From NCBI GenBank assembly GCA_052055015.1, contig JBQJIT010000027.1: a DNA stretch of 52,580 nt. The stretch is one strand, 5' to 3'. Both the position numbers and the translations under genes were made by a program. Under the pieces are notes generated by a model. The model did not search any database. It was not told the DNA's origin and worked only from the letters and a program-made list of their open reading frames with translations. How positions within the stretch are numbered: position 1 is the first letter of the stretch; each line of letters opens with the position of its first letter. Origin of the DNA: Malassezia furfur. Its lineage: Eukaryota. Shown here one piece after another: positions 1-52,580 of the stretch.

Positions 1-87
1 GAGGAGCTTGCGCAGCTCATGGCGCGTGTCGAGAAGGAGAACACCGAGGTCCAGGGCGACGACGACTCGGAGGACGAGGAGGACTAG
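1..87 (+). CDS. SUI2: 3' end of translation initiation factor eIF2 alpha (partial)
   Basis: Frame 1 reads EELAQLMARVEKENTEVQGDDDSEDEED*, resembling the eIF2alpha C-terminus (ELARQMERLERENAEVDGDDD in human). Only 28 aa are visible. Confidence 0.65.
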   Translation, partial: EELAQLMARVEKENTEVQGDDDSEDEED

Positions 88-399
88 GTTGGTACAATGC
101 TTCCTCTCCTTTTTCCCCCGTTACCCCCAAAAAGGCAACACCGTGCGCCCGAGATAGAGGCCGCTGCAGATCTACGGCATGTGTGTATAGAAGGCGAGTG
201 CATCGAGGGCGGGTTCGAGGCGAGCGGGCCGTGCATGCGCACGCCACCGCGCCGCACCGCGGGGGCCGCGCGGCCGGCCAGCGCGGGGCGTACGCCACCG
301 CGTGCACCTCCACATGACCTAATAGGCCCCAAAACGTGGTACGAAGAAAGAGGGCGGCGGCGCACGCGTCGTGCGGGTCCCTTTGCGACGACCTCGACA

Positions 400-2075
400 A
401 TGGCCGAACCACAGGTGGCCTACGCGCAAGACGAGTACGGCAATCCCTTCATTGTCGTGCGCGAGCAGGGGAAGAAGACGCGTGCGCAGGGCACGCAGGC
501 GATCAAGGACCATATCCAGGCGGCGCGGACGGTGTCGACGATTGTGCGCACCTCGCTGGGTCCGCGCGGTCTCGACAAGATTCTGATCAGCCCGGACGGC
601 GATATCCAGGTGACCAACGATGGTGCGACGATTATGGCGAATATGGAGCTGGAGCACCAAATTGCGAAGCTGCTCGTCGAGTTGTCCAAGAGCCAGGACG
701 ACGAGATTGGTGACGGAACGACCGGTGTCGTGGTGCTGGCCGGTGCGCTGCTCGAGCAGTCCGAGGCGCTGATTGACCGCGGCATCCACCCCATCCGCAT
801 TGCGGACGGCTTTGAGCGTGCGTGTGACCTGGCCGTCGAGGCGATCGAGAAGAGCGCCGACACCGTCGAGTTTGACCGCACGCACATCGACGAGCTGCTC
901 AAGGTCGCGAAGACGTCGCTTGGGAGCAAGATGTACGTCGCGCCTGTACTCACCCAGTGTCTCGAAAGCGTCCGACAAGTTTGCGCGCATCGCGATCGAC
1001 GCGGTGCTGAGCGTCGCCGACTTGGACCGCCGCGACGTCGACTTTGAGCTGATCAAGGTCGACGGCAAGGTGGGTGGCGCGCTCGAGGACTCGGCACTCG
1101 TGCACGGTGTGGTGATCGACAAGGACATGTCGCACCCCCAGATGCCGCGCGAGATCCGCGACGCGCGCATCGCGATCCTGACGTGCCCCTTCGAGCCGCC
1201 GCGGCCGAAAACGAAGCACAAGCTGGACATTAGCTCCGTGGAGGAGTACCGCAAGCTCGAGGAGTACGAGCGCAAGACGTTCGAGGGCATGATCCAGAAG
1301 ATCAAGGACGCCGGCGCGAACCTGGTCGTGTGCCAGTGGGGCTTTGACGACGAGGCGAACCACCTGCTGCTCCAGCACGAGCTGCCGGCCGTCCGCTGGG
1401 TGGGCGGCCCCGAGCTCGAGCTGATTGCGATCGCGACCAACGGGCGGATCGTGCCGCGGTTTGAGGACCTGTCTGCGGACAAGCTCGGGCACGCCGGCAT
1501 CGTGCGCGAGGTCAGCTTCGGCACGACGCGCGACCGGATGCTGGTGATCGAAGAGTGTGCCAACTCGCGCGCCGTCACGGCGTTCCTGCGTGGCTCGAAC
1601 AAGATGATTATCGACGAGGCGAAGCGCGCGCTCCACGACGCGATGTGTGTGGTGCGCACGCTCGTCCAGGACAACCGCGTGGTGTACGGCGGTGGTGCGG
1701 CGGAGATCTGTGCGTCGTTGGCCGTCGCGCAAAAGGCGGACGAGATTGCGTCGATTGAGCAGTACGCGATGCGCTCGTTTGCGCAGGCGCTCGATGCGAT
1801 CCCGCTCGCGCTTGCGGAGAACAGCGGGTTGGCGCCGATCGAGAACTTGGCGTTGGTCAAGGCGAAGCAGGCCAACGAAGGGCTGGCGCTCTACGGCATC
1901 GACTGTATGGGCAAGGGTGTATGTACAGCTGCAACTGACACAGACAAACGACATGAAAGAGTGCCGTGTGTTCGACCCGCTCGTGTCGAAGCGGCAGCAG
2001 TTCCTGCTCGCCACGCAGCTCGTGCGTGCCGTGCTGAAAATCGACGACGTGATCCAGGAGCATGCAGTGGAGTAG
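400..2075 (+). CDS. CCT5: T-complex protein 1 subunit epsilon (CCT chaperonin), 3 exons
   Basis: [15 protein letters not shown]-terminus; [28 protein letters not shown] and [16 protein letters not shown] motifs. Three ORF pieces are joined by 25-nt GT-AG introns at 933-957 and 1919-1943. Confidence 0.95.
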
Positions 2076-2163
2076 ACCTAGTCCAAAAAAATTTCGCTCG
2101 GTCGGCCGACCTACTAGGCCCCGCGGGCGCGACGCGTCGACGTGTTCTTTCGGCCTTGGTGCG

Positions 2164-4110
2164 ATGGCGGACGCCGAAGCGAAGAAGCACGCGCGCGAAC
2201 CGAGCGCGGACGTGTCGTCGGACGACGATGACATGGGGCCCATGCCCATGCCCGCCGGCGACGGCAGCGGCACGGCCAAGGACACGGAGCGGGCCAAGCG
2301 GCGCAAGACGCTGCAGTACGAGCGGCTGTACCTCGACCAGCTCCCGAGCGCCGACCGCTACGCCAAGTCGCTCATGCACCGCGACACGATCAACTTTGTG
2401 TCGGTCACGCGGCACACGGCATTCCTGATCACGACGTCCGTCGACGGCCACGTCAAGTTCTGGAAGAAGCAGGCAAGCGGCATCGAGTTCGTCAAGCACT
2501 ACCGTGCGCACGTCGCGATGATTGTCGGCGCGTGCACGAGCGCCGACGGTGCGTACTTTGCGACGATCGCGGCGGACGGCACGGTCAAGGTGTTTGACGT
2601 GCTCAACTACGACCTGATCAACATGATCGAGCTCCCCTATACCCCCCGCGCCTGCTGCTGGGTGCATCGCCGCGGGCGGGCCGACATTGTGCTCGCCATC
2701 GCCGAGGAGAACTCGCCGAACGTGCACTTCTACGATGGGCGCGGCGACGGTACCCCGACGCACACCGTGTCGCACATCCACCGCGAACCGGTGCACATCC
2801 TCGAGTACAACGAGCCGTACGACTGCATCGTCTCGGCAGACGTCGGCGGCATGCTCGAGTACTGGCAGCCGACGGAGCCGTACGGCGTGCCGCCCAACAC
2901 GTTCACGCTCAAGTCTGCGACGGATCTGTTTGAGTTCAAAAAGCGGCGCACTGCGCCCACGACGCTCACCTTCTCGCCCGACTTTGCGCAGTTTGTCACC
3001 GTCTCGATGGCCGACCGGCAGGTGCGCGTGTTTTCCTTTGCCAAGGGCAAGCTGCTGCGCCAGTACGACGAGTCGCTTACGGCCGTGCAGGAGATGCAGC
3101 AGGCGGGCACCACGGCATACGCACTCGATGACATGGAGTTCGGGCGCCGGCTGGCGGTGGAGCGCGACTTGGATGCAACCTACCTCGCCGGCCTCGCCGA
3201 TGCCACGGCGAACGCGTCCGGCGCGGGCACCGCCAACGCCGTATTTGACGAGAGCGGCCACTTTGTCGTGTACCCAACCATGCTGGGCATCAAGGTGATC
3301 AACCTCACGACAAACAAGCTCAGCCGCCTGCTCGGCAAGGACGAGACGGTGCGTTTCTTGCGCCTGGCGCTGTATCAGGGCGTGCCGGACAAGAAGGTGG
3401 CGACGAGCATCGACCTTGCCGCGTCCGAGAACCCCCTCGTGCAGAAGAAGCAGGAGCACGACCCAACGCTCTTTTGCTCTGCCTTCAAGCGCGCGCGCTT
3501 CTACATGTTTACGCGCAGCGAGCCGGAAAACGACCCCAACTCGAAGCTCAGCGGCGCCGACCGCGACGTGCTCAACGAGAAGCCCACGCGCGAGGAGCAG
3601 GCGGTCGCCACGGCCCCGGCCGAGACCAAGCCGAAGCAGCAGATCACCGCCGCGACGCTGCACACGACCGTCGGCGACATCCACCTGCGTCTCTTCCCAG
3701 ACAAGACGCCCAAGACGGTGGAGAACTTTGTGGGACTCGCCAAGAAGGGCTACTACGACGGTGTCATCTTCCACCGTGTCATCAAAAAGTTTATGCTACA
3801 GACCGGCGACCCGCTCGGCGACGGTACAGGCGGCGAGAGCCTGTGGGGCCGCGAGTTTGAGGACGAAATCGTGCCGGAGCTGCGTCACGACAAGCCCTAC
3901 ACGCTCAGCATGGCGAATGCGGGGCCAAACACCAACGGCTCGCAGTTCTTTATCACCACCGTGCCCACGCCGTGGCTCGACGACAAGCACACCGTGTTCG
4001 GCCAAGCGACGGGCGGCCTCGAGGTCATCCACAAGATTGAGCACACGCCGGTGCGCCGTGGTGATCGGCCGATCGACCCGATTGAGATCTTCAGCATTTC
4101 CCTTCGATAG
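2164..4110 (+). CDS. WD40-repeat + cyclophilin peptidyl-prolyl isomerase (PPWD1/Cyp15 type, spliceosome-associated)
   Basis: N-terminal WD40 region (SLMHRD..., [18 protein letters not shown]) and C-terminal cyclophilin domain ([52 protein letters not shown]). Confidence 0.93.
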
Positions 4111-4184
4111 ACTCACGTTCTCCACAGTAGTCAATTTGGGCCCATTTCGCGGATCGGCCACCTCCGGGTTCCCCTCCACACGGC

Positions 4185-6026
4185 ATGGACATCTGGAGAT
4201 CACCGGGGCTCGGGCACCGCTCGGTGCCGTCGCTGTGGGGGACATCGCAGCGCAGCGGACGCGCCGAATACGCACTGGGCGACGTGCGGCAGGTGCCTAA
4301 GAGTGTCCAGGTGTTCAACGCATGCCTCTTTGATAAGATCCGCGAGAAGAGCAAGGACTGCGGACTCGGCCTCGTCGCCCCGCCCGAGATGGGTCCGGGG
4401 GCCAGCGCAGATGCGCAGGTAGCGCCCGAGCAGGCGGGCGAGCAGGGGGGTAAGGCGTCACACGCCAAGCCAAGCCTGCGCTCGCACGCCGCCAGCCGAC
4501 TCGAGCGGCAGAAACGCACCCACGACGTGATCGAGTCGACCACCGACGTGAAGCGCCTGCTCTGGGAGGCCCAGGCGGCCTTTTCGGCGCACCAGTACAC
4601 CCTCGCGGCAGTCCTGTATCGGCGCGCTGCCGAGCTCGGCAGCGATTACGCGTGTGCGTTCCTCGCCAAGCTGTTTGGCTTTGGCGTCGTGCGGGCCAAC
4701 CAGTCCCTCTTTCTGTTTGAGCGCGACTCGCTCCGTGGAATCGCATGGGGCATCTTGGCATTTGAGCGTATCACCCAGCAGATGCAGAAGCTCTCGTCAC
4801 ACACGGCCGATTACGCCGCGCAGCTCTCGCTGCTGAACCAGACGCTCACGCTACTGTGCACGCTGCTGTGTTCGCCCGAGGCCTGCCAGGCGCTGGCAAC
4901 GGACGAATCACAGGCAGACATCTCCTTCTCGCTCCTGTTGCTCTTCCCGCGCTCGTGCGAAGTGTACACGGCGCGCCCCTCGCACGACCTGCAGCACGCA
5001 GAGGACGCGCGCCGGTCGATCTGGACGGCACTCCAGGACGCGTTGCACAACGCCCAGCCACTCTTTATCATGCCGTCCGACGCGGACGAGCCTACCGACT
5101 CGGTCCAACTCGAGTCCGCCAAGGCGCTCGCCCGGACGCACGCCGCGTTCCTCGAGGCTTTCCTGGCGATGCGCGCTGCATTTATGGACAAGTCAACGGC
5201 GTCCGTCGACGCGGTCTACCAAGCGTGGCTCACGTACCTCGAGACCGCGAGCGCATGCCCCGACTCAGCAAGCCTTATGCGCTACCGCCGCGTCGCAGCC
5301 GAGGGCCAGCAGTGGTCGGCACCGACCAGCGAGCGCAACATCAACGCCGTGGTCAGCGCCGCGGAGCACTCGGCACTCTCCAAACGCATTTCGAGCATTT
5401 TCCCGTTCGCGTCCGCATCCAAGGACCAGCGCCGTGGGTCCTCGTCGGCGCTGCAGGACGTCAACAACCTGCTCCGTCAGCCCGCGCCCCCCGGCTTTTC
5501 GCGCACGGGATCGTCGATGGGGCGCACCTCGGCGCGTGGCCCGAGTGGACCCGCTCTACTCAAACGCCCGTCGATCGCCCCGGTCGTCTCGACTGCATCG
5601 AGCGAGTCGATCACGGCACAGAGTCCGGGGCGCTACATGGGTGCCTCGTCGACGCTGCGGAGTATGTCGGAGCGACAAGTCTCGCGCGAGGCCTCGCAGG
5701 CCAGTGTGGGTGCACGGCCATGGAGTCGGCGTCCCTCGGTATCCTCTGTGGCATCCACGACCGACACGCCCTCGTACCTCGACCGGATGCGCGACGAGGT
5801 GCCGACGTTCTCGCGGCGACGCACGTCGAGCATTGTCTCGGTGTCCCCCTCGCTCATGTTCCCCGTGAAGAGCAACGAGCTACCCGAGGCTGTTCTCTAT
5901 GATGAGCCGGCTACGACCGCGGCTACGCAAGCGCCTCCGATGGAGCGGTCCAACACGATGCAGGACCTCCGTGCACGGCTGCGGCGCCAAGCGTCCACTG
6001 CCTCGCTTCACACGCTGGGAGGGTGA
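4185..6026 (+). CDS. Hypothetical protein with one Sel1-like/helical segment and an S/R-rich disordered C-terminus
   Basis: 613-aa ORF filling the gap between two genes. LYRRAAELGSDYACAFLAKLFGFG resembles a Sel1-like repeat; RRxS motifs occur in the tail. Confidence 0.7.
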   Translation: MDIWRSPGLGHRSVPSLWGTSQRSGRAEYALGDVRQVPKSVQVFNACLFDKIREKSKDCGLGLVAPPEMGPGASADAQVAPEQAGEQGGKASHAKPSLRSHAASRLERQKRTHDVIESTTDVKRLLWEAQAAFSAHQYTLAAVLYRRAAELGSDYACAFLAKLFGFGVVRANQSLFLFERDSLRGIAWGILAFERITQQMQKLSSHTADYAAQLSLLNQTLTLLCTLLCSPEACQALATDESQADISFSLLLLFPRSCEVYTARPSHDLQHAEDARRSIWTALQDALHNAQPLFIMPSDADEPTDSVQLESAKALARTHAAFLEAFLAMRAAFMDKSTASVDAVYQAWLTYLETASACPDSASLMRYRRVAAEGQQWSAPTSERNINAVVSAAEHSALSKRISSIFPFASASKDQRRGSSSALQDVNNLLRQPAPPGFSRTGSSMGRTSARGPSGPALLKRPSIAPVVSTASSESITAQSPGRYMGASSTLRSMSERQVSREASQASVGARPWSRRPSVSSVASTTDTPSYLDRMRDEVPTFSRRRTSSIVSVSPSLMFPVKSNELPEAVLYDEPATTAATQAPPMERSNTMQDLRARLRRQASTASLHTLGG

Positions 6027-6079
6027 GCAAAGCGAAACAACGTGATATACGGGAAACAATAAGGCCTTAATAACAGTTC

Positions 6080-6177
6080 TCCTAGTTAGTACAACGGTTA
6101 GTATATGTCGCTCTCATAAGATCTCACTTGGTCTGTGAAGCGCCGACAAGACCCGGGTTCGACTCCCGGATTGGGAA
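6080..6177 (+). tRNA. tRNA-Glu(CTC) with 26-nt intron (6117-6142)
   Basis: Acceptor TCCTAGT/ATTGGGA, anticodon stem TGTCG/CGACA with CT-CTC-A loop, T-arm CCGGG-TTCGACT-CCCGG, downstream T6 Pol III terminator. Confidence 0.92.
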
Positions 6178-6323
6178 CACCTTTTTTGCCACTCCACGGA
6201 AACGCAGGCATTTTCCTTTTGGAATTTTCGAAAATTGCCGAAATCCCGTGGAGGATCGCGGCGCGCCGTCCGCGGCGCCGTGCGGCGGTGGGCCAGGAGC
6301 TCCTACGCACGAGTTGGGTATAT

Positions 6324-6950
6324 CTACGAGAGATGCGCATCGTACTCTTGCGCATCGAGGCGATTATGTACCCGGTCCAAAAACTCTTTCCGGTGCAGGT
6401 AGCCCTTGACGTCGCTCAGTCCACTACCGCCGCCGCGCGTTTGCGCATCGAGCTCCTCGCGTTCAGCTTCCGACATGGTTTCCGGCGCACCCGTCGTAGG
6501 CACGGTACCCTTGTAGGTCTCCCAGTCCAACTTGGACTTTTCGAGCGTGTTGAGCTTGACCGGCTGAGCGGTTGCCGCGGCACTAAGGTCCGCGAGCTGG
6601 CTCTTGCGCTTTTTGCGCGTCTTGGACGCGAGCGTGCCGAGCTGCGACACGCGCTTTTTGGCGACGCCAGGCGTGGGCGCCTTTTCGTCCTGTGTCGCAG
6701 ACGGCGTAGGTTTGCTGTCTTGCTCGCGTGCCGGGTCCTGCTGCGTGGCCGACGTGGCGCGTGCCTCGTCGCGCGCGCTGTCGTCGTCGACGCCGGCGCG
6801 TGGTTCGTCTTTAGAAGCCGGGGCGGTCGGCTCCGTAGGCGCTGTGGCGCCGGCCTTTTCCGGCATGTCGTCCTTGCGTGTTTCGTGCGGTGTTGTGCTC
6901 TCTACACGGGGCGATGCATTGGGCGGCGTGCCCGGGCGCTCGGACCCCAT
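6324..6950 (-). CDS. SWC5: SWR1-complex subunit Swc5 / CFDP1 (BCNT domain)
   Basis: C-terminal BCNT signature KLNTLEKSKLDW...GYLHRKEFLDRV. Start codon uncertain. Confidence 0.85.
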   Translation of the reverse strand: MGSERPGTPPNASPRVESTTPHETRKDDMPEKAGATAPTEPTAPASKDEPRAGVDDDSARDEARATSATQQDPAREQDSKPTPSATQDEKAPTPGVAKKRVSQLGTLASKTRKKRKSQLADLSAAATAQPVKLNTLEKSKLDWETYKGTVPTTGAPETMSEAEREELDAQTRGGGSGLSDVKGYLHRKEFLDRVHNRLDAQEYDAHLS

Positions 6951-7105
6951 TTCCTCACGCGCGATGCAGCAACAGGGTCAAGGAACGGCGTTATCTGCCC
7001 TCCACATCGGATTTTGTGTTCGCCGCATTTCGATTGTGGGGAGGGCGCGCGGGTTTGTGACGCCACAACCACCATCTGTTTGCACCCCCTTGCTGATGAT
7101 CTACT

Positions 7106-9100
7106 ATGACCGAGAGACGATCACCCCATGGTACGGGTCCAACTACGCCCCATCGTGTACATGATGCACCCTTCCACGCGAACGGCCACGGCGTGGCCAC
7201 GATCACCATCCGCTCGCCGACGATGTCGGCGCCGCATCGGCACGAGCGTGATACCATGTGCCCCTGGAGCGTGCAAGTCGATGCACCCGAGTCGCTTGCG
7301 AGCTCCATTGCCGATCTGCACGAGATCCAGGAGCCATCCATCCTAGAGACAGGCCGCCGCAGCGAGTGCGAGAGCACTCCTGCACCGCCTCCTGCGGACG
7401 CCGACAGAGAGCCGGCGCCGCCTACCTCCGATACCACCGATGCGCCGGCATCGCCGTCGCTGCGGTCGATGCTCGTGACGCTGCTCGACCGTCTGTACGA
7501 GACCTTCTCCTCCCATACGCCGCCGAACGAGCCGCCGGCCGCACCGCCGGCCGCACCGCCACGCCGCGACAGCGGAACGGCGACGGCGACGGCGACGCCG
7601 CCATCGCGTGCGGCGGAGCAGGACACGCCACGCGTGGCGGACGAAGGGGCCCAAGGCGCGCGTGCGCACCGCGATCACTCGGAGTGGATCCTGGATGCAG
7701 CGGCCGATGCGCTGCGCCGCGTCCAGGAACGCGATGTGGCCGATGCATCCCCGGCCGATGTGCCCGAGGCCGCGCCCGAGGAGGCGCATGTCCCCGAGCC
7801 GAGCGCGCCTGTGGACGCGTCGGCGCAGGAGCCTGCCGCGTCCGCGGCCCCGACGTTGCCCGAGGGCGCTACGGAGGCTACCTCGTCGCCCACCGCCTCT
7901 GCGCCCGCAGAGGCGCCCACCCCTGCGCCCGATGCGGCCGACCACGAGGCGGAAGACTCTGCGCCCGAGTCGGCAACGGCGCCCCCGCCGTCGTCCGACG
8001 ACGTGCCGCAGGGCACGACGTTCACGCCGAACCCCGGCACGGAGAACGGGCCGCAGTACCTCATGTACATCCCCCGGTCTGCGTCGCCGTTCCCCTTTGG
8101 CTTCTTGTACGACACGGACGCGAGCCTCGTGTGGCCGATCCTCGACCGCGAGACGTCGAACGGCGATGGGGGCGATGCGCCCCGCACCGTACACGTCGTG
8201 GGCTTCCCCTTCCGTGTGTCGTTTACTTTCCGCGCGCCGGAGCCCGAGGAGCAGCCGGACCCGGAGCGTGCGGCGCAGTTCGTGCAGGGTCTTGAGCAGG
8301 TCGACGCGGAGCTACGCAAGCGTATGAGCCGCTTCGGCATCTCGGACCTCGGTGCGGACGTGCTGGGCGACACCGACGGCCCCGTGACGGGGTGCGGTGT
8401 GTGCCTGGAGCCGTATGCGCGCGATGACCGCCCCGCGTGGTTTGTTGGCGAGGCGCAGCACGAGAAGGAGACGGTCGTTGTGGTGCCGTGTGCAGGTTTC
8501 CACACGCTGCACGCGTCGTGCCTGCGTGACTGGCTCGCGAATACGCCGCCGAACAAGTGGGCATGCCCGTTCTGCCGCGCGCCGATCGGCCGCGATCCGG
8601 CGCCCATGACGCTGGTCGAGCACGTGCGGCTCAAGGAGCGCGAGGTCGGGTGGCGGTGCGATGCGCCCGCGTGCCTGCCGTGTTTCCCGAACGAGGAGTT
8701 GCCGGACGTGTACGGGAACGGCGCGTTTGGTACCCAGATGATCAAGATGCACCCGTGCAACCACGAGGTGCACATGGACTGTCTGTGCGTGACGATGAGC
8801 GTCGAGTACGATCATGCGTTTGTGCCGCGGGACGAGCTGGACGATGCAAACGCGCCCCCGTCGCCCGTCGACGGCGCGCTGTCCGTGCCGCCTGCCGCGC
8901 CCGAGGTCGCGGAGCGCCGCGCACGGACGCCCCTGGTGCTGCCGGACGGTGCCGAGTCGGACGCGGCGTACGACACGGTGGGCAAGTGGGTGACGTGCCC
9001 CGCGTGCCGCAAGGACGCGTGGGCCCAGGTGCCTACGTGTCGGCGCCCGCGGCGCAGCCGGTCCCAGGCGGGCGGTGCCGGTGCGCCGCCGCTGCCGTAA
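7106..9100 (+). CDS. RING-H2 zinc-finger protein (putative E3 ubiquitin ligase) with two RING-like modules
   Basis: CGVC...PCAGFHTLHASC...CPFCR, followed by CDAPAC...PCNHEVHMDC...CPACR. Pro/Ala-rich disordered N-terminus. The start may be the downstream ATG at 7223. Confidence 0.8.
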   Translation: MTERRSPHGTGPTTPHRVHDAPFHANGHGVATITIRSPTMSAPHRHERDTMCPWSVQVDAPESLASSIADLHEIQEPSILETGRRSECESTPAPPPADADREPAPPTSDTTDAPASPSLRSMLVTLLDRLYETFSSHTPPNEPPAAPPAAPPRRDSGTATATATPPSRAAEQDTPRVADEGAQGARAHRDHSEWILDAAADALRRVQERDVADASPADVPEAAPEEAHVPEPSAPVDASAQEPAASAAPTLPEGATEATSSPTASAPAEAPTPAPDAADHEAEDSAPESATAPPPSSDDVPQGTTFTPNPGTENGPQYLMYIPRSASPFPFGFLYDTDASLVWPILDRETSNGDGGDAPRTVHVVGFPFRVSFTFRAPEPEEQPDPERAAQFVQGLEQVDAELRKRMSRFGISDLGADVLGDTDGPVTGCGVCLEPYARDDRPAWFVGEAQHEKETVVVVPCAGFHTLHASCLRDWLANTPPNKWACPFCRAPIGRDPAPMTLVEHVRLKEREVGWRCDAPACLPCFPNEELPDVYGNGAFGTQMIKMHPCNHEVHMDCLCVTMSVEYDHAFVPRDELDDANAPPSPVDGALSVPPAAPEVAERRARTPLVLPDGAESDAAYDTVGKWVTCPACRKDAWAQVPTCRRPRRSRSQAGGAGAPPLP

Positions 9101-9242
9101 CGCGTGTGTGTGTCAGAGCCTCGTGTAATAGTTGCTAGGGCCAAGACTTGCTTACGAAATGCGCACGGGCCCTGCGTGCCCGTGGGCAGGGGGCCGCAGG
9201 GGATTGGGGGGCCGGCGATGCGCGCGGTTAGGCGCACCCACC

Positions 9243-9827
9243 ATGTCTGAAGGCGCCTCCGCATCGGAGCGCCGTGGGGCACGCGATCCTCCCGTGCGTG
9301 CAAGTTCAAGCGTGTTTGACGAGGGTGCATCGTCCGCGCACCCCCCTCCCGCGTCGCCTGCGCTGCGCCGCGATCGCCAGCGCAGCGTGAGCACGCGCCC
9401 CTCGCGGCGCTCGCTCACGGCCTCGGACGGCTCGGCGGCGATGGACCGGCGTGCGAGTGTGCTGGCGGCCAAGGGCAAGCCCATGCGAGACGACAGCAAC
9501 GACGAGGTCGACACGTTTGAGCGCAAAGACGACGAACACCGGCACCTCGACCGCGGCGAGGCGCTCATCCGCCGGCGCATGCGCGAGCGCAAGCGCGAGC
9601 GGCTGCGCAAGCTGCAGCAGGAGCGCGGCGACCTCACACGGTCCTTCACGTCCGATAGCGTGCACGCGGGCGCCGACGATACGCTGATGACGCCCCCGTC
9701 CTTGCGCCCGAGCCAGTCGTACTCGCGCAGCAGCCGCCGCTTCAGCACCGCCACGAGCCATGGCACGCGCGACGATGAGGAGGCGATCGACGATGCGTCG
9801 ACGGACCGCGATGGCGACGACGCGAGT

Positions 9828-9858
<31 letters not shown>

Positions 9859-12716
9859 ATGAGGACGAGGACGAGGACAATGACGGTGACGACGACGAGG
9901 ACGACAGCAACGAAGACCTCGAGTACACGCTCAAGGACCGGCAGGACGCGCTCAACTTTGAGCACCCGTTCGGTCTGCCGATCTGGAAGCCGGCGCTGTA
10001 CAAAAAGTCGCGCTCGATCACGCGCACCGCGGACATGGCCCTGAAGTGCATGCCCGGGCAGCATCCGACGCACGGCGCGCTGCCCGGCAACGTGTTCTGG
10101 TTCATCTTTTTCGGAGTGTGGATCGGCGCGGTGTGCTTTGTGCTGTCCGGGGTGCTGCGCCTGCTGCCGCGCGGGGGTGCGTTGTACTCACGCGTGCTGT
10201 ACGGCCTGGCGACGTACATCGTGTGGCCGTTTGGCAACTACGTCGAGCTGGAGTGCACGCACAAGAGCGGCGAACGCCACGGCCCCTGCCATTTCAGCCA
10301 CATCCACGAGCACGACGTCAAGGACGACGACAGCGACAAGACGCTGAGCGCGTTCAACGAGGCACACGAGAGCACGCTGCTGCTCCCCGGTGTGTCGTCC
10401 AAGCCGCAGTACGACTCGGTGGCGTGCGGCCAGGACGACGTCGAGGAGGACGACGTGCCGGCTACCGAGGAGGAGCGCATCCGCTCCGAGCGCGGCGTGT
10501 ACCACTACGTGTACGACGACCAGGGCCGCGACATTGGCGTGGCGAAGCGGTGGTGCGGCATTGTGGTGTACGCGCTGGCGTACATTCTGATCCTGGTCCC
10601 GCTGCTCGGCACGGCGTGCCTGCTGTGTTGGTTCCTGGTGCTGCCGATCCCCATGGCGCGCCTCCTGTGGGTGCTGCTGAAGAACTTGGCGGTGCAGCCG
10701 CTCGCGCTGCACTTCCGCTCGCCGCTCCAGATCGACACGACGGTGATGCGCGTGCGCGGCGCCGACAACGACGAGCAGGTCCACGAGCCGATGCCCTACA
10801 CGCTGCGCCCCGGCCAGGCCGCGCCGCGGCTCAAGCCGAAGCACCGCAAAAAGGGCACGAGCAAGCGCCGCAGCGTCATCCTGCTGTGTAACTACCGCGC
10901 GATCGGCAAAGAATATTGGAAGTACACGGTCGGCGGCGTCAACATCCTGTTTATCAACACGCTGCCGATCGTGCTGCTCACGATCCTCGACTTCTTTGTG
11001 CTGCGCCGCCTGCAGCGCGAGCGCGGCGTGCTGCCGAGTACGCTCGCTTGGATCGCGGGCGACACGACCATTTTCGTGATGTCGCTGTGCAGCGTCTTGC
11101 CGCTCTCCTACTTTATCGGTATGGCCGTCGCGTCGATCAGCGCGCAGAGCAGCATCGGCATGGGCGCCGTGATCAACGCGACGTTTGGCTCGATCATCGA
11201 GCTGATCCTCTACTCGATTGCGCTCGTCGAGGGCCGCGCAGGCCTCGTCGAGGGCTCGCTCATCGGCTCGATCCTCGCCGGCGTCCTGCTCATGCCGGGG
11301 CTGAGCATGCTGTCGGGCGCGACGCGGCGCAAGGAGCAAAAGTTCAATGCGCAGTCTGCGGGCGTCACCAGCACCATGCTCATCATGGCCATCATCGGCA
11401 TCACCACGCCCACCATCTTCTACCAGATCTACGGCACCTTCGAGCTGCAGTGCAGCGGGTGCCCGGACGATACAAGCGGGCCGCAGGAGAGCTGGCGGTG
11501 CGACCAGTGCTCGTACGAGCATGTGCCGCCCAACGAAGACCCCTTCTTTGCGTCGCACGTCCAGGGGCTCATTTACACCTGCGCCGTGGTGCTCATGTGC
11601 GCGTACGCCATCGGCCTCTGGTTCTCGCTCCGGACGCACGCCTCCCAGATCTGGAACAATGCCCAGGCCACCCCGAGCGCCGCCAACGCCATGCCGGAGC
11701 ACATGCCCCCGGGCCTGCACCGCGCGTCGGTGTACAAGCGGATGCTCCCGGCCAACTACCTCCAGCAGCTCCTCCCGACGCACGGAAGCCGTGACGCCTC
11801 GGTCGATCCGCACCTCGCGCACTCCACGACCGAGGCTGGCAACGCACCACGCAACGGCAAGGGCCGCGCACCGTCCACCGAGGCGCACCACGCCCAGGCC
11901 GCCGACAGCGACGCCCGCCCCGAGCCCAGCGCTACGCACACCGAGGTGCCGCGCTCGCCGACCGACACGCGGCGTCCGCCGACCGACGCGCCGCGCCCAC
12001 CGACCGACGCGCCGCACGAGCAGCCCAAGAAGCACCACGCCGAAGACGTGTTCCTCGACGCGGCAGCGCGCATGTACCAGTACATTTTCAACCAGCAGAA
12101 GGCGGATCGCTCCGAGGAGCAAGGCGGGCACGACGAGGGCGGCGGACACGACGCGCCGTCATGGAGCCGTATGTGTGCTGTGAGTGTGCTGCTGGCATGT
12201 ACGATTTTGTATGCGATCATCGCTGAGATCCTGGTGGATGTCGTCGACGTCGTCGTCAAGGGCTTGGGGCTCCCGGAGAAGTTTGTCGGTGTGACCATCT
12301 TTGCACTCGTGCCCAACACGACCGAGTTCATGAATGCAATGAGCTTTGCTATGAACGGCAACATTGCGCTCTCGCTCGAGATTGGCTCGGCGTATGTGCT
12401 GCAAGTGTGCTTGATTCAAATCCCGGTGCTTGTGGGCTTCAGCGTATGGTACAACTCGTCGCATCCGCCGGCAGGCGGAAATATCGAGGAACACGCATTC
12501 ACGCTCCTGTTCCCGCGCTGGGACATTATCGCGATCCTGCTGTCCATCTTCCTCCTGACGTACACCTACATTGAGGCACGAAGCAACTACCACCGCGGCA
12601 GCATCCTCGTGCTTGCCTACGTGGTGTTCGTCGCCGGCTTCTACTTCGCACCCAGCAAGGACCCGGACAACATCGTGCCCAGCACGATTGAGCACTCCAT
12701 GTCTTGGCTGATTTAG
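9243..12716 (+). CDS. VNX1: Vacuolar cation/H+ antiporter, Vnx1 / CAX type II
   Basis: QDALNFEHPFGLPIWKPALYKKSRSI N-terminal motif; alpha-repeats GAVINATFGSIIELILY and FALVPNTTEFMNAMSFA; GGHDAPSWS motif; many TM segments. Confidence 0.9.
11958..12017 (+). repeat. 21-nt coding tandem repeat, about 3 copies (PTDxxRP)
   Basis: ccgaccgacacgcggcgtccg / ccgaccgacgcgccgcgccca / ccgaccgacgcgccgcac in a hydrophilic loop of VNX1. Confidence 0.8.
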
Positions 12717-12843
12717 TAGCAACCAACAATGCTTTGTATTGTACTCGACTATCTCGACGGCCACACGAACTACCACCGGCCAGCGCCATGCTTACGTAAG
12801 CAACCAGGTCCATAAAAAAAACCCGGCCAGAGGCCGGCAGTAC

Positions 12844-13030
12844 GGTGCTCGTCGCAGAGCGGGAGTGTAAGGCAAAGGACAAGCTGGAGTGGCACAAGCA
12901 AGCTCGTGCTCTACTCCCCGCGTCGAAAAAGATGGTTAACGTTTAAGTCTCCCCAGAGGGGAGGGTTACAAGCGTTAACTTGTAAAGAACAGATACTACA
13001 CTTGATCTAAGCCAAAAGGCCAGAGAAGGT
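12844..13030 (-). ncRNA. U2: U2 spliceosomal snRNA (about 187 nt)
   Basis: Minus strand reads ACCTTCTCTGGCCTTTTGGCTTAGATCAAGTGTAGTATCTGTTCTT, the U2 5' end with the GUAGUA branch-point recognition sequence. Stem IIa TTACAAG/CTTGTAA, IIb CTCCCC/GGGGAG, IIc complement CGTTAAC, stem III GGAG..GAGCTTGCTT..CACTCC, stem IV GCTTGTC/GACGAGC ending ACC. Confidence 0.96.
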
Positions 13031-13058
13031 GAAGAACCACAGAAGCGGGGGAGGCGGG

Positions 13059-13066
13059 TATATATA
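13059..13066. promoter_or_regulatory. TATA element between the divergent U2 and HOM2 genes
   Basis: Palindromic TATATATA about 28 nt upstream of the inferred U2 +1 and about 120 nt upstream of the HOM2 ATG. Confidence 0.6.
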
Positions 13067-13185
13067 GTTTGCGCCCCCTCCACCCAGCCGCCAAAAATAA
13101 TTCCGGCCGCAGGGGTGAGTCACGCGTGGTTACGGCCGTTATTTTCCTTAGTAATGCGAGCGAACCTTCGTACGCACGAATTACC

Positions 13186-14289
13186 ATGACAGGTTCTGGC
13201 AAACTCAAAGTGGGCGTGCTTGGCGCCACCGGCACGGTCGGTCAGCGCTTTATCCTGCAGCTGAGCAACCACCCTGAATTTGAGCTCGCGGCTCTCGGTG
13301 CGAGTGCATCGTCCGCGGGCAACCCGTACAAGCAGGCGGTTGCGGGGCGATGGAAGCAGATCCAGCCAATCCCCGCGAACGTTCGCGACATGCCCGTCCA
13401 GGCATGCGAGCCACAAAACTTTACGCAGTGTGCGGTCGTGTTCAGCGGCCTGGACAGCGGTCCTGCCGGCCCGATCGAGGCGGCGTTCCGTGAGGCGAAC
13501 TTGCGCGTCTTTTCGAATGCGAAGAACTACCGCCGTGACCCGCTGTGCCCGCTGGTCGTGCCGCTGGTCAACCCGGACCACTTTGCAATCATTCCGCACC
13601 AGCAGTCGCAGATGAGCCCGCAGCTCGACAAGGGCTACATCGTGACCAACGCCAACTGCTCGACGACGGGTGTGGTTGTGCCGTTCAAGGCGCTCGAAGA
13701 GGCCTTTGGGCCGCTCGAGACGATCATGGTCACCACGATGCAGGCGATCAGTGGTTCGGGCTACCCCGGTGTGAGCTCGCTTGACATTCTCGACAATGTT
13801 GTGCCCTACATCAGCGGTGAAGAGGAGAAGATCGAGTGGGAGACGGCCAAGATTCTTGGTGGGCTCAAGGACGAAAACACCGCCTTTGAGCTGCACGAGA
13901 CGAGCCCCCTGACGGTGAGCGCGCACTGCAACCGCGTCCCGGTAATCGATGGCCACCTTGCGAGTGTGAGCGTGCGCTTCGCGAAGCGCCCGGCGCCGTC
14001 GCCGGAACAGGTGGAAGAGGCGTTTGCCAAGTTTACGTGCGAGGCGCAAAAGCTTGGCTGCCCGAGCGCGCCGAAGCACGCCATCACGGTGCACGACGAG
14101 CCTGACCGGCCACAGCCGCGCCTGGACCGCGAGTGGCAGAACGGCGCAGGCGTCAACGTGGGCCGTGTGCGCAAGTGCCCCGTGCTCGACATCAAGTTTA
14201 CGTCGCTCGTGAACAACGTTATGCTCGGCGCCGCGACGAGCTCTGTGCTGAACGCCGAGATCGCACTGCGTAAGGGCTACATCTCTTGA
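13186..14289 (+). CDS. HOM2: Aspartate-semialdehyde dehydrogenase
   Basis: VGVLGATGTVGQRF Rossmann motif, NANCSTTG catalytic Cys, TTMQAISGSGYPG, CNRVPVIDGH, DRPQPRLDR. Confidence 0.96.
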   Translation: MTGSGKLKVGVLGATGTVGQRFILQLSNHPEFELAALGASASSAGNPYKQAVAGRWKQIQPIPANVRDMPVQACEPQNFTQCAVVFSGLDSGPAGPIEAAFREANLRVFSNAKNYRRDPLCPLVVPLVNPDHFAIIPHQQSQMSPQLDKGYIVTNANCSTTGVVVPFKALEEAFGPLETIMVTTMQAISGSGYPGVSSLDILDNVVPYISGEEEKIEWETAKILGGLKDENTAFELHETSPLTVSAHCNRVPVIDGHLASVSVRFAKRPAPSPEQVEEAFAKFTCEAQKLGCPSAPKHAITVHDEPDRPQPRLDREWQNGAGVNVGRVRKCPVLDIKFTSLVNNVMLGAATSSVLNAEIALRKGYIS

Positions 14290-14320
14290 TCTGTAGCTGT
14301 CTATACAAAACTCATTGTAA

Positions 14321-16153
14321 TTAATGCGCATCGGTCACACACCCATGGCTCGCATCGGCCACGAGACGCGTGTACTTGTACAGACCACCTTGGCTCACCT
14401 TGAGGGGACGCGGCACCCACTTTTCGCGGCGACGCTCAAGCTCAATGTCGTCGACGTTCTCGATGTTGATCGTGTTCTTCTCCGCATCAATGTCGATGAT
14501 GTCGCCGTCCTGCACCAAGCCAATCGGACCGCCCTCCTGCGCCTCGGGCACCACATGGCCAATCACGAAACCGTGCGAGCCACCACTGAAGCGGCCGTCG
14601 GTCAGACAGGCCACATCGTGGCCGAGACCGGCGCCCATGATGAGCGACGTGGGCTTGAGCATCTCGGGCATACCCGGCCCGCCCTTGGGGCCCTTGTAGC
14701 GCAGAATCACCACCGTCTTTTCGCCCTTCTTGATCTCGCCATTCTCCACGGCGTGCACCATGTCGTCCTCCGTGTCAAACACGCGCGCCTTGCCCTTGAA
14801 GCGGAGACCCTCCTTGCCCGTGATCTTGGCCACAGCACCACCCGGGGCCAGGTTGCCGTACAGGATGCGGATGTGGCCCGTGGGCTTGATGGGGTTGTCC
14901 ACCGGGCGCAGCAGGTCCTGCGACGCGGGCAGCTTGCCGTTCTTCTCCACCCAGCGTTCGCAGTTCTCACGCAGCGTCAGGCCAGTCACCGTGAGGTGGT
15001 CACCCTTCATGAGGCCCTGCTCGATAAGGTAGTGAATCACCGTGGGGATACCACCGCAAACCTTGTGCACATCCTCCATCACGTACTTGCCGCTCGGCTT
15101 GAGGTCCGCCAGGAACGGCGTCGTGTCACTGATGCGCTGGAAGTCGTCCAGCGTAATCTCCACACCGACGCTCTGCGCCATGGCAATCAGGTGCAGCACG
15201 GCGTTCGTGGAGCCACCCAGCACCATGGTGAGCACCATGGCGTCCTCGAATGCGGACCGCGTCATGATGTCGCGCGGGCGAATGTTCTTCTCAAGCAGGT
15301 TGCGCATCGCCGGGCCAATCTCTTCACACTCCTTCACCTTCTCAGGGTACTCGGCAGGGTACGAACTGCTGCCAGGCAGCGTCATACCGATGGCCTCGGC
15401 ACACGATGCCATCGTGTTCGCCGTGTACATACCACCGCACGCACCCGGGCCGGGGCAGGCATGGCGCACCGTGTCATAGCGGCGCTTTTCCGCATCGGGC
15501 GTTCCGCCCGCGGCCAGGTACTGGCCGTAGCTCTGGAATGCACTCACAATATCGAGCGTGCCGCTCACCGACGCACACCCACCAGGGCGAATGGTGCCGC
15601 CGTACACCATGATGCCGGGGCGGTTCAGCCGACCGAGCGCCATGAGCACACCCGGCATGTTCTTGTCACAGCCAGGCACAACGACACACCCGTCAAGCCA
15701 GTGACCACCCATGCAGCTCTCGACGCTGTCCGCAATCAGGTCACGGCTAGGGAGCGAGTAGCTCATGGCACTCGTGCCCATGCTGATGCCATCCGACACA
15801 CCCACCGTGCCGAACTGGTAAGCGGTCAGACCAGCATCGTTCACCGACTTCTTAATGCGCCGGCCGACCTCAAGCAGGTGCGCATTGCACGGGTTGCCCT
15901 CGTACCACACGCTTGCAACACCGACCATCGCGCGCTTCAGGTCCTCATCGTTGTTGATGCCATCGGTCGCGTACAGCATGGCTTGACTTGCGCCCTGGTC
16001 CTTCGGCTGCGTAATCAAGCGCGAGTAGTGGTTGAGATCGCCCGGCGCGGGGCGGTTCTCCGACGCACATGCGCACGACGTCGCGAATCCACGAGCACAT
16101 CCACCAGATGCCATTGTGCGTGCCAGGTTCCGTGCGGACTGCCCGGCAAACAT
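14321..16153 (-). CDS. ILV3: Dihydroxy-acid dehydratase, mitochondrial
   Basis: [56 protein letters not shown] and TDGRFSGG motifs; Arg-rich presequence. Confidence 0.96.
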
Positions 16154-16264
16154 ACGCATTCTTCGTGTCGGTCGAATAGGAAAACGCCGGAGCCAATGCT
16201 TTTGAGCGGATTTCGCACAAGTCCGGCCGAGCGCCATCGAGTCATGCCTAATGTGGAGGAACAC

Positions 16265-19200
16265 CTACGAGCTGCCTGCCTGCGTCGGGGCTTGTGCGCG
16301 GCCAATGTGCATGCCCACGCGCACCAGTGTCTCGATGCACGACTCGCTGTTATCAACGAGATCGCGGTCGATCGTGAGGAGCTTCTCTTCCGCCAACAGC
16401 ACCAGCGTAGAGCCCCCAAATTTGAAGTAGCCCAGCTCGTCGCCTCGCTTCACACGTTGGCCGGGCGTCACCGAAAGAAGAATCGAGCCGACCATCATGG
16501 CTCCGATGGCGGTGATGTAGACCATCCCAAACTCTTCCGTGTGTATGGGGATCACGACACGCTTGTTCTCGCCGAATACGTCGATTGAGCTTCGGATTCC
16601 CATCGGGTTTACCGTGTAGTACTCGCCCTCGGCCCAGTCTGGCTCGCCCACGATACCATCCACTGGGACATGGAAGCGGTGGTAATCCTGCGGCGCGAGG
16701 CGGAAGATGATGAGCGAAAGAGGCATGGAGCTTACACCACCATAGCGGTGCCCCAACAGCTTTGGCACGGAAAAGTTGCGGCCTTTGATCCACAGCTTCG
16801 TCGCACGATCCACCGTCGGGAAGGCCATCAGCCTACAGTCTGCACAGCTGACGAGCGTGCGTGCATCGTCCGGGTCATCCACGGGCCGCAGTTCCATTTT
16901 GATCTTGCGGCAGAAGAACTCGTTGAACGTGGCAAACGATTCCACAGGATCGGCCATCTCGTCCACATTGATCCCATGGAACGCGATAAAGGGGCCGATG
17001 AATTTCGCACTGCTTGCCGCGTCAAACTTGCGTCCCTGTTTCACCGACATGTTTCGTAGCATGCGACGCACACGGGCGCCGGACATCTGGCCATACGCGC
17101 CTTGATACAGCAGACGAATGCCCAGCCGCACGTACACCTGCATCTTCTCCTCCAACAGTTCGCCCGTGTCACGATCCTGCACCAGAATGTTGGCACTGTT
17201 GGCACCCACGCGATAGTTACCCTGGCTGATCTTCTTGATAACATTGGTATACCACTTGCGATGCGCCTGACTCGCGGTCACGAAGCGCGACATGGCTAAT
17301 TCGTCCACCCTACGCCAATCACTCGAGGCACACAGGGCCAGATGCGTGAGGATGTCGGTCTCATTGGCACGCCTCAACTTGCGTTTGTTGCAGAATGGAC
17401 ACGACTCGAGACGGATGACGCGCTCCACCGGGGCCGAGTCGCTCTCGTACGTCTCGTTATCGAGAACAGAGACGTTCGCCTCATGACGTCGGGCAAAAAG
17501 GGGCTTCTTTAGCATCGCCTCCATTACACGAAGTGCCTCGTCATACGTCAGTTGGTCCGTTTCGGGGTTCTTGCCAATCTCCACAAAAAGATCCTGAATG
17601 GTTTCCCGTGTCAACGTACTGCCAAGGCTGCTAAGCATGGTGGTGAACTCGATGATATCCACGCCGTTCGTTTCATTTGTGTCGTAGAAACGCAGCATCT
17701 CGCGCAAAAAGCGCTGACGCAAGGCTTCATAGGGGCGGTAGCCGTAGCGGATTACGAGCACGGGCGTATTTCCAGGACCAAATTTGCGTTCCTCGTCCCC
17801 CTGCTCGCGATAGAGTGGAATTTCCAACGAGTGTGTCATGAGTGGCGTCGAGTGTTCACCACTGTACAGTCCTGTTTCTTCATCAGGGCTCTGCGCCGTC
17901 TGCAGAATGGTTGACATGGGTAGCGTCGCTTCACCGACATAGTCATTCGCCGACATCTTGTCCCAGTCGTAGACAAAAAACTTGACGTTGAAGCCCGCTT
18001 CATTCCGACGCACATGGAGCAGCAGTTTTTCTCTCCATACCGGGTTGAGTGTATGCCGGCAGACCCGCGTCCGAAAGATTTTGCGGTTGAACGAGATGAT
18101 GCTGAATGGGTCCATGTCAAACGAAGTTTTCGTCATATTCCGCCAGTGAGGTAAGTTTCTGGCGCTGTCCACTTCAATCATGACAAGCCCCAGCATGTCT
18201 TGTCCCGCCTCAGCATTGAATGCAATGTTACTGGGGCGTCGGGGCTTCCGCACACGCAAGCGCCTCGGCTTCCGGCGCCGACGCAGTTCGACCTCTCCAT
18301 CGCTCCCATTCAGTGAGGTACTCTTGACGGCGGGCAACGAACGTAGGCGAAGTCGTCGAATCCGCCAGTAACGCTGAGGTGCGTCACTGTCCTCCGCATC
18401 GCTCTGTATAGCGCCATCTGTCACTTTCCCCAGCTGGTCCTGACCACCGCCACGTCCATTACGGCGAGGAATAGACAGAAACCGCCGACGACGACGTCCA
18501 CGAGTAGTTGTTCGACTTTCGCGTTCCTCGACTTCGACTTCCTGCATCTTGTCTTCCAGCTCCGAAAGGGAGCCTTCCGAGGAAGCATCTAACGAGGATT
18601 GCGCCGAAGCATCTTCAATTTCAAGCATGTCTTCTTCGTCTTCAGGCTCAGACCCGTCGTCCGAATCGTATTCCGACTCGCTTTCAGAGAGTCCATCGTC
18701 TTGTAGCTCCTCGTCGTCTTCGGCCATCCCGACGGCCTGGATGGCAGGGATGTTACGAAGAGAGAAAGAATCCCTCTCTTGGACTGCCTTGCAAATGGCA
18801 TGGTATAATCGATCAAGGTCAAATGATTGTTGGGCACCATCGACGGTGCTTGGAAGGAACCCTAACCGAACTTGCAACGCCGCCCGTTCTAGCGCAGGCT
18901 CCAAGCTGAGCCATTCAGGCTCGCTTTGATTCCAGTACGCATTTCCTCCGGAGCAGTTGGCCCATTTGACGACAGGTAAGTTAACTTCGCCGATACAGTG
19001 CACTTGCTCGGAAGCGTCGTCCTGACGCACGGACCATAGCACAAGTTCCAGGGATGTGGGTGTCTGATCTTCAGCCAGTGCCAACTGTATCGGATTCTCC
19101 ACCTTTTCGTCGTTGAGCTGGCGCTTCCGACGGCGGAGCAAAAGGGGGCGAGGCCGGTGTTTGCGGACAACCTTCACGCCGGCGACTGCGCTGTTGCGAA

Positions 19201-19630
19201 GGTACCGCGACGCCTTCCGAGGAAAGAGCCGTCCTTGAAGCGTTTTGTTTCGCCTCACAGCCGCCTTCCCTGCATCCGATTCGTCAATCTCCGATTTGCT
19301 TTCTGGTTCCGACTGGTGATCCCTTGCGATCCAGGAGGGCGTCACGGCGAAGTCAAATGTGGCCGATTCTGGCGTCCAGAGTGGATGTTCCTTCGGGATA
19401 ACAGGGGTCCGAAACGTAGAATCCTTAATTCCCGGTATCCGCACAGTGACAAACACGAGATTATCTTTGCATGCGACAGGCAGCTGTGCTTGGGCCACTT
19501 GCACTCGAAAGATCGCTAGGATTTCCTCCTTCTCATCAGCGCAAATCACAGGATCACTCGTATTGGGACGCCTTGATGCTATCTGATGCGCATCAGCGAT
19601 CCCATTATGCTTTGGCATGGTTTGTGTCAT
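16265..19630 (-). CDS. PSD2: Phosphatidylserine decarboxylase 2 (C2 and EF-hand domains)
   Basis: C2 domain (FDMDPF...RHTLNPVW), EF-hand-like YDTNETNGVDIIEF, FNEFFCRK, RLAPQDYHRFH, and the FKFGGST autocleavage motif. Confidence 0.93.
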   Translation of the reverse strand: MTQTMPKHNGIADAHQIASRRPNTSDPVICADEKEEILAIFRVQVAQAQLPVACKDNLVFVTVRIPGIKDSTFRTPVIPKEHPLWTPESATFDFAVTPSWIARDHQSEPESKSEIDESDAGKAAVRRNKTLQGRLFPRKASRYLRNSAVAGVKVVRKHRPRPLLLRRRKRQLNDEKVENPIQLALAEDQTPTSLELVLWSVRQDDASEQVHCIGEVNLPVVKWANCSGGNAYWNQSEPEWLSLEPALERAALQVRLGFLPSTVDGAQQSFDLDRLYHAICKAVQERDSFSLRNIPAIQAVGMAEDDEELQDDGLSESESEYDSDDGSEPEDEEDMLEIEDASAQSSLDASSEGSLSELEDKMQEVEVEERESRTTTRGRRRRRFLSIPRRNGRGGGQDQLGKVTDGAIQSDAEDSDAPQRYWRIRRLRLRSLPAVKSTSLNGSDGEVELRRRRKPRRLRVRKPRRPSNIAFNAEAGQDMLGLVMIEVDSARNLPHWRNMTKTSFDMDPFSIISFNRKIFRTRVCRHTLNPVWREKLLLHVRRNEAGFNVKFFVYDWDKMSANDYVGEATLPMSTILQTAQSPDEETGLYSGEHSTPLMTHSLEIPLYREQGDEERKFGPGNTPVLVIRYGYRPYEALRQRFLREMLRFYDTNETNGVDIIEFTTMLSSLGSTLTRETIQDLFVEIGKNPETDQLTYDEALRVMEAMLKKPLFARRHEANVSVLDNETYESDSAPVERVIRLESCPFCNKRKLRRANETDILTHLALCASSDWRRVDELAMSRFVTASQAHRKWYTNVIKKISQGNYRVGANSANILVQDRDTGELLEEKMQVYVRLGIRLLYQGAYGQMSGARVRRMLRNMSVKQGRKFDAASSAKFIGPFIAFHGINVDEMADPVESFATFNEFFCRKIKMELRPVDDPDDARTLVSCADCRLMAFPTVDRATKLWIKGRNFSVPKLLGHRYGGVSSMPLSLIIFRLAPQDYHRFHVPVDGIVGEPDWAEGEYYTVNPMGIRSSIDVFGENKRVVIPIHTEEFGMVYITAIGAMMVGSILLSVTPGQRVKRGDELGYFKFGGSTLVLLAEEKLLTIDRDLVDNSESCIETLVRVGMHIGRAQAPTQAGSS

Positions 19631-19777
19631 GTAAGTTCAACATATATAAAGTAGGGTTGGGTTGGATCAACACGTTTGCATGTTCTCCAGATCGCCAAAA
19701 ATTTGGTGGGAACGGCCCGGTCGAATGTTTACCCGGGGGGTTTATGTGATAAAAAGTCTGAGGGCCTGTAACGGAAT

Positions 19778-19860
19778 GTTCCGGTAGCTCAGGGGTAGAG
19801 CGGCAGATTGCAATATGCAACTACATCTGCAGGTCGTGCGTTCGAATCGCGCCCGGAACT
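19778..19860 (+). tRNA. tRNA-Cys(GCA) with 11-nt intron (19814-19824)
   Basis: Acceptor GTTCCGG/CCGGAAC, D-arm GCTC/GAGC, anticodon stem GCAGA/TCTGC with TT-GCA-A loop, T-arm GTGCG-TTCGAAT-CGCGC, T-run downstream. Confidence 0.92.
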
Positions 19861-20015
19861 GAATTTCTTTTTTCCTCTCCGCAGATCGGAAACGCCTCGA
19901 GTCCAACTCCTTGGCTTGTGCTTTGCGTATTTTTTTTGCACTTCAGCATTCATTCTCCGAAGAGTGCATTGTATACTACCATCATGGCGTTTCAAGTAGG
20001 AAGAAGTCACTAAAA

Positions 20016-20471
20016 TTACACATTCGAACGATCATGCTGGTCTGGGAATGGGTTTTCCATTCGGGCCTTTTCAATGGCGGGGTTCAAACCTTTGATGTGG
20101 ACAGCTTGCTAGAAATGGTCAGTAAAATGGATAATGGAAAACAAAATACGTACCTTCACGCACGCTTGGTATTCAGCAAACAATTTTCCACAATCGTGCT
20201 CATAGCGCTCCCGTAGCACAGCGAGATGTTGTGTCATCCGGTTGCTCCCAGAAGACAGACGCGGAAATCCACTCGTCCAAGAACCCTTCGCAGGTGTTGC
20301 ATTGGTATCAATATATTCGGAAGATGCATCGAGGTAATCCTTGAACCATGCGTTGAAGCACCGATCGTAGGTGTGCTTGAGCGGCGTGCATTCCGGAGAG
20401 AGGGAGTCCATCAGTCCCAATGACGCGGATTCATTGGGAACTGTTGACTCGCCAGCTGCACCAGAAGACAT
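20016..20471 (-). CDS. MDM35: Mitochondrial intermembrane lipid-transfer partner Mdm35/TRIAP1, 2 exons
   Basis: Twin CX9C (SLSPECTPLKHTYDRCFNAWF ... CGKLFAEYQACVK). 45-nt intron at 20109-20153, then exon QAVHIKGL...NV*. The start could alternatively be 20411. Confidence 0.85.
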
Positions 20472-21077
20472 GTCCACACGGAGAACGACGGCCTAGAAGA
20501 TGGCCAAGAATGGTGTTCCTTGCGGGATCTGCGCAAGTATTGTTTCGTAATCAATTATCAGCCGAACTCTCCGCCGGCGGATGCGAACAATGCCAGACTT
20601 TTATGGCCCACTCAATTGAACACCAAACCCGGATGCCGACACAAGGACACAGAAGATAGTAATGTAATCGGTTGAGAAATGCATAGAACTATTCACTTGT
20701 ATCTATTCAGAAATGCCAGCCTGACAGTTAGTATACTGCTCTGTGTAGACGAGGCAATCGCGCTGCAAAATCCATCATCTAGGAGCAAAAGACTTTTAGA
20801 TGGTATGGGTGTTCGCATCGGATAGATCCTAGACTTGAACTATGCAAAAATAGTTCTAATCCTCTGGATTTTGCAAAACGCAGTTGCCTGGCTTCACGTA
20901 CCGATGGTCGTAGTAATGTCTTGGTCGGGTGCGTGTCCGATACGCTGGCAGGCCGATTTCCACACGTGGGCGGACCACCGCGTCATTACATCAGACGTCC
21001 TGTGGTCGCCCAGGTTCTGTTAAAAATCCTAAAGCGCTGATTTGCTCTTACCCCGATTTCACTTATGGAATATTACG

Positions 21078-21097
21078 ATTACATCCCACATCATTGG
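21078..21097 (-). promoter_or_regulatory. Candidate CBC:HapX bipartite site (CCAAT-N12-AAT)
   Basis: Minus strand CCAAT gatgtgggatgt AAT matches CSAATN12RWT, about 95 nt upstream of the cytochrome c ATG. Confidence 0.5.
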
Positions 21098-21190
21098 TGG
21101 AAAAACGGAAAATGCCGGACGAAGTAACCCGCAGCGTACAAAAGTCGAGGGTCCGTACGCCGCGCTTTTCCAACTCACTACACAAACGCA

Positions 21191-21751
21191 ATGGGATTCG
21201 AGGAGGGTGACGCTAAGAAGGGTGCCAACCTGTTCAAGACGCGCTGCGCGCAGTGCCACACCATCGAGGCGGGTGGTCCCCACAAGGGTATGTCGCCAAT
21301 GCCTCTCGCATTGAACTGTTGCTAACACGAAATCAGTGGGTCCCAACCTGCACGGTGTTGTTGGCCGTCAGTCGGGTAAGGCCGAGGGCTACAACTACTC
21401 GGAGGCCAACATCAAGAAGGATGTGCTCTGGAACGAGCAGAACCTTTGGGAGTACCTCGAGAACCCGAAGAAGGTACGTTTTTCTTTATACATAAGAACA
21501 GTCACTAACACGCGCAGTACATTCCTGGGTATGTATATGAACGCACCATGGCAGTGGTGTGATGCTTGTTGGAACGAATACTGACCTTGTTTGCTACTCG
21601 TGCATTTGCACGATGTGTTTTGATGTACAGCACCAAAATGGGTATGTACCTTTCGTGGGAGATAACGTATTAACCGACAGCTTTCGCTGGTCTGAAGAAG
21701 GCTAAGGACCGTGACAACCTCGTCACCTACATGAAGGAGGCGTCTCAGTAA
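21191..21751 (+). CDS. CYC1: Cytochrome c, 5 exons including two 11-nt microexons
   Basis: [19 protein letters not shown] (CxxCH), [27 protein letters not shown]. Introns at 21288-21336, 21474-21517, 21529-21630 and 21642-21680. Confidence 0.96.
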
Positions 21752-22327
21752 ATTTGCTGGCTTGTAGAAGACTAGCATTACAGCTTTTTTTCAATCGTCT
21801 TAGGCGTTAAGGTGTTGGATGCTATGCGCTTATAGTGCAGTGCCAGCAGTAACTGCCACTAGGCTGAAGGCCGTGCAATGCGGCCTGTGTATGCCGACCT
21901 CGGTACGTTATCAAGCGGTTGTGTGCGCGGTTCTGTCAGAGCGCCATGTCCGCGGCGATGCCCGGCTCCCCGACCTTTCCGCCCAGGGAGGCCGTGCGGA
22001 CTTGAAGGGCTTGTCAGCCTCGGTGCTGTGCGTCCCGATCTGATTGGTTGGCGCGTGGATGACAAGGGCGCGACGCCAGTGGCGACCGCGGCATAGATGA
22101 CTAAACCGACTCGGGTCCGCCGGATCGACCTTTCCCATCGCAAATCGGGTATCTGTCGTCGCCTGCGAGACAGAATCTGGATCGAGGCTGCATACCCATT
22201 CTGGTGAGGATCGGTTGTAGCGTGACCACGGGGAAGTTTTGTGCGCGTTCACCTTGTCGATCCAAGGCACAGTAGACCAGTTGTGCACCGGAGTCAGTGA
22301 ACACGCGTCTTCACTAGCTGCCAGGTT

Positions 22328-23926
22328 ATGGCAAAAGCGAACCCAAACGTCTCTCGATTACCCGACTCCGACGTTGTGAAACTACCTCCCCTTCGCTCCC
22401 TCGAACCCATGGCACATACAGCTCCTGAAAACACGACGCCTCGCGAGCAGGAAGCGCTAACCGCCTCAGCGCCTGTGGCGTCCGACGATCGCGCCGCGCC
22501 CTCCGCCGAGAAGCCCGGCCTCGACACCGCGGCACGTGCATCCTTCCGGTCGTCGCAAGCGGCGCCCGCCGCGGCGTCAAGCCAGAGCAGCTACCGTTCA
22601 CCGTCGCCACCCCCGCCGGCGCCCGCTGCATTGGCGTCGCTCGGCGCGCAGAGCGCGCCGTACGAGTCCCATGGCGAACCTCGCCCGTCGCGTGCGGGCG
22701 AGGCTCCCCCCCATGCCAACTACGCCGCGAGCCGTACCGGTGCAGCTACAGCGATGCCTCCTGTGGCGGCCGCACAGCCTGCGATCGCGCCGTGGTCGTC
22801 TGGCATGCAGGGCACGATGGAGCCGAACACCTTGTACTCGCTCGAGCGCATCCATGCCGCGAGTCTTGCGTTGTACAACTACGCAAGCGAGCATCTGGAG
22901 CGCCAGCTACCGGCTGCGCCCGAGGAGCTGTATGGGCTGTTGCCAATCGCCTCGGAAATTGGCCAGGAGCTGCGCTCGCTCTTGGGCATGCACGAAGGTC
23001 GCATGCCTCGCGACGCTGGCGACGTCGCACCTTACTACCCGTGGACGTCAGGCAGCGGTGCTGCGCCGCCGTACTGGATGCCCGGCAGCCGTGACGAGCG
23101 TGACGGCAAGACGCTGCGTGGCGACGAGGGCGATGCCGACGACAAGTCCGGCCATCTGCGCCGCCGCAGCCCGAGCCAGGCTAAGATGAACGACCGCATG
23201 GCGCCGCGGGGCATGCGTACTCTGTCGGGCGGCGATGATCTCGGGTCGTATGCGTCGAGCGTGTCCGGTCAGCCGATGCGCGCCGATTCGATGTACCTGC
23301 AGCAGCCGTACGGCGCGCATGGCGTCGGGAAATCCACGCAAGGCGATGCGGGCGGCTCGGGGCAGTATGTACCCAAGTACCGCAAGCGGAGCCGTGCACC
23401 GGCGCCAGGTGTGTGCCATGCGTGTGGCAACAGCGACACGCCCGAGTGGCGCCGGGGCCCCGACGGCGCGCGGACGCTGTGCAATGCGTGCGGCTTGCAC
23501 TTTTCCAAGCTGGTGCGCCGGCGGACGTTGGAATACGCCAATGCGGCGCCTGGCACGCCCATTCCGCCGGTGACCACGGCGGAGCTGCGCGCGTCGACGA
23601 ACGTGGGCAACCATGCTAATATGAACATGTCGCCGAACGCTGGCAATGCGTCTGTCCCTGTGCGGACGCGGCCTGCGTCGATGTACAGCAATCCGGCGGC
23701 AGGGCCTACGTCTGCGCGGCCCGTGCCCGTGGACCCGGCGGTTGAGGTGGGCGGCGTCGGTGCGTCGAGCGTGCCACCTCCTGCGCCGCAGCCGGCGCAC
23801 GCCGAGCTTGACCGGTCGCACGACGTGAGCCGGAGCGAGGATGCGGGCGCGAGCCTTGGCAAGCGTCCTGCGGGCGAAGCGAGCGAGCTTGAGCCGGCGA
23901 GCCAGCAGCCGCGTGCTGAACCGTAG
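22328..23926 (+). CDS. GATA-type zinc-finger transcription factor (NsdD/Gat2/Gat201-like, C-x2-C-x18-C-x2-C)
   Basis: CHACGNSDTPEWRRGPDGARTLCNACGLHFSKL, preceded by the basic PKYRKRSRA. Confidence 0.9.
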   Translation: MAKANPNVSRLPDSDVVKLPPLRSLEPMAHTAPENTTPREQEALTASAPVASDDRAAPSAEKPGLDTAARASFRSSQAAPAAASSQSSYRSPSPPPPAPAALASLGAQSAPYESHGEPRPSRAGEAPPHANYAASRTGAATAMPPVAAAQPAIAPWSSGMQGTMEPNTLYSLERIHAASLALYNYASEHLERQLPAAPEELYGLLPIASEIGQELRSLLGMHEGRMPRDAGDVAPYYPWTSGSGAAPPYWMPGSRDERDGKTLRGDEGDADDKSGHLRRRSPSQAKMNDRMAPRGMRTLSGGDDLGSYASSVSGQPMRADSMYLQQPYGAHGVGKSTQGDAGGSGQYVPKYRKRSRAPAPGVCHACGNSDTPEWRRGPDGARTLCNACGLHFSKLVRRRTLEYANAAPGTPIPPVTTAELRASTNVGNHANMNMSPNAGNASVPVRTRPASMYSNPAAGPTSARPVPVDPAVEVGGVGASSVPPPAPQPAHAELDRSHDVSRSEDAGASLGKRPAGEASELEPASQQPRAEP

Positions 23927-24181
23927 GCACCGCAGCTGCGCTTTGTATTGGTACTATAGCCTTGGATAAAAAAGATGCCACAACACATACATCGCCGTCG
24001 CTCGACAGGCTCGGCGAGAGGGGGAGAGAGAGCATAAGCATTTCTTATGGATTTTGGGCGCAGCGTGCTCGGCTACATAAACGATACATGGCTCCCATCG
24101 CAAGTGGGTGGTGGGGACGACCAGAAAAGCAGACAGACCATATGCGTACACACCACAAGCGCCATGAGCCAACACAAACGC

Positions 24182-24796
24182 TTAACGGTAGCGGCGGAGC
24201 TGCAGCGTCTGGGTCCGGCGGTACTCGGCGGCGCGGCTGCCACCGGTGGTCTGGTGGAAGCCGTGGCCCTTGCCGATACCACGCGACTTCTTGCCGGCCG
24301 ACGTGAGGCCGCGGAGCTCGCGGTGCTTGTGAACGGGCTCGGCGATCCAGTTGATGCGCGCGTCGCGGCGGATCGCCTTGTGCTGAGGGTCCACGCAGAT
24401 CACCTCGTAGTACTTGTACACACCGTCCTGGTTAACCCAGTACGAGTTCAGCACGCGGAGGTTGGTCGCCTTGCGGCCAACACGCTCCTCAGCGAGCACA
24501 CGGAGCGAGCGAGCGGGCTTCAGGTGGTTGACACCCTGGCGGACGGGCTTGCCGTACGTCGCACCCTTGGAAGCCTTCTTCTTGCGGTTGCCGCGGCGGA
24601 CACGCACACGGAACATGACGTAGCCCTGCTTGGCCTTGTAGCCCAGGCGGCGAGCCTTGTCAGGGCGCGAGGGGCGCGAGATGCGCGAGACCACGTTCAT
24701 CTGGCGGTACTCCCAGCACCGAACGCGAAGCAGGAAACGGAGCACATCGCTCTGCTTCTTCTTGTAGAGCTCCTCCAGGTACTTGTAGGCACCCAT
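24182..24796 (-). CDS. RPL15: 60S ribosomal protein L15 (eL15); 5'UTR intron 24797-24873 ends at the ATG
   Basis: [32 protein letters not shown] ... [19 protein letters not shown]...TACTAAC...TACAG|ATG lies directly upstream. Confidence 0.97.
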
Positions 24797-25124
24797 CTGT
24801 AGTGTGTGTTAGTATATGTTCTTTGTGTGGATCCACGGTGCCCGTCGCAGGCGGCTCGGTGGACGATGCGTACCTTGCTTGAAGAGAAGGGATGGTAAAG
24901 AAGCAAGCGCCCGGCCGCGAGCGCCCTTGGCTCGCCTGCGCGCCGCTCGCCTTTTTTGGTGGCCTAACAGGTCCGGGCAACATGCTGTGACATAGAATCA
25001 CGTGGAGACATATAGCTTTGCAGTTTCAATTCGGCCGAGAAACTGCGAAGAACTGCAGTCGGGCGAAAAGGAGGCAGGGGATCGACGCAGTTGGAACTCA
25101 ACCACCGACGTTGGGCTGCTCATC

Positions 25125-26085
25125 ATGGTACGTACGCACGTCGTGCGCGCGCGCAAAGAGCCCAGTACTAACCATACTACAGCCTTTCCACAAGACCGTG
25201 AAGTCGGACGCTTACTTCTCGCGTTACCAGGTCAAGTACCGCCGCCGTCGCGAAGGTAAGACGGACTACTACGCCCGCAAGCGCCTCGTCGCTCAGGCCA
25301 AGAACAAGTACAACGCGCCCAAGTACCGCCTTGTCGTTCGTTTCTCGAACCGCTTTGTCACTTGCCAGATCGTCCAGGCCAAGATCCAGGGCGACTACGT
25401 GCTCACCCACGCCAGCTCGCGCGAGCTGCCCCGCTACGGCATTAAGCACGGTCTGGCCAACTGGACCGCGGCTTACGCGACCGGTCTCCTGGTCGCCCGC
25501 CGTGCCCTGCGCATCCTGGGCCTTGATGAGAAATACGCCGGCGAGGAGGAGCCCACTGGTGAGCTCACCATGACCGAGCCCCTCGGTGACGACGAGCCCC
25601 GCCCCTTCAAGTGCTACCTTGACGTGGGTCTCAAGCGCACCTCGACTGGTTCGCGTGTGTTCGGTGCCATGAAGGGTGCCTCGGACGGTGGTATCTTCAT
25701 TCCCCACAACGAGCGCCGCTTCCCCGGCTACGACCCCGAGTCGAAGGAGCTCGACGCCGACGTTCTGCGCAACTACATCTACGGTGGCCACGTCGCCGAG
25801 TTCATGGAGGCCCTCGAGGAGGAGGATGACGAGCGCTTCAAGAAGCACTTCTCGTCGTACCTCGAGGACGACATCGGCAGCGAGGACATCGAGGAGATCT
25901 ACGAGAAGGCCTACGAGGCCATCCGTGAGGACCCCGAGTTCCACCCTACCGAGAAGACCAAGGACTGGGCTGCGGAGTCGAAGAAGTACAAGAAGGTGCC
26001 TCTTACCTACCAGGAGCGCAAGGACAAGGTGCACAAGAAGGTCCAGGAGTACGCCCAGAAGTACGACATTGTGGCCGACAACTAA
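25125..26085 (+). CDS. RPL5: 60S ribosomal protein L5 (uL18); intron 25128-25182 directly after the ATG
   Basis: MPFHKTVKSDAYFSRYQVKYRRRREGKTDYYARKRL ... VFGAMKGASDGG. Confidence 0.97.
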
Positions 26086-26954
26086 TCTTGTCCGTATATT
26101 TTCTGTTGCGTGTGTACGACCTCTACTGCACTGCGCATGGGAGACCAAAAGAGTTGGACCGACTCGCTTCCGTCATGGACTTGGATAGACATATGAAGGC
26201 GATATCGGTGCAATTTGACATGATTACTCTATATATGGTTCGTGTTGTATGGAGGCAAATGCCAACTGAGTCGGTAGTGTCAGAGCGGCATCTCGTGGAA
26301 TCACTAAAGCCCGCTGTGGCATGCGAGCGTTCGGTCGGGCTGGAATAGGAACTGTGTTGTGATGCGACAGCGAATCGGCATGGTTTCGACGAGCAAGACA
26401 AGGGCTGGGTCTTGGGTACTATATTCTAAACGCCGGAATGCCATGCAGCTCGCGTAAATTGCGAACACATGTACCCTGCTGATATTAATCCTTGTGACAA
26501 GTAATAAACTCATTTCCTTAGCATATATACTTCGTTCTACGAAGATATGCTTGGAGTGTGCAAGTGGTAAAAGAGGATATGAGTGTCGACTTCTCATTCT
26601 AGCAAATTAAACCGTGGTCTACGTAACGCGTCCACTACGGGACGCACACAATCCTTCTATACAGATGATGAACACTGAATAGACATAAAAGCACATTTCT
26701 TAGCGTACACTACCTCAATATTTCGCCCTAGCTTATACTACCCAGAATTAAGATCATGATACATAATCGTATTGATGCGTTCTTTGTCGCGCGCAAAATA
26801 CATGTGGTCCGTGCGCTGCATCTCGCTGACTAGTACGAGAACGTGCGCGACAACTAACCAAAAAGGAATAAGACTCTGCATGTTTGCCGATGTGGTACCC
26901 TCCAAAGGATTCAAATATGATACACAGTTGTGAAACTTAACCCCCCACCTCAAG

Positions 26955-28574
26955 ATGATGCACCTCTCCTACTCTCTGCTCCCGTTAGTCCTGATTGCCG
27001 TCGTTTCTGCTGCGTCGTCGACTCCCAGCAGCTCGGTGTACTGGGGCAATGTTACTGGCTCCAAGGGACAAGTTTATCCGACGGACGTGGGCTTCCTCGG
27101 TCAAACGACCTATAGCTCGCCTCCCTTCCTCGCGCAAGTGGATAAGCTAAACACGACTCGTCCGAATGGCAAGTACGGAGTGGAGATGCGCTGGCTGCCG
27201 AAGTACGGCAAGCCCGACAATTCGTCGTCTGACGACATCTTCCGTAACCTCGGTCAGGTGTCTCCTTATCACCCTGCCAATGACCTGTTTAATTCGACGA
27301 ACAAGTATGCGAATGTCCCGGACCATTGCGAGATCAAACAAGTCCACATCCTCCACCGCCATGGAGCTCGCTACCCTACGGGCGGAAGCACCGGCGGTGA
27401 ATACCAATTTGGTGACAAGGTCCGCAACGCAACCAAAGAGGGTAAGCTGAAGGCAAGCGGCGATTTGGAATTCCTTATGCACTGGAACTACAGCCTGGGT
27501 ACCGAAGTGCTCACGCATGTGGGTGCGCAGGAACTGTTTGACTCGGGTGTGAAGCACTACTACCAGTATGCTAAGCTTCTTGAGAACCTCACGGACCACA
27601 AGCCCGTTATTCGCACGACGTCGCAGAGCCGTATGCTGGACTCGGCGCGCTACTGGACGCTTGGTTTCTTCGGTTGGGATGCTCCCACGAAAATGCATCT
27701 TGAGGTGATCACCGAAGACAAGAGCCAGAACAACACTCTCGCTCCTAACTGTGTGTCGTCGAACACGACGAAAGTGGCGAAATGGTGGGAGAAGGAGTAC
27801 ACCGTGGCCATTGCGGATCGTCTGAATGCCATGGTTGAGGGCATCAAGATTGAACCCAGCGATGTTTATTACATGCAAACGCTTTGTGGTTATGAGACCG
27901 TCTCCTTGGGCTATTCTCATTTCTGCAACATCTTTACCAAGGAAGAATGGCAGCAGCACGAATACGATGTCGACCTCCAATTTATGTCCGGGAGTGGCCT
28001 GATGAGCCCCAGCGCGAAGGCGATGGGCATCGGCTACGTGCTGGAATTCCTGGACCGTGTCACCAAGCAAAAGTTCCACGGCCCCCAGACGACGCAGAAT
28101 TCTACATTGGACGAGCAAGAAGCGTACTACCCTATTGATCAGCCCCTGTACGCTGACTTCACCCACGACACGGTCATTACCAACATTCTGACGGCTTTCA
28201 ACTTCACCCAGGTCCTGCAAGTGCTTGACCCCACGAACCCTGATGACAACCGGACTTACCGCGCCAGCCGTGTCACTCCGTTCGGTGCACGCCTGGTCTT
28301 TGAAGTCCTCGACTGCAATGAGGACCAGAACTCCACGCAGTACATTCGCGCTAAGCTCAACGAAGCTGTTGTTCCGCTTGATGGTAGTCAGGGATGCCAG
28401 GCACGCCCGGATGGTCTCTGCAAGCTGAACGACTTTGTTCAGAACCTCCAGCAGCACGCCTACAAGAGCTCGCACTTCGATGTGGCCTGTTTCGGAACGA
28501 ACGGGACTGACTACACTATTGGTGACTATGTGACCACTGGTACTCTCCGTCCTTCCCAAATTAACAACAACTAA
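26955..28574 (+). CDS. Secreted histidine acid phosphatase / phytase, copy 1
   Basis: Signal peptide, HILHRHGARYP catalytic motif, YADFTHD acid motif, many N-X-S/T sites. Confidence 0.92.
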   Translation: MMHLSYSLLPLVLIAVVSAASSTPSSSVYWGNVTGSKGQVYPTDVGFLGQTTYSSPPFLAQVDKLNTTRPNGKYGVEMRWLPKYGKPDNSSSDDIFRNLGQVSPYHPANDLFNSTNKYANVPDHCEIKQVHILHRHGARYPTGGSTGGEYQFGDKVRNATKEGKLKASGDLEFLMHWNYSLGTEVLTHVGAQELFDSGVKHYYQYAKLLENLTDHKPVIRTTSQSRMLDSARYWTLGFFGWDAPTKMHLEVITEDKSQNNTLAPNCVSSNTTKVAKWWEKEYTVAIADRLNAMVEGIKIEPSDVYYMQTLCGYETVSLGYSHFCNIFTKEEWQQHEYDVDLQFMSGSGLMSPSAKAMGIGYVLEFLDRVTKQKFHGPQTTQNSTLDEQEAYYPIDQPLYADFTHDTVITNILTAFNFTQVLQVLDPTNPDDNRTYRASRVTPFGARLVFEVLDCNEDQNSTQYIRAKLNEAVVPLDGSQGCQARPDGLCKLNDFVQNLQQHAYKSSHFDVACFGTNGTDYTIGDYVTTGTLRPSQINNN

Positions 28575-28809
28575 TCGACATATGTATGTCCTTTGTCGTC
28601 TCTAGAGTTCGTGAATCCGGTTCGCATAAAGAATAGTAAAGCGTAGATGCGGGTGCATATTCAAAGTTTGGTTTTGTCCCACAGATGCTGCACGTGTACA
28701 TGGCCCGTGCATGCATTGTACTAAATTTGGCTTACTGCAACACAGGTTACCCAAGATGCAGTGCACATAAAAGGCAGAGCATCTACGTCTATTCTTTGCC
28801 TATCCCGCA

Positions 28810-30429
28810 ATGGTCAGTGCGCAGTGGGTTTGTGCCATTGCCACGGTTCTTGGAGTATCGTTTGCTACCAAAGACGGCTCGATTCAGCCAGGCCATGGCT
28901 TTGTGACATCGCTAGAAACTTTCCCGGACAATGTCGTGAGCACGGGTGAGGTAGCTCCTGGTGCACCTCCTTTCACCGCCCAATACGACAAACTGAATTC
29001 CACGAAGCCTTTTGGTCCCTATGGCATTGAAATGCGATATGTTCCCATGGATGCGGATGAGGACAATGCAACTGCTGCAGACATTTTTACTAACTTGGGT
29101 CCTTACACTCCATGGCGACCGAGTACTCTGTTTCCAGAGACAAGAGCTTACCAAGTTGTACCCAAGCATTGCAAAGTGAAACAAGTGCACATGCTCTACC
29201 GCCATGGTGCTCGCTACCCCACGGATGGTGCTGATGAGGGACCTGGCCTGTTTGGTGCAATGGTTAGGAATGGGACGCGCGACAACAGTTTCCGGGCAAC
29301 AGGCGATTTGGAATTCTTGAACAACTGGAACTACAGTCTGGGCCAGGCGTTGCTGGTTCCCCAAGGTGCGCAAGAAATGTTCGACGCCGGCGTTCAGACC
29401 TATTACGCGTATGCTAAGCTCTTGGAGAATACCACGCAAAAGCTGGTAATTCGTACGACTACGAGCAGTCGTGTTTTGGACTCTGCTCGTTACTGGGCGC
29501 TTGGGTTTTTCGGATGGGATGCGTCTTCCAAAGTCGATATAGAGGTGCTCCCTGAGGCCGACAAGCAAAACAACACGCTGGAGCCCAAGTACAGCTGCCC
29601 AAATGGCAAGAAGTTTAGCTTTGGTGATCAACTTCGAAAAGAATGGCAAGAAGTCTATCTTCAAGAACCTTTGGACCGTTTGCAGCAAAACATCGAAGGT
29701 TTGAACTTGACAATTGATGATGTTGCCAACATCATCTCGCTGTGCCCTTATGAGGTCTCTGGCCAGGGTTATTCTCGTTTCTGCAGCCTTTTCACCAAGA
29801 AAGACTGGGAGAACTATGAATACGAGCACGACCTAAAGTTCCAGGGCAACAATGGATTTATGAACCCGACTGGCAAGGCCATGGGTATTGGCTACGTCAA
29901 TGAGTTCTTGCAACGCATTACCAAGGGAAATTTCAGTGCGCCTCAAACTACCCAGAATGCCACCTTGGACAACGATCCCACCAAGTTCCCTCTCAATCAA
30001 TCCCTTTACGTGGACTTTACGCATGACACGGTCATGGTGAGCATTTTGACCGCCTTCAATTTCACCCAGTTTAGCAAGCCGCTGAGCTCGAGCAGTGTAT
30101 TGAATGGTCGCAACTTCCGTGCAAGTGCGGTGGTGCCCTTTGGTGGTCGTGTCGCATTTGAAGTTCTTGAATGCGATGGATCCCAGGCTCCCAGCGACTA
30201 CATCCGGGTCAAGGTTAATGATGCAATTCTTCCTCTGGATGAGGGACAGGGGTGCTCAAAACGGCCGGATGGACTTTGCAAACTTGACGATTTCATTGCC
30301 TACGCCCGGAAGAACGCAAACGATGCAGCACAATTCGAGTTGGCCTGCTATGGACAAAACGGGACGGACTTTACTGTGACGGGACCGGTATCTGGTGGTA
30401 CACTAGAGTCGAATCAAATCCATAATTAA
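28810..30429 (+). CDS. Secreted histidine acid phosphatase / phytase, copy 2
   Basis: Signal peptide, HMLYRHGARYP, YVDFTHD; collinear with copies 1 and 3. Confidence 0.92.
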   Translation: MVSAQWVCAIATVLGVSFATKDGSIQPGHGFVTSLETFPDNVVSTGEVAPGAPPFTAQYDKLNSTKPFGPYGIEMRYVPMDADEDNATAADIFTNLGPYTPWRPSTLFPETRAYQVVPKHCKVKQVHMLYRHGARYPTDGADEGPGLFGAMVRNGTRDNSFRATGDLEFLNNWNYSLGQALLVPQGAQEMFDAGVQTYYAYAKLLENTTQKLVIRTTTSSRVLDSARYWALGFFGWDASSKVDIEVLPEADKQNNTLEPKYSCPNGKKFSFGDQLRKEWQEVYLQEPLDRLQQNIEGLNLTIDDVANIISLCPYEVSGQGYSRFCSLFTKKDWENYEYEHDLKFQGNNGFMNPTGKAMGIGYVNEFLQRITKGNFSAPQTTQNATLDNDPTKFPLNQSLYVDFTHDTVMVSILTAFNFTQFSKPLSSSSVLNGRNFRASAVVPFGGRVAFEVLECDGSQAPSDYIRVKVNDAILPLDEGQGCSKRPDGLCKLDDFIAYARKNANDAAQFELACYGQNGTDFTVTGPVSGGTLESNQIHN

Positions 30430-30789
30430 CTATCGTAGTTTCCAGTAGATTCAGATTTGGGATGTTTGTGCATGGTTCAAGCATGGACCTCACGAGGTGA
30501 GCGCATGTCCACGTTTCAATTAATTGGGATGGGGCGTGCGTGGGGGCTTAGTAAAGTTTCTTTGAAAACCAAATATAGGTATGCGATGCATCCCCGCATC
30601 CTTTGAGTTTATCCGTTATATGACACAACTGATTGGCATAGGCATGAGCGCAAGCGCACGTGTGCAGACCATGCAGCGAAACCTTCCTTAATCAAAGCCC
30701 AATGTATTGTCAACGCTTCAAGCCAAACAAGGGCCGTACTTAAAGAGCTGCTCTTCTCTGGGTTTCCAGTCATAGCCTGCGCCTTCAAG

Positions 30790-32397
30790 ATGGTCTCTGC
30801 GCTCGCTCTTCTGCCCTTCGTGTGCATTGCCGTGGCCAGCGCTCAGTCGGCGACGCCAACCAACTGGAACAATGTGACGGGCACCACCAGCGAGGCGTTC
30901 CCCACGGATGTCGGTTTCTTGGGCACCATGGCGTATGGCAAGACCCCGTTCCTCGCGCAAGATGACAAGATCAACTCCACCAAGTCTTTTGGTAGCTATG
31001 GTATTGAGACGCGCGAGCTTCCGTTGAACGGTGACCAGGACAACGCTACCTCTTCCGACATTTTCCGCAACCTGGGTACCACATCGATCTACCACCCGGC
31101 TGACGATCTGTTCCCTGAGACGCATGGCTACGAGATCCTGCCTGACCAGTGCACGGTGAAGCAGGTGCACATCCTCCACCGTCACGGTGCCCGTAACCCG
31201 ACGAGCGACACCCACGAGGGTGCACCTCTGTTTGGTGCTGCTGTCTGGAACGCGACCCAGGCGGGCAACCTTTCGGCTACCGGTCCTCTCGAGTTCCTGA
31301 ACTCGTGGAACTACACGCTCGGTGCCGAGGTGCTTGTGCACCAGGGTGCGCAGGAACTGTTTGACTCGGGTGTGAAGCACTACTACCAGTATGCTAAGCT
31401 CCTTGAGAACCTTACGGACCACAAGCCCGTTATCCGCACGACGTCGCAGAGCCGTATGCTGGACTCGGCGCGCTACTGGACGCTTGGCTTCTTCGGCTGG
31501 GATGCTCCCACGAAGGTCAACCTGGAAGTTCTTACGGAGACCCAGGGCCAGAACAACACGCTGGCCCCCTATGAGTACTGCACGAATGCCGACAACTCGT
31601 CTTTCTACCTCGGCGACCAGATGAGCACCGAGTGGCAGAAGGTGTACCTGAAGGACGCCATCCAGCGTCTCCAGGGTGACCTGAAGGGCATTGAGCTGGA
31701 CGAGACGATGGTGTATGGTATGATGAGCATTTGCGCCTACGAGACGGTCGTGATGGGCTTCTCCAACTTCTGCTCGCTCTTTACGAAGGAGGAGTTTGAG
31801 AACTACGAGTACGACATCGACCTGCAGTTCATGGGCGACTACGGCTTTATGAACCCCACTGGCCGCGCTCAGGGTATCGGCTGGGTCGTGGAACTGCTGG
31901 ACCGCATGAACATGACCAAGTTCGATGGCCCCGTTACGGGTCAGAACACCACGCTCGATGAGAACGAAATGTACTTCCCTGTGGACCAGATGCTCTACGC
32001 CGACTTCACCCACGACGATGTCATTACTTCGGTTCTGACTGCACTGAACTACACGCAGTTCAGTGAGTTCCTGCCTACCACGCAGCCGAACCCCAACCGT
32101 CGCTACCGCTCGAGCCGCGTCACTCCCTTCGCGGCTCGCCTGGTGTTCGAGGTGCTTGACTGCAACTCTACCGACCTGCAGGGCTCGTACGTCCGCACGA
32201 AGATCAACGATGCGGTGATCCCCATGAACCAGGACCAGGGTTGTGAGGCGCGTCCGGACGGTCTCTGCAAATTCAACGACTTCTGGAAGCACCAGTACCA
32301 GAACGCGTACAAGGACTCCAAGTACGACCTGGTGTGCTTCGGGCAGAACGGCACCGACTTCGTCGTTACCGGACCTGTCCGCAACGGCACTGTTTAA
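30790..32397 (+). CDS. Secreted histidine acid phosphatase / phytase, copy 3
   Basis: Signal peptide, HILHRHGARNP, YADFTHD. Confidence 0.92.
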   Translation: MVSALALLPFVCIAVASAQSATPTNWNNVTGTTSEAFPTDVGFLGTMAYGKTPFLAQDDKINSTKSFGSYGIETRELPLNGDQDNATSSDIFRNLGTTSIYHPADDLFPETHGYEILPDQCTVKQVHILHRHGARNPTSDTHEGAPLFGAAVWNATQAGNLSATGPLEFLNSWNYTLGAEVLVHQGAQELFDSGVKHYYQYAKLLENLTDHKPVIRTTSQSRMLDSARYWTLGFFGWDAPTKVNLEVLTETQGQNNTLAPYEYCTNADNSSFYLGDQMSTEWQKVYLKDAIQRLQGDLKGIELDETMVYGMMSICAYETVVMGFSNFCSLFTKEEFENYEYDIDLQFMGDYGFMNPTGRAQGIGWVVELLDRMNMTKFDGPVTGQNTTLDENEMYFPVDQMLYADFTHDDVITSVLTALNYTQFSEFLPTTQPNPNRRYRSSRVTPFAARLVFEVLDCNSTDLQGSYVRTKINDAVIPMNQDQGCEARPDGLCKFNDFWKHQYQNAYKDSKYDLVCFGQNGTDFVVTGPVRNGTV

Positions 32398-32606
32398 TGT
32401 TATTCACTCGTTCTTAGGGAAATTGTCACTATAAAGTTGGTTAATCACATGGAGTACACCGAGCTGCCAAAGCTGCATGCTCAGCCGCGACGCGCCCCGT
32501 GTGCATGTGGAGGAGAGCCGATGTGATCACGTGCGCGCGGCCCGGTCCGGAAAGGGCCGTTGATTTATAACGGACGTACTAACCACATTTGCCGTACATA
32601 CACATC

Positions 32607-32974
32607 ATGGCTGGCTCTGACGCTGCTAAGAAGGTTTCGAGCTGGAAGAAGGTGTATGTACTGTGCCGATAAGACTAGTATGCTAACAACAGTGCGCCCG
32701 TTGAGGTTCTGCCGATCATCTTCCTTACCGGTTTCGCTCTCGCTGGTGCGGGCTGGTACTTGACCCGCCTTGCCCGTGGTCCGGAGGTGATTTGGGACAA
32801 GAAGGTAAGCAGCGACCGTGGCAAAAAGACCTAACCCCAGAACAACCCCACTCCGTGGAACTCGATTGAGCCGGGCACCCAGTACAAGCTGTACAACATC
32901 AACGTACGTGCCGTCTGGGAGACTAACGACTTCAGGGTCAATTCGACAAGACGTACAAGCGCGACCGGCTCTAA
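32607..32974 (+). CDS. NDUFA4/COXFA4-like (B12D family) small single-TM mitochondrial protein, 4 exons, 86 aa
   Basis: Removing introns 32654-32692, 32805-32840 and 32904-32935 gives MAGSDAAKKVSSWKKVAPVEVLPIIFLTGFALAGAGWYLTRLARGPEVIWDKKNNPTPWNSIEPGTQYKLYNINGQFDKTYKRDRL*. Confidence 0.85.
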
Positions 32975-33074
32975 GTGTTTGTCTTTTTCCATTAGACCAC
33001 TGAATTCATCGCTCTTGCATTTTCGACGAGGCCTGGCGAAGCAGATCTCGGGCTCATTGTGTGTTTGTCTACGT

Positions 33075-34514
33075 TTAATACACGTATGGGATGATACGAT
33101 ATGGCACACGCTTGCACTGTGGTCAGTTTGGGCAGTGGTACATACGTAAGTGTCCCAACTGTGGCCCCGCGAGGGGTGTGCGTCAGTATGTCGAGCGTGT
33201 GTACGTACTCGGCTCCATATTTCTTCTTGCATGCTTCGTCGTCACGCAGCTGGCGGTGGACCAGGAGAATGGCGAAGTACACGACATAGAAGTACGGTAT
33301 GGGTGATCCAAACCCACAGGTAAGGCACCATGCCCAGGCCATGAGCCAATCGCCCAGATAGTTCGGGTGACGGCTCACGCCCCACCAACCGGAGATGAGG
33401 AGCTTGCGCCCCGTTGAGGTCGTCATGAATTGCAGGTTCTTCGGGTTGTGTCCCTGGCGGAAATCGTTCTTCTCGACGTTGGCCGTGCGGAAGATGTAGT
33501 ATCCGACCAGCTGCACGGCCAGGATGGCCAACACGCCGATCGTGCCGAGACGCACCGGCTCGAACGCAAGGTAGCGCGCTTGGAGTGAATAGGTAAAGGG
33601 CACCCAGACTAGGTCTCCGACGCTTAACATGAAACCGAACCCGTCCGTGGTGATGTCCATCTGGGAGAAGATGGTCTCCTCGTGCAGCAGGGAGTCCACC
33701 ACGTACCAGCTGTGGAAAAACAGAACAAGCCACATGCTGTCGGACACGTATCCAAACTGGGTGTGCTGCCAGCACGCACAGCTGGCGTCCACAAGTACCC
33801 AAAGGATAAGACCCGGGCGCAGCTCGTTGAACGTCTTGATATCAAATAGACCAATGCGGGGGTTGAGCTCACGACCGATGAACCACTGTGGTGAGGCAGA
33901 GGAGACGTACATCATACACGACATTGCCGGTGTTTCCGCCCAACGCAAGAAGCTTGTGACCGTAGAACGAGGCCACATACACGTACACGGCTTGTGCGAT
34001 GGAGTTGACCAGTGCGACACTCAGAAGGCCGAGCCAATGGTCGTACAGGATGGTGAAGCTCGCCGGTCCGTACACAGCAATGTATCCTGCAGCAGCAGCT
34101 AGCGCAACGAGACCCGTAGCCAGTGCTGTGTGAGCCATGCCACTTACCGTTTGTCTTGTACTCCAGCTGGTGGCCCGTCCGCAGCGGCAGGCCCTTGACC
34201 CACTTCCCTGGCAAGAAGTACCAGGCGAGAACGCAGTAGAGGTACCAGCCAGTGTATAATGCCCATGCCGTGCCATCGGTAAAACTAGCACCCAAGGTCT
34301 CACGCACATACTCCACGAAGGCATCCGTGTTGCTGACAGGGAGCGACAGCGCACATCCCAGTACATCGTTGCATCCGAGCGCGAAGTAGTACGCAGTCAA
34401 AGGCACCGTCGTCGAGATGAACAGCGCGCCGGCGAATCCGCCGAACTCGACCTCGGTGGTACGCGGTGCAAGAACGTTTTTGGCCGTCGTCTGGCTTGCA
34501 GGTGCGGCAGTCAT
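33075..34514 (-). CDS. ERG24: Delta(14)-sterol reductase, 5 exons
   Basis: EFGG, FIGRELNPRIG, ELRPGL, DITTDGFGFML, LLISGWWGVSRHPNYLGD, and [23 protein letters not shown] after splicing. Introns at 34126-34147, 33886-33910, 33159-33208 and 33117-33145. Confidence 0.93.
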
Positions 34515-34625
34515 CGTTCCCAACCAAACGATCCAACCTGCGCACTGACTAAGATCGTACGACTCTGGGCCCGTAAATTTGGGCACAATTTGCCGATCTC
34601 CTCCACACGGACATGCGCTCTGACC

Positions 34626-36344
34626 ATGTACTGTCCGGGCTGGTTGTGGGTGTGGGGTTTGTGGCTGCTCGGATCCACACAGGCTCTCTCACTTCGACAG
34701 CATACATTTGCTGTGGATGATGCGACAGAAACAGAACATCGCATCCCCAAGTGCCCATCGAATGACACGTCGCCACTTTTGCGGGTGGCAATTATTGGCG
34801 CCGGGCCGTCCGGGACCAGTGCCGCGTATTTTCTTAGCACGGCCCAACGGCAGCTTGCCAAGCATGGCATCCCCGGCTGCGACATGGAGGGAATACAGAG
34901 CGAGCTACAGGTGACAGTGTACGAGCGTGAGGAGCGCGTGGGCGGACGTGTGCTTGCCGTGCACCCGCTCGATGACCTCCGGCTTCCCCCCGTGGACATT
35001 GGTGCGAGCATCTTTGCCAATGTGAACCACAATCTGGTCCACGCGGCAGACAAGTTCCGACTCCGGCAAACGAGGCCGAGTTCCAAGGTGTTTGGCCCTA
35101 TGGGGCTATGGGATGGCCAAGAATTCATCGTGGACGATTTCGACGGATCGCGGTGGAGCCAATGGAAACTGTACTGGCGCTACGGAAAGGGCCCGCAGAA
35201 GGCCATGTCTTTGTACGTGACATGCTGACGCAGAGTCGAAGAGGCTATGAAATCCTTCCAGCGCATCTATTCGCCACGATTCTTGCATGACCCTGCGTCG
35301 GATGCTGGTTATCCTTGGCCGAGCGTTGCAGCGCTCGCAGACCAAATTGATGCGCGCGGTCTTGTCTCGCAATCGGCGCGCGCCTACTTCGCCGACAACA
35401 AAGTGTCAGAAGCATGCATGGACGAGCTGATCAATGCTGCGACGCGCGCCAACTACGCCCAGGAAATCCAGAACATCCATGCGTTTGCTGGTCTGGTTTC
35501 AATGGCGACCAATGGCCCCAACGGGGTCCAAGGGGGCAACGCACAGATCTTCCAACATATGCTAGATCGCAGCACTGCCACGGTGTATCGTGGAGCAAGC
35601 GGAGAAGTGACAGGCATCATGAAGATCCAATCCGAGACGACCGAACAAGATGCGCCTATCACGCAGTGGCGCATCGGCACGCGGGACGGCCACAGCGACG
35701 TTTATGATGTGGTGCTGATCGCGGCACCGTGGCACAGCTCCGACATCACGCTGCTGAATACGGAGAAATCCGTGCCGGGCTTTCGGTACCAGCGACTCTA
35801 TGTGACGTTGGTGGTGACGGACGCACCGCAGCCAGATCCGGTCTATTTCGGCTTTGACCGCACCTTTGACCGTGTGCCCCGTACGATCGTCACGACGCAC
35901 CTCGAAGGAAATGGGCCCGACTTCTTATCACTGTCGTACCAGCGGCGCTTGAAGCACGCCAAGTACCAGGGCCGGACGTGGGATGCACTGTACGTGGTGA
36001 AGCTCTTTTCCTGGGCACCCATACCGTCCAAGACCCTCGATAAGATCTTTGGGAATGGCCAGGTGGTCTGGACGCACGAAAAAGCCTGGTCTGCGTTCCC
36101 CAAGCTCACGCCGACCGACCGGCTGGGCGACTTTGAGGTGGACACCAATCTCTACAACGTGAATGCGATGGAGCGGCTCATTTCCACGATGGAGACAAGC
36201 ACGCTGGCGGCGAAGAACGTCGTGGCTCTCGTGCTGCAGAAATGGCTCGGGTCGCACTTCGTGCACGGGGCACGGTGCAAATGGACATCGCATACACCGG
36301 ACGTCGCTACGGAGTGGGACTCGTGGGGCTGCCAAAGCAGCTGA
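34626..36344 (+). CDS. Prenylcysteine oxidase / farnesylcysteine lyase-like flavoprotein, 2 exons
   Basis: Signal peptide, RVAIIGAGPSGTSAAYFL, VYERE.RVGGR, DIGASIF, RANYAQ, VQGGNAQIF and ISTMETSTLAAKNVV. The 21-nt intron at 35213-35233 contains an in-frame TGA. Confidence 0.88.
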
Positions 36345-36412
36345 GTCCGGGTGCGCCCCGACGTCCTGATGAAATCCTTGTACTTTATGTAACTATCCAC
36401 GCAGCGTCTCGG

Positions 36413-36964
36413 TTAGAAAGTACCGCGAGTGACCTTCTCGAGCACTGTATATAAGTCCCTGTCCATGTCAACGTACCAGCATCGTAGGACACCTCACTGA
36501 GATCCGTGCCCTGGATCTCCGCAGCGATACCCACGAGAGCCTTGCGGAGCGCGTCCTTCGACGAGGCATAAAGCATCTTTTGCTTCACCTTCGACTCATC
36601 GGGGGACCTGCGAGGTTAGCATCACGTTCTTGTCACCCGCCGTCGGTCGGTACGTACCACGTCACAAACACAATCTTGTTTCGCATGCCCTCATCGCCCT
36701 TTTGGTACTCAAAGTCGTAAACAGCGTAGCGGCACTCCGCGGCGGGGAGCTCCGCAAGGAAGTCATCGTAGTTCGTCGATTCGCTGGTCTTGGCGACCAC
36801 GATTTCCGTGTTGTCCGGCGAGAGCGTGTAAATGATGTAGCGGATCTTCTTGCCCAGCTTCAGGGCCTGGAACTGCTCCAGGCAGTCCTGGTTCACTTTC
36901 ACACCAGAGGACTGTTATGCGTTAGCATATGATCGACCAAGGCAAAAATCTATCGACGCACCAT
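36413..36964 (-). CDS. COF1: Cofilin, 4 exons
   Basis: [23 protein letters not shown]...[11 protein letters not shown]...[27 protein letters not shown]. Introns at 36912-36961, 36608-36657 and 36445-36476. Confidence 0.95.
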
Positions 36965-37241
36965 GTCGTTGGGAAATTAACGGCAATGAATCACACGCAA
37001 CAAAGGACGTGCAGGGTGCTGTTACCTGGGCTCGGCCCGTTCCGCCAGCGCGAGTGAGGCCACGTGACATTACCCCGCCTTCGGAAACGACGCGCAACGC
37101 CGCGCGGTAGAGCCACGAAAGACGTCTGCGCAACGGCGTGGCAGGACTGCCGAAGACATGGGAACGGGCCTAGTCTATATTGTGCTTGACATGCGAGCTC
37201 GACCATATCCTAAAACAAAAGGTGCGGACGGGAGCAAAAAT

Positions 37242-37336
37242 TGTGGCTAGCCGGAATCGAACCGGCGTCTCATCGGAATTGTTGTGTTTGACAAGCAAGC
37301 CACAACGATACGTACTGACCACTATACTATAGCCAC
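37242..37336 (-). tRNA. tRNA-His(GTG) with 23-nt intron (37277-37299)
   Basis: Minus strand GTGGCTA/TAGCCAC acceptor, TAGTATAGTGGTCAGTAC D-arm, TATCG-TT-GTG-G...C-CGATG, GCCGG-TTCGATT-CCGGC, A discriminator, then a T5 run. Confidence 0.9.
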
Positions 37337-37642
37337 TCGACTTGTAGTGGCTTGCCACCTAAGCATCTATAAGCGCCCGGTAATCAAGCGTGCCTGTCGG
37401 CCCGTGGGGGCGCAGCCCACGCGGCTGGCGTGGCGTCGAGTGTTAACCGGCACATGACTGGCTGCCGAGGCTGGGTAAAATAAGCCACTGGGTCTGCTCG
37501 CGTGGCAATTGCAGTGCCCGGCCAGTCGCTGCCCGCCGAGGAGAATCTCGTTCTTTCATCCAACCCACCGAATCGGCCCTGGCTGATCGTGCTGACTCTA
37601 TCCTTGTGTCCAGCATACACCTGCCTCTCTTAGGAAACAATC

Positions 37643-38411
37643 ATGACTGAACTCCGCAGGAAGTTGGTTATTGTCGGTGATGGTGCCTGCGGTAAAACGT
37701 GTCTGCTGATCGTGTTTAGCAAGGTGTGTATGGGCTAGTAAGGCTGGGGTAAACTCGTCCTGGCCTTGCCCTATCTGGCACGGGAATGTATACTGACACT
37801 CGCGGCTGCGCGTTTGGCACATGTGTATGTGCCTTTGCATTTCTACAAACAGGGTACTTTCCCGGAGGTACGTTTTCGCGTGAGTTGTTGCAGGACACAT
37901 GCTGACCAGTTTGTGACAGGTGTATGTCCCCACGGTGTTCGAGAACTATGTTGCGGATGTGGAAGTGGACGGTCGCCACGTCGAGCTTGCGCTTTGGGAT
38001 ACTGCCGGCCAGGAGGACTACGACCGTCTCCGTCCCCTGTCGTACCCTGACTCCCACGTCATCCTTATTTGTTTCGCGGTTGACTCGCCTGACAGTCTGG
38101 ACAATGTCCAAGAAAAGTGGATCTCCGAGGTGCTGCACTTCTGCCAGAACCTTCCCATCATCCTTGTGGGCTGCAAGAAGGACCTGCGCCGTGATCCCAA
38201 GATCATCGAGGAGCTGCGCAAGACGAGCCAGCGCCCGGTGACGCCCGACGAGGGCATGGCTGTTGCATCCAAGATCGGTGCTGTGCGCTACCTGGAATGC
38301 AGTGCCAAGACCGGTGAGGGTGTCCGGGAAGTGTTTGAGCATGCCACGCGTGCGGCTCTCATACAGAAGCCTCGCGGCAGCCGGGGCAAGTCCAAGTGCT
38401 TGATCCTTTAA
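37643..38411 (+). CDS. RHO1: Rho1 GTPase, 3 coding exons including a 15-nt microexon
   Basis: [38 protein letters not shown]...[19 protein letters not shown]...CLIL (CAAX). Introns at 37724-37852 and 37868-37919. Confidence 0.96.
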
Positions 38412-38776
38412 AGTCGCCCTAATGTCTTTGTGATAGGGGCCTTGGCCTGCAGTGCAGCGGCACTGCACCTCACTCATCGGAAGCTGGTGAACGACGCCAT
38501 GACACGGTCTGTTTCCATTATTATCTTGGCCGTTTCGTTCCCCAGCAGTCAATGCCAATCCCCCCATCTCATAAACCATGTCTAGTAGACGCCCGGTCCA
38601 GCATTACGGACTGTTCATTTCCCTCTTATTTCTCTGCCGTGTTGCGTTGAGTGCAGCGCACGCACCCTGCGGCTGACCGCGCCCTGTGGCGGCGCACCGG
38701 CGCCGCGTGTTTCCCTTCGCTCCGCCACGTGGAGGGTCCGAGGAATTTTGCGACGCCAGTGGGGCTTGGCGCGGTG

Positions 38777-40468
38777 ATGAGCGCGTCCTTATTCACTCGT
38801 CTACAGCGCGCAGCGCGCGGCAACAAGCCGGCGCTGCTGCTCCTGGTGGTGCTCGTGATGCTGCTGGTCATCGTCCCGATGCAACTGCATCTTAATATTT
38901 CCACCGTGTTGCACGACAAGGCGATCGAGTTGGGTCACGATGTAATCCACCCCGTGGATGCATTTACACACCACGCGGCTGGTGCTGGGAGCCTCGACCT
39001 TTCCCAATCGACACGGAAGCGGCCAGAGCTGCACCCCGATGGCGCTCTCACGACACGGTGTGAGACGGCGCCGCCTGTGTACGATATCCATGGGAAGCAG
39101 CGTCCCCTGGTCCAGTACGCCATCATGATGGATGCAGGGAGCACCGGGAGCCGCATTCATGTGTACAAGTTCAACTACTGCAAGTCCTCACCCGAGCTCG
39201 AGTCGGAATACTTCGACCACTTGGAGCCCGGCCTGTCGTCGTACAAAACCGACGCCAAAGGTGCGGCCGACTCTCTGCGTCCGCTCCTCGACGGCGCGAT
39301 GCGTCTCATCCCCGAATCGATGCATGCTTGCACGCCCATTTCTCTCAAGGCAACTGCGGGGCTTCGCCTGCTTCCAGGGACGCAGAGCACAGAGATTATC
39401 CGTGCCGTGCGCACACTTCTCGAGACGCAGTACCCCTTCCCTATTGCCGATGGCAAAGACCACATCGGTCAACGCGACGGACGCGGCGTGGAAATCATGG
39501 ATGGACGTGAAGAGGGCGTGTTTGCGTGGATCACGGTCAACTACCTCCTGAACCTGATCGGCGCGGAAGGGCCGCCCGGCGCACCGACGCCTCAGACCGC
39601 TGCCGTGCTCGACCTGGGCGGCGGCTCCACACAGATTGTGTTTGAGCCACGCATGCCCGACCCGAAACAGGGCATGCACCCTGGTGAGCATGTGTACGAG
39701 TTGCGCGACTTTGAGAACTCGACGTTCACGCTCTACCAGAATTCCTACCTGGGCTATGGTCTGAAGCAGGCGCGGCAGTCGGTCAATTCACTGACGGCCT
39801 TTATGCATCTCCTCGCACACTCGGACACGCTCCAAATCGACCGGAAGGCAGGCGGTGGGCCTATGCCTTGGGAGGCGCTCACCGTCGATAATGCCAAGAT
39901 CCCTAGTCCCTGCTATGCGGCCGGCACCACGAAAGTCGCTACGGTGATACACCCGGGAAGTACGAGCACCAAGGAGCTCACTTTCTCTGGGACTCAGGGC
40001 GGCTTCGAGGCGTGTCAACGCCTAATCGAAGTGGTTATGGATAAGGACGCTGAGTGCCGCTTGGCGCCGTGCTCCTTTGCCGGCGTATATCAGCCGTCGC
40101 TTTCGAAGGCATTTAGCAACGCGGCAATTGTGGCGTTGTCCTACTTCTACGACCGTATCTCGCCCCTGGGCCTCGGTCCGACATTCACCATCGGCGAGCT
40201 CCAGACGCTCGCCGAGCGTGTTTGCTCGCCCCCGGAGCAATGGGCCACGTTCCACTCCCCGCAGTTCTCGCCGGAGGCACTCGAAGAGCTCAAGAACCGG
40301 CCGGACTACTGTCTCGACCTGACGTTTATGCACACGCTGTTCCGGCTCGGGTACGAACTGGATGACCGCCGCACGGTGACGCTCGCCAAGAAGATTGCCG
40401 ATTTCGAGTTGGGCTGGGCCCTCGGCGCAGAGCTTGCCGTACTACAGCAGGGCGTGTTGTGCAAGTAG
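38777..40468 (+). CDS. GDA1: Golgi guanosine diphosphatase (GDA1/CD39 family)
   Basis: N-terminal TM anchor; apyrase motifs DAGSTGSR, KATAGLRLL, IMDGREEGVFAWITVNYL, DLGGGSTQ, LGWALG. Confidence 0.93.
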   Translation: MSASLFTRLQRAARGNKPALLLLVVLVMLLVIVPMQLHLNISTVLHDKAIELGHDVIHPVDAFTHHAAGAGSLDLSQSTRKRPELHPDGALTTRCETAPPVYDIHGKQRPLVQYAIMMDAGSTGSRIHVYKFNYCKSSPELESEYFDHLEPGLSSYKTDAKGAADSLRPLLDGAMRLIPESMHACTPISLKATAGLRLLPGTQSTEIIRAVRTLLETQYPFPIADGKDHIGQRDGRGVEIMDGREEGVFAWITVNYLLNLIGAEGPPGAPTPQTAAVLDLGGGSTQIVFEPRMPDPKQGMHPGEHVYELRDFENSTFTLYQNSYLGYGLKQARQSVNSLTAFMHLLAHSDTLQIDRKAGGGPMPWEALTVDNAKIPSPCYAAGTTKVATVIHPGSTSTKELTFSGTQGGFEACQRLIEVVMDKDAECRLAPCSFAGVYQPSLSKAFSNAAIVALSYFYDRISPLGLGPTFTIGELQTLAERVCSPPEQWATFHSPQFSPEALEELKNRPDYCLDLTFMHTLFRLGYELDDRRTVTLAKKIADFELGWALGAELAVLQQGVLCK

Positions 40469-40477
40469 GCCCTATAG

Positions 40478-41452
40478 TTATTCCTCCCTACGACTCGAGC
40501 GCAGGCGGGCTTCGGTCGCCGCGCGGATCGCGTCACGATCGGGTACCGAGCTCGGCTTGGCCCGTGCGGTACCTGCGGCGGTGCCGGTCGTTTGGCCCCG
40601 TGCTCCGAGTGGCCACCACGACGAGGGCCACCAGCTCGACGTACCCGGCTGCGGCGCGCGAGCAGTATACGCTGTCCCGTACGATCGCGATTGTATCCGC
40701 GTGTTACCCGCCAACAGTCGCCGGACGCGAGGCGGCGTGACCAGCCAGGGCTGGATGTATTTGATGAGCACCGCATCCAAATTCGCGCGGCGCCCAAGCG
40801 AGTTACCCGGGCGAAGGCGCGCATAGCGGATATAGTTCCACACAAACGCAGATGCCAGACCGGTCGCCGCCTCCAGCATCAAGGCCGGGCCGCCGACGAC
40901 CAAATCGATGAGAAGGTTGGCGTACGGCAGATACTTGGCGGGCAGCGTCACTGCTCCCATCAACGAGACTTGCGCCTCGGGAATCCGCGCGGACCACACG
41001 TACTGTGTCAGCCATTCCAACATACAGTAAGCGCATTGAGTAAGGCATGGAAAAGGATGAGGCTCCGCAGGGGGTAATTCAGTGCCTGTGTGAAACATGC
41101 ACGTACCACAATCATGCAACTAATCACGAAAAGCGCCCACGTATAGTCTGCTGTGTCGCCCATCAGTCCATTCTCAAGTTCAGAGGAGGTTCGACTGAGT
41201 TAGAGCATCACATACTAGAGAAACAGGGTGTTGAGCAAAAGGGAAATTCCGTTTCCCCCGTACAGGAAGGATGTCACCAGACGCCAGACCTGGCCTTTCC
41301 GCCAAATCAGCGGCCAAAACAGCACAAAGCGATACGGAGTTGTGATTCCGAGCAGGCATGGCAGCGTCACAAATGCCTCTCCCACAAGCAATGCACGCGT
41401 CACGGGTGGCAACGAGCGACTAGGTTAGCCGGGTCACGTACATGACATCCAT
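40478..41452 (-). CDS. Derlin (Der1/Dfm1-like ERAD membrane protein), 5 exons
   Basis: MDVIRSLPPVTR...QVWRLVTSFLYGG...LYRTSSELE...ADYTWALF...YVWS...PAKYLPY after removing introns 41420-41441 (22 nt), 41195-41215 (21), 41086-41106 (21) and 41003-41025 (23). Confidence 0.87.
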
Positions 41453-41498
41453 GGTCCCAACACGTCACAATGTGGAGGCAACCTACAACCAGTGCGCC

Positions 41499-42483
41499 AT
41501 GGGTGACGCAGTAGTGAACAGTTTCCGGTTGAACCGCGTGATCAATGAAGGTACGCTGCGCACTCACCAGACCCCCGCGCCAAAACCATCAATTTGCTAG
41601 GTGCATGCGAGATCAATGGCCAGGTTGCGCCTGCCGTCCTGCTCTTGGAACGTGCGTTCTATCCCGAGTCATTTGTGGAATCGATGAAGCACGGACCACA
41701 AGAGGCATTTTCCCGCCTGGAAACGATCGGCCAGAATGATGTGTATACATGGGTACTTGGTTACCAGAAGGATGGAAGCCAAGGTGGAGCGCACTCGAAA
41801 CTCACGCTGATCTGCCCTGCCGGAAACGAGGTGGTGGAAAAGTACAGTGCGCATGAGCGCCGCATGATCATCGAAACACCTCAGCTGTATGAAAAGGTGA
41901 CCGCCCCTTGGATTGAATCCATACCAAGGTCCAAAACGCAGTGGGTCCGCAACATCCTGGACGGTGTGTCCGAGTCAGAGTCGGTACTATACCGCGACGA
42001 CGACCCCAAGAGTGGGTTTGTGCTTACTCCGGACCTCAAATGGGACCAGCGAACCTTGAGTTCCTTGTATCTGGTGGCCATTGTCAAGGACGAATCTCTG
42101 ACGAACTTGCGTGACCTAACCAAAGAACAAATTCCTTTGCTCAAGAAGATCAAAGCAGCTGCGGCCAAAGTGGCCACCGAAAAGTATGGGCTGAGCGCAC
42201 CGAGCGAGGATGGCATCGAGTCGTCGCTGCGCTGCTACATTCACTACATGCCTACATTTTTGTATGTATTTGCTACTTATGACCTAGCCACCTTCATGTG
42301 CACATCCTGTCGGTCAACTTCATCTCGCATCCCGGGGCCATTGTCGGACAGGCCCAGCTGCTTGAGGATGTCATTGGCCTTCTCGAGGCAGGCGTGGACT
42401 TCAAGAAGCGCACGCTAGGCTATCAGCTGACTGAGGGACACGCCCTGTTGAAAGAGCTGCGGAAATATAACGCGAGCACATAG
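41499..42483 (+). CDS. DCS1: m7GpppX diphosphatase (scavenger decapping enzyme DcpS), 3 exons
   Basis: FRLNRVINEDP, NDVYTW, KLTLICPA, PDLKWD, and the HIT motif HYMPTFFHLHVH, which is restored only by splicing 42262-42287. First intron is 41551-41570 (20 nt). Confidence 0.92.
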
Positions 42484-42601
42484 TGCAAAGGAAGATTCTG
42501 CCAACTTTGGGGACCGAGGCCCTAGGCCAGGTCCGGGGAATAGTCAACGACCGCAAGCCAGGGCATCATATGGTCTTGCTGCTTACGCCTTCATAAGCAA
42601 A

Positions 42602-42687
42602 GACCCTATAACTCAGTTGGTTAGAGTGTGGAGCTAATACCCTCTTGTGTTACTCCAAAGTCGCCAGTTCGAGCCTGGTTAGGGTCA
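42602..42687 (+). tRNA. tRNA-Ile(AAT) with 12-nt intron (42640-42651)
   Basis: GACCCTA/TAGGGTC acceptor, ACTC/GAGT D-stem, TGGAG-CT-AAT-A...A-CTCCA, GCCAG-TTCGAGC-CTGGT, downstream T6. Confidence 0.92.
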
Positions 42688-42831
42688 AGCTTACTTTTTT
42701 GGAATATATTTTTCTGACGTACAAACCGAGTTGGACCCCACACGGCCGTGCGCCCCCCTTTACGTACGCAACTGCCCAGAATGCAAAGTAACTAGCAATG
42801 TCTAGTGGCACAATGGTTATTCAATATACAG

Positions 42832-43534
42832 CTATTTTTCAGGACTTGACTCAGTCTTCACATTGTCGCTTGCCTCGGTCGTCTTCGGCTTGGTACTCGG
42901 CTGGGATTCTGTGTTTCTCAGCTCTTTTGGAGGCTGAGATTCATGTTTCGGCTTGTCCGTGCTGCTCTCTTTTGTAGATTTCCGCACAATTCCCAATGCT
43001 GAGGCCCCATCGCGCTTTCGCTTTGCGCTCATTGCTCGTGGCTTGCCTTTGGGAGGGGAGGGGCCAGACTCTTGCTTGTTCACACTAGGCGGAGTTGGAG
43101 CTACCTTGCTCTCTGCCGCTCTGATCGTTAGATCAATATTATACATACTTCCTGAATGCTTGCAAAGCGGCCTCTTCTTCTTTCCGGCGTTCTTCGTCAC
43201 GGCGTTTTTTGTCCCGTGCAATGTCCGCAAGAAACATGGTTTCCGACTCGTCCAAACCACGGTATTGATTCGCAAGTCGGAACATGTCATCCATCTCTTC
43301 CTGTTTCCGATCTTGTTGTTCTTTAAGACGCTGAGTTAGTCAAACTGCCTACCTCGTAGAGTGGACGAGGGTCATATTTGTCCTCGTACGGCGCACGTTC
43401 GGGAGGTTCCTGTCCAATCCTGATCGTGAGCTGAATATCACATACCATTCATACACCTCTTTCAGCTCTTTTTCACGCTGTTTCTTCTCGTCGTCGACAT
43501 TGTCTTGGCTGACGAAGCGCGACGGTGCGCTCAT
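42832..43534 (-). CDS. Fyv6/FAM192A (PSME3IP1)-like protein, 4 exons
   Basis: SRFVS...[42 protein letters not shown], the family N-terminal signature, after splicing 43420-43445, 43331-43352 and 43121-43148. Confidence 0.8.
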
Positions 43535-43592
43535 CGTTGCACTATGCTGAGCCCGATCTAATCGGGCAAAGTTTCTAGACATCTTGCATGCA

Positions 43593-46500
43593 ATGTCGTC
43601 CGATGCCTTAGGCATCGCTGGCGCATTGCAAGCGGAATCGGATGCCGAAGATCGCGAGCTCGTACGGTTTGAGAATGCGGAGTCCTATTTTGCGAAGCAG
43701 TCCGAGCTTCTGGCCGCAGAAGTCCAACGGTCGGAGCGTGCCGGACCATTGCTCGAGGAGCTTGTGCGAGAGGTACGTGTCGTATTAACTCCAGATCCAA
43801 GTATACCAAGAACAAGCCTACTTGCTAGATCCATACCTGGAGCGTCTTGTGGATCCACCAGCATCCATGCTGCAAAATGAAGTCAAACATCATGCCTCGT
43901 CCTGGGCTGCACCTGATGTGGAAAGACTAGGCCACTACTGCCGTCTCCTTTACGTGTATACCAAAGTTCGGGGCTATAAGGTTGTGTGTACGTGATAAAT
44001 GCTAAAGAAAGCACGCTTTTTACCGCACGAAATTGGCGACATGCTGCCACTCCTTTCTCTCTTGGAACAGTTGCAGAGAGACGTACAGGCAGGCCGCTCC
44101 GTGCCTTGGGAAGTTTCCTATATTCTCCTTTTGTGGCTTTCCCTGGTGGCATTGATTCCCTTTTCACTAGGAGAAAGTGCAACCAGCGATGCTCCGTTTG
44201 ATCGGATGGAAGGGATTGCGCGGTATTTTATCACGCGACCCGGCAAGGAGCGCGACGCAGCAAGCGTACTTCTTGGAAAGCTTTATTGCCGTCGAGATGT
44301 CTCAAAAGCACGTATGACATCCCTATTTACATGGGCCCAGGAGCGCATGCGGGTAACACACTCCTCGTTTGAAGCCACCGGTATTCTGCAAACGTTCTGT
44401 GCGATCGCCAAGGCAATCGACTCGTCCTTCGCGTGCAGGCATATGTCCGAGTTGCAGTCGCTTCTTATGCTTTACGACCCATGGAGCCAAAAAAGCATGT
44501 CTGTGGACCGGTTCCGGACCAAACTCGCTGGTCGCCTTGCGTTGCAGCTCCTCGCGGTCGATCCGGAGTGTGAATGGCTGGGGGATTTTGTGAATACCCT
44601 TCTTTTCGCTCTAGGGCATGCGGTACGTTCCATTCTTTCTTACACAGGATTCACGCGTGCGCTTTAGTGCGGCGAAAAGTCTTGCCAGGATAGCGGCACG
44701 CGTCTCGGAGGAGATGCGGACGCAACTGATCGAGGCGCTGCTGGAGCAACTCGCCGAGAATGCCCAGATGGACAATGCGCTCTTGGATGAAATGGCAAAT
44801 GCCACAGTGCAGACATTTTCTCCGTCACTTGTGCGCGCACTGGATGCATACGATATGTATGCCGTGTCGGACAGCACATGGCATGGCGTATTTTTGGCGC
44901 TTGCCGAGTGTATGCGCCGCACGCTTGTACCAACCTCCTTGTTATGCCGTGTGATGTACTGGGTCCATCGGGGCCTTCTTTTCGATATTCCTCGCGGTGC
45001 GGGCGCCGCGGGCAGCAATGTCCGAGACGCGTGCTGTTATGTGTTATGGGCGTTGGCTCGGATACGTCAAGTCGACCTACTTGCCCCATTCACGCAGAGT
45101 GTCGCGCAACGCCTGTTGGTGGTCGCCACGCTGGATCGCGAGACCAGCATTCGCCGTGCGGCTAGTGCTGCCTTTCAGGAATGGGTGGGTCGGACGACGT
45201 TTGTTCCGTATGGCATCAAAGTTCTTCGCGAGACCGATTTTGCAGCAGTGGGTGTGTTGCGGCATGCGTACACCGTATGCGCACCCCGTGTGGCTGAGTG
45301 CGACGTATATCGGGCGCCTCTCCTTGCACATCTTCAACACGTATGCCTGTCCCACTGGGATGTACACATTCGCCAACTTGCGGCGACGGCCCTCGAAAAA
45401 ATTCTCGCTCACGAAACGTCGTGTGTCTCTGGGGTAATTGAGGTCCAGATCCGCGCGGCACAATCCATGGACACAAACAAAGTCCACGGCGCTTTGCTTG
45501 CGCTGGCCGCGCTTAGCCCTACGTTCATAAGTGCGACGCAGGGTTCCCAGGTGCTGAATGCCACATTGGCATTACCACCTCGTCTCTTTTTGACGCCGGG
45601 TGGTGCATCGATCCTGGAGGCCGCATGTCGCGTCATTGCGGCTGTAGCCCCTCTGGCACGCGGGGCAAGCCTGTCCTTGCTCCAAACCGCCGCGGCGCGG
45701 CCCGAGGGAGCGATTCACGAGGCGGTAGCAGCCGCAATCGATGCACTCGGAGATGACGACGTGGTGGAAGCATTTGTGACACGGCTCTTGAATACATGGA
45801 CAACTTGTACTCCCGAAGAACAGCGCAGTGGCGCCTTGGCACTGGGCAACAAGAGTACAAAATGGGCCGAACGGCGACGGTTACTCTTGTGCGACGCTGT
45901 GCAGAGCATCCACGGTGAAGACGTCGAGACGCGGCGCAACGCTGCGGCTGCTCTCCCTGCAGTGGTATGCGGATCCGCTGAGGAGACACACCGTGTTATC
46001 AATGCTTTGCTGGGTGGACTGCAAGATCACACCACTGACCAGCGCGGCGACGTCGGTTCCTGGGTCCGTGCGCAGTGCCTGGAATCCCTGCTTCAGGCAG
46101 TGCAACAAGCTTCGCAGCTAATTGACTTGCCAACGGTGTGCACAGCAATCAGTGCGAGTGTGGTGGAACGTATTGATTCCGTCCGCAGCACGGCTTGTGT
46201 AGTGCTACGCGACCTGGCTTGTCATCATTCCGTGCCGGCGCGTGATGCTGTGCAGCGTGCACTTGACGCGCCGGAAGCCACATTCCGTGACGCACGTACG
46301 GCATTTGCTCGCGTTGTTCCGCTGCTCTCCGAGGATGCGTACCGAGTGGCGATGCTCCCGACGCTAACGCGCACGATCGCGAGTCGTTCGGAATCGGCGG
46401 TGCGTTACTTCTTTTTTTTTTGCGTGCTCACTCAGCTTCGGGATGCGGGGCAAGCATTGGTGGATTGGCTATCTGATGCGGATCGTGCGATGGTGGATGC

Positions 46501-47077
46501 TGTGTATGCGGATCTCTTGGTACTGGCACAGCGTCATGTGCGTGACAACCGTGTGATCGTCCCTGTGTTGCAGACCATGCAGCACCTACTCGAATGGGAC
46601 ATTTTGCCCGGTAACGGGGCCATGTATGTTGTCATGCTGACGCAGTCTGGACCGGCTAGTGCGTGTTGCAACGGCGTACGTGGCGACGCTGAAGAGCGTG
46701 CCGCGGTTGACTGTGTCGATACACATGTACGTCTACGTGTCTTACCCAGTACCGTGCAAGCTCTGCGCATCCCCCGCGTTCGTGCGCGTGCGCTCGCGAG
46801 TCTCGGGGCCTTTCTGACGCACCGGTATCCAGCGATTCGGATGAATGCCAGCGAACAGCTGCTGTTTCTACTACAATCCGAAAGCACGTCCGACGAGCTA
46901 TTAGAAGAGCGTCTATTGAGTACGCCGTGGTGCGTCACCAAAAACTCACGCAGGGCTTCCGACGATTCGGACCATCTCGCGGAAGCATCCGCGACCGTGG
47001 TTAAGGCGTTGACGAAGATGCTTGAGCACCAGTTGGGGGAGGGGGATAGGGGAGATGATATGGTATCCAGTTCCTAG
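43593..47077 (+). CDS. Tubulin-folding cofactor D (HEAT repeats), about 8 exons
   Basis: YQEQAYLLDPYLE, KVRGYK, RFLPHE, LLLWLSL, VRFSAAKSLARI, NVRDACCYVLWA, DRETSIRRAASAAFQEWVGR, DQRGDVGSWVR. Introns at 43773-43794, 43988-44011, 44623-44647, 46400-46435, 46624-46645, 46727-46749 and 46930-46953. Confidence 0.9.
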
Positions 47078-47080
47078 ACG

Positions 47081-47557
47081 TTACTCGCTGAAGAACGCCC
47101 GCAGTGTCGACTCGGCCTCGTTATACTGCTCCTTGACCTGCTTCATGGTCTGAACGAGCTTTTCCATGGCCTCCTCTTTCGTCAGCTGCGTCACGCCGTC
47201 TGCGTCGTGCTGTGTGCCGTAGTGCTGCATCGTCTCGCAACTGTCGCGCACCTTGATGACACCGACGGCGGCCGACGAGCCCTTGAGGAAGTGACCAAGC
47301 GTCGAGAGCTCTTCGAGGTTCTCCTTCGCACTGGATTAGCCGATGAGCACGTACAGGGCATTGTTCATCTTCTCAAACGTCGACTCGGCCTGCTCGAAGT
47401 AGTTGTATACCAGGCTCTTGCTGAAATCGCGATCGTCCTCCTCGTCCATCTCCAACAATTGGTCGAAGACTTCTACATCAATCACGTCTGGCGGAAGTGA
47501 CGAGGCATCGTTGGCGGCAGGCTGGGTGAGGGGGACACGTACGGCATTTGCGCTCAT
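47081..47557 (-). CDS. YPD1: Histidine phosphotransfer protein
   Basis: FDQLLEMDEEDDRDFSKSLVYNYFEQAESTF and LGHFLKGSSAAVG (phospho-His). Introns at 47331-47354 (24 nt) and probably 47522-47542 (21 nt). Confidence 0.93.
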
Positions 47558-47655
47558 CGTGGACCAAGCCACCGCTTGCCATCGGGATGACGCACCACCA
47601 CGTGGGCCCCATGTGACAGGGTCCGCGCGCATCTTGGTCCCGTCACGTTGCCACG

Positions 47656-49617
47656 ATGTCCCACAATCCGTTCCTTGCGCACGCTGCGCCGAGCGCCGCG
47701 GCGGAGGCCACGCAGCCTGCGCATCAGGAGCATGCGAGCGTCTTGGACGACCTGGCAGGTCTTGATCTAAGCTCGCCGTCGTTCTCAACCCAATCGCAGG
47801 CCCATGCTCCCGACGCACTGGCCAGCCCCAGATCCGCGCAGGGGCCCACGATCGGTGCTGCGCCCACGCAGTCGATCTACACCAATTCCGGCGTCTCGGG
47901 CGCACGCAGTGGTGGTGCGATCGATTCGCAGATCGGTACAGCGGCGCCGGGCGCCGCATCGGGCCAGGCGACTTCCCATGCGTACGCTACGCCGTCCTTT
48001 GCTTCGCCGACGTTTGCCGCATCTACCACGTACGACACCAGCGCGCCCTCTGCGAATACCTCATCGTACATGCCAAGTGCATATCCCATTGCAAAGCAGT
48101 ACTCCTCCACCGTTGCGTACGATGCCGCTTCGACGCCAGCGACCTCCTCGAACCCGTACGGCCAGATGAATGGATCGACGTACTCAGCGACCGACTCGTA
48201 TGCCAATGGCACACAGTCTGCGTCTGAGACGCAGGCAGGTGCGCGGTCTACCAAGAACCCTTTCCTTGCGACTGCGCCGGAGCCGGCGCCGACGCTGAGC
48301 TACTTGGCTTCCAGTACCACCAACGTCCCGGCGAGCCGTGCACCTGAGGCGCCTACGGCGAGCGCGGCAGCGCCTGTGGCAGCGCCTGTGGCAGTGCCTG
48401 TGGCAGCGCCTGTGGCAGCGCCCGCGGCGACGGGTGCAGCGGCGGGCGTGGCTACGAGCACGACGGCGACAAACACGACCGCGCCGAGCAATGCTCCTTC
48501 GACGGACCCCAACAGCCAGTCGCAGATCGCTGCCGACGAAGCGATTGCGCGTGCGCTCGCCCAGGAGAGCTCGGCAGACGAGGCGCAGTGGCCCCTCAAA
48601 GACATTGTGTGGAATGGGCGTCCCGCCAAGATTATTATGCAGAACGAGAATGGCCCATGCTCGCTGCTGGCGCTGTGCAATGTGCTGCTGCTTGAACAGC
48701 GCCTCGAGATTACGCCAGCGGACCGTCCCGCGGTGTCCTACTCCTATTTGTCGTCCAAGCTGACCGAGCTGCTCGTCACCAACAATACGAGCAACGATGC
48801 TGTGCAGCTGAGTGCTGCTCTCCGTGCGATGCCGTCTCTGCAGTACGGGCTGGACGTCAACATTGGCTTCTCGTCACCGATCGACTTTGTGGAAGACACC
48901 GCGCCGGATGCTCTGGCGCTCTTCCGCCTCGCGCAGGTGTCGCTGGTGCACGGCTGGCTACCGGATCCCAGCGACGCGCCGACGAGCTCGGCGCTGCAGC
49001 AGGTCGGTAACTACAACGCCGCGACGGTCGCTGTAGCGCAGGGCAACACACCCAATAGCCCGGCGGGCGGCTCTGCGGCGCTGATCTGTGGCTTCCTGGA
49101 CGAGTATGCGACGCAGCTGACGCCCTATGGGATTGCGCAGCTGCGACAGCGCATGCGGCCCAACAGCCTCGCGGTGCTGTTCCGCAACTCGCATCTCTCC
49201 GTTCTTTACCGCAGCGCGAATGCCACCGAGGAGCCGACGCTCAGCACGCTGGTGACCGACGTGGGCTTCTTGCTCGAGGACCGGATTGTGTGGGAGAGCC
49301 TACAGGACCCGCGTGGACAGTACAATGCGTACTATGATTCGCACCTCGTCCGCGTGCCCTACACGCCGCAACAGCGGCGCACGCAGCCCGCGGAGAACGG
49401 TGACGAAGACTATGCGCTGGCGCTCCAGCTCCAGAACGAGGAGCGGCAACGTGCGATGGCTGCGCGCCGCCGGCACCGCGAGCGCGATGCGAGCTATGGC
49501 CGTGCGCCTCCGTCGCACATGGGCGGTGCGACGGACACGGCGTCGTCGGCGCCGTCGACGCGCAACCCGCTCCAGAAGGTCTGGACCAAGATTAAGCGCA
49601 AGGGAGGCGCGCCGTAG
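47656..49617 (+). CDS. MINDY-1/2 family (Miy1-like) deubiquitinase
   Basis: QNENGPCSLLALCNVL (catalytic Cys), LVHGWLPDP, TQLTPYG, LFRNSHLSVL (catalytic His), TLVTDVGF, IVWESL; MIU-like DYALALQLQ. Confidence 0.9.
   Translation: MSHNPFLAHAAPSAAAEATQPAHQEHASVLDDLAGLDLSSPSFSTQSQAHAPDALASPRSAQGPTIGAAPTQSIYTNSGVSGARSGGAIDSQIGTAAPGAASGQATSHAYATPSFASPTFAASTTYDTSAPSANTSSYMPSAYPIAKQYSSTVAYDAASTPATSSNPYGQMNGSTYSATDSYANGTQSASETQAGARSTKNPFLATAPEPAPTLSYLASSTTNVPASRAPEAPTASAAAPVAAPVAVPVAAPVAAPAATGAAAGVATSTTATNTTAPSNAPSTDPNSQSQIAADEAIARALAQESSADEAQWPLKDIVWNGRPAKIIMQNENGPCSLLALCNVLLLEQRLEITPADRPAVSYSYLSSKLTELLVTNNTSNDAVQLSAALRAMPSLQYGLDVNIGFSSPIDFVEDTAPDALALFRLAQVSLVHGWLPDPSDAPTSSALQQVGNYNAATVAVAQGNTPNSPAGGSAALICGFLDEYATQLTPYGIAQLRQRMRPNSLAVLFRNSHLSVLYRSANATEEPTLSTLVTDVGFLLEDRIVWESLQDPRGQYNAYYDSHLVRVPYTPQQRRTQPAENGDEDYALALQLQNEERQRAMAARRRHRERDASYGRAPPSHMGGATDTASSAPSTRNPLQKVWTKIKRKGGAP
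48367..48423 (+). repeat. 12-nt coding tandem repeat (GCAGCGCCTGTG) x4.7, encoding AAPV
   Basis: Four near-perfect copies plus a partial copy in the disordered N-terminus of the MINDY gene. Confidence 0.85.
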
Positions 49618-49691
49618 TGCCGATCGCCCGATCACGGTAGGGTGTATGTCACGTGCTTTCTGTCGTTTGTGGGCCGCTCCAGAAGACGACG

Positions 49692-50822
49692 ATGAGCAGC
49701 GAGGAGAACTTTGACGTGACCCTGACCAAGTACAAGACGGCCGGCGAGATCGCTGCCAAGGCGATCCGCCAGGTGGTGGATGCCATCGCCGAGGGCAAGA
49801 CGGTGCTCGAGCTGGTCGAGCTCGGTGACAAGGCCGTCGAGGAGGGCACGGGCGCCGTGTACAAGGACAAGAAGCTGTCCAAGGGCCTTGCCTTCCCGAC
49901 GACCATCTCGATCAACCAGGTTGTGACCAACTTTGCGCCGCTCCCCAGCGACGAGGCGTCGAAGACCACGCTGAAGAACGGCGACGTGGTCAAGGTGCAG
50001 CTTGGTGCGCAGATCGACGGCTACCCTTCGGTGCTTGCCGAGACGGTGGTCGTGGGTGCCTCTGCCGAGCAGCCCGTGACGGGCCGTGCTGCTGATGCGA
50101 TCGCTGCCGCGTACACCGCTGCGGACGTTGCGATCCGCCTGCTCAAGCCCGGTGCGCTGAACCACGACATCCAGAAGCAGGTCGAGGGCGCGATCAAGGA
50201 GTTTGGCGTGCGCGGCCTGGACGGTATCCAGACGAACCTGTTTGCCAAGAACGAGATCTCGGGTAAGAAGAAGATTGCGTTTGGCGGTGACCTCTCGACG
50301 CGCCCCGATGCGTGCAAGCTCGAGGAGAACGAGGTGTACGGCGTGGACGTCGTGGTGACCACGTCGCCCGAGGGCAAGAGCAAGTCGGACAATGCGCACA
50401 CCTCCATCTACCGCAAGACGAACTCGACATACCTGCTCAAGATGGCGACCTCGCGCAAGGTCTACTCGGAGATCCAAAAGAAGGCCGGTGCCTTCCCCTT
50501 CAACCTGCGTGCGCTGGAGGATGAGAAGCGCGCGCGCATGGGTGTGCAGGAGTGCGCGAACCACAACCTCGTGACGCCGTTCGAGGTGCTGGTCGACACC
50601 AACTCGTCGGCGATCACCGCGCAGGTCTTCTTCACCGCGGTGGTGAGTGGCAAGGGTGCGATCCGCCTGACGCCGGCGCCGACGTGGTACACCGCTGAGA
50701 AGGTCAAGAGCGACAAGCAGATCACCGACGAGGAGACCAAGAAGCTGCTTGCGACCTCGGTGCGGCAAACCAAGAAGAAGAACAAGGGCGGTGCCGAGGC
50801 CGCGCCCGCTGCCGCGCAGTGA
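49692..50822 (+). CDS. PA2G4/EBP1 / curved-DNA-binding protein cdb4-like (MetAP fold)
   Basis: TKYKTAGEIA, KGLAFPTTISIN, GDVVKVQLGAQIDG, TGRAADAI, YLLKMATSR, FPFNLRALEDEKRARMGVQEC; Lys-rich tail. Confidence 0.9.
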   Translation: MSSEENFDVTLTKYKTAGEIAAKAIRQVVDAIAEGKTVLELVELGDKAVEEGTGAVYKDKKLSKGLAFPTTISINQVVTNFAPLPSDEASKTTLKNGDVVKVQLGAQIDGYPSVLAETVVVGASAEQPVTGRAADAIAAAYTAADVAIRLLKPGALNHDIQKQVEGAIKEFGVRGLDGIQTNLFAKNEISGKKKIAFGGDLSTRPDACKLEENEVYGVDVVVTTSPEGKSKSDNAHTSIYRKTNSTYLLKMATSRKVYSEIQKKAGAFPFNLRALEDEKRARMGVQECANHNLVTPFEVLVDTNSSAITAQVFFTAVVSGKGAIRLTPAPTWYTAEKVKSDKQITDEETKKLLATSVRQTKKKNKGGAEAAPAAAQ

Positions 50823-50867
50823 GCGACGCTGCATACGCAGATTCCGTGCATAGTCTACAGCTCGTCA

Positions 50868-52580
50868 CTATGTGGCCCCCTCGCGGGCCGCCGGCACTTG
50901 CTCAATCCGCTCGACGTTCGTGCCGAGCAGCTGCAGCTCGGTGCGGAGCTCCGGGCGGAGCGCTGCGTCGTGCGCCTTCCACGCATGGAGCATGGTGCGC
51001 AGCGGCGCCACAAAGCGCTCTTCCACGCGCGTGCGCAGCAGTGGCGCCGCGAGGCCCGTGTAGCCGTGCGTGTCGCGCGTCAGCACAAAGTAGTACAGCG
51101 CACAGCACTCGATCAGGTATGCATTCCACTGCGCGAGGCACGACTCAAGCGCGTCCTGCGCCTCGACGCTCGCTTCGGGCAGCTCCGGCACGACGAACAG
51201 CTCGTCGTGCAGCGTGTCCCACAGCCGGCCGTGCGCCAGGAGGCCGTCGGCGTCGGCGTTCTCGGCGTGCGCATCCTCGAGCGCGGCAATGTGGGAGCGG
51301 CAGAGCTCGCGTACCAGGCTCACCGCCGCCGCACGCAACGGCGCGGGCGTGTCGCCCTCGAGCATCTCGTGCACGAGGCGGAGCACAAGGTCGTCCGCGG
51401 CATAGTCACGCAGCACGCGCGTCACGAGCGCAAACGCCGCCTGCCGCAGCGGCGGAACGGGCGAGCAGGTCGCGAAGAGCGACAAGGCGCGCACGAGGTT
51501 CGTGGCACTCGCCTCCTCGAGCGGCTTGTGCACCGCGTGCTGGTCGAGCGCGGCGAGCGACCAAAACACGAGCGAGAGGAACGCATCCGTCTCCTGCACG
51601 TCCTGCGTCCGCTCGAGCGCCTCACGGCCCGGCGGCAGGAAGAGCAGCGTGAGCCCGGGCACGAGCGTCGTGGGGAGCTCGGCGCCAAGGCGCTCGAGCA
51701 GCTCGCGCGCCACGTCGGCGCTCCAGCGCGCAGGCTCGCCGAGGTAGGTCGCGTGCTGCGTGCGGCACCGCAGGCGGTCGCGCGTGCGGCCCTTGACGCG
51801 CGCCATGAACGCCTCGTACGCAAACTGCTGCACAAGCAGCTCGAGTGCGCTGCGCGCCATCGTTGTATCCGTGGCCGCGTGGCTCTTGTGCCCGTGCGCG
51901 GGGCCCAGGCAGCGCTCGCCGAGGTCGAGGTCGAGCTTGTCGTACGTCTTGCGCACCACGTTCCACACCGTGACGCGGCTCGAGACGTCCATCAGATCCG
52001 AGTCGCTGAGCGACGCATTCGCCGCGCTGTACAAGCGCAGCGAAAGCAGGCGCGAGTGCACCTCGTGGGACGAGCCGCTGCACGTGTGCGGCAAGAAGGG
52101 GATGAGCGGCGCGAGGCCGTTGATCAGCAGCCCGCCGAGCTCCGGCAAGTCCTTGTGCCCGTCGTGCACGAACGGCTTGCAGAAGCTGCGGATGGTGAGC
52201 ACCAGCTCACAGAGCAGCACGGCGGCCTGCGTCGCGAGCTCCTCGGCGACGTCCCCGTCTTGGACGCGCGCAAGCGCAAACGGCAGCACGCCATAGTACA
52301 GACGGGGGTACAGCAGGGTCACGATCGGCTCGAGCATCGCCTGCGGCTTGCGCGTCTTGATGTCGGGCAGAACCACCGACAGCAGCTGCAGCAGGCCAAA
52401 GAGCGCCTGCACCACCATCGCATCGTCCTGCAGCAGCGGCGCCGCCGACGCCTCGTCGCCGTTGGACGCCTCGCTCTCGGGCGCGACGGCCCGCGTCTGG
52501 TACGCGAGACTCAGCCGCTCGATCTGCTCCTGGATGCCGAGGCACATCTCCTTTGCGCTCGAGTTGTGCGCAAACAGCTC
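50868..52580 (-). CDS. Helical-repeat protein, probably Ybp1/ALF4/glomulin family (5' end outside window)
   Basis: ORF is open to the window edge. SAKEM near the start and P..LRQAAFALVTRVL...LVHEML..P.PLRAAAVSLVRE resemble this family from memory. Confidence 0.55.
   Translation of the reverse strand, partial: ELFAHNSSAKEMCLGIQEQIERLSLAYQTRAVAPESEASNGDEASAAPLLQDDAMVVQALFGLLQLLSVVLPDIKTRKPQAMLEPIVTLLYPRLYYGVLPFALARVQDGDVAEELATQAAVLLCELVLTIRSFCKPFVHDGHKDLPELGGLLINGLAPLIPFLPHTCSGSSHEVHSRLLSLRLYSAANASLSDSDLMDVSSRVTVWNVVRKTYDKLDLDLGERCLGPAHGHKSHAATDTTMARSALELLVQQFAYEAFMARVKGRTRDRLRCRTQHATYLGEPARWSADVARELLERLGAELPTTLVPGLTLLFLPPGREALERTQDVQETDAFLSLVFWSLAALDQHAVHKPLEEASATNLVRALSLFATCSPVPPLRQAAFALVTRVLRDYAADDLVLRLVHEMLEGDTPAPLRAAAVSLVRELCRSHIAALEDAHAENADADGLLAHGRLWDTLHDELFVVPELPEASVEAQDALESCLAQWNAYLIECCALYYFVLTRDTHGYTGLAAPLLRTRVEERFVAPLRTMLHAWKAHDAALRPELRTELQLLGTNVERIEQVPAAREGAT

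Follow-up and report, generated by a model that had tools for sequence, protein, structure and literature searches.

The 52,580-nucleotide stretch of Malassezia DNA analysed here (hereafter, the window) raises the question of whether its genes are interrupted by true spliceosomal introns of only 20-25 nt and, if so, whether such introns are novel or call for an unusual splicing pathway. An earlier note had listed 19 of them, and each is indeed present as a GT...AG segment of 20-25 nt, ten on the plus and nine on the minus strand, in eight ordinary housekeeping genes (Table 1). Their lengths are 20 nt (one intron), 21 nt (four), 22 nt (five), 23 nt (two), 24 nt (three) and 25 nt (four). Eighteen additional introns of 26-102 nt, which that list had missed, bring the number in the window to 37, with a median of 25 nt and a mean of 32.4 nt. 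Judging from its predicted proteins, the window is from M. furfur or a near-identical strain: over the best local alignment, a DCS1 exon shares 100% identity with M. furfur CBS14141_000268, and the next-best named matches for TBCD, DER1 and DCS1 are Malassezia species throughout.

Table 1. Introns of the window and its U2 snRNA gene.
Position	Strand	Feature	Evidence or remark
933..957	+	25-nt intron, CCT5-like chaperonin gene	Frame shift if retained; Pfam Cpn60_TCP1
1919..1943	+	25-nt intron, CCT5-like gene	Pfam profile contiguous, 449 to 450
12840..13032	-	U2 snRNA gene	Rfam RF00004, 124.4 bits, full length
20109..20153	-	45-nt predicted intron, UPF0203 (Mdm35-like) gene	Gene model
21288-21336, 21474-21517, 21529-21630, 21642-21680	+	Four predicted introns, cytochrome c	49, 44, 102, 39 nt
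25128..25182	+	55-nt intron, RPL5, immediately 3' of ATG	
32654-32692, 32805-32840, 32904-32935	+	Three introns, B12D/NDUFA4-like gene	39, 36, 32 nt
33117..33145	-	29-nt intron, ERG24	Not in first list
33159..33208	-	50-nt intron, ERG24	Followed by 13-nt micro-exon 33146-33158
33886..33910	-	25-nt intron, ERG24 (sterol C-14 reductase)	Pfam ERG4_ERG24 185 to 186; gap-free vs L002, L005 ORFs
34126..34147	-	22-nt intron, ERG24	Gap-free vs uninterrupted L002, L005 ORFs; Pfam 109 to 115 over 6 residues
35213..35233	+	21-nt intron, prenylcysteine oxidase-like gene	In-frame stop if retained
36445-36476, 36608-36657, 36912-36961	-	Three introns, cofilin	32, 50, 50 nt
41003..41025	-	23-nt intron, DER1 (derlin)	Gap-free vs intronless L003/L005/L006 ORFs
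41086..41106	-	21-nt intron, DER1, in-frame, stop-free	Gap-free vs L003/L005/L006
41195..41215	-	21-nt intron, DER1	Stop if retained; gap-free vs L003/L005/L006; L002: 25-nt intron
41420..41441	-	22-nt intron after 11th coding base of DER1	N-terminal alignment
41551..41570	+	20-nt intron, DCS1 (scavenger decapping enzyme), shortest of set	Restored motif
42262..42287	+	26-nt intron, DCS1	HIT motif ..YMPTFFHLHVHIL.. restored; in public model P0280; gap-free vs homologues
43121..43148	-	28-nt intron, FAM192A/Fyv6-like gene	Alignment, one 1-residue gap 5 residues downstream
43331..43352	-	22-nt intron, FAM192A/Fyv6 (NIP30)-like gene	Gap-free vs L003/L005/L006; L002: 26-nt intron
43420..43445	-	26-nt intron, FAM192A/Fyv6-like gene	Alignment; L002: 29-nt intron
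43773..43794	+	22-nt intron, tubulin cofactor D (TBCD)	Gap-free vs 10 homologues, L003/L005/L006; L002: 23-nt intron
43988..44011	+	24-nt intron, TBCD; AAG acceptor, CTAAA branch variant	Stop if retained; gap-free vs homologues
44623..44647	+	25-nt intron, TBCD	Junction gap-free
46400..46435	+	36-nt intron, TBCD, in-frame	Pfam TFCD_C 95 to 98 contiguous; gap-free
46624..46645	+	22-nt intron, TBCD	Frame change required; L002: 23-nt candidate, same interval
46727..46749	+	23-nt intron, TBCD	Gap-free; L002: 23-nt candidate
46930..46953	+	24-nt intron, TBCD, in-frame, stop-free	Gap-free vs homologues
47331..47354	-	24-nt intron, YPD1 (HPt phosphotransfer protein)	Gap-free vs L003/L005/L006; L002: 23-nt intron
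47522..47542	-	21-nt candidate intron after codon 5 of YPD1, in-frame, stop-free	Signals alone

Twelve of the 19 tiny introns have lengths that are not multiples of three, so that the reading frame shifts if they are retained. Among the other seven, four contain an in-frame stop (35213, 41195, 43988 and 47331) and three would be read through (41086-41106, 46930-46953 and 47522-47542). Retention thus means a frameshift or a stop in 16 of 19 cases, as had been claimed for most of them, and once the introns are spliced a single frame opens through every junction of the eight genes. For the three in-frame, stop-free introns, retention would be possible without breaking the protein.

Homology supports 18 of the 19 segments as introns, in that their removal restores a conserved, colinear protein. 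Sixteen junctions align gap-free to uninterrupted orthologous frames in Malassezia-like metagenome contigs (save that of 46624-46645, with one 1-residue gap relative to L003, L005 and L006, 4 residues upstream of the junction), and the two in the CCT5-like gene run on without a break in the Pfam chaperonin profile. L003, L005 and L006 carry uninterrupted ORFs for DER1, DCS1, the Fyv6-like gene, TBCD and YPD1; the prenylcysteine oxidase gene is covered, among these three, only in L005, where it is uninterrupted; and ERG24, carried among these loci by L002 and L005 alone, has no interruption there at either listed position. In L003, L005 and L006, each scorable junction lies within one HSP, there are no gaps within 8 residues on either side save a 1-residue gap at two junctions, and introns are absent at all positions covered. 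L002, from another species, has GT..AG introns of 23-29 nt and of different sequence at eight identical positions. That is, among the relatives, intron positions are shared or lost, and intron sequence has diverged.

Individual junctions could be placed on protein profiles and structures. Pfam matches are contiguous across two junctions in CCT5, two in ERG24 and TBCD 46400; eight short exons or read-throughs, when queried singly, gave no Pfam match. At 933..957, Cpn60_TCP1 profile positions 1-132 are in the upstream exon and the profile resumes at 135 on residue 2 of the next exon; as a split codon lies in between, the junction is contiguous. At 1919..1943, profile position 446 is residue 317 of 320, and position 451 is residue 2 of the next exon. 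The match to FAM192A_Fyv6_N begins, at profile position 45, with the first residue of the exon that follows 43331..43352. Across 47331..47354, exon residue 54 corresponds to residue 85 of PDB 8pbw_B and residue 3 of the next exon to residue 90, i.e., the two exons are exactly contiguous. The junction at 35213..35233 is gap-free against 12 of 13 representatives and the L005 ORF, the 13th being a truncated read-through model, and in L002 this codon is interrupted by an intron of 25 nt. All seven TBCD junctions are gap-free against 10 homologues.

Two of the three stop-free introns are also covered by these comparisons. The 7-residue insertion that retention of 41086..41106 would produce is absent from the L003, L005 and L006 ORFs. 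At 46930..46953, the next exon directly follows a conserved W in 10 of 10 homologues and in L003, L005 and L006, with no 8-residue insertion, and L002 has at this site an 8-codon insertion containing a stop. The third, 47522..47542, is a candidate intron, in-frame and N-terminal, suggested by its signals (GTACGT, CTCAC and CAG, the last ending 5 nt after the branch A); since the N-terminus of YPD1 is not conserved, homology cannot settle it. The intron at 41420..41441 was outside the scripted junction scoring because it is too close to the N-terminus, and the spliced DER1 N-terminus, MDVIRSLPPVTRA, aligns to MDLVQSMPPVTRA in the uninterrupted L003 and L005 ORFs.

The splice signals of the 19 segments are highly regular. 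The donors are GTACGT (11), GTATGT (4), GTAAGT, GTACGC, GTAGGC and GTGCGT (one each); GTAYGT accounts for 15 of 19, and the extended donor GT[AG]NG[TC] (GTRNGY, of a type that could pair with U1 and U6) for all 19. A branch-like CTNAC occurs in 15, and the remainder have TTCAC, TTAAC, CTAAT and CTAAA (one each); YTNAY is found 4-6 nt from the 3' end in 18 of 19, the 19th being that with CTAAA. The acceptors are CAG (17), TAG (1) and AAG (1). The distance from the branch A to the end of the acceptor is 5 nt in 15 of 18 introns (range 4-6), no more than 1-2 nt lie between the branch motif and YAG, and the spacer between donor and branch motif is 6-10 nt, with a minimum of 6. Because a 6-nt donor and this spacer precede a branch motif whose fourth base is the A, the latter is at intron position 16-20, counted from the 5' splice site. 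The anatomy described earlier, namely a 6-nt donor, a short spacer, a CTNAC-like branch site and an AG, matches these signals. By the criteria for U12-type (minor) introns, i.e., a donor [AG]TATCCTT plus a TCCTTAAC-like branch site, no such signature was found: TATCC is absent from all 37 intron donors in the window. The U2 snRNA gene in the window has a canonical GUAGUA branch-site-binding box.

A generic pattern that was not tuned on the listed introns (GTNNGT..CTNAC..YAG, at most 30 nt) has 17 matches in the window, against 3.0 +/- 1.6 (maximum 9) in 200 dinucleotide shuffles, and 16 of these 17 are introns with homology support. A looser pattern shows only weak enrichment at 20-25 nt (24 versus 13.4 +/- 3.5) and none in the other size classes.

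On this evidence, these are very probably ordinary U2-type GT-AG introns, i.e., of the major spliceosome, belonging to M. furfur or a near-identical strain and reduced to roughly the minimum length at which splicing can work. Directly established are their signals, the reading frames restored by their removal, the exact colinearity of the products with intronless orthologues, and the presence or absence of introns at identical positions in relatives. The layout would comprise a 6-nt donor, a 6-10 nt spacer, a 5-nt branch motif with A as its fourth base and a YAG acceptor, with no space for a polypyrimidine tract within the intron. The spliceosome would remove such introns through two transesterifications, with CTNAC presumably base-paired to GUAGUA in the window's own U2 snRNA, and the excised lariat would have a loop of 16-20 nt and a tail of 4-6 nt. 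The 6-nt floor of the spacer and the fixed 5-nt distance from branch to acceptor may represent steric limits of the catalytic core, and branch site and acceptor may be recognised as a single composite element. In the introns of Trichomonas and Giardia, the branch site and the 3' splice site are fused at a fixed short distance into such an element; these belong to another lineage, and both the fixed distance and the conserved motif are longer there than in Malassezia.

The earlier note had inferred, beyond this, that such introns hardly leave room for U1 and U2 together, which suggested to it a modified assembly pathway. The introns would then be real but follow a non-textbook route, in which U1 departs before U2/SF3b binding or U2AF-type recognition of a polypyrimidine tract does not occur. 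Only their geometry speaks for this idea: the branch A is no further than 16-20 nt from the 5' splice site, with 1-2 nt from motif to YAG, and on so short an intron the U1 snRNP footprint would overlap the one that SF3b makes upstream of the branch. However, the U2 snRNA in the window has its canonical branch-binding box, and analyses of Stentor, whose introns are 15-16 bp, supported functional spliceosomes, as reported in PMC13644364. Thus, tiny size alone is no proof of a new pathway, and we regard such a departure as possible but doubtful.

It is improbable that some frames are instead restored in vivo by longer introns or exon skipping, the tiny versions being minor or unused. In DCS1 the longer intron would be 41551-41600 (50 nt), and in DER1 41003-41106 (104 nt), with the 60-nt exon 41026-41085 skipped; both keep the frame. 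The public M. furfur DCS1 model (P0280) joins donor 41551 to acceptor 41600 rather than to that of the 20-nt intron, and no other acceptor of the set is as near its branch A as the proximal one, at 4 nt; in 15 of 18 introns this distance is 5 nt. Similarly, the derlins annotated in M. yamatoensis (P0125) and in M. brasiliensis (P0126) are without the 20 residues of exon 41026-41085, as if one 104-nt intron replaced two tiny ones. Nevertheless, the long DCS1 intron would remove 30 nt that encode the conserved decapeptide DPRAKTINLL, which includes columns invariant in a nine-sequence alignment (A1) and is inside the uninterrupted L003, L005 and L006 ORFs. Splicing at 41551..41570 yields ..RVINEDPRAKTINLLG.., a motif found in 13 of 17 aligned homologues and in the same three ORFs, three of the four homologues without it being truncated or read-through models. 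The spliced junction thereby carries the conserved EDPRAK..NLLG motif, and the predicted junction peptide RVINEDPR, put forward in the earlier note, corresponds to conserved sequence in the homologue alignment. In DER1, the exon residues ALNYPLRSLILFHALLNALT align to AFNYPLGSPFLFQPLSSALT of the intronless orthologues, and the 51 profile positions that separate the Pfam DER1 matches at 66 and 118 agree with the 50 residues provided by the four-intron model rather than with the 30 left by skipping. The relatives had been annotated in funannotate with M. sympodialis proteins as a guide and RNA-seq only 'where available', as described in PMC10410736. Public gene models appear to mishandle some tiny introns, e.g., the 20-nt one of DCS1.

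A reading of the interruptions as pseudogene lesions, or as errors of assembly or sequencing, has in its favour only the 12 of 19 that shift the frame if left in, and is exceedingly improbable given the GTRNGY donor and AG end in every case, the YTNAY 4-6 nt from the end in 18 of 19, the seven interruptions that are multiples of three, the introns that L002 has at these codons, which differ in sequence and length, the 17 pattern matches versus 3.0 over shuffles, and the 26-nt DCS1 splice carried by a near-identical public M. furfur protein.

Introns of this size are known elsewhere. Those of Paramecium tetraurelia, reported to average 25 nt, are spliceosomal and among the shortest known (bioRxiv 10.1101/2021.08.05.455221); this is a ciliate with AT-rich introns, whereas the M. 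furfur window represents a genome of ~60% GC, whose introns have a strong donor of the yeast type and a clear CTNAC branch motif. According to PMC13644364, a functional spliceosome copes in Stentor coeruleus with introns that are shorter still; these are uniformly 15-16 nt, compared with 20-102 nt in the window. The 2026 list given in that source places introns of <30 bp in ciliates, Microsporidia, dicyemids and myxozoans and omits Malassezia, and it puts the splicing of short microsporidian introns at a poor median of about 25%. These groups are like Malassezia in the independent shrinkage of introns in compact genomes.

Within the genus, the phenomenon is itself known, since short introns have been published for it. 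Reported values are 5,350 introns with a mean of 30 bp, 99% of them RNA-seq supported, for M. sympodialis ATCC 42132 (Zhu et al. 2017, PMC5389616 Table 2), and a mean of 37.2 and a median of 30 for M. restricta KCTC 27527 (PMC9241646 Table 1), annotated with min_intron_len = 15 (PMC6473144). Published Malassezia intron sizes have been plotted cumulatively (Fig. S8), and 'very short introns' are on record (PMC7426719). The earlier reading therefore stands as to canonical GT-AG introns and restored conserved proteins, and falls as to possible novelty: tiny introns are a published trait of the genus (PMC5389616, PMC9241646, PMC6473144, PMC7426719) and part of its genome compaction. The introns of M. 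sympodialis and M. restricta are of the same GT-AG kind, with centres of 30 (mean) and 30 (median), versus a mean of 32.4 and a median of 25 in the window; by genus membership and a length centre of ~30 nt or below, the window fits the Malassezia-wide short introns. Where they treat introns, the M. sympodialis and M. restricta papers give summary statistics, without describing the 20-25 nt class, the fixed branch-to-acceptor spacing or a mechanism, and we found no study of the splicing mechanism of Malassezia short introns.

Several of the longer introns could likewise be placed on conserved proteins. Removal of 33117-33145 and 33159-33208 restores the ERG24 C-terminus (23 residues, letters not shown). 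Pfam Cofilin_ADF continues from 77 to 79 across 36608-36657, and B12D from 39 to 40 across 32805-32840. The cytochrome c model contains two 11-nt micro-exons; its spliced CDS would encode a protein of 108 aa, and exon 1 matches Pfam Cytochrom_C.

The window (52,580 nt) has a GC content of 59.7%. An earlier note had described in it 19 GT-AG introns of 20-25 nt, most of them needed to remove a stop or frameshift from a conserved protein, and this observation is confirmed. Each of the 19 segments is present at its assigned position and strand, begins with GT, ends with AG and is 20-25 nt long; removal is obligatory in 16 of the 19, that is, retention would cause a frameshift or leave an in-frame stop. 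The length is not a multiple of three in 12 segments, and four of the seven others contain an in-frame stop; the three that could be read through if retained are 41086-41106, 46930-46953 and 47522-47542. Once the segments are spliced out, a single open frame runs through every junction of eight genes, namely (family names from Pfam) those for a CCT5-like chaperonin, ERG24, a prenylcysteine oxidase-like protein, the derlin DER1, the scavenger decapping enzyme DCS1, a FAM192A/Fyv6 (NIP30)-like protein, tubulin cofactor D (TBCD) and the phosphotransfer protein YPD1. Judged from sequence, we consider with high confidence that these introns are real.

The junctions were examined by submitting the exons to Pfam separately and following the continuity of the profile coordinates from one exon to the next (see table for CCT5, ERG24 and one TBCD junction). 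In DER1, the profile match ends at position 66 in exon 2 and begins again at 118 in the last exon, so that 51 profile positions face 50 residues in the four-intron model. Neither single short exons nor DER1 exons 3-4 read through in frame matched Pfam at E <= 10. When the spliced TBCD product was aligned with full-length homologues, the best named being those of M. vespertilionis (50%), M. nana (47%) and M. caprae (45%), seven of seven junctions were free of gaps. The prenylcysteine oxidase junction agrees with 12 of 13 representatives; the thirteenth, P0129, is a truncated model of 393 aa with additional residues at the junction. For the YPD1 intron 47331-47354, the flanking exons match residues 43-85 and 90-167 of PDB chain 8pbw_B, with the split codon in exact register.

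A scan of metagenome contigs with the DCS1 alignment identified six Malassezia-like loci, in which the order ERG24, prenylcysteine oxidase, DER1, DCS1, Fyv6-like gene, TBCD, YPD1 is conserved as far as the contigs extend. Three of these loci (L003, L005 and L006) have one ORF without interruption for each of DER1, DCS1, the Fyv6-like gene, TBCD and YPD1, and every one of these orthologues gives one HSP in tblastn (e.g., TBCD residues 19-1085). The prenylcysteine oxidase gene is likewise one uninterrupted ORF in L005, and ERG24 is without interruption at both of its short-intron positions in L005 and in another locus, L002. All alignable junctions of the spliced proteins from the window are gap-free against the uninterrupted ORFs: within 8 residues on either side there are no gaps, save one of a single residue near 46624-46645 and another near 43121-43148. 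This scoring left out two extreme N-terminal junctions, 41420-41441 in DER1 and 47522-47542 in YPD1. The MAFFT alignment, which places MDVIRSLPPVTRA opposite MDLVQSMPPVTRA, settles the intron status of the putative DER1 segment, and the YPD1 segment stays a candidate on its signals alone because the N-terminus is not conserved. Uninterrupted orthologous ORFs thus confirm 16 of the 19 introns and profile contiguity two (CCT5), and the YPD1 segment 47522-47542 is a candidate.

Under relaxed settings, tblastn reads through the introns of L001 and L002 as gapped, stop-containing insertions, and these two loci were judged from HSP intervals. In L002, from another species, GT..AG segments of 23-29 nt lie between HSPs at the same codons as in the window; they differ from the window introns in sequence and have the same signals. 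Their lengths, with those of the window in second place, are 25 and 21 nt in prenylcysteine oxidase, 23 and 24 nt in YPD1, 23 and 22 nt in TBCD intron 1, 25 and 21 nt in DER1, and 29 and 26 nt, then 26 and 22 nt, at the first and second positions of the Fyv6-like gene; in the TBCD interval of 46624-46749, two 23-nt candidates correspond to introns of 22 and 23 nt. In L001, from a third species, TBCD contains two introns, one of about 29 nt and one of about 32 nt, at places that are intronless in the window. Taken together, the compared loci suggest that introns are lost and gained rapidly within the group. Assembly error is rejected as the source of the segments, because such errors would not produce presence and absence at the same position together with diverged intron sequence, which is how real introns behave. 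At least eight intron positions are common to L002 and the window, and a single Malassezia-like species, that of L003, L005 and L006, is without any intron examined across the seven syntenic genes.

Chance occurrence was assessed with a generic pattern that had not been tuned on the 19 introns (GTNNGT..CTNAC..YAG, total length <=30 nt). It has 17 matches in the window, 16 of which are homology-supported introns, whereas 200 dinucleotide-preserving shuffles gave 3.0 +/- 1.6 matches (maximum 9). A separate pattern, tuned to the intron architecture, finds 20 sites where 2.0 are expected; 18 are among the 19 introns, and the surplus of two equals the number predicted by chance. With a looser pattern, the 20-25 nt class is barely enriched (24 versus 13.4 by chance), and no enrichment over chance was found for the other size classes of the window.

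The 19 introns are built to a narrow plan. The donor is GTACGT in 11 and GTATGT in four, and 15 have CTNAC as the branch motif. The spacer that separates the donor hexamer from the branch pentamer measures 6-10 nt; six introns have this 6-nt minimum, and the branch A is at least 16 nt from the 5' splice site in every intron scored. The 3' end lies 5 nt past the branch A in 15 of the 18 introns scored, 6 nt past it in two and 4 nt past it in one, the 20-nt DCS1 intron, whose acceptor is the nearest of the set. The minimum adds up to 6 + 6 + 4 (to the A) + 4 = 20 nt, the length of the DCS1 intron. In 43988-44011, an AG 2 nt past the likely branch A is bypassed and one 6 nt past it is used, since the homologues require it.

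Beyond these, the window contains 18 further introns of 26-102 nt: six in genes already named, four in cytochrome c, three in cofilin, three in a B12D/NDUFA4-like gene, and one each in RPL5 and an Mdm35-like gene. Eight have support at the level of the junction, six through homology or profile tests and two through additional Pfam contiguity; the remainder are predicted models. In these longer introns branch and acceptor are 5-11 nt apart, and 24 nt apart in one. Taken over all 37 introns, lengths have a median of 25 nt and a mean of 32.4 nt. Introns of 20-29 nt are located in TBCD, DER1, DCS1, YPD1, ERG24, CCT5 and similar genes, and the longer ones of RPL5, cytochrome c, cofilin and the B12D/NDUFA4-like gene, which are usually highly expressed genes, measure 32-102 nt and mostly have a CTAAC branch. 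Micro-exons occur in cytochrome c and ERG24, and in RPL5 and cofilin an intron follows directly after the ATG, which makes up the whole first coding exon.

Positions of junctions and other features in the window
Feature	Position	Strand	Detail
CCT5 intron	933-957		Pfam profile 132, split codon, then 135 at residue 2
CCT5 intron	1919-1943		Pfam profile 449 to 450
ERG24 intron	33886-33910		Pfam profile 185 to 186
ERG24 intron	34126-34147		Pfam profile 109 to 115 across six residues
TBCD intron	46400-46435		Pfam profile 95 to 98
Tuned-pattern surplus site	26811-26833		
Tuned-pattern surplus site	42675-42694		overlaps a tRNA gene
Cytochrome c micro-exons	21518-21528, 21631-21641		11 nt each
ERG24 micro-exon	33146-33158		13 nt
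RPL5 first coding exon	25125-25127		
Cofilin first coding exon	36962-36964		
U2 snRNA gene	12840-13032	minus	Rfam RF00004, 124 bits
FAM192A/Fyv6 homologue	42832-43534	minus	Pfam FAM192A_Fyv6_N; contains intron 43331-43352
C/D-box snoRNA, snR60/Z15 family	20767-20872	minus	45.1 bits, gathering score 41
tRNA gene	19778-19860	plus	
tRNA gene	37242-37336	minus	
tRNA gene	42602-42687	plus	Ile, AAT (ARAGORN)
Acid phosphatase tandem	26934-32397	plus	Pfam His_Phos_2
Acid phosphatase ORFs	26934-28574, 28771-30429, 30607-32397	plus	
Identical 32-nt stretch	starts 27523 and 31346		

The public gene models differ from ours at several of these introns. The M. furfur DCS1 model P0280 (CBS14141_000268 [Malassezia furfur]) is reported as 100% identical to the DCS1 exon in the best local alignment and differs by one residue in the full alignment; the window thus comes from M. 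furfur or a strain very close to it. P0280 uses the same donor, 41551, with an acceptor at 41600; the resulting intron of 50 nt preserves the frame and deletes the residues DPRAKTINLL. These residues are present in 13 of 17 aligned DCS1 homologues (three of the other four are truncated or read-through models), some of their columns are invariant in an alignment of nine sequences, and they lie inside the uninterrupted DCS1 ORFs of L003, L005 and L006. Because of this conservation, we favor the 20-nt intron over the 50-nt version as the probable form. The annotated derlins of M. yamatoensis (P0125) and M. brasiliensis (P0126) lack the 20 residues of the 60-nt DER1 exon 41026-41085, which are retained in the intronless orthologues. 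At least one public M. furfur model, that of DCS1, and the two derlin models of relatives apparently lack conserved residues because an intron of 20-23 nt was not called. Two gene calls matching the window DNA, P0121 (181 aa) and P0279 (274 aa), are truncated or extend into introns, and a homologue search restricted by length returned no M. furfur TBCD model of at least 1,023 aa. Near tiny introns, public models are often truncated, intron-reading, small-exon-skipping or built with a longer intron (P0121, P0125, P0126, P0129, P0279 and P0280).

The introns carry major-spliceosome signals. The window also encodes a full-length U2 snRNA that has the canonical GUAGUA branch-binding box; its gene is flanked by an Na/Ca-exchanger-like gene and an aspartate-semialdehyde dehydrogenase gene. 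Ordinary two-step splicing would proceed through a lariat loop of 16-20 nt; the 6-nt floor of the spacer and the fixed branch-to-acceptor distance would represent steric limits, and the branch site and acceptor may act as a single composite element, without a polypyrimidine tract. The proposal in the earlier note that U1 and U2 can hardly occupy such an intron jointly, from which it derived a modified assembly pathway, is reasonable in its premise, given the footprint sizes of these particles. In Stentor, similar analyses support functional spliceosomes with introns of 15-16 bp (accessible part of PMC13644364), and thus tiny size alone demands no new pathway. A further reading, which we regard as rather unlikely, is that splicing in Malassezia operates at a strict lower limit of geometry, so far uncharacterized, and that this overlooked class breaks gene models, as at the 20-nt DCS1 intron and the 60-nt DER1 exon. 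If this were true, the branch site and the 3' splice site would be recognized as one composite element, and U1 and U2/SF3b would be unable to occupy the intron side by side. One of the short introns interrupts a homologue of FAM192A/Fyv6; budding yeast Fyv6 is described in the accessible part of PMC11651659 as a splicing factor of the second step, governing which 3' splice site is used.

The possible novelty of the 20-22 nt class, which the earlier note had left to a literature check, is low, since very short introns are already a documented trait of the genus in the accessible portions of its literature (PMC5389616, PMC9241646, PMC6473144, PMC7426719). For M. sympodialis, 5,350 introns with a mean of 30 bp are reported, 5,271 (99%) with RNA-seq support, and their sizes are given as a cumulative plot (PMC5389616, Fig. 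S8). Mean and median are 37.2 and 30 in M. restricta and 68.1 and 40 in M. arunalokei (PMC9241646, Table 1); one published annotation used min_intron_len = 15 (PMC6473144), and the phrase 'very short introns' has been applied to Malassezia (PMC7426719). No new category is opened, because the genus genome papers already contain the phenomenon. The accessible part of a 2026 paper names ciliates, Microsporidia, dicyemids and myxozoans as lineages with introns <30 bp and does not mention Malassezia (PMC13644364). Our search, outside which most subscription journals fell, found no literature on Malassezia introns below 25 nt as a class or on how they are spliced, and this absence is weak. Within the accessible literature, the strict architecture proposed for the minimal intron, the apparently wrong annotation of some tiny introns in public models and the potential of M. 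furfur as a minimal-intron splicing model seem to be unreported. The practical relevance lies in the public gene models at tiny introns and in the concrete form given to a minimal intron, with a spacer no shorter than 6 nt and the acceptor 5 nt after the branch A. M. furfur can be manipulated with Agrobacterium and CRISPR tools (bioRxiv 10.1101/638429, accessible part), and because it is culturable and transformable, it would be a tractable fungus in which to study minimal-intron splicing.

The window also carries a C/D-box snoRNA and three tRNA genes of more than 80 nt each, all probably intron-containing, of which ARAGORN named only the third. The branch-2 histidine acid phosphatase family is represented by three tandem paralogues, in a stretch of about 50% GC versus 60-69% over much of the remaining window.

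Follow-up and report, generated by a model that had tools for sequence, protein, structure and literature searches.

The 52.6-kb window (the whole stretch of DNA that was analyzed) contains CYC1, ERG24 and RHO1. Each of these genes has an intron in which a TACTGAC motif places the putative branch A far from the acceptor, directly upstream of a microexon. This arrangement had been proposed in an earlier note on the same DNA. We confirmed all of its coordinates from the sequence, and homology upheld the gene identities and models.

CYC1 (plus strand) has two 11-nt microexons in tandem. Exon 3 (21518..21528; TACATTCCTGG) encodes Y-I-P-G jointly with exon 4 (21631..21641; CACCAAAATGG). Intron 3 between them (21529..21630, 102 nt) has TACTGAC at 21579-21585, and the distance from branch A (21584) to the acceptor G (21630) is 46 nt. 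This gap is AG-free and U-rich, and the donor-to-branch half of the intron is also long (55 nt). Closer to the acceptor, TTGAT (21620-21624) is a weak alternative for the branch, with its A (21623) 7 nt before the acceptor. The flanking introns are compact. Intron 2 (21474..21517, 44 nt) has an ordinary layout, with CACTAAC and branch A 9 nt from the acceptor, so that exon 3 is the counter-example the earlier note had itself pointed out. Intron 4 (21642..21680, 39 nt) has TATTAAC and branch A 7 nt from the acceptor. Exon 2 corresponds to residues 34-78 of iso-1 cytochrome c and the last exon to residues 87-108 (PDB coordinates). The 8-residue gap between them equals 11+11+2 nt, which supports both microexons.

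In ERG24 (minus strand), intron 3 (33159..33208) is short overall (50 nt), and half of its length is gap: within TACTGAC (33188..33182), branch A occupies 33183, which leaves 24 nt to the acceptor G (33159). The gap is AG-free and rich in C and G, with a U fraction of 0.04. The 13-nt microexon (33146..33158; TTGGGACACTTAC) finishes a D codon and then encodes W-D-T-Y. It is followed by intron 4 (33117..33145, 29 nt), in which AACTGAC puts branch A 6 nt before the acceptor. The match to the Pfam ERG4_ERG24 profile stops at position 414 of 432 in the exon before the microexon. The 18 leftover positions equal 1+4+13 residues, which supports the microexon.

RHO1 (plus strand) has the longest gap. 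Intron 1 (37724..37852, 129 nt) has TACTGAC at 37791-37797 and an AG-free gap of 56 nt from branch A (37796) to the acceptor G (37852); its donor-to-branch half is also long (72 nt). The 15-nt microexon (37853..37867) encodes G-T-F-P-E. In intron 2 (37868..37919, 52 nt; branch motif TGCTGAC) the first CAG, 4 nt past branch A, is passed over in favor of an acceptor at 14 nt. Positions 1-20 of the Pfam Ras profile fall in exon 1, and the match picks up at position 28, residue 2 of exon 3. This coverage leaves five positions for five codons, in support of the microexon. Constitutive inclusion of the microexons is expected from the reading frames in all three genes, because skipping would shift the frame (11 or 13 nt) or remove GTFPE from RHO1 (15 nt).

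We compared these introns with others in the window, using a curated set of 36 introns from 14 genes with branch points inferred from motifs. The 32 introns that do not precede a microexon are 20-55 nt long. Their branch-to-acceptor distance is 4-14 nt (median 6); the earlier note had given about 4-13 nt. For the four introns before 11-15-nt exons, the distances are 9, 46, 24 and 56 nt. A far branch (>14 nt) is thus found in 3/4 of the microexon-preceding introns and 0/32 of the others (Fisher p=5.6e-4; Mann-Whitney on the distances, n=4 vs n=32, p=0.0013), in a sample of four microexons from one 52.6-kb window and for a pattern spotted post hoc. With the most conservative branch call, the proximal TTGAT in CYC1 intron 3, only 2/4 are far and p=0.0095. 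The gaps of 24, 46 and 56 nt are all longer than those before the ordinary exons of the curated set, and the exons that follow these far-branch introns are microexons (<=30 nt) of 11, 13 and 15 nt, as checked by Pfam and PDB coordinates. Only two curated introns exceed 55 nt (102 and 129 nt), and each is upstream of a microexon. Sorted over internal exons, the distance from branch A to the next donor is 20 nt (CYC1 exon 3, without a spacer), 37 nt (ERG24), 57, 65, 69, 71 nt and upward; aside from the tandem CYC1 case, no internal exon in the curated set has a distance below 37 nt. Curation could overlook microexons between ultrashort introns in open frames. In TBCD, one 22+23-nt intron pair was found concealed in an open frame.

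The TACTGAC motif is not more abundant than expected by chance. There are five copies in the whole window (3.62 expected), and 29/100 shuffles reach five. Four of the five copies are at the branch position of curated introns, including one in an ordinary 45-nt intron (20153..20109) at a distance of 10 nt; the fifth falls within a tRNA gene. Degenerate branch motifs (CTCAC, TTCAC, CTTAT and CTTAC) are in use at other introns in the window.

The gap is retained in one relative. L001 is a related species from a metagenome; it was the only relative compared, and of the three genes the comparison covered RHO1 (not CYC1 or ERG24). L001 shows 96% protein identity and ~85% exon DNA identity, and the 15-nt RHO1 microexon is conserved at positions 2436-2450. 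The intron before it is 151 nt long; its TACTAAC is separated from the acceptor by 36 nt that contain no AG. This intron has diverged in sequence, and only ~57% of it can be aligned. L001 has also lost two cofilin introns.

AG dinucleotides are excluded from the gaps. We found none in the 162 nt that follow the distal motifs in L001 and the three window introns combined, compared with 10 in the ~230 nt before these motifs. This bears out the earlier statement that no AG intervenes in any of the three window gaps. Taken singly, the AG-free gaps have chance probabilities of about 0.10, 0.35 and 0.06 in the window and 0.18 in L001. The absence of AG would be a consequence of first-AG choice of the acceptor when the branch is distant. 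The motif and the exclusion of AG together support the distal TACTRAC as the candidate branch that is used. Pyrimidine content is also higher downstream of the distal motif (0.54-0.72) than upstream (0.39-0.46). The enrichment is plain in L001 (0.72) and CYC1, and the ERG24 gap is C-rich.

These results might also be explained by coincidence: the introns could be relics that are not yet shrunk in a compacting, intron-losing lineage, they would stand before microexons by chance, and the far branch would have no function of its own. There are only four microexons and one has an ordinary upstream intron, the conservative branch call weakens the association, the donor-to-branch halves in CYC1 and RHO1 are long as in a generally unshrunk intron, and the gap length drifts among relatives (56 nt in the window vs 36 nt in L001). 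We nevertheless think this explanation rather unlikely. The within-window association by Fisher's test speaks against it, as does the 50-nt ERG24 intron, where total length cannot be the sole oddity. AG exclusion and pyrimidine enrichment are limited to the downstream half, and the long RHO1 intron survives in L001 despite its scrambled sequence and the loss of the two cofilin introns.

A second explanation starts from the pyrimidine content. The gap could make room for a polypyrimidine tract and U2AF/Mud2-type recognition of the acceptor, with selection acting on tract binding and not on the distance to the next donor; ultrashort introns would instead be recognized through fixed donor-branch-acceptor spacing. 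The pyrimidine enrichment, clearest in L001, is consistent with this, as is the perfect TACTRAC in 4/4 far-branch introns (including L001), where many ultrashort introns have degenerate motifs. Extended polypyrimidine tracts are also reported at vertebrate microexons (PMC12871342). However, the ERG24 gap is nearly free of U, CYC1 exon 3 is included without a tract, and perfect CTRAC motifs occur without one in other introns of 39-55 nt. We therefore consider this explanation improbable; it overlaps with the spacer reading given below, and sequence alone separates the two poorly.

The earlier note had proposed that hairpins in the gaps form an RNA-structural device. The stems are located as it described, and each is the predicted minimum free energy (MFE) structure of its gap: TCGTGC/GCACGA in CYC1 intron 3 (21598-21613), a 4-bp CCCC-TCGC-GGGG stem in ERG24 intron 3 (~33176..33165), and CGCG/CGCG (37801-37812) and GGCACAT/ATGTGCC (37816-37833) in RHO1 intron 1. 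Such stems might bring the acceptor to the catalytic center or time splicing, and might sense temperature. There is precedent for structure of this kind: COF1 and UBC13 of Saccharomyces cerevisiae are reported to require their stems (PMC3239191), and in Schizosaccharomyces pombe the branch-distant exons that are independent of Sde2 are apparently bridged by structure (PMC9508853).

We compared the MFE of each gap with that of 200 dinucleotide shuffles. The z scores were -1.37 (18/200 shuffles fold equally well), -0.81 (46/200) and -0.71 (41/200), and neither the three window introns nor L001 had gap structure beyond that expected from composition. In L001 RHO1, the sole case compared, the 7-bp stem is missing, and the gap is a pyrimidine tract in which the only remnant is a 4-bp CGCG pairing with a 19-nt loop (z -0.13). 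The main RHO1 stem is thus not conserved in this case, and a lack of stem conservation is among the observations that the earlier note said would refute its proposal. No gap in the three introns or L001 contains an AG, so there are no decoy acceptors for structure to mask. Folding would also cut the spacing, not lengthen it, and an unusual lack of pairing is reported for the matching vertebrate region (PMC12871342). The small hairpins look incidental, and we regard a structural module as very unlikely.

We tentatively favor a different reading, to which we give somewhat less than an even chance. The gap may be a spacer, with the branch held or shifted far upstream on account of a following exon of only 11-15 nt. 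On this reading, the three introns are constitutively spliced introns of a minimal-intron, probably Malassezia-like fungus. The branch is normally 4-14 nt from the acceptor, so the 3' exon would supply the free RNA downstream of the branch. This RNA would serve SF3b/U2 and the DEAH helicases, with Prp2 loading ~26-32 nt downstream of the branch and Prp16 and Prp22 binding there too. With a microexon, the required stretch would collide with the donor of the next intron and with the machinery that occupies it. A gap of 24-56 nt would regain at least ~35 nt between branch A and the next GU. CYC1 exon 3, without a spacer, could be handled by order, with the downstream introns out first; removal of CYC1 intron 3 alone would already open 31 nt ahead of the next donor. 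Black (1991) and Rymond and Rosbash (1987) reportedly dealt with steric limits on internal exons of very small size. To our knowledge, competition of the next intron's donor complex for the downstream stretch has been demonstrated by no one.

Our data show the anatomy, the within-window association, the exclusion of AG and the retention of the gap in one relative; that spacing is the selected property, and which factor needs the room, we infer. The earlier note had suggested, as one role of its device, spacing U2 from the next donor or enforcing a splicing order. That portion of the proposal fits the association of far branches with microexons, the AG-free and pyrimidine-enriched gaps, and the 36-nt gap in L001. 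Also in favor of a spacer, nine Pezizomycotina-like RHO1 loci have a 28-nt exon at the same place, with branch-to-acceptor distances of 10-17 nt by a by-eye reading of the printed sequences; these add up to 38-45 nt from branch to donor, likewise above ~35 nt. Several points count against a spacer. One of the four microexons, CYC1 exon 3, does without it; long intron and far branch are confounded in CYC1 and RHO1, where both halves are long; and sequential splicing could in principle cope with any microexon, with no spacer required. In addition, the length requirement of 32-34 nt discussed below comes from human in vitro work, and a block of Prp2 by U1 at the next donor is an assumption.

A stronger version is possible but doubtful: a hard genome-wide rule that branch A must be at least ~35 nt from the next donor, which would make exon length part of the splicing signal. 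Its premise is that the spliceosome acts on introns of 20-25 nt with the branch ~5 nt from the acceptor, where the RNA needed by Prp2/Prp16 and SF3b downstream of the branch would lie in the 3' exon. Microexons could obey the rule by an upstream shift of the branch or, where they stand in tandem, by splicing that must proceed from 3' to 5'. At present, the data amount to a small-sample observation and a single ortholog.

If the rule were genome-wide, the room downstream of the branch, known from structural work and in vitro assays on human and budding yeast, would constrain gene architecture in vivo. A minimal-intron fungus would then be a clean natural measuring system (~6 vs 24-56 nt; 34 vs 45 nt in vertebrates) and an in vivo readout of the length of the helicase landing pad. 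It would also provide a simple microexon predictor for minimal-intron genomes: a single strong TACTRAC at a large distance from an AG-free acceptor would be an annotation cue for a microexon. Gene models are commonly broken by microexons. The three genes, which encode cytochrome c, sterol C-14 reductase and Rho1, are essential housekeeping genes, and if far-branch introns depend on a factor, as with Sde2 in S. pombe, all three would be jointly sensitive to the state of splicing.

The proposed need for room resembles published requirements. In human splicing, the branching step requires 32-34 nt or more of RNA past branch A; the reason given is that PRP2 lands at about positions 26-32 and then moves inward (PMC10208982). 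The smallest spacer-bearing distance from branch to next donor here is 37 nt. Crosslinks of Prp16 reach as far as 40 nt past branch A, and those of Prp22 lie 10-25 nt into the 3' exon (PMC7935899). Unlike our observations, these results, as reported, are in vitro or structural and come from human and budding yeast (PMC10208982, PMC7935899).

Extended branchpoint-3' splice site regions before microexons have already been reported in vertebrates, for neural microexons (Randazza et al. 2026 preprint; PMC12871342). According to that preprint, the median predicted branch-to-acceptor distance in human is 45 nt before microexons and 34 nt before other exons, the extended tract is pyrimidine-rich, and steric relief is proposed as the reason. 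The fungal introns are similar in that the branch is farther from the acceptor than before other exons. In contrast to the vertebrate cases, the difference here is far greater (24-56 nt against a norm of ~6 nt), the exons are expected to be constitutive and lie in housekeeping genes of a unicellular fungus, and the setting is intron definition with introns of 20-55 nt. An SRRM4/UGC system is not expected in this fungus. The fungal gaps have small predicted stems, in contrast to the unpaired state reported for the vertebrate ones (PMC12871342).

The fungal precedents are also partial. COF1 and UBC13 in S. cerevisiae have structured distant-branch introns in which the stems are needed (Gahura et al. 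2011; PMC3239191). As in those introns, the branch here is far by the norm of the genome, and stem-loops are predicted in the gap. The S. cerevisiae stems, however, are reported to be stable and to mask decoy AGs, whereas the stems here are at shuffle level in gaps without AGs; the RHO1 stem is not conserved, and the S. cerevisiae cases, as described, are not linked to microexons (PMC3239191). In S. pombe, branchpoint-distant exons need Sde2, Cactin/Cay1 and Tls1 (Anil et al. 2022; PMC9508853). The abstract of that work reports no link to the size of the downstream exon. The likeness is that both are short-intron fungi in which a subset of introns has long branch-to-acceptor spacing and may form a potentially regulated class (PMC9508853).

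The window (59.7% G+C) contains eukaryotic housekeeping genes with very short spliceosomal introns of the form GTAYGT ... CTRAC ... YAG. Genes named by Pfam include CCT chaperonin, cytochrome c, RPL15, RPL5, a B12D/MLRQ protein, an ERG4/ERG24 sterol reductase, prenylcysteine lyase, cofilin, a Ras-family Rho GTPase, GDA1/CD39, Der1-like, DcpS, TBCD and an Hpt protein, among others. Three tandem histidine acid phosphatase paralogues (26955-28574, 28771-30426 and 30790-32394, all on the plus strand; His_Phos_2, E 1e-64 to 1e-70) are intronless. There are tRNA genes at 19778-19860 (+), 37242-37336 (-) and 42602-42687 (+). The ARAGORN anticodon calls are odd for two of these three, probably because of introns inside them.

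Introns were identified with a small dynamic-programming gene finder, hand inspection and continuity of Pfam profiles, giving a curated census of 36 introns in 14 genes over 52.6 kb. The gene finder used a strict branch motif and missed introns with degenerate motifs. With a relaxed motif, it produced spurious long introns that fused adjacent genes, and this output was replaced by hand curation. The calls dropped included 4051-4130, 4051-4250, 9081-9252, 16161-16268, 32332-32436, 32499-32692, an 84-nt call in cofilin, and every gene merge within 21642-25000 and 49502-52035. An apparent 115-nt intron in NIP30 was actually two introns of 26 and 22 nt flanking a 67-nt exon. Thirty-four of the 36 introns were 20-55 nt long: 20, 21 (three), 22 (five), 23 (two), 24 (two), 25 (four), 26 (two), 28, 29, 32, 32, 36, 39, 39, 44, 45, 49, 50, 50, 50, 52 and 55 nt. 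The remaining two were 102 and 129 nt. These sizes of 20-55 nt agree with those reported for Malassezia sympodialis (mean 30 bp over 5350 introns; PMC5389616) and suggest a Malassezia-like source. Two calls were too uncertain to count: a 78-nt intron in TBCD (45965-46042), with a branch-acceptor distance of 4 nt, and a 55-nt intron in YPD1 (47488-47542), with one of 10 nt. The branch-distance test described below is unchanged by either, and the TBCD call would lift the maximum length of the other introns to 78 nt.

Three genes in the census contain microexons, and an earlier note on this DNA had given coordinates for them that, on re-reading the sequence, were exact to the base. CYC1 (+) has exons at 21191-21287, 21337-21473, 21518-21528 (11 nt), 21631-21641 (11 nt) and 21681-21751, separated by introns of 49, 44, 102 and 39 nt. 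In intron 3, TACTGAC at 21579-21585 puts the predicted branch A 46 nt from the acceptor. ERG24 (-) has four introns (22, 25, 50 and 29 nt). The 50-nt one, at 33208..33159, carries TACTGAC with a predicted branch-acceptor distance of 24 nt, and the exon after this intron is 13 nt long. In RHO1 (+), intron 1 (129 nt) carries TACTGAC with a predicted distance of 56 nt, and it is followed by a 15-nt exon and then by intron 2 (37868-37919, 52 nt).

Judged from the protein alignments, these microexons are required by homology. Positions 1-20 of the Ras profile fall in RHO1 exon 1 and the profile resumes at position 28, which is residue 2 of exon 3; therefore, exactly five codons (GTFPE) are left for the 15-nt exon. 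Within the large exon of ERG24, the ERG4_ERG24 profile runs to position 414 of 432, and 1+4+13 residues account for the other 18 positions. Yeast iso-1 cytochrome c aligns over residues 34-78 with CYC1 exon 2 and over residues 87-108 with the final exon; the eight residues missing between them equal 11+11+2 nt. Inclusion of the microexons is likely constitutive, because skipping any of them would shift the frame or remove part of the GTPase.

We found that introns before microexons tend to have far branch points. Based on predicted branches, the branch-acceptor distance was 4-14 nt (median 6) for the 32 introns with no microexon directly after them, and 9, 46, 24 and 56 nt for the four that have one. 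No internal exon in the census is 20 nt or shorter except the microexons of CYC1 (two), ERG24 and RHO1. The next smallest internal exons (60, 63, 67, 81 and 87 nt) each lie behind an ordinary intron. Three of the four microexon introns exceed the maximum of the other 32 (Fisher p=5.6e-4; Mann-Whitney p=0.0013). Within the window this association is beyond chance, though it comprises four cases and was noticed post hoc. The small number, together with the long 5' halves of two of these introns, would also fit a coincidence or relic introns that have not shrunk, an explanation that we consider unlikely.

Several features support the distal motifs as the branch points. TACTGAC itself is not enriched: it occurs five times in the window (3.62 expected; 29 of 100 shuffles reach five). 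However, four of the five are in branch position within introns, and the fifth is inside the tRNA gene at 37242-37336. The motif is not limited to microexons, as it also lies 10 nt from the acceptor of a 45-nt intron (20153..20109) before an exon of normal size. In the three window introns and the orthologous RHO1 intron of L001 (a metagenome locus from a related species), there is no AG in the 162 nt past the distal motifs, compared to 10 in the ~230 nt upstream. The absence of AG from the three window gaps (from branch A to acceptor) bears out what the earlier note had said. The pyrimidine fraction is 0.54-0.72 downstream and 0.39-0.46 upstream of the distal motifs. Together these are the signature expected where a genuine distant branch is followed by an AG exclusion zone.

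Proximal branch candidates were also evaluated. In CYC1 intron 3, TTGAT, with its A 7 nt from the acceptor, is a second candidate, and degenerate branch motifs are clearly in use in the ultrashort introns here; if it were the branch, the far cases would fall to two of four (p=0.0095). A relaxed motif (NTNA, then C, T or A) gave no proximal candidate in the RHO1 and ERG24 introns. ATTCTAC, which lies close to the RHO1 acceptor in both the window and L001, was rejected as a proximal branch; the distance from its A to the acceptor would be 7 nt in the window but 3 nt in L001. Nested or recursive splicing of the long introns was likewise rejected: by eye, there is no branch-like motif at 4-12 nt in the first 26 nt (GTATGT...CAG) of CYC1 intron 3 or at the start of RHO1 intron 1.

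The earlier note had proposed that hairpins in the gaps form an RNA-structural device. The stems that it listed do occur, and minimum-energy folding of the gaps predicts them. Folded alone, the gaps gave -10.2 (CYC1), -6.8 (ERG24) and -15.6 (RHO1) kcal/mol. Compared to 200 dinucleotide-preserving shuffles, however, none of the three stood out (CYC1, z -1.37, 18/200 as good; ERG24, z -0.81, 46/200; RHO1, z -0.71, 41/200), so such stems are likely chance products of sequences of this kind. In the L001 gap, the 7-bp RHO1 stem GGCACAT/ATGTGCC is absent, leaving CGCG..CGCG alone with a 19-nt loop (z -0.13). With stability at shuffle level in all three gaps and this stem missing in the one relative, a functional role for the hairpins is very improbable. 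The sole stand-out was RHO1 intron 1 folded whole (z -2.70, 2/200), because of a predicted long stem in its 5' half (37724-37790, +; GGGC..AAGGCUGGGG / CCUGGCCUUGCCC). That stem is not found in the orthologous L001 intron (z -0.32).

The predicted far-branch layout before the RHO1 microexon is kept in this relative. RHO1 exon 3, used as the query for a metagenome scan, matched 80 loci, including L001, which sits on a 162-kb contig and is in synteny with the window (prenylcysteine lyase, cofilin, tRNA, RHO1 and GDA1; protein identity 96%, exon DNA identity ~85%). It also carries two copies of the 37242-37336-type tRNA upstream of RHO1. L001 RHO1 has the same 15-nt microexon (2436-2450), followed by a 50-nt intron. 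The upstream intron is 151 nt and has TACTAAC, with the predicted branch A 36 nt from the acceptor and a gap that is AG-free and 72% pyrimidine, despite poor alignment (~57%) with intron 1 of the window. Intron content is otherwise fluid between these close relatives, since L001 cofilin (975-1400, minus strand of the locus) retains the 46-nt intron directly after the ATG and lacks introns 2 and 3, the 50-nt and 32-nt introns of window cofilin (36385-36964). The orthologue comparison covers RHO1 in this one relative; a scan with RPL15 and 10-kb flanks for fungal contigs syntenic with CYC1 and ERG24 returned 46 loci, all archaeal.

Among 61 of the 80 RHO1 loci screened, 18 have an intron between FPE and VYVP. 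Nine of these are Pezizomycotina-like with a 28-nt exon, and five have an exon of ~42 nt. In the nine, the upstream branch is 10-17 nt from the acceptor (by eye), a distance ordinary for such fungi, giving 38-45 nt from branch to next donor.

Other introns suggest that the minimum usable branch-acceptor distance is ~5 nt, because in RHO1 intron 2 a CAG 4 nt past branch A (TGCTGAC-CAG) is passed over and the layout recurs. The acceptor used is the next AG, 11-14 nt from branch A, and GCTGAC-CAG...CAG is also found in RHO1 upstream introns of Pezizomycotina-like metagenome loci (L019, L028 and L026). The 20-21-nt introns (41551-41570 and 35213-35233, +; 41195-41215 and 41086-41106, -) have ~15 nt from donor to branch and a predicted branch A 4-5 nt from the acceptor, some with degenerate motifs (CACTCAC, GTTTCAC). 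Degenerate motifs in ultrashort introns of the window are CTCAC, TTCAC, CTTAT, CTTAC and ATGAC; several of these introns are backed by Pfam profile continuity. Non-consensus donors GTAGGC, GTAAGC and GTACGC occur in otherwise well-supported short introns (43331-43352, -, NIP30-like; 32805-32840, +; 41551-41570, +). Two TBCD introns (46624-46645, 22 nt, and 46727-46749, 23 nt; +) around an 81-nt exon sum to 45 nt, so the unspliced frame is open and they are hidden in an 820-codon ORF. This pair is an annotation trap, and similar hidden pairs elsewhere could mask microexons.

We think that the gap is a spacer. Because the branch normally sits ~5 nt from the acceptor, the RNA that the spliceosome needs downstream would be supplied by the 3' exon. 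Human branching is reported to require a minimum of 32-34 nt past branch A, since PRP2 attaches around positions 26-32 and then moves inward (PMC10208982). In yeast, crosslinks are reported for Prp16 as far as 40 nt downstream and for Prp22 at 10-25 nt inside the 3' exon (PMC7935899). With a 5-10-nt gap and an 11-15-nt exon, the required stretch would overlap the donor of the next intron. With the spacer, the distance from branch to next donor is 37 (ERG24), 57 (CYC1 exon 4), 71 (RHO1) and 51 nt (L001). For all other internal exons it is at least 65 nt, with the sole exception of CYC1 exon 3 (20 nt). Since this exon leads a tandem pair of microexons, a spacer role predicts intron 2 to be the last one spliced: with intron 3 removed, 9+11+11 = 31 nt would separate the branch of intron 2 from the next donor, and with intron 4 removed as well the exon would be unlimited. 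The spacing may be the selected property, with Prp2, U2 or U1 as the possible parties involved. In a near variant, which is not separable from a spacer by sequence, the room would serve to accommodate a polypyrimidine tract. The far-branch layout before microexons is a real observation and hints at a simple, testable rule.

Introns in which an AG exclusion zone follows a distant branch point are a known kind. In S. cerevisiae introns with distant branches, stems are reported to be required, shortening the gap and hiding decoy AGs (PMC3239191); we tested the window introns for the defining features of this class and found that they lack them. S. pombe is reported to have a class of branch-distant exons that depends on Sde2, Cay1 and Tls1 (PMC9508853). 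Our literature search found no report tying far branch points to microexons in fungi. The closest precedent is that of vertebrate neural microexons, for which a 2026 preprint reports a predicted branch-acceptor distance of 45 compared to 34 nt, a lengthened pyrimidine tract and a gap that is unpaired to an unusual degree, and proposes steric relief (PMC12871342). The idea is the same; here, in contrast, the difference in distance is much starker, the host is a fungus with minimal introns, and the exons appear to be constitutive.
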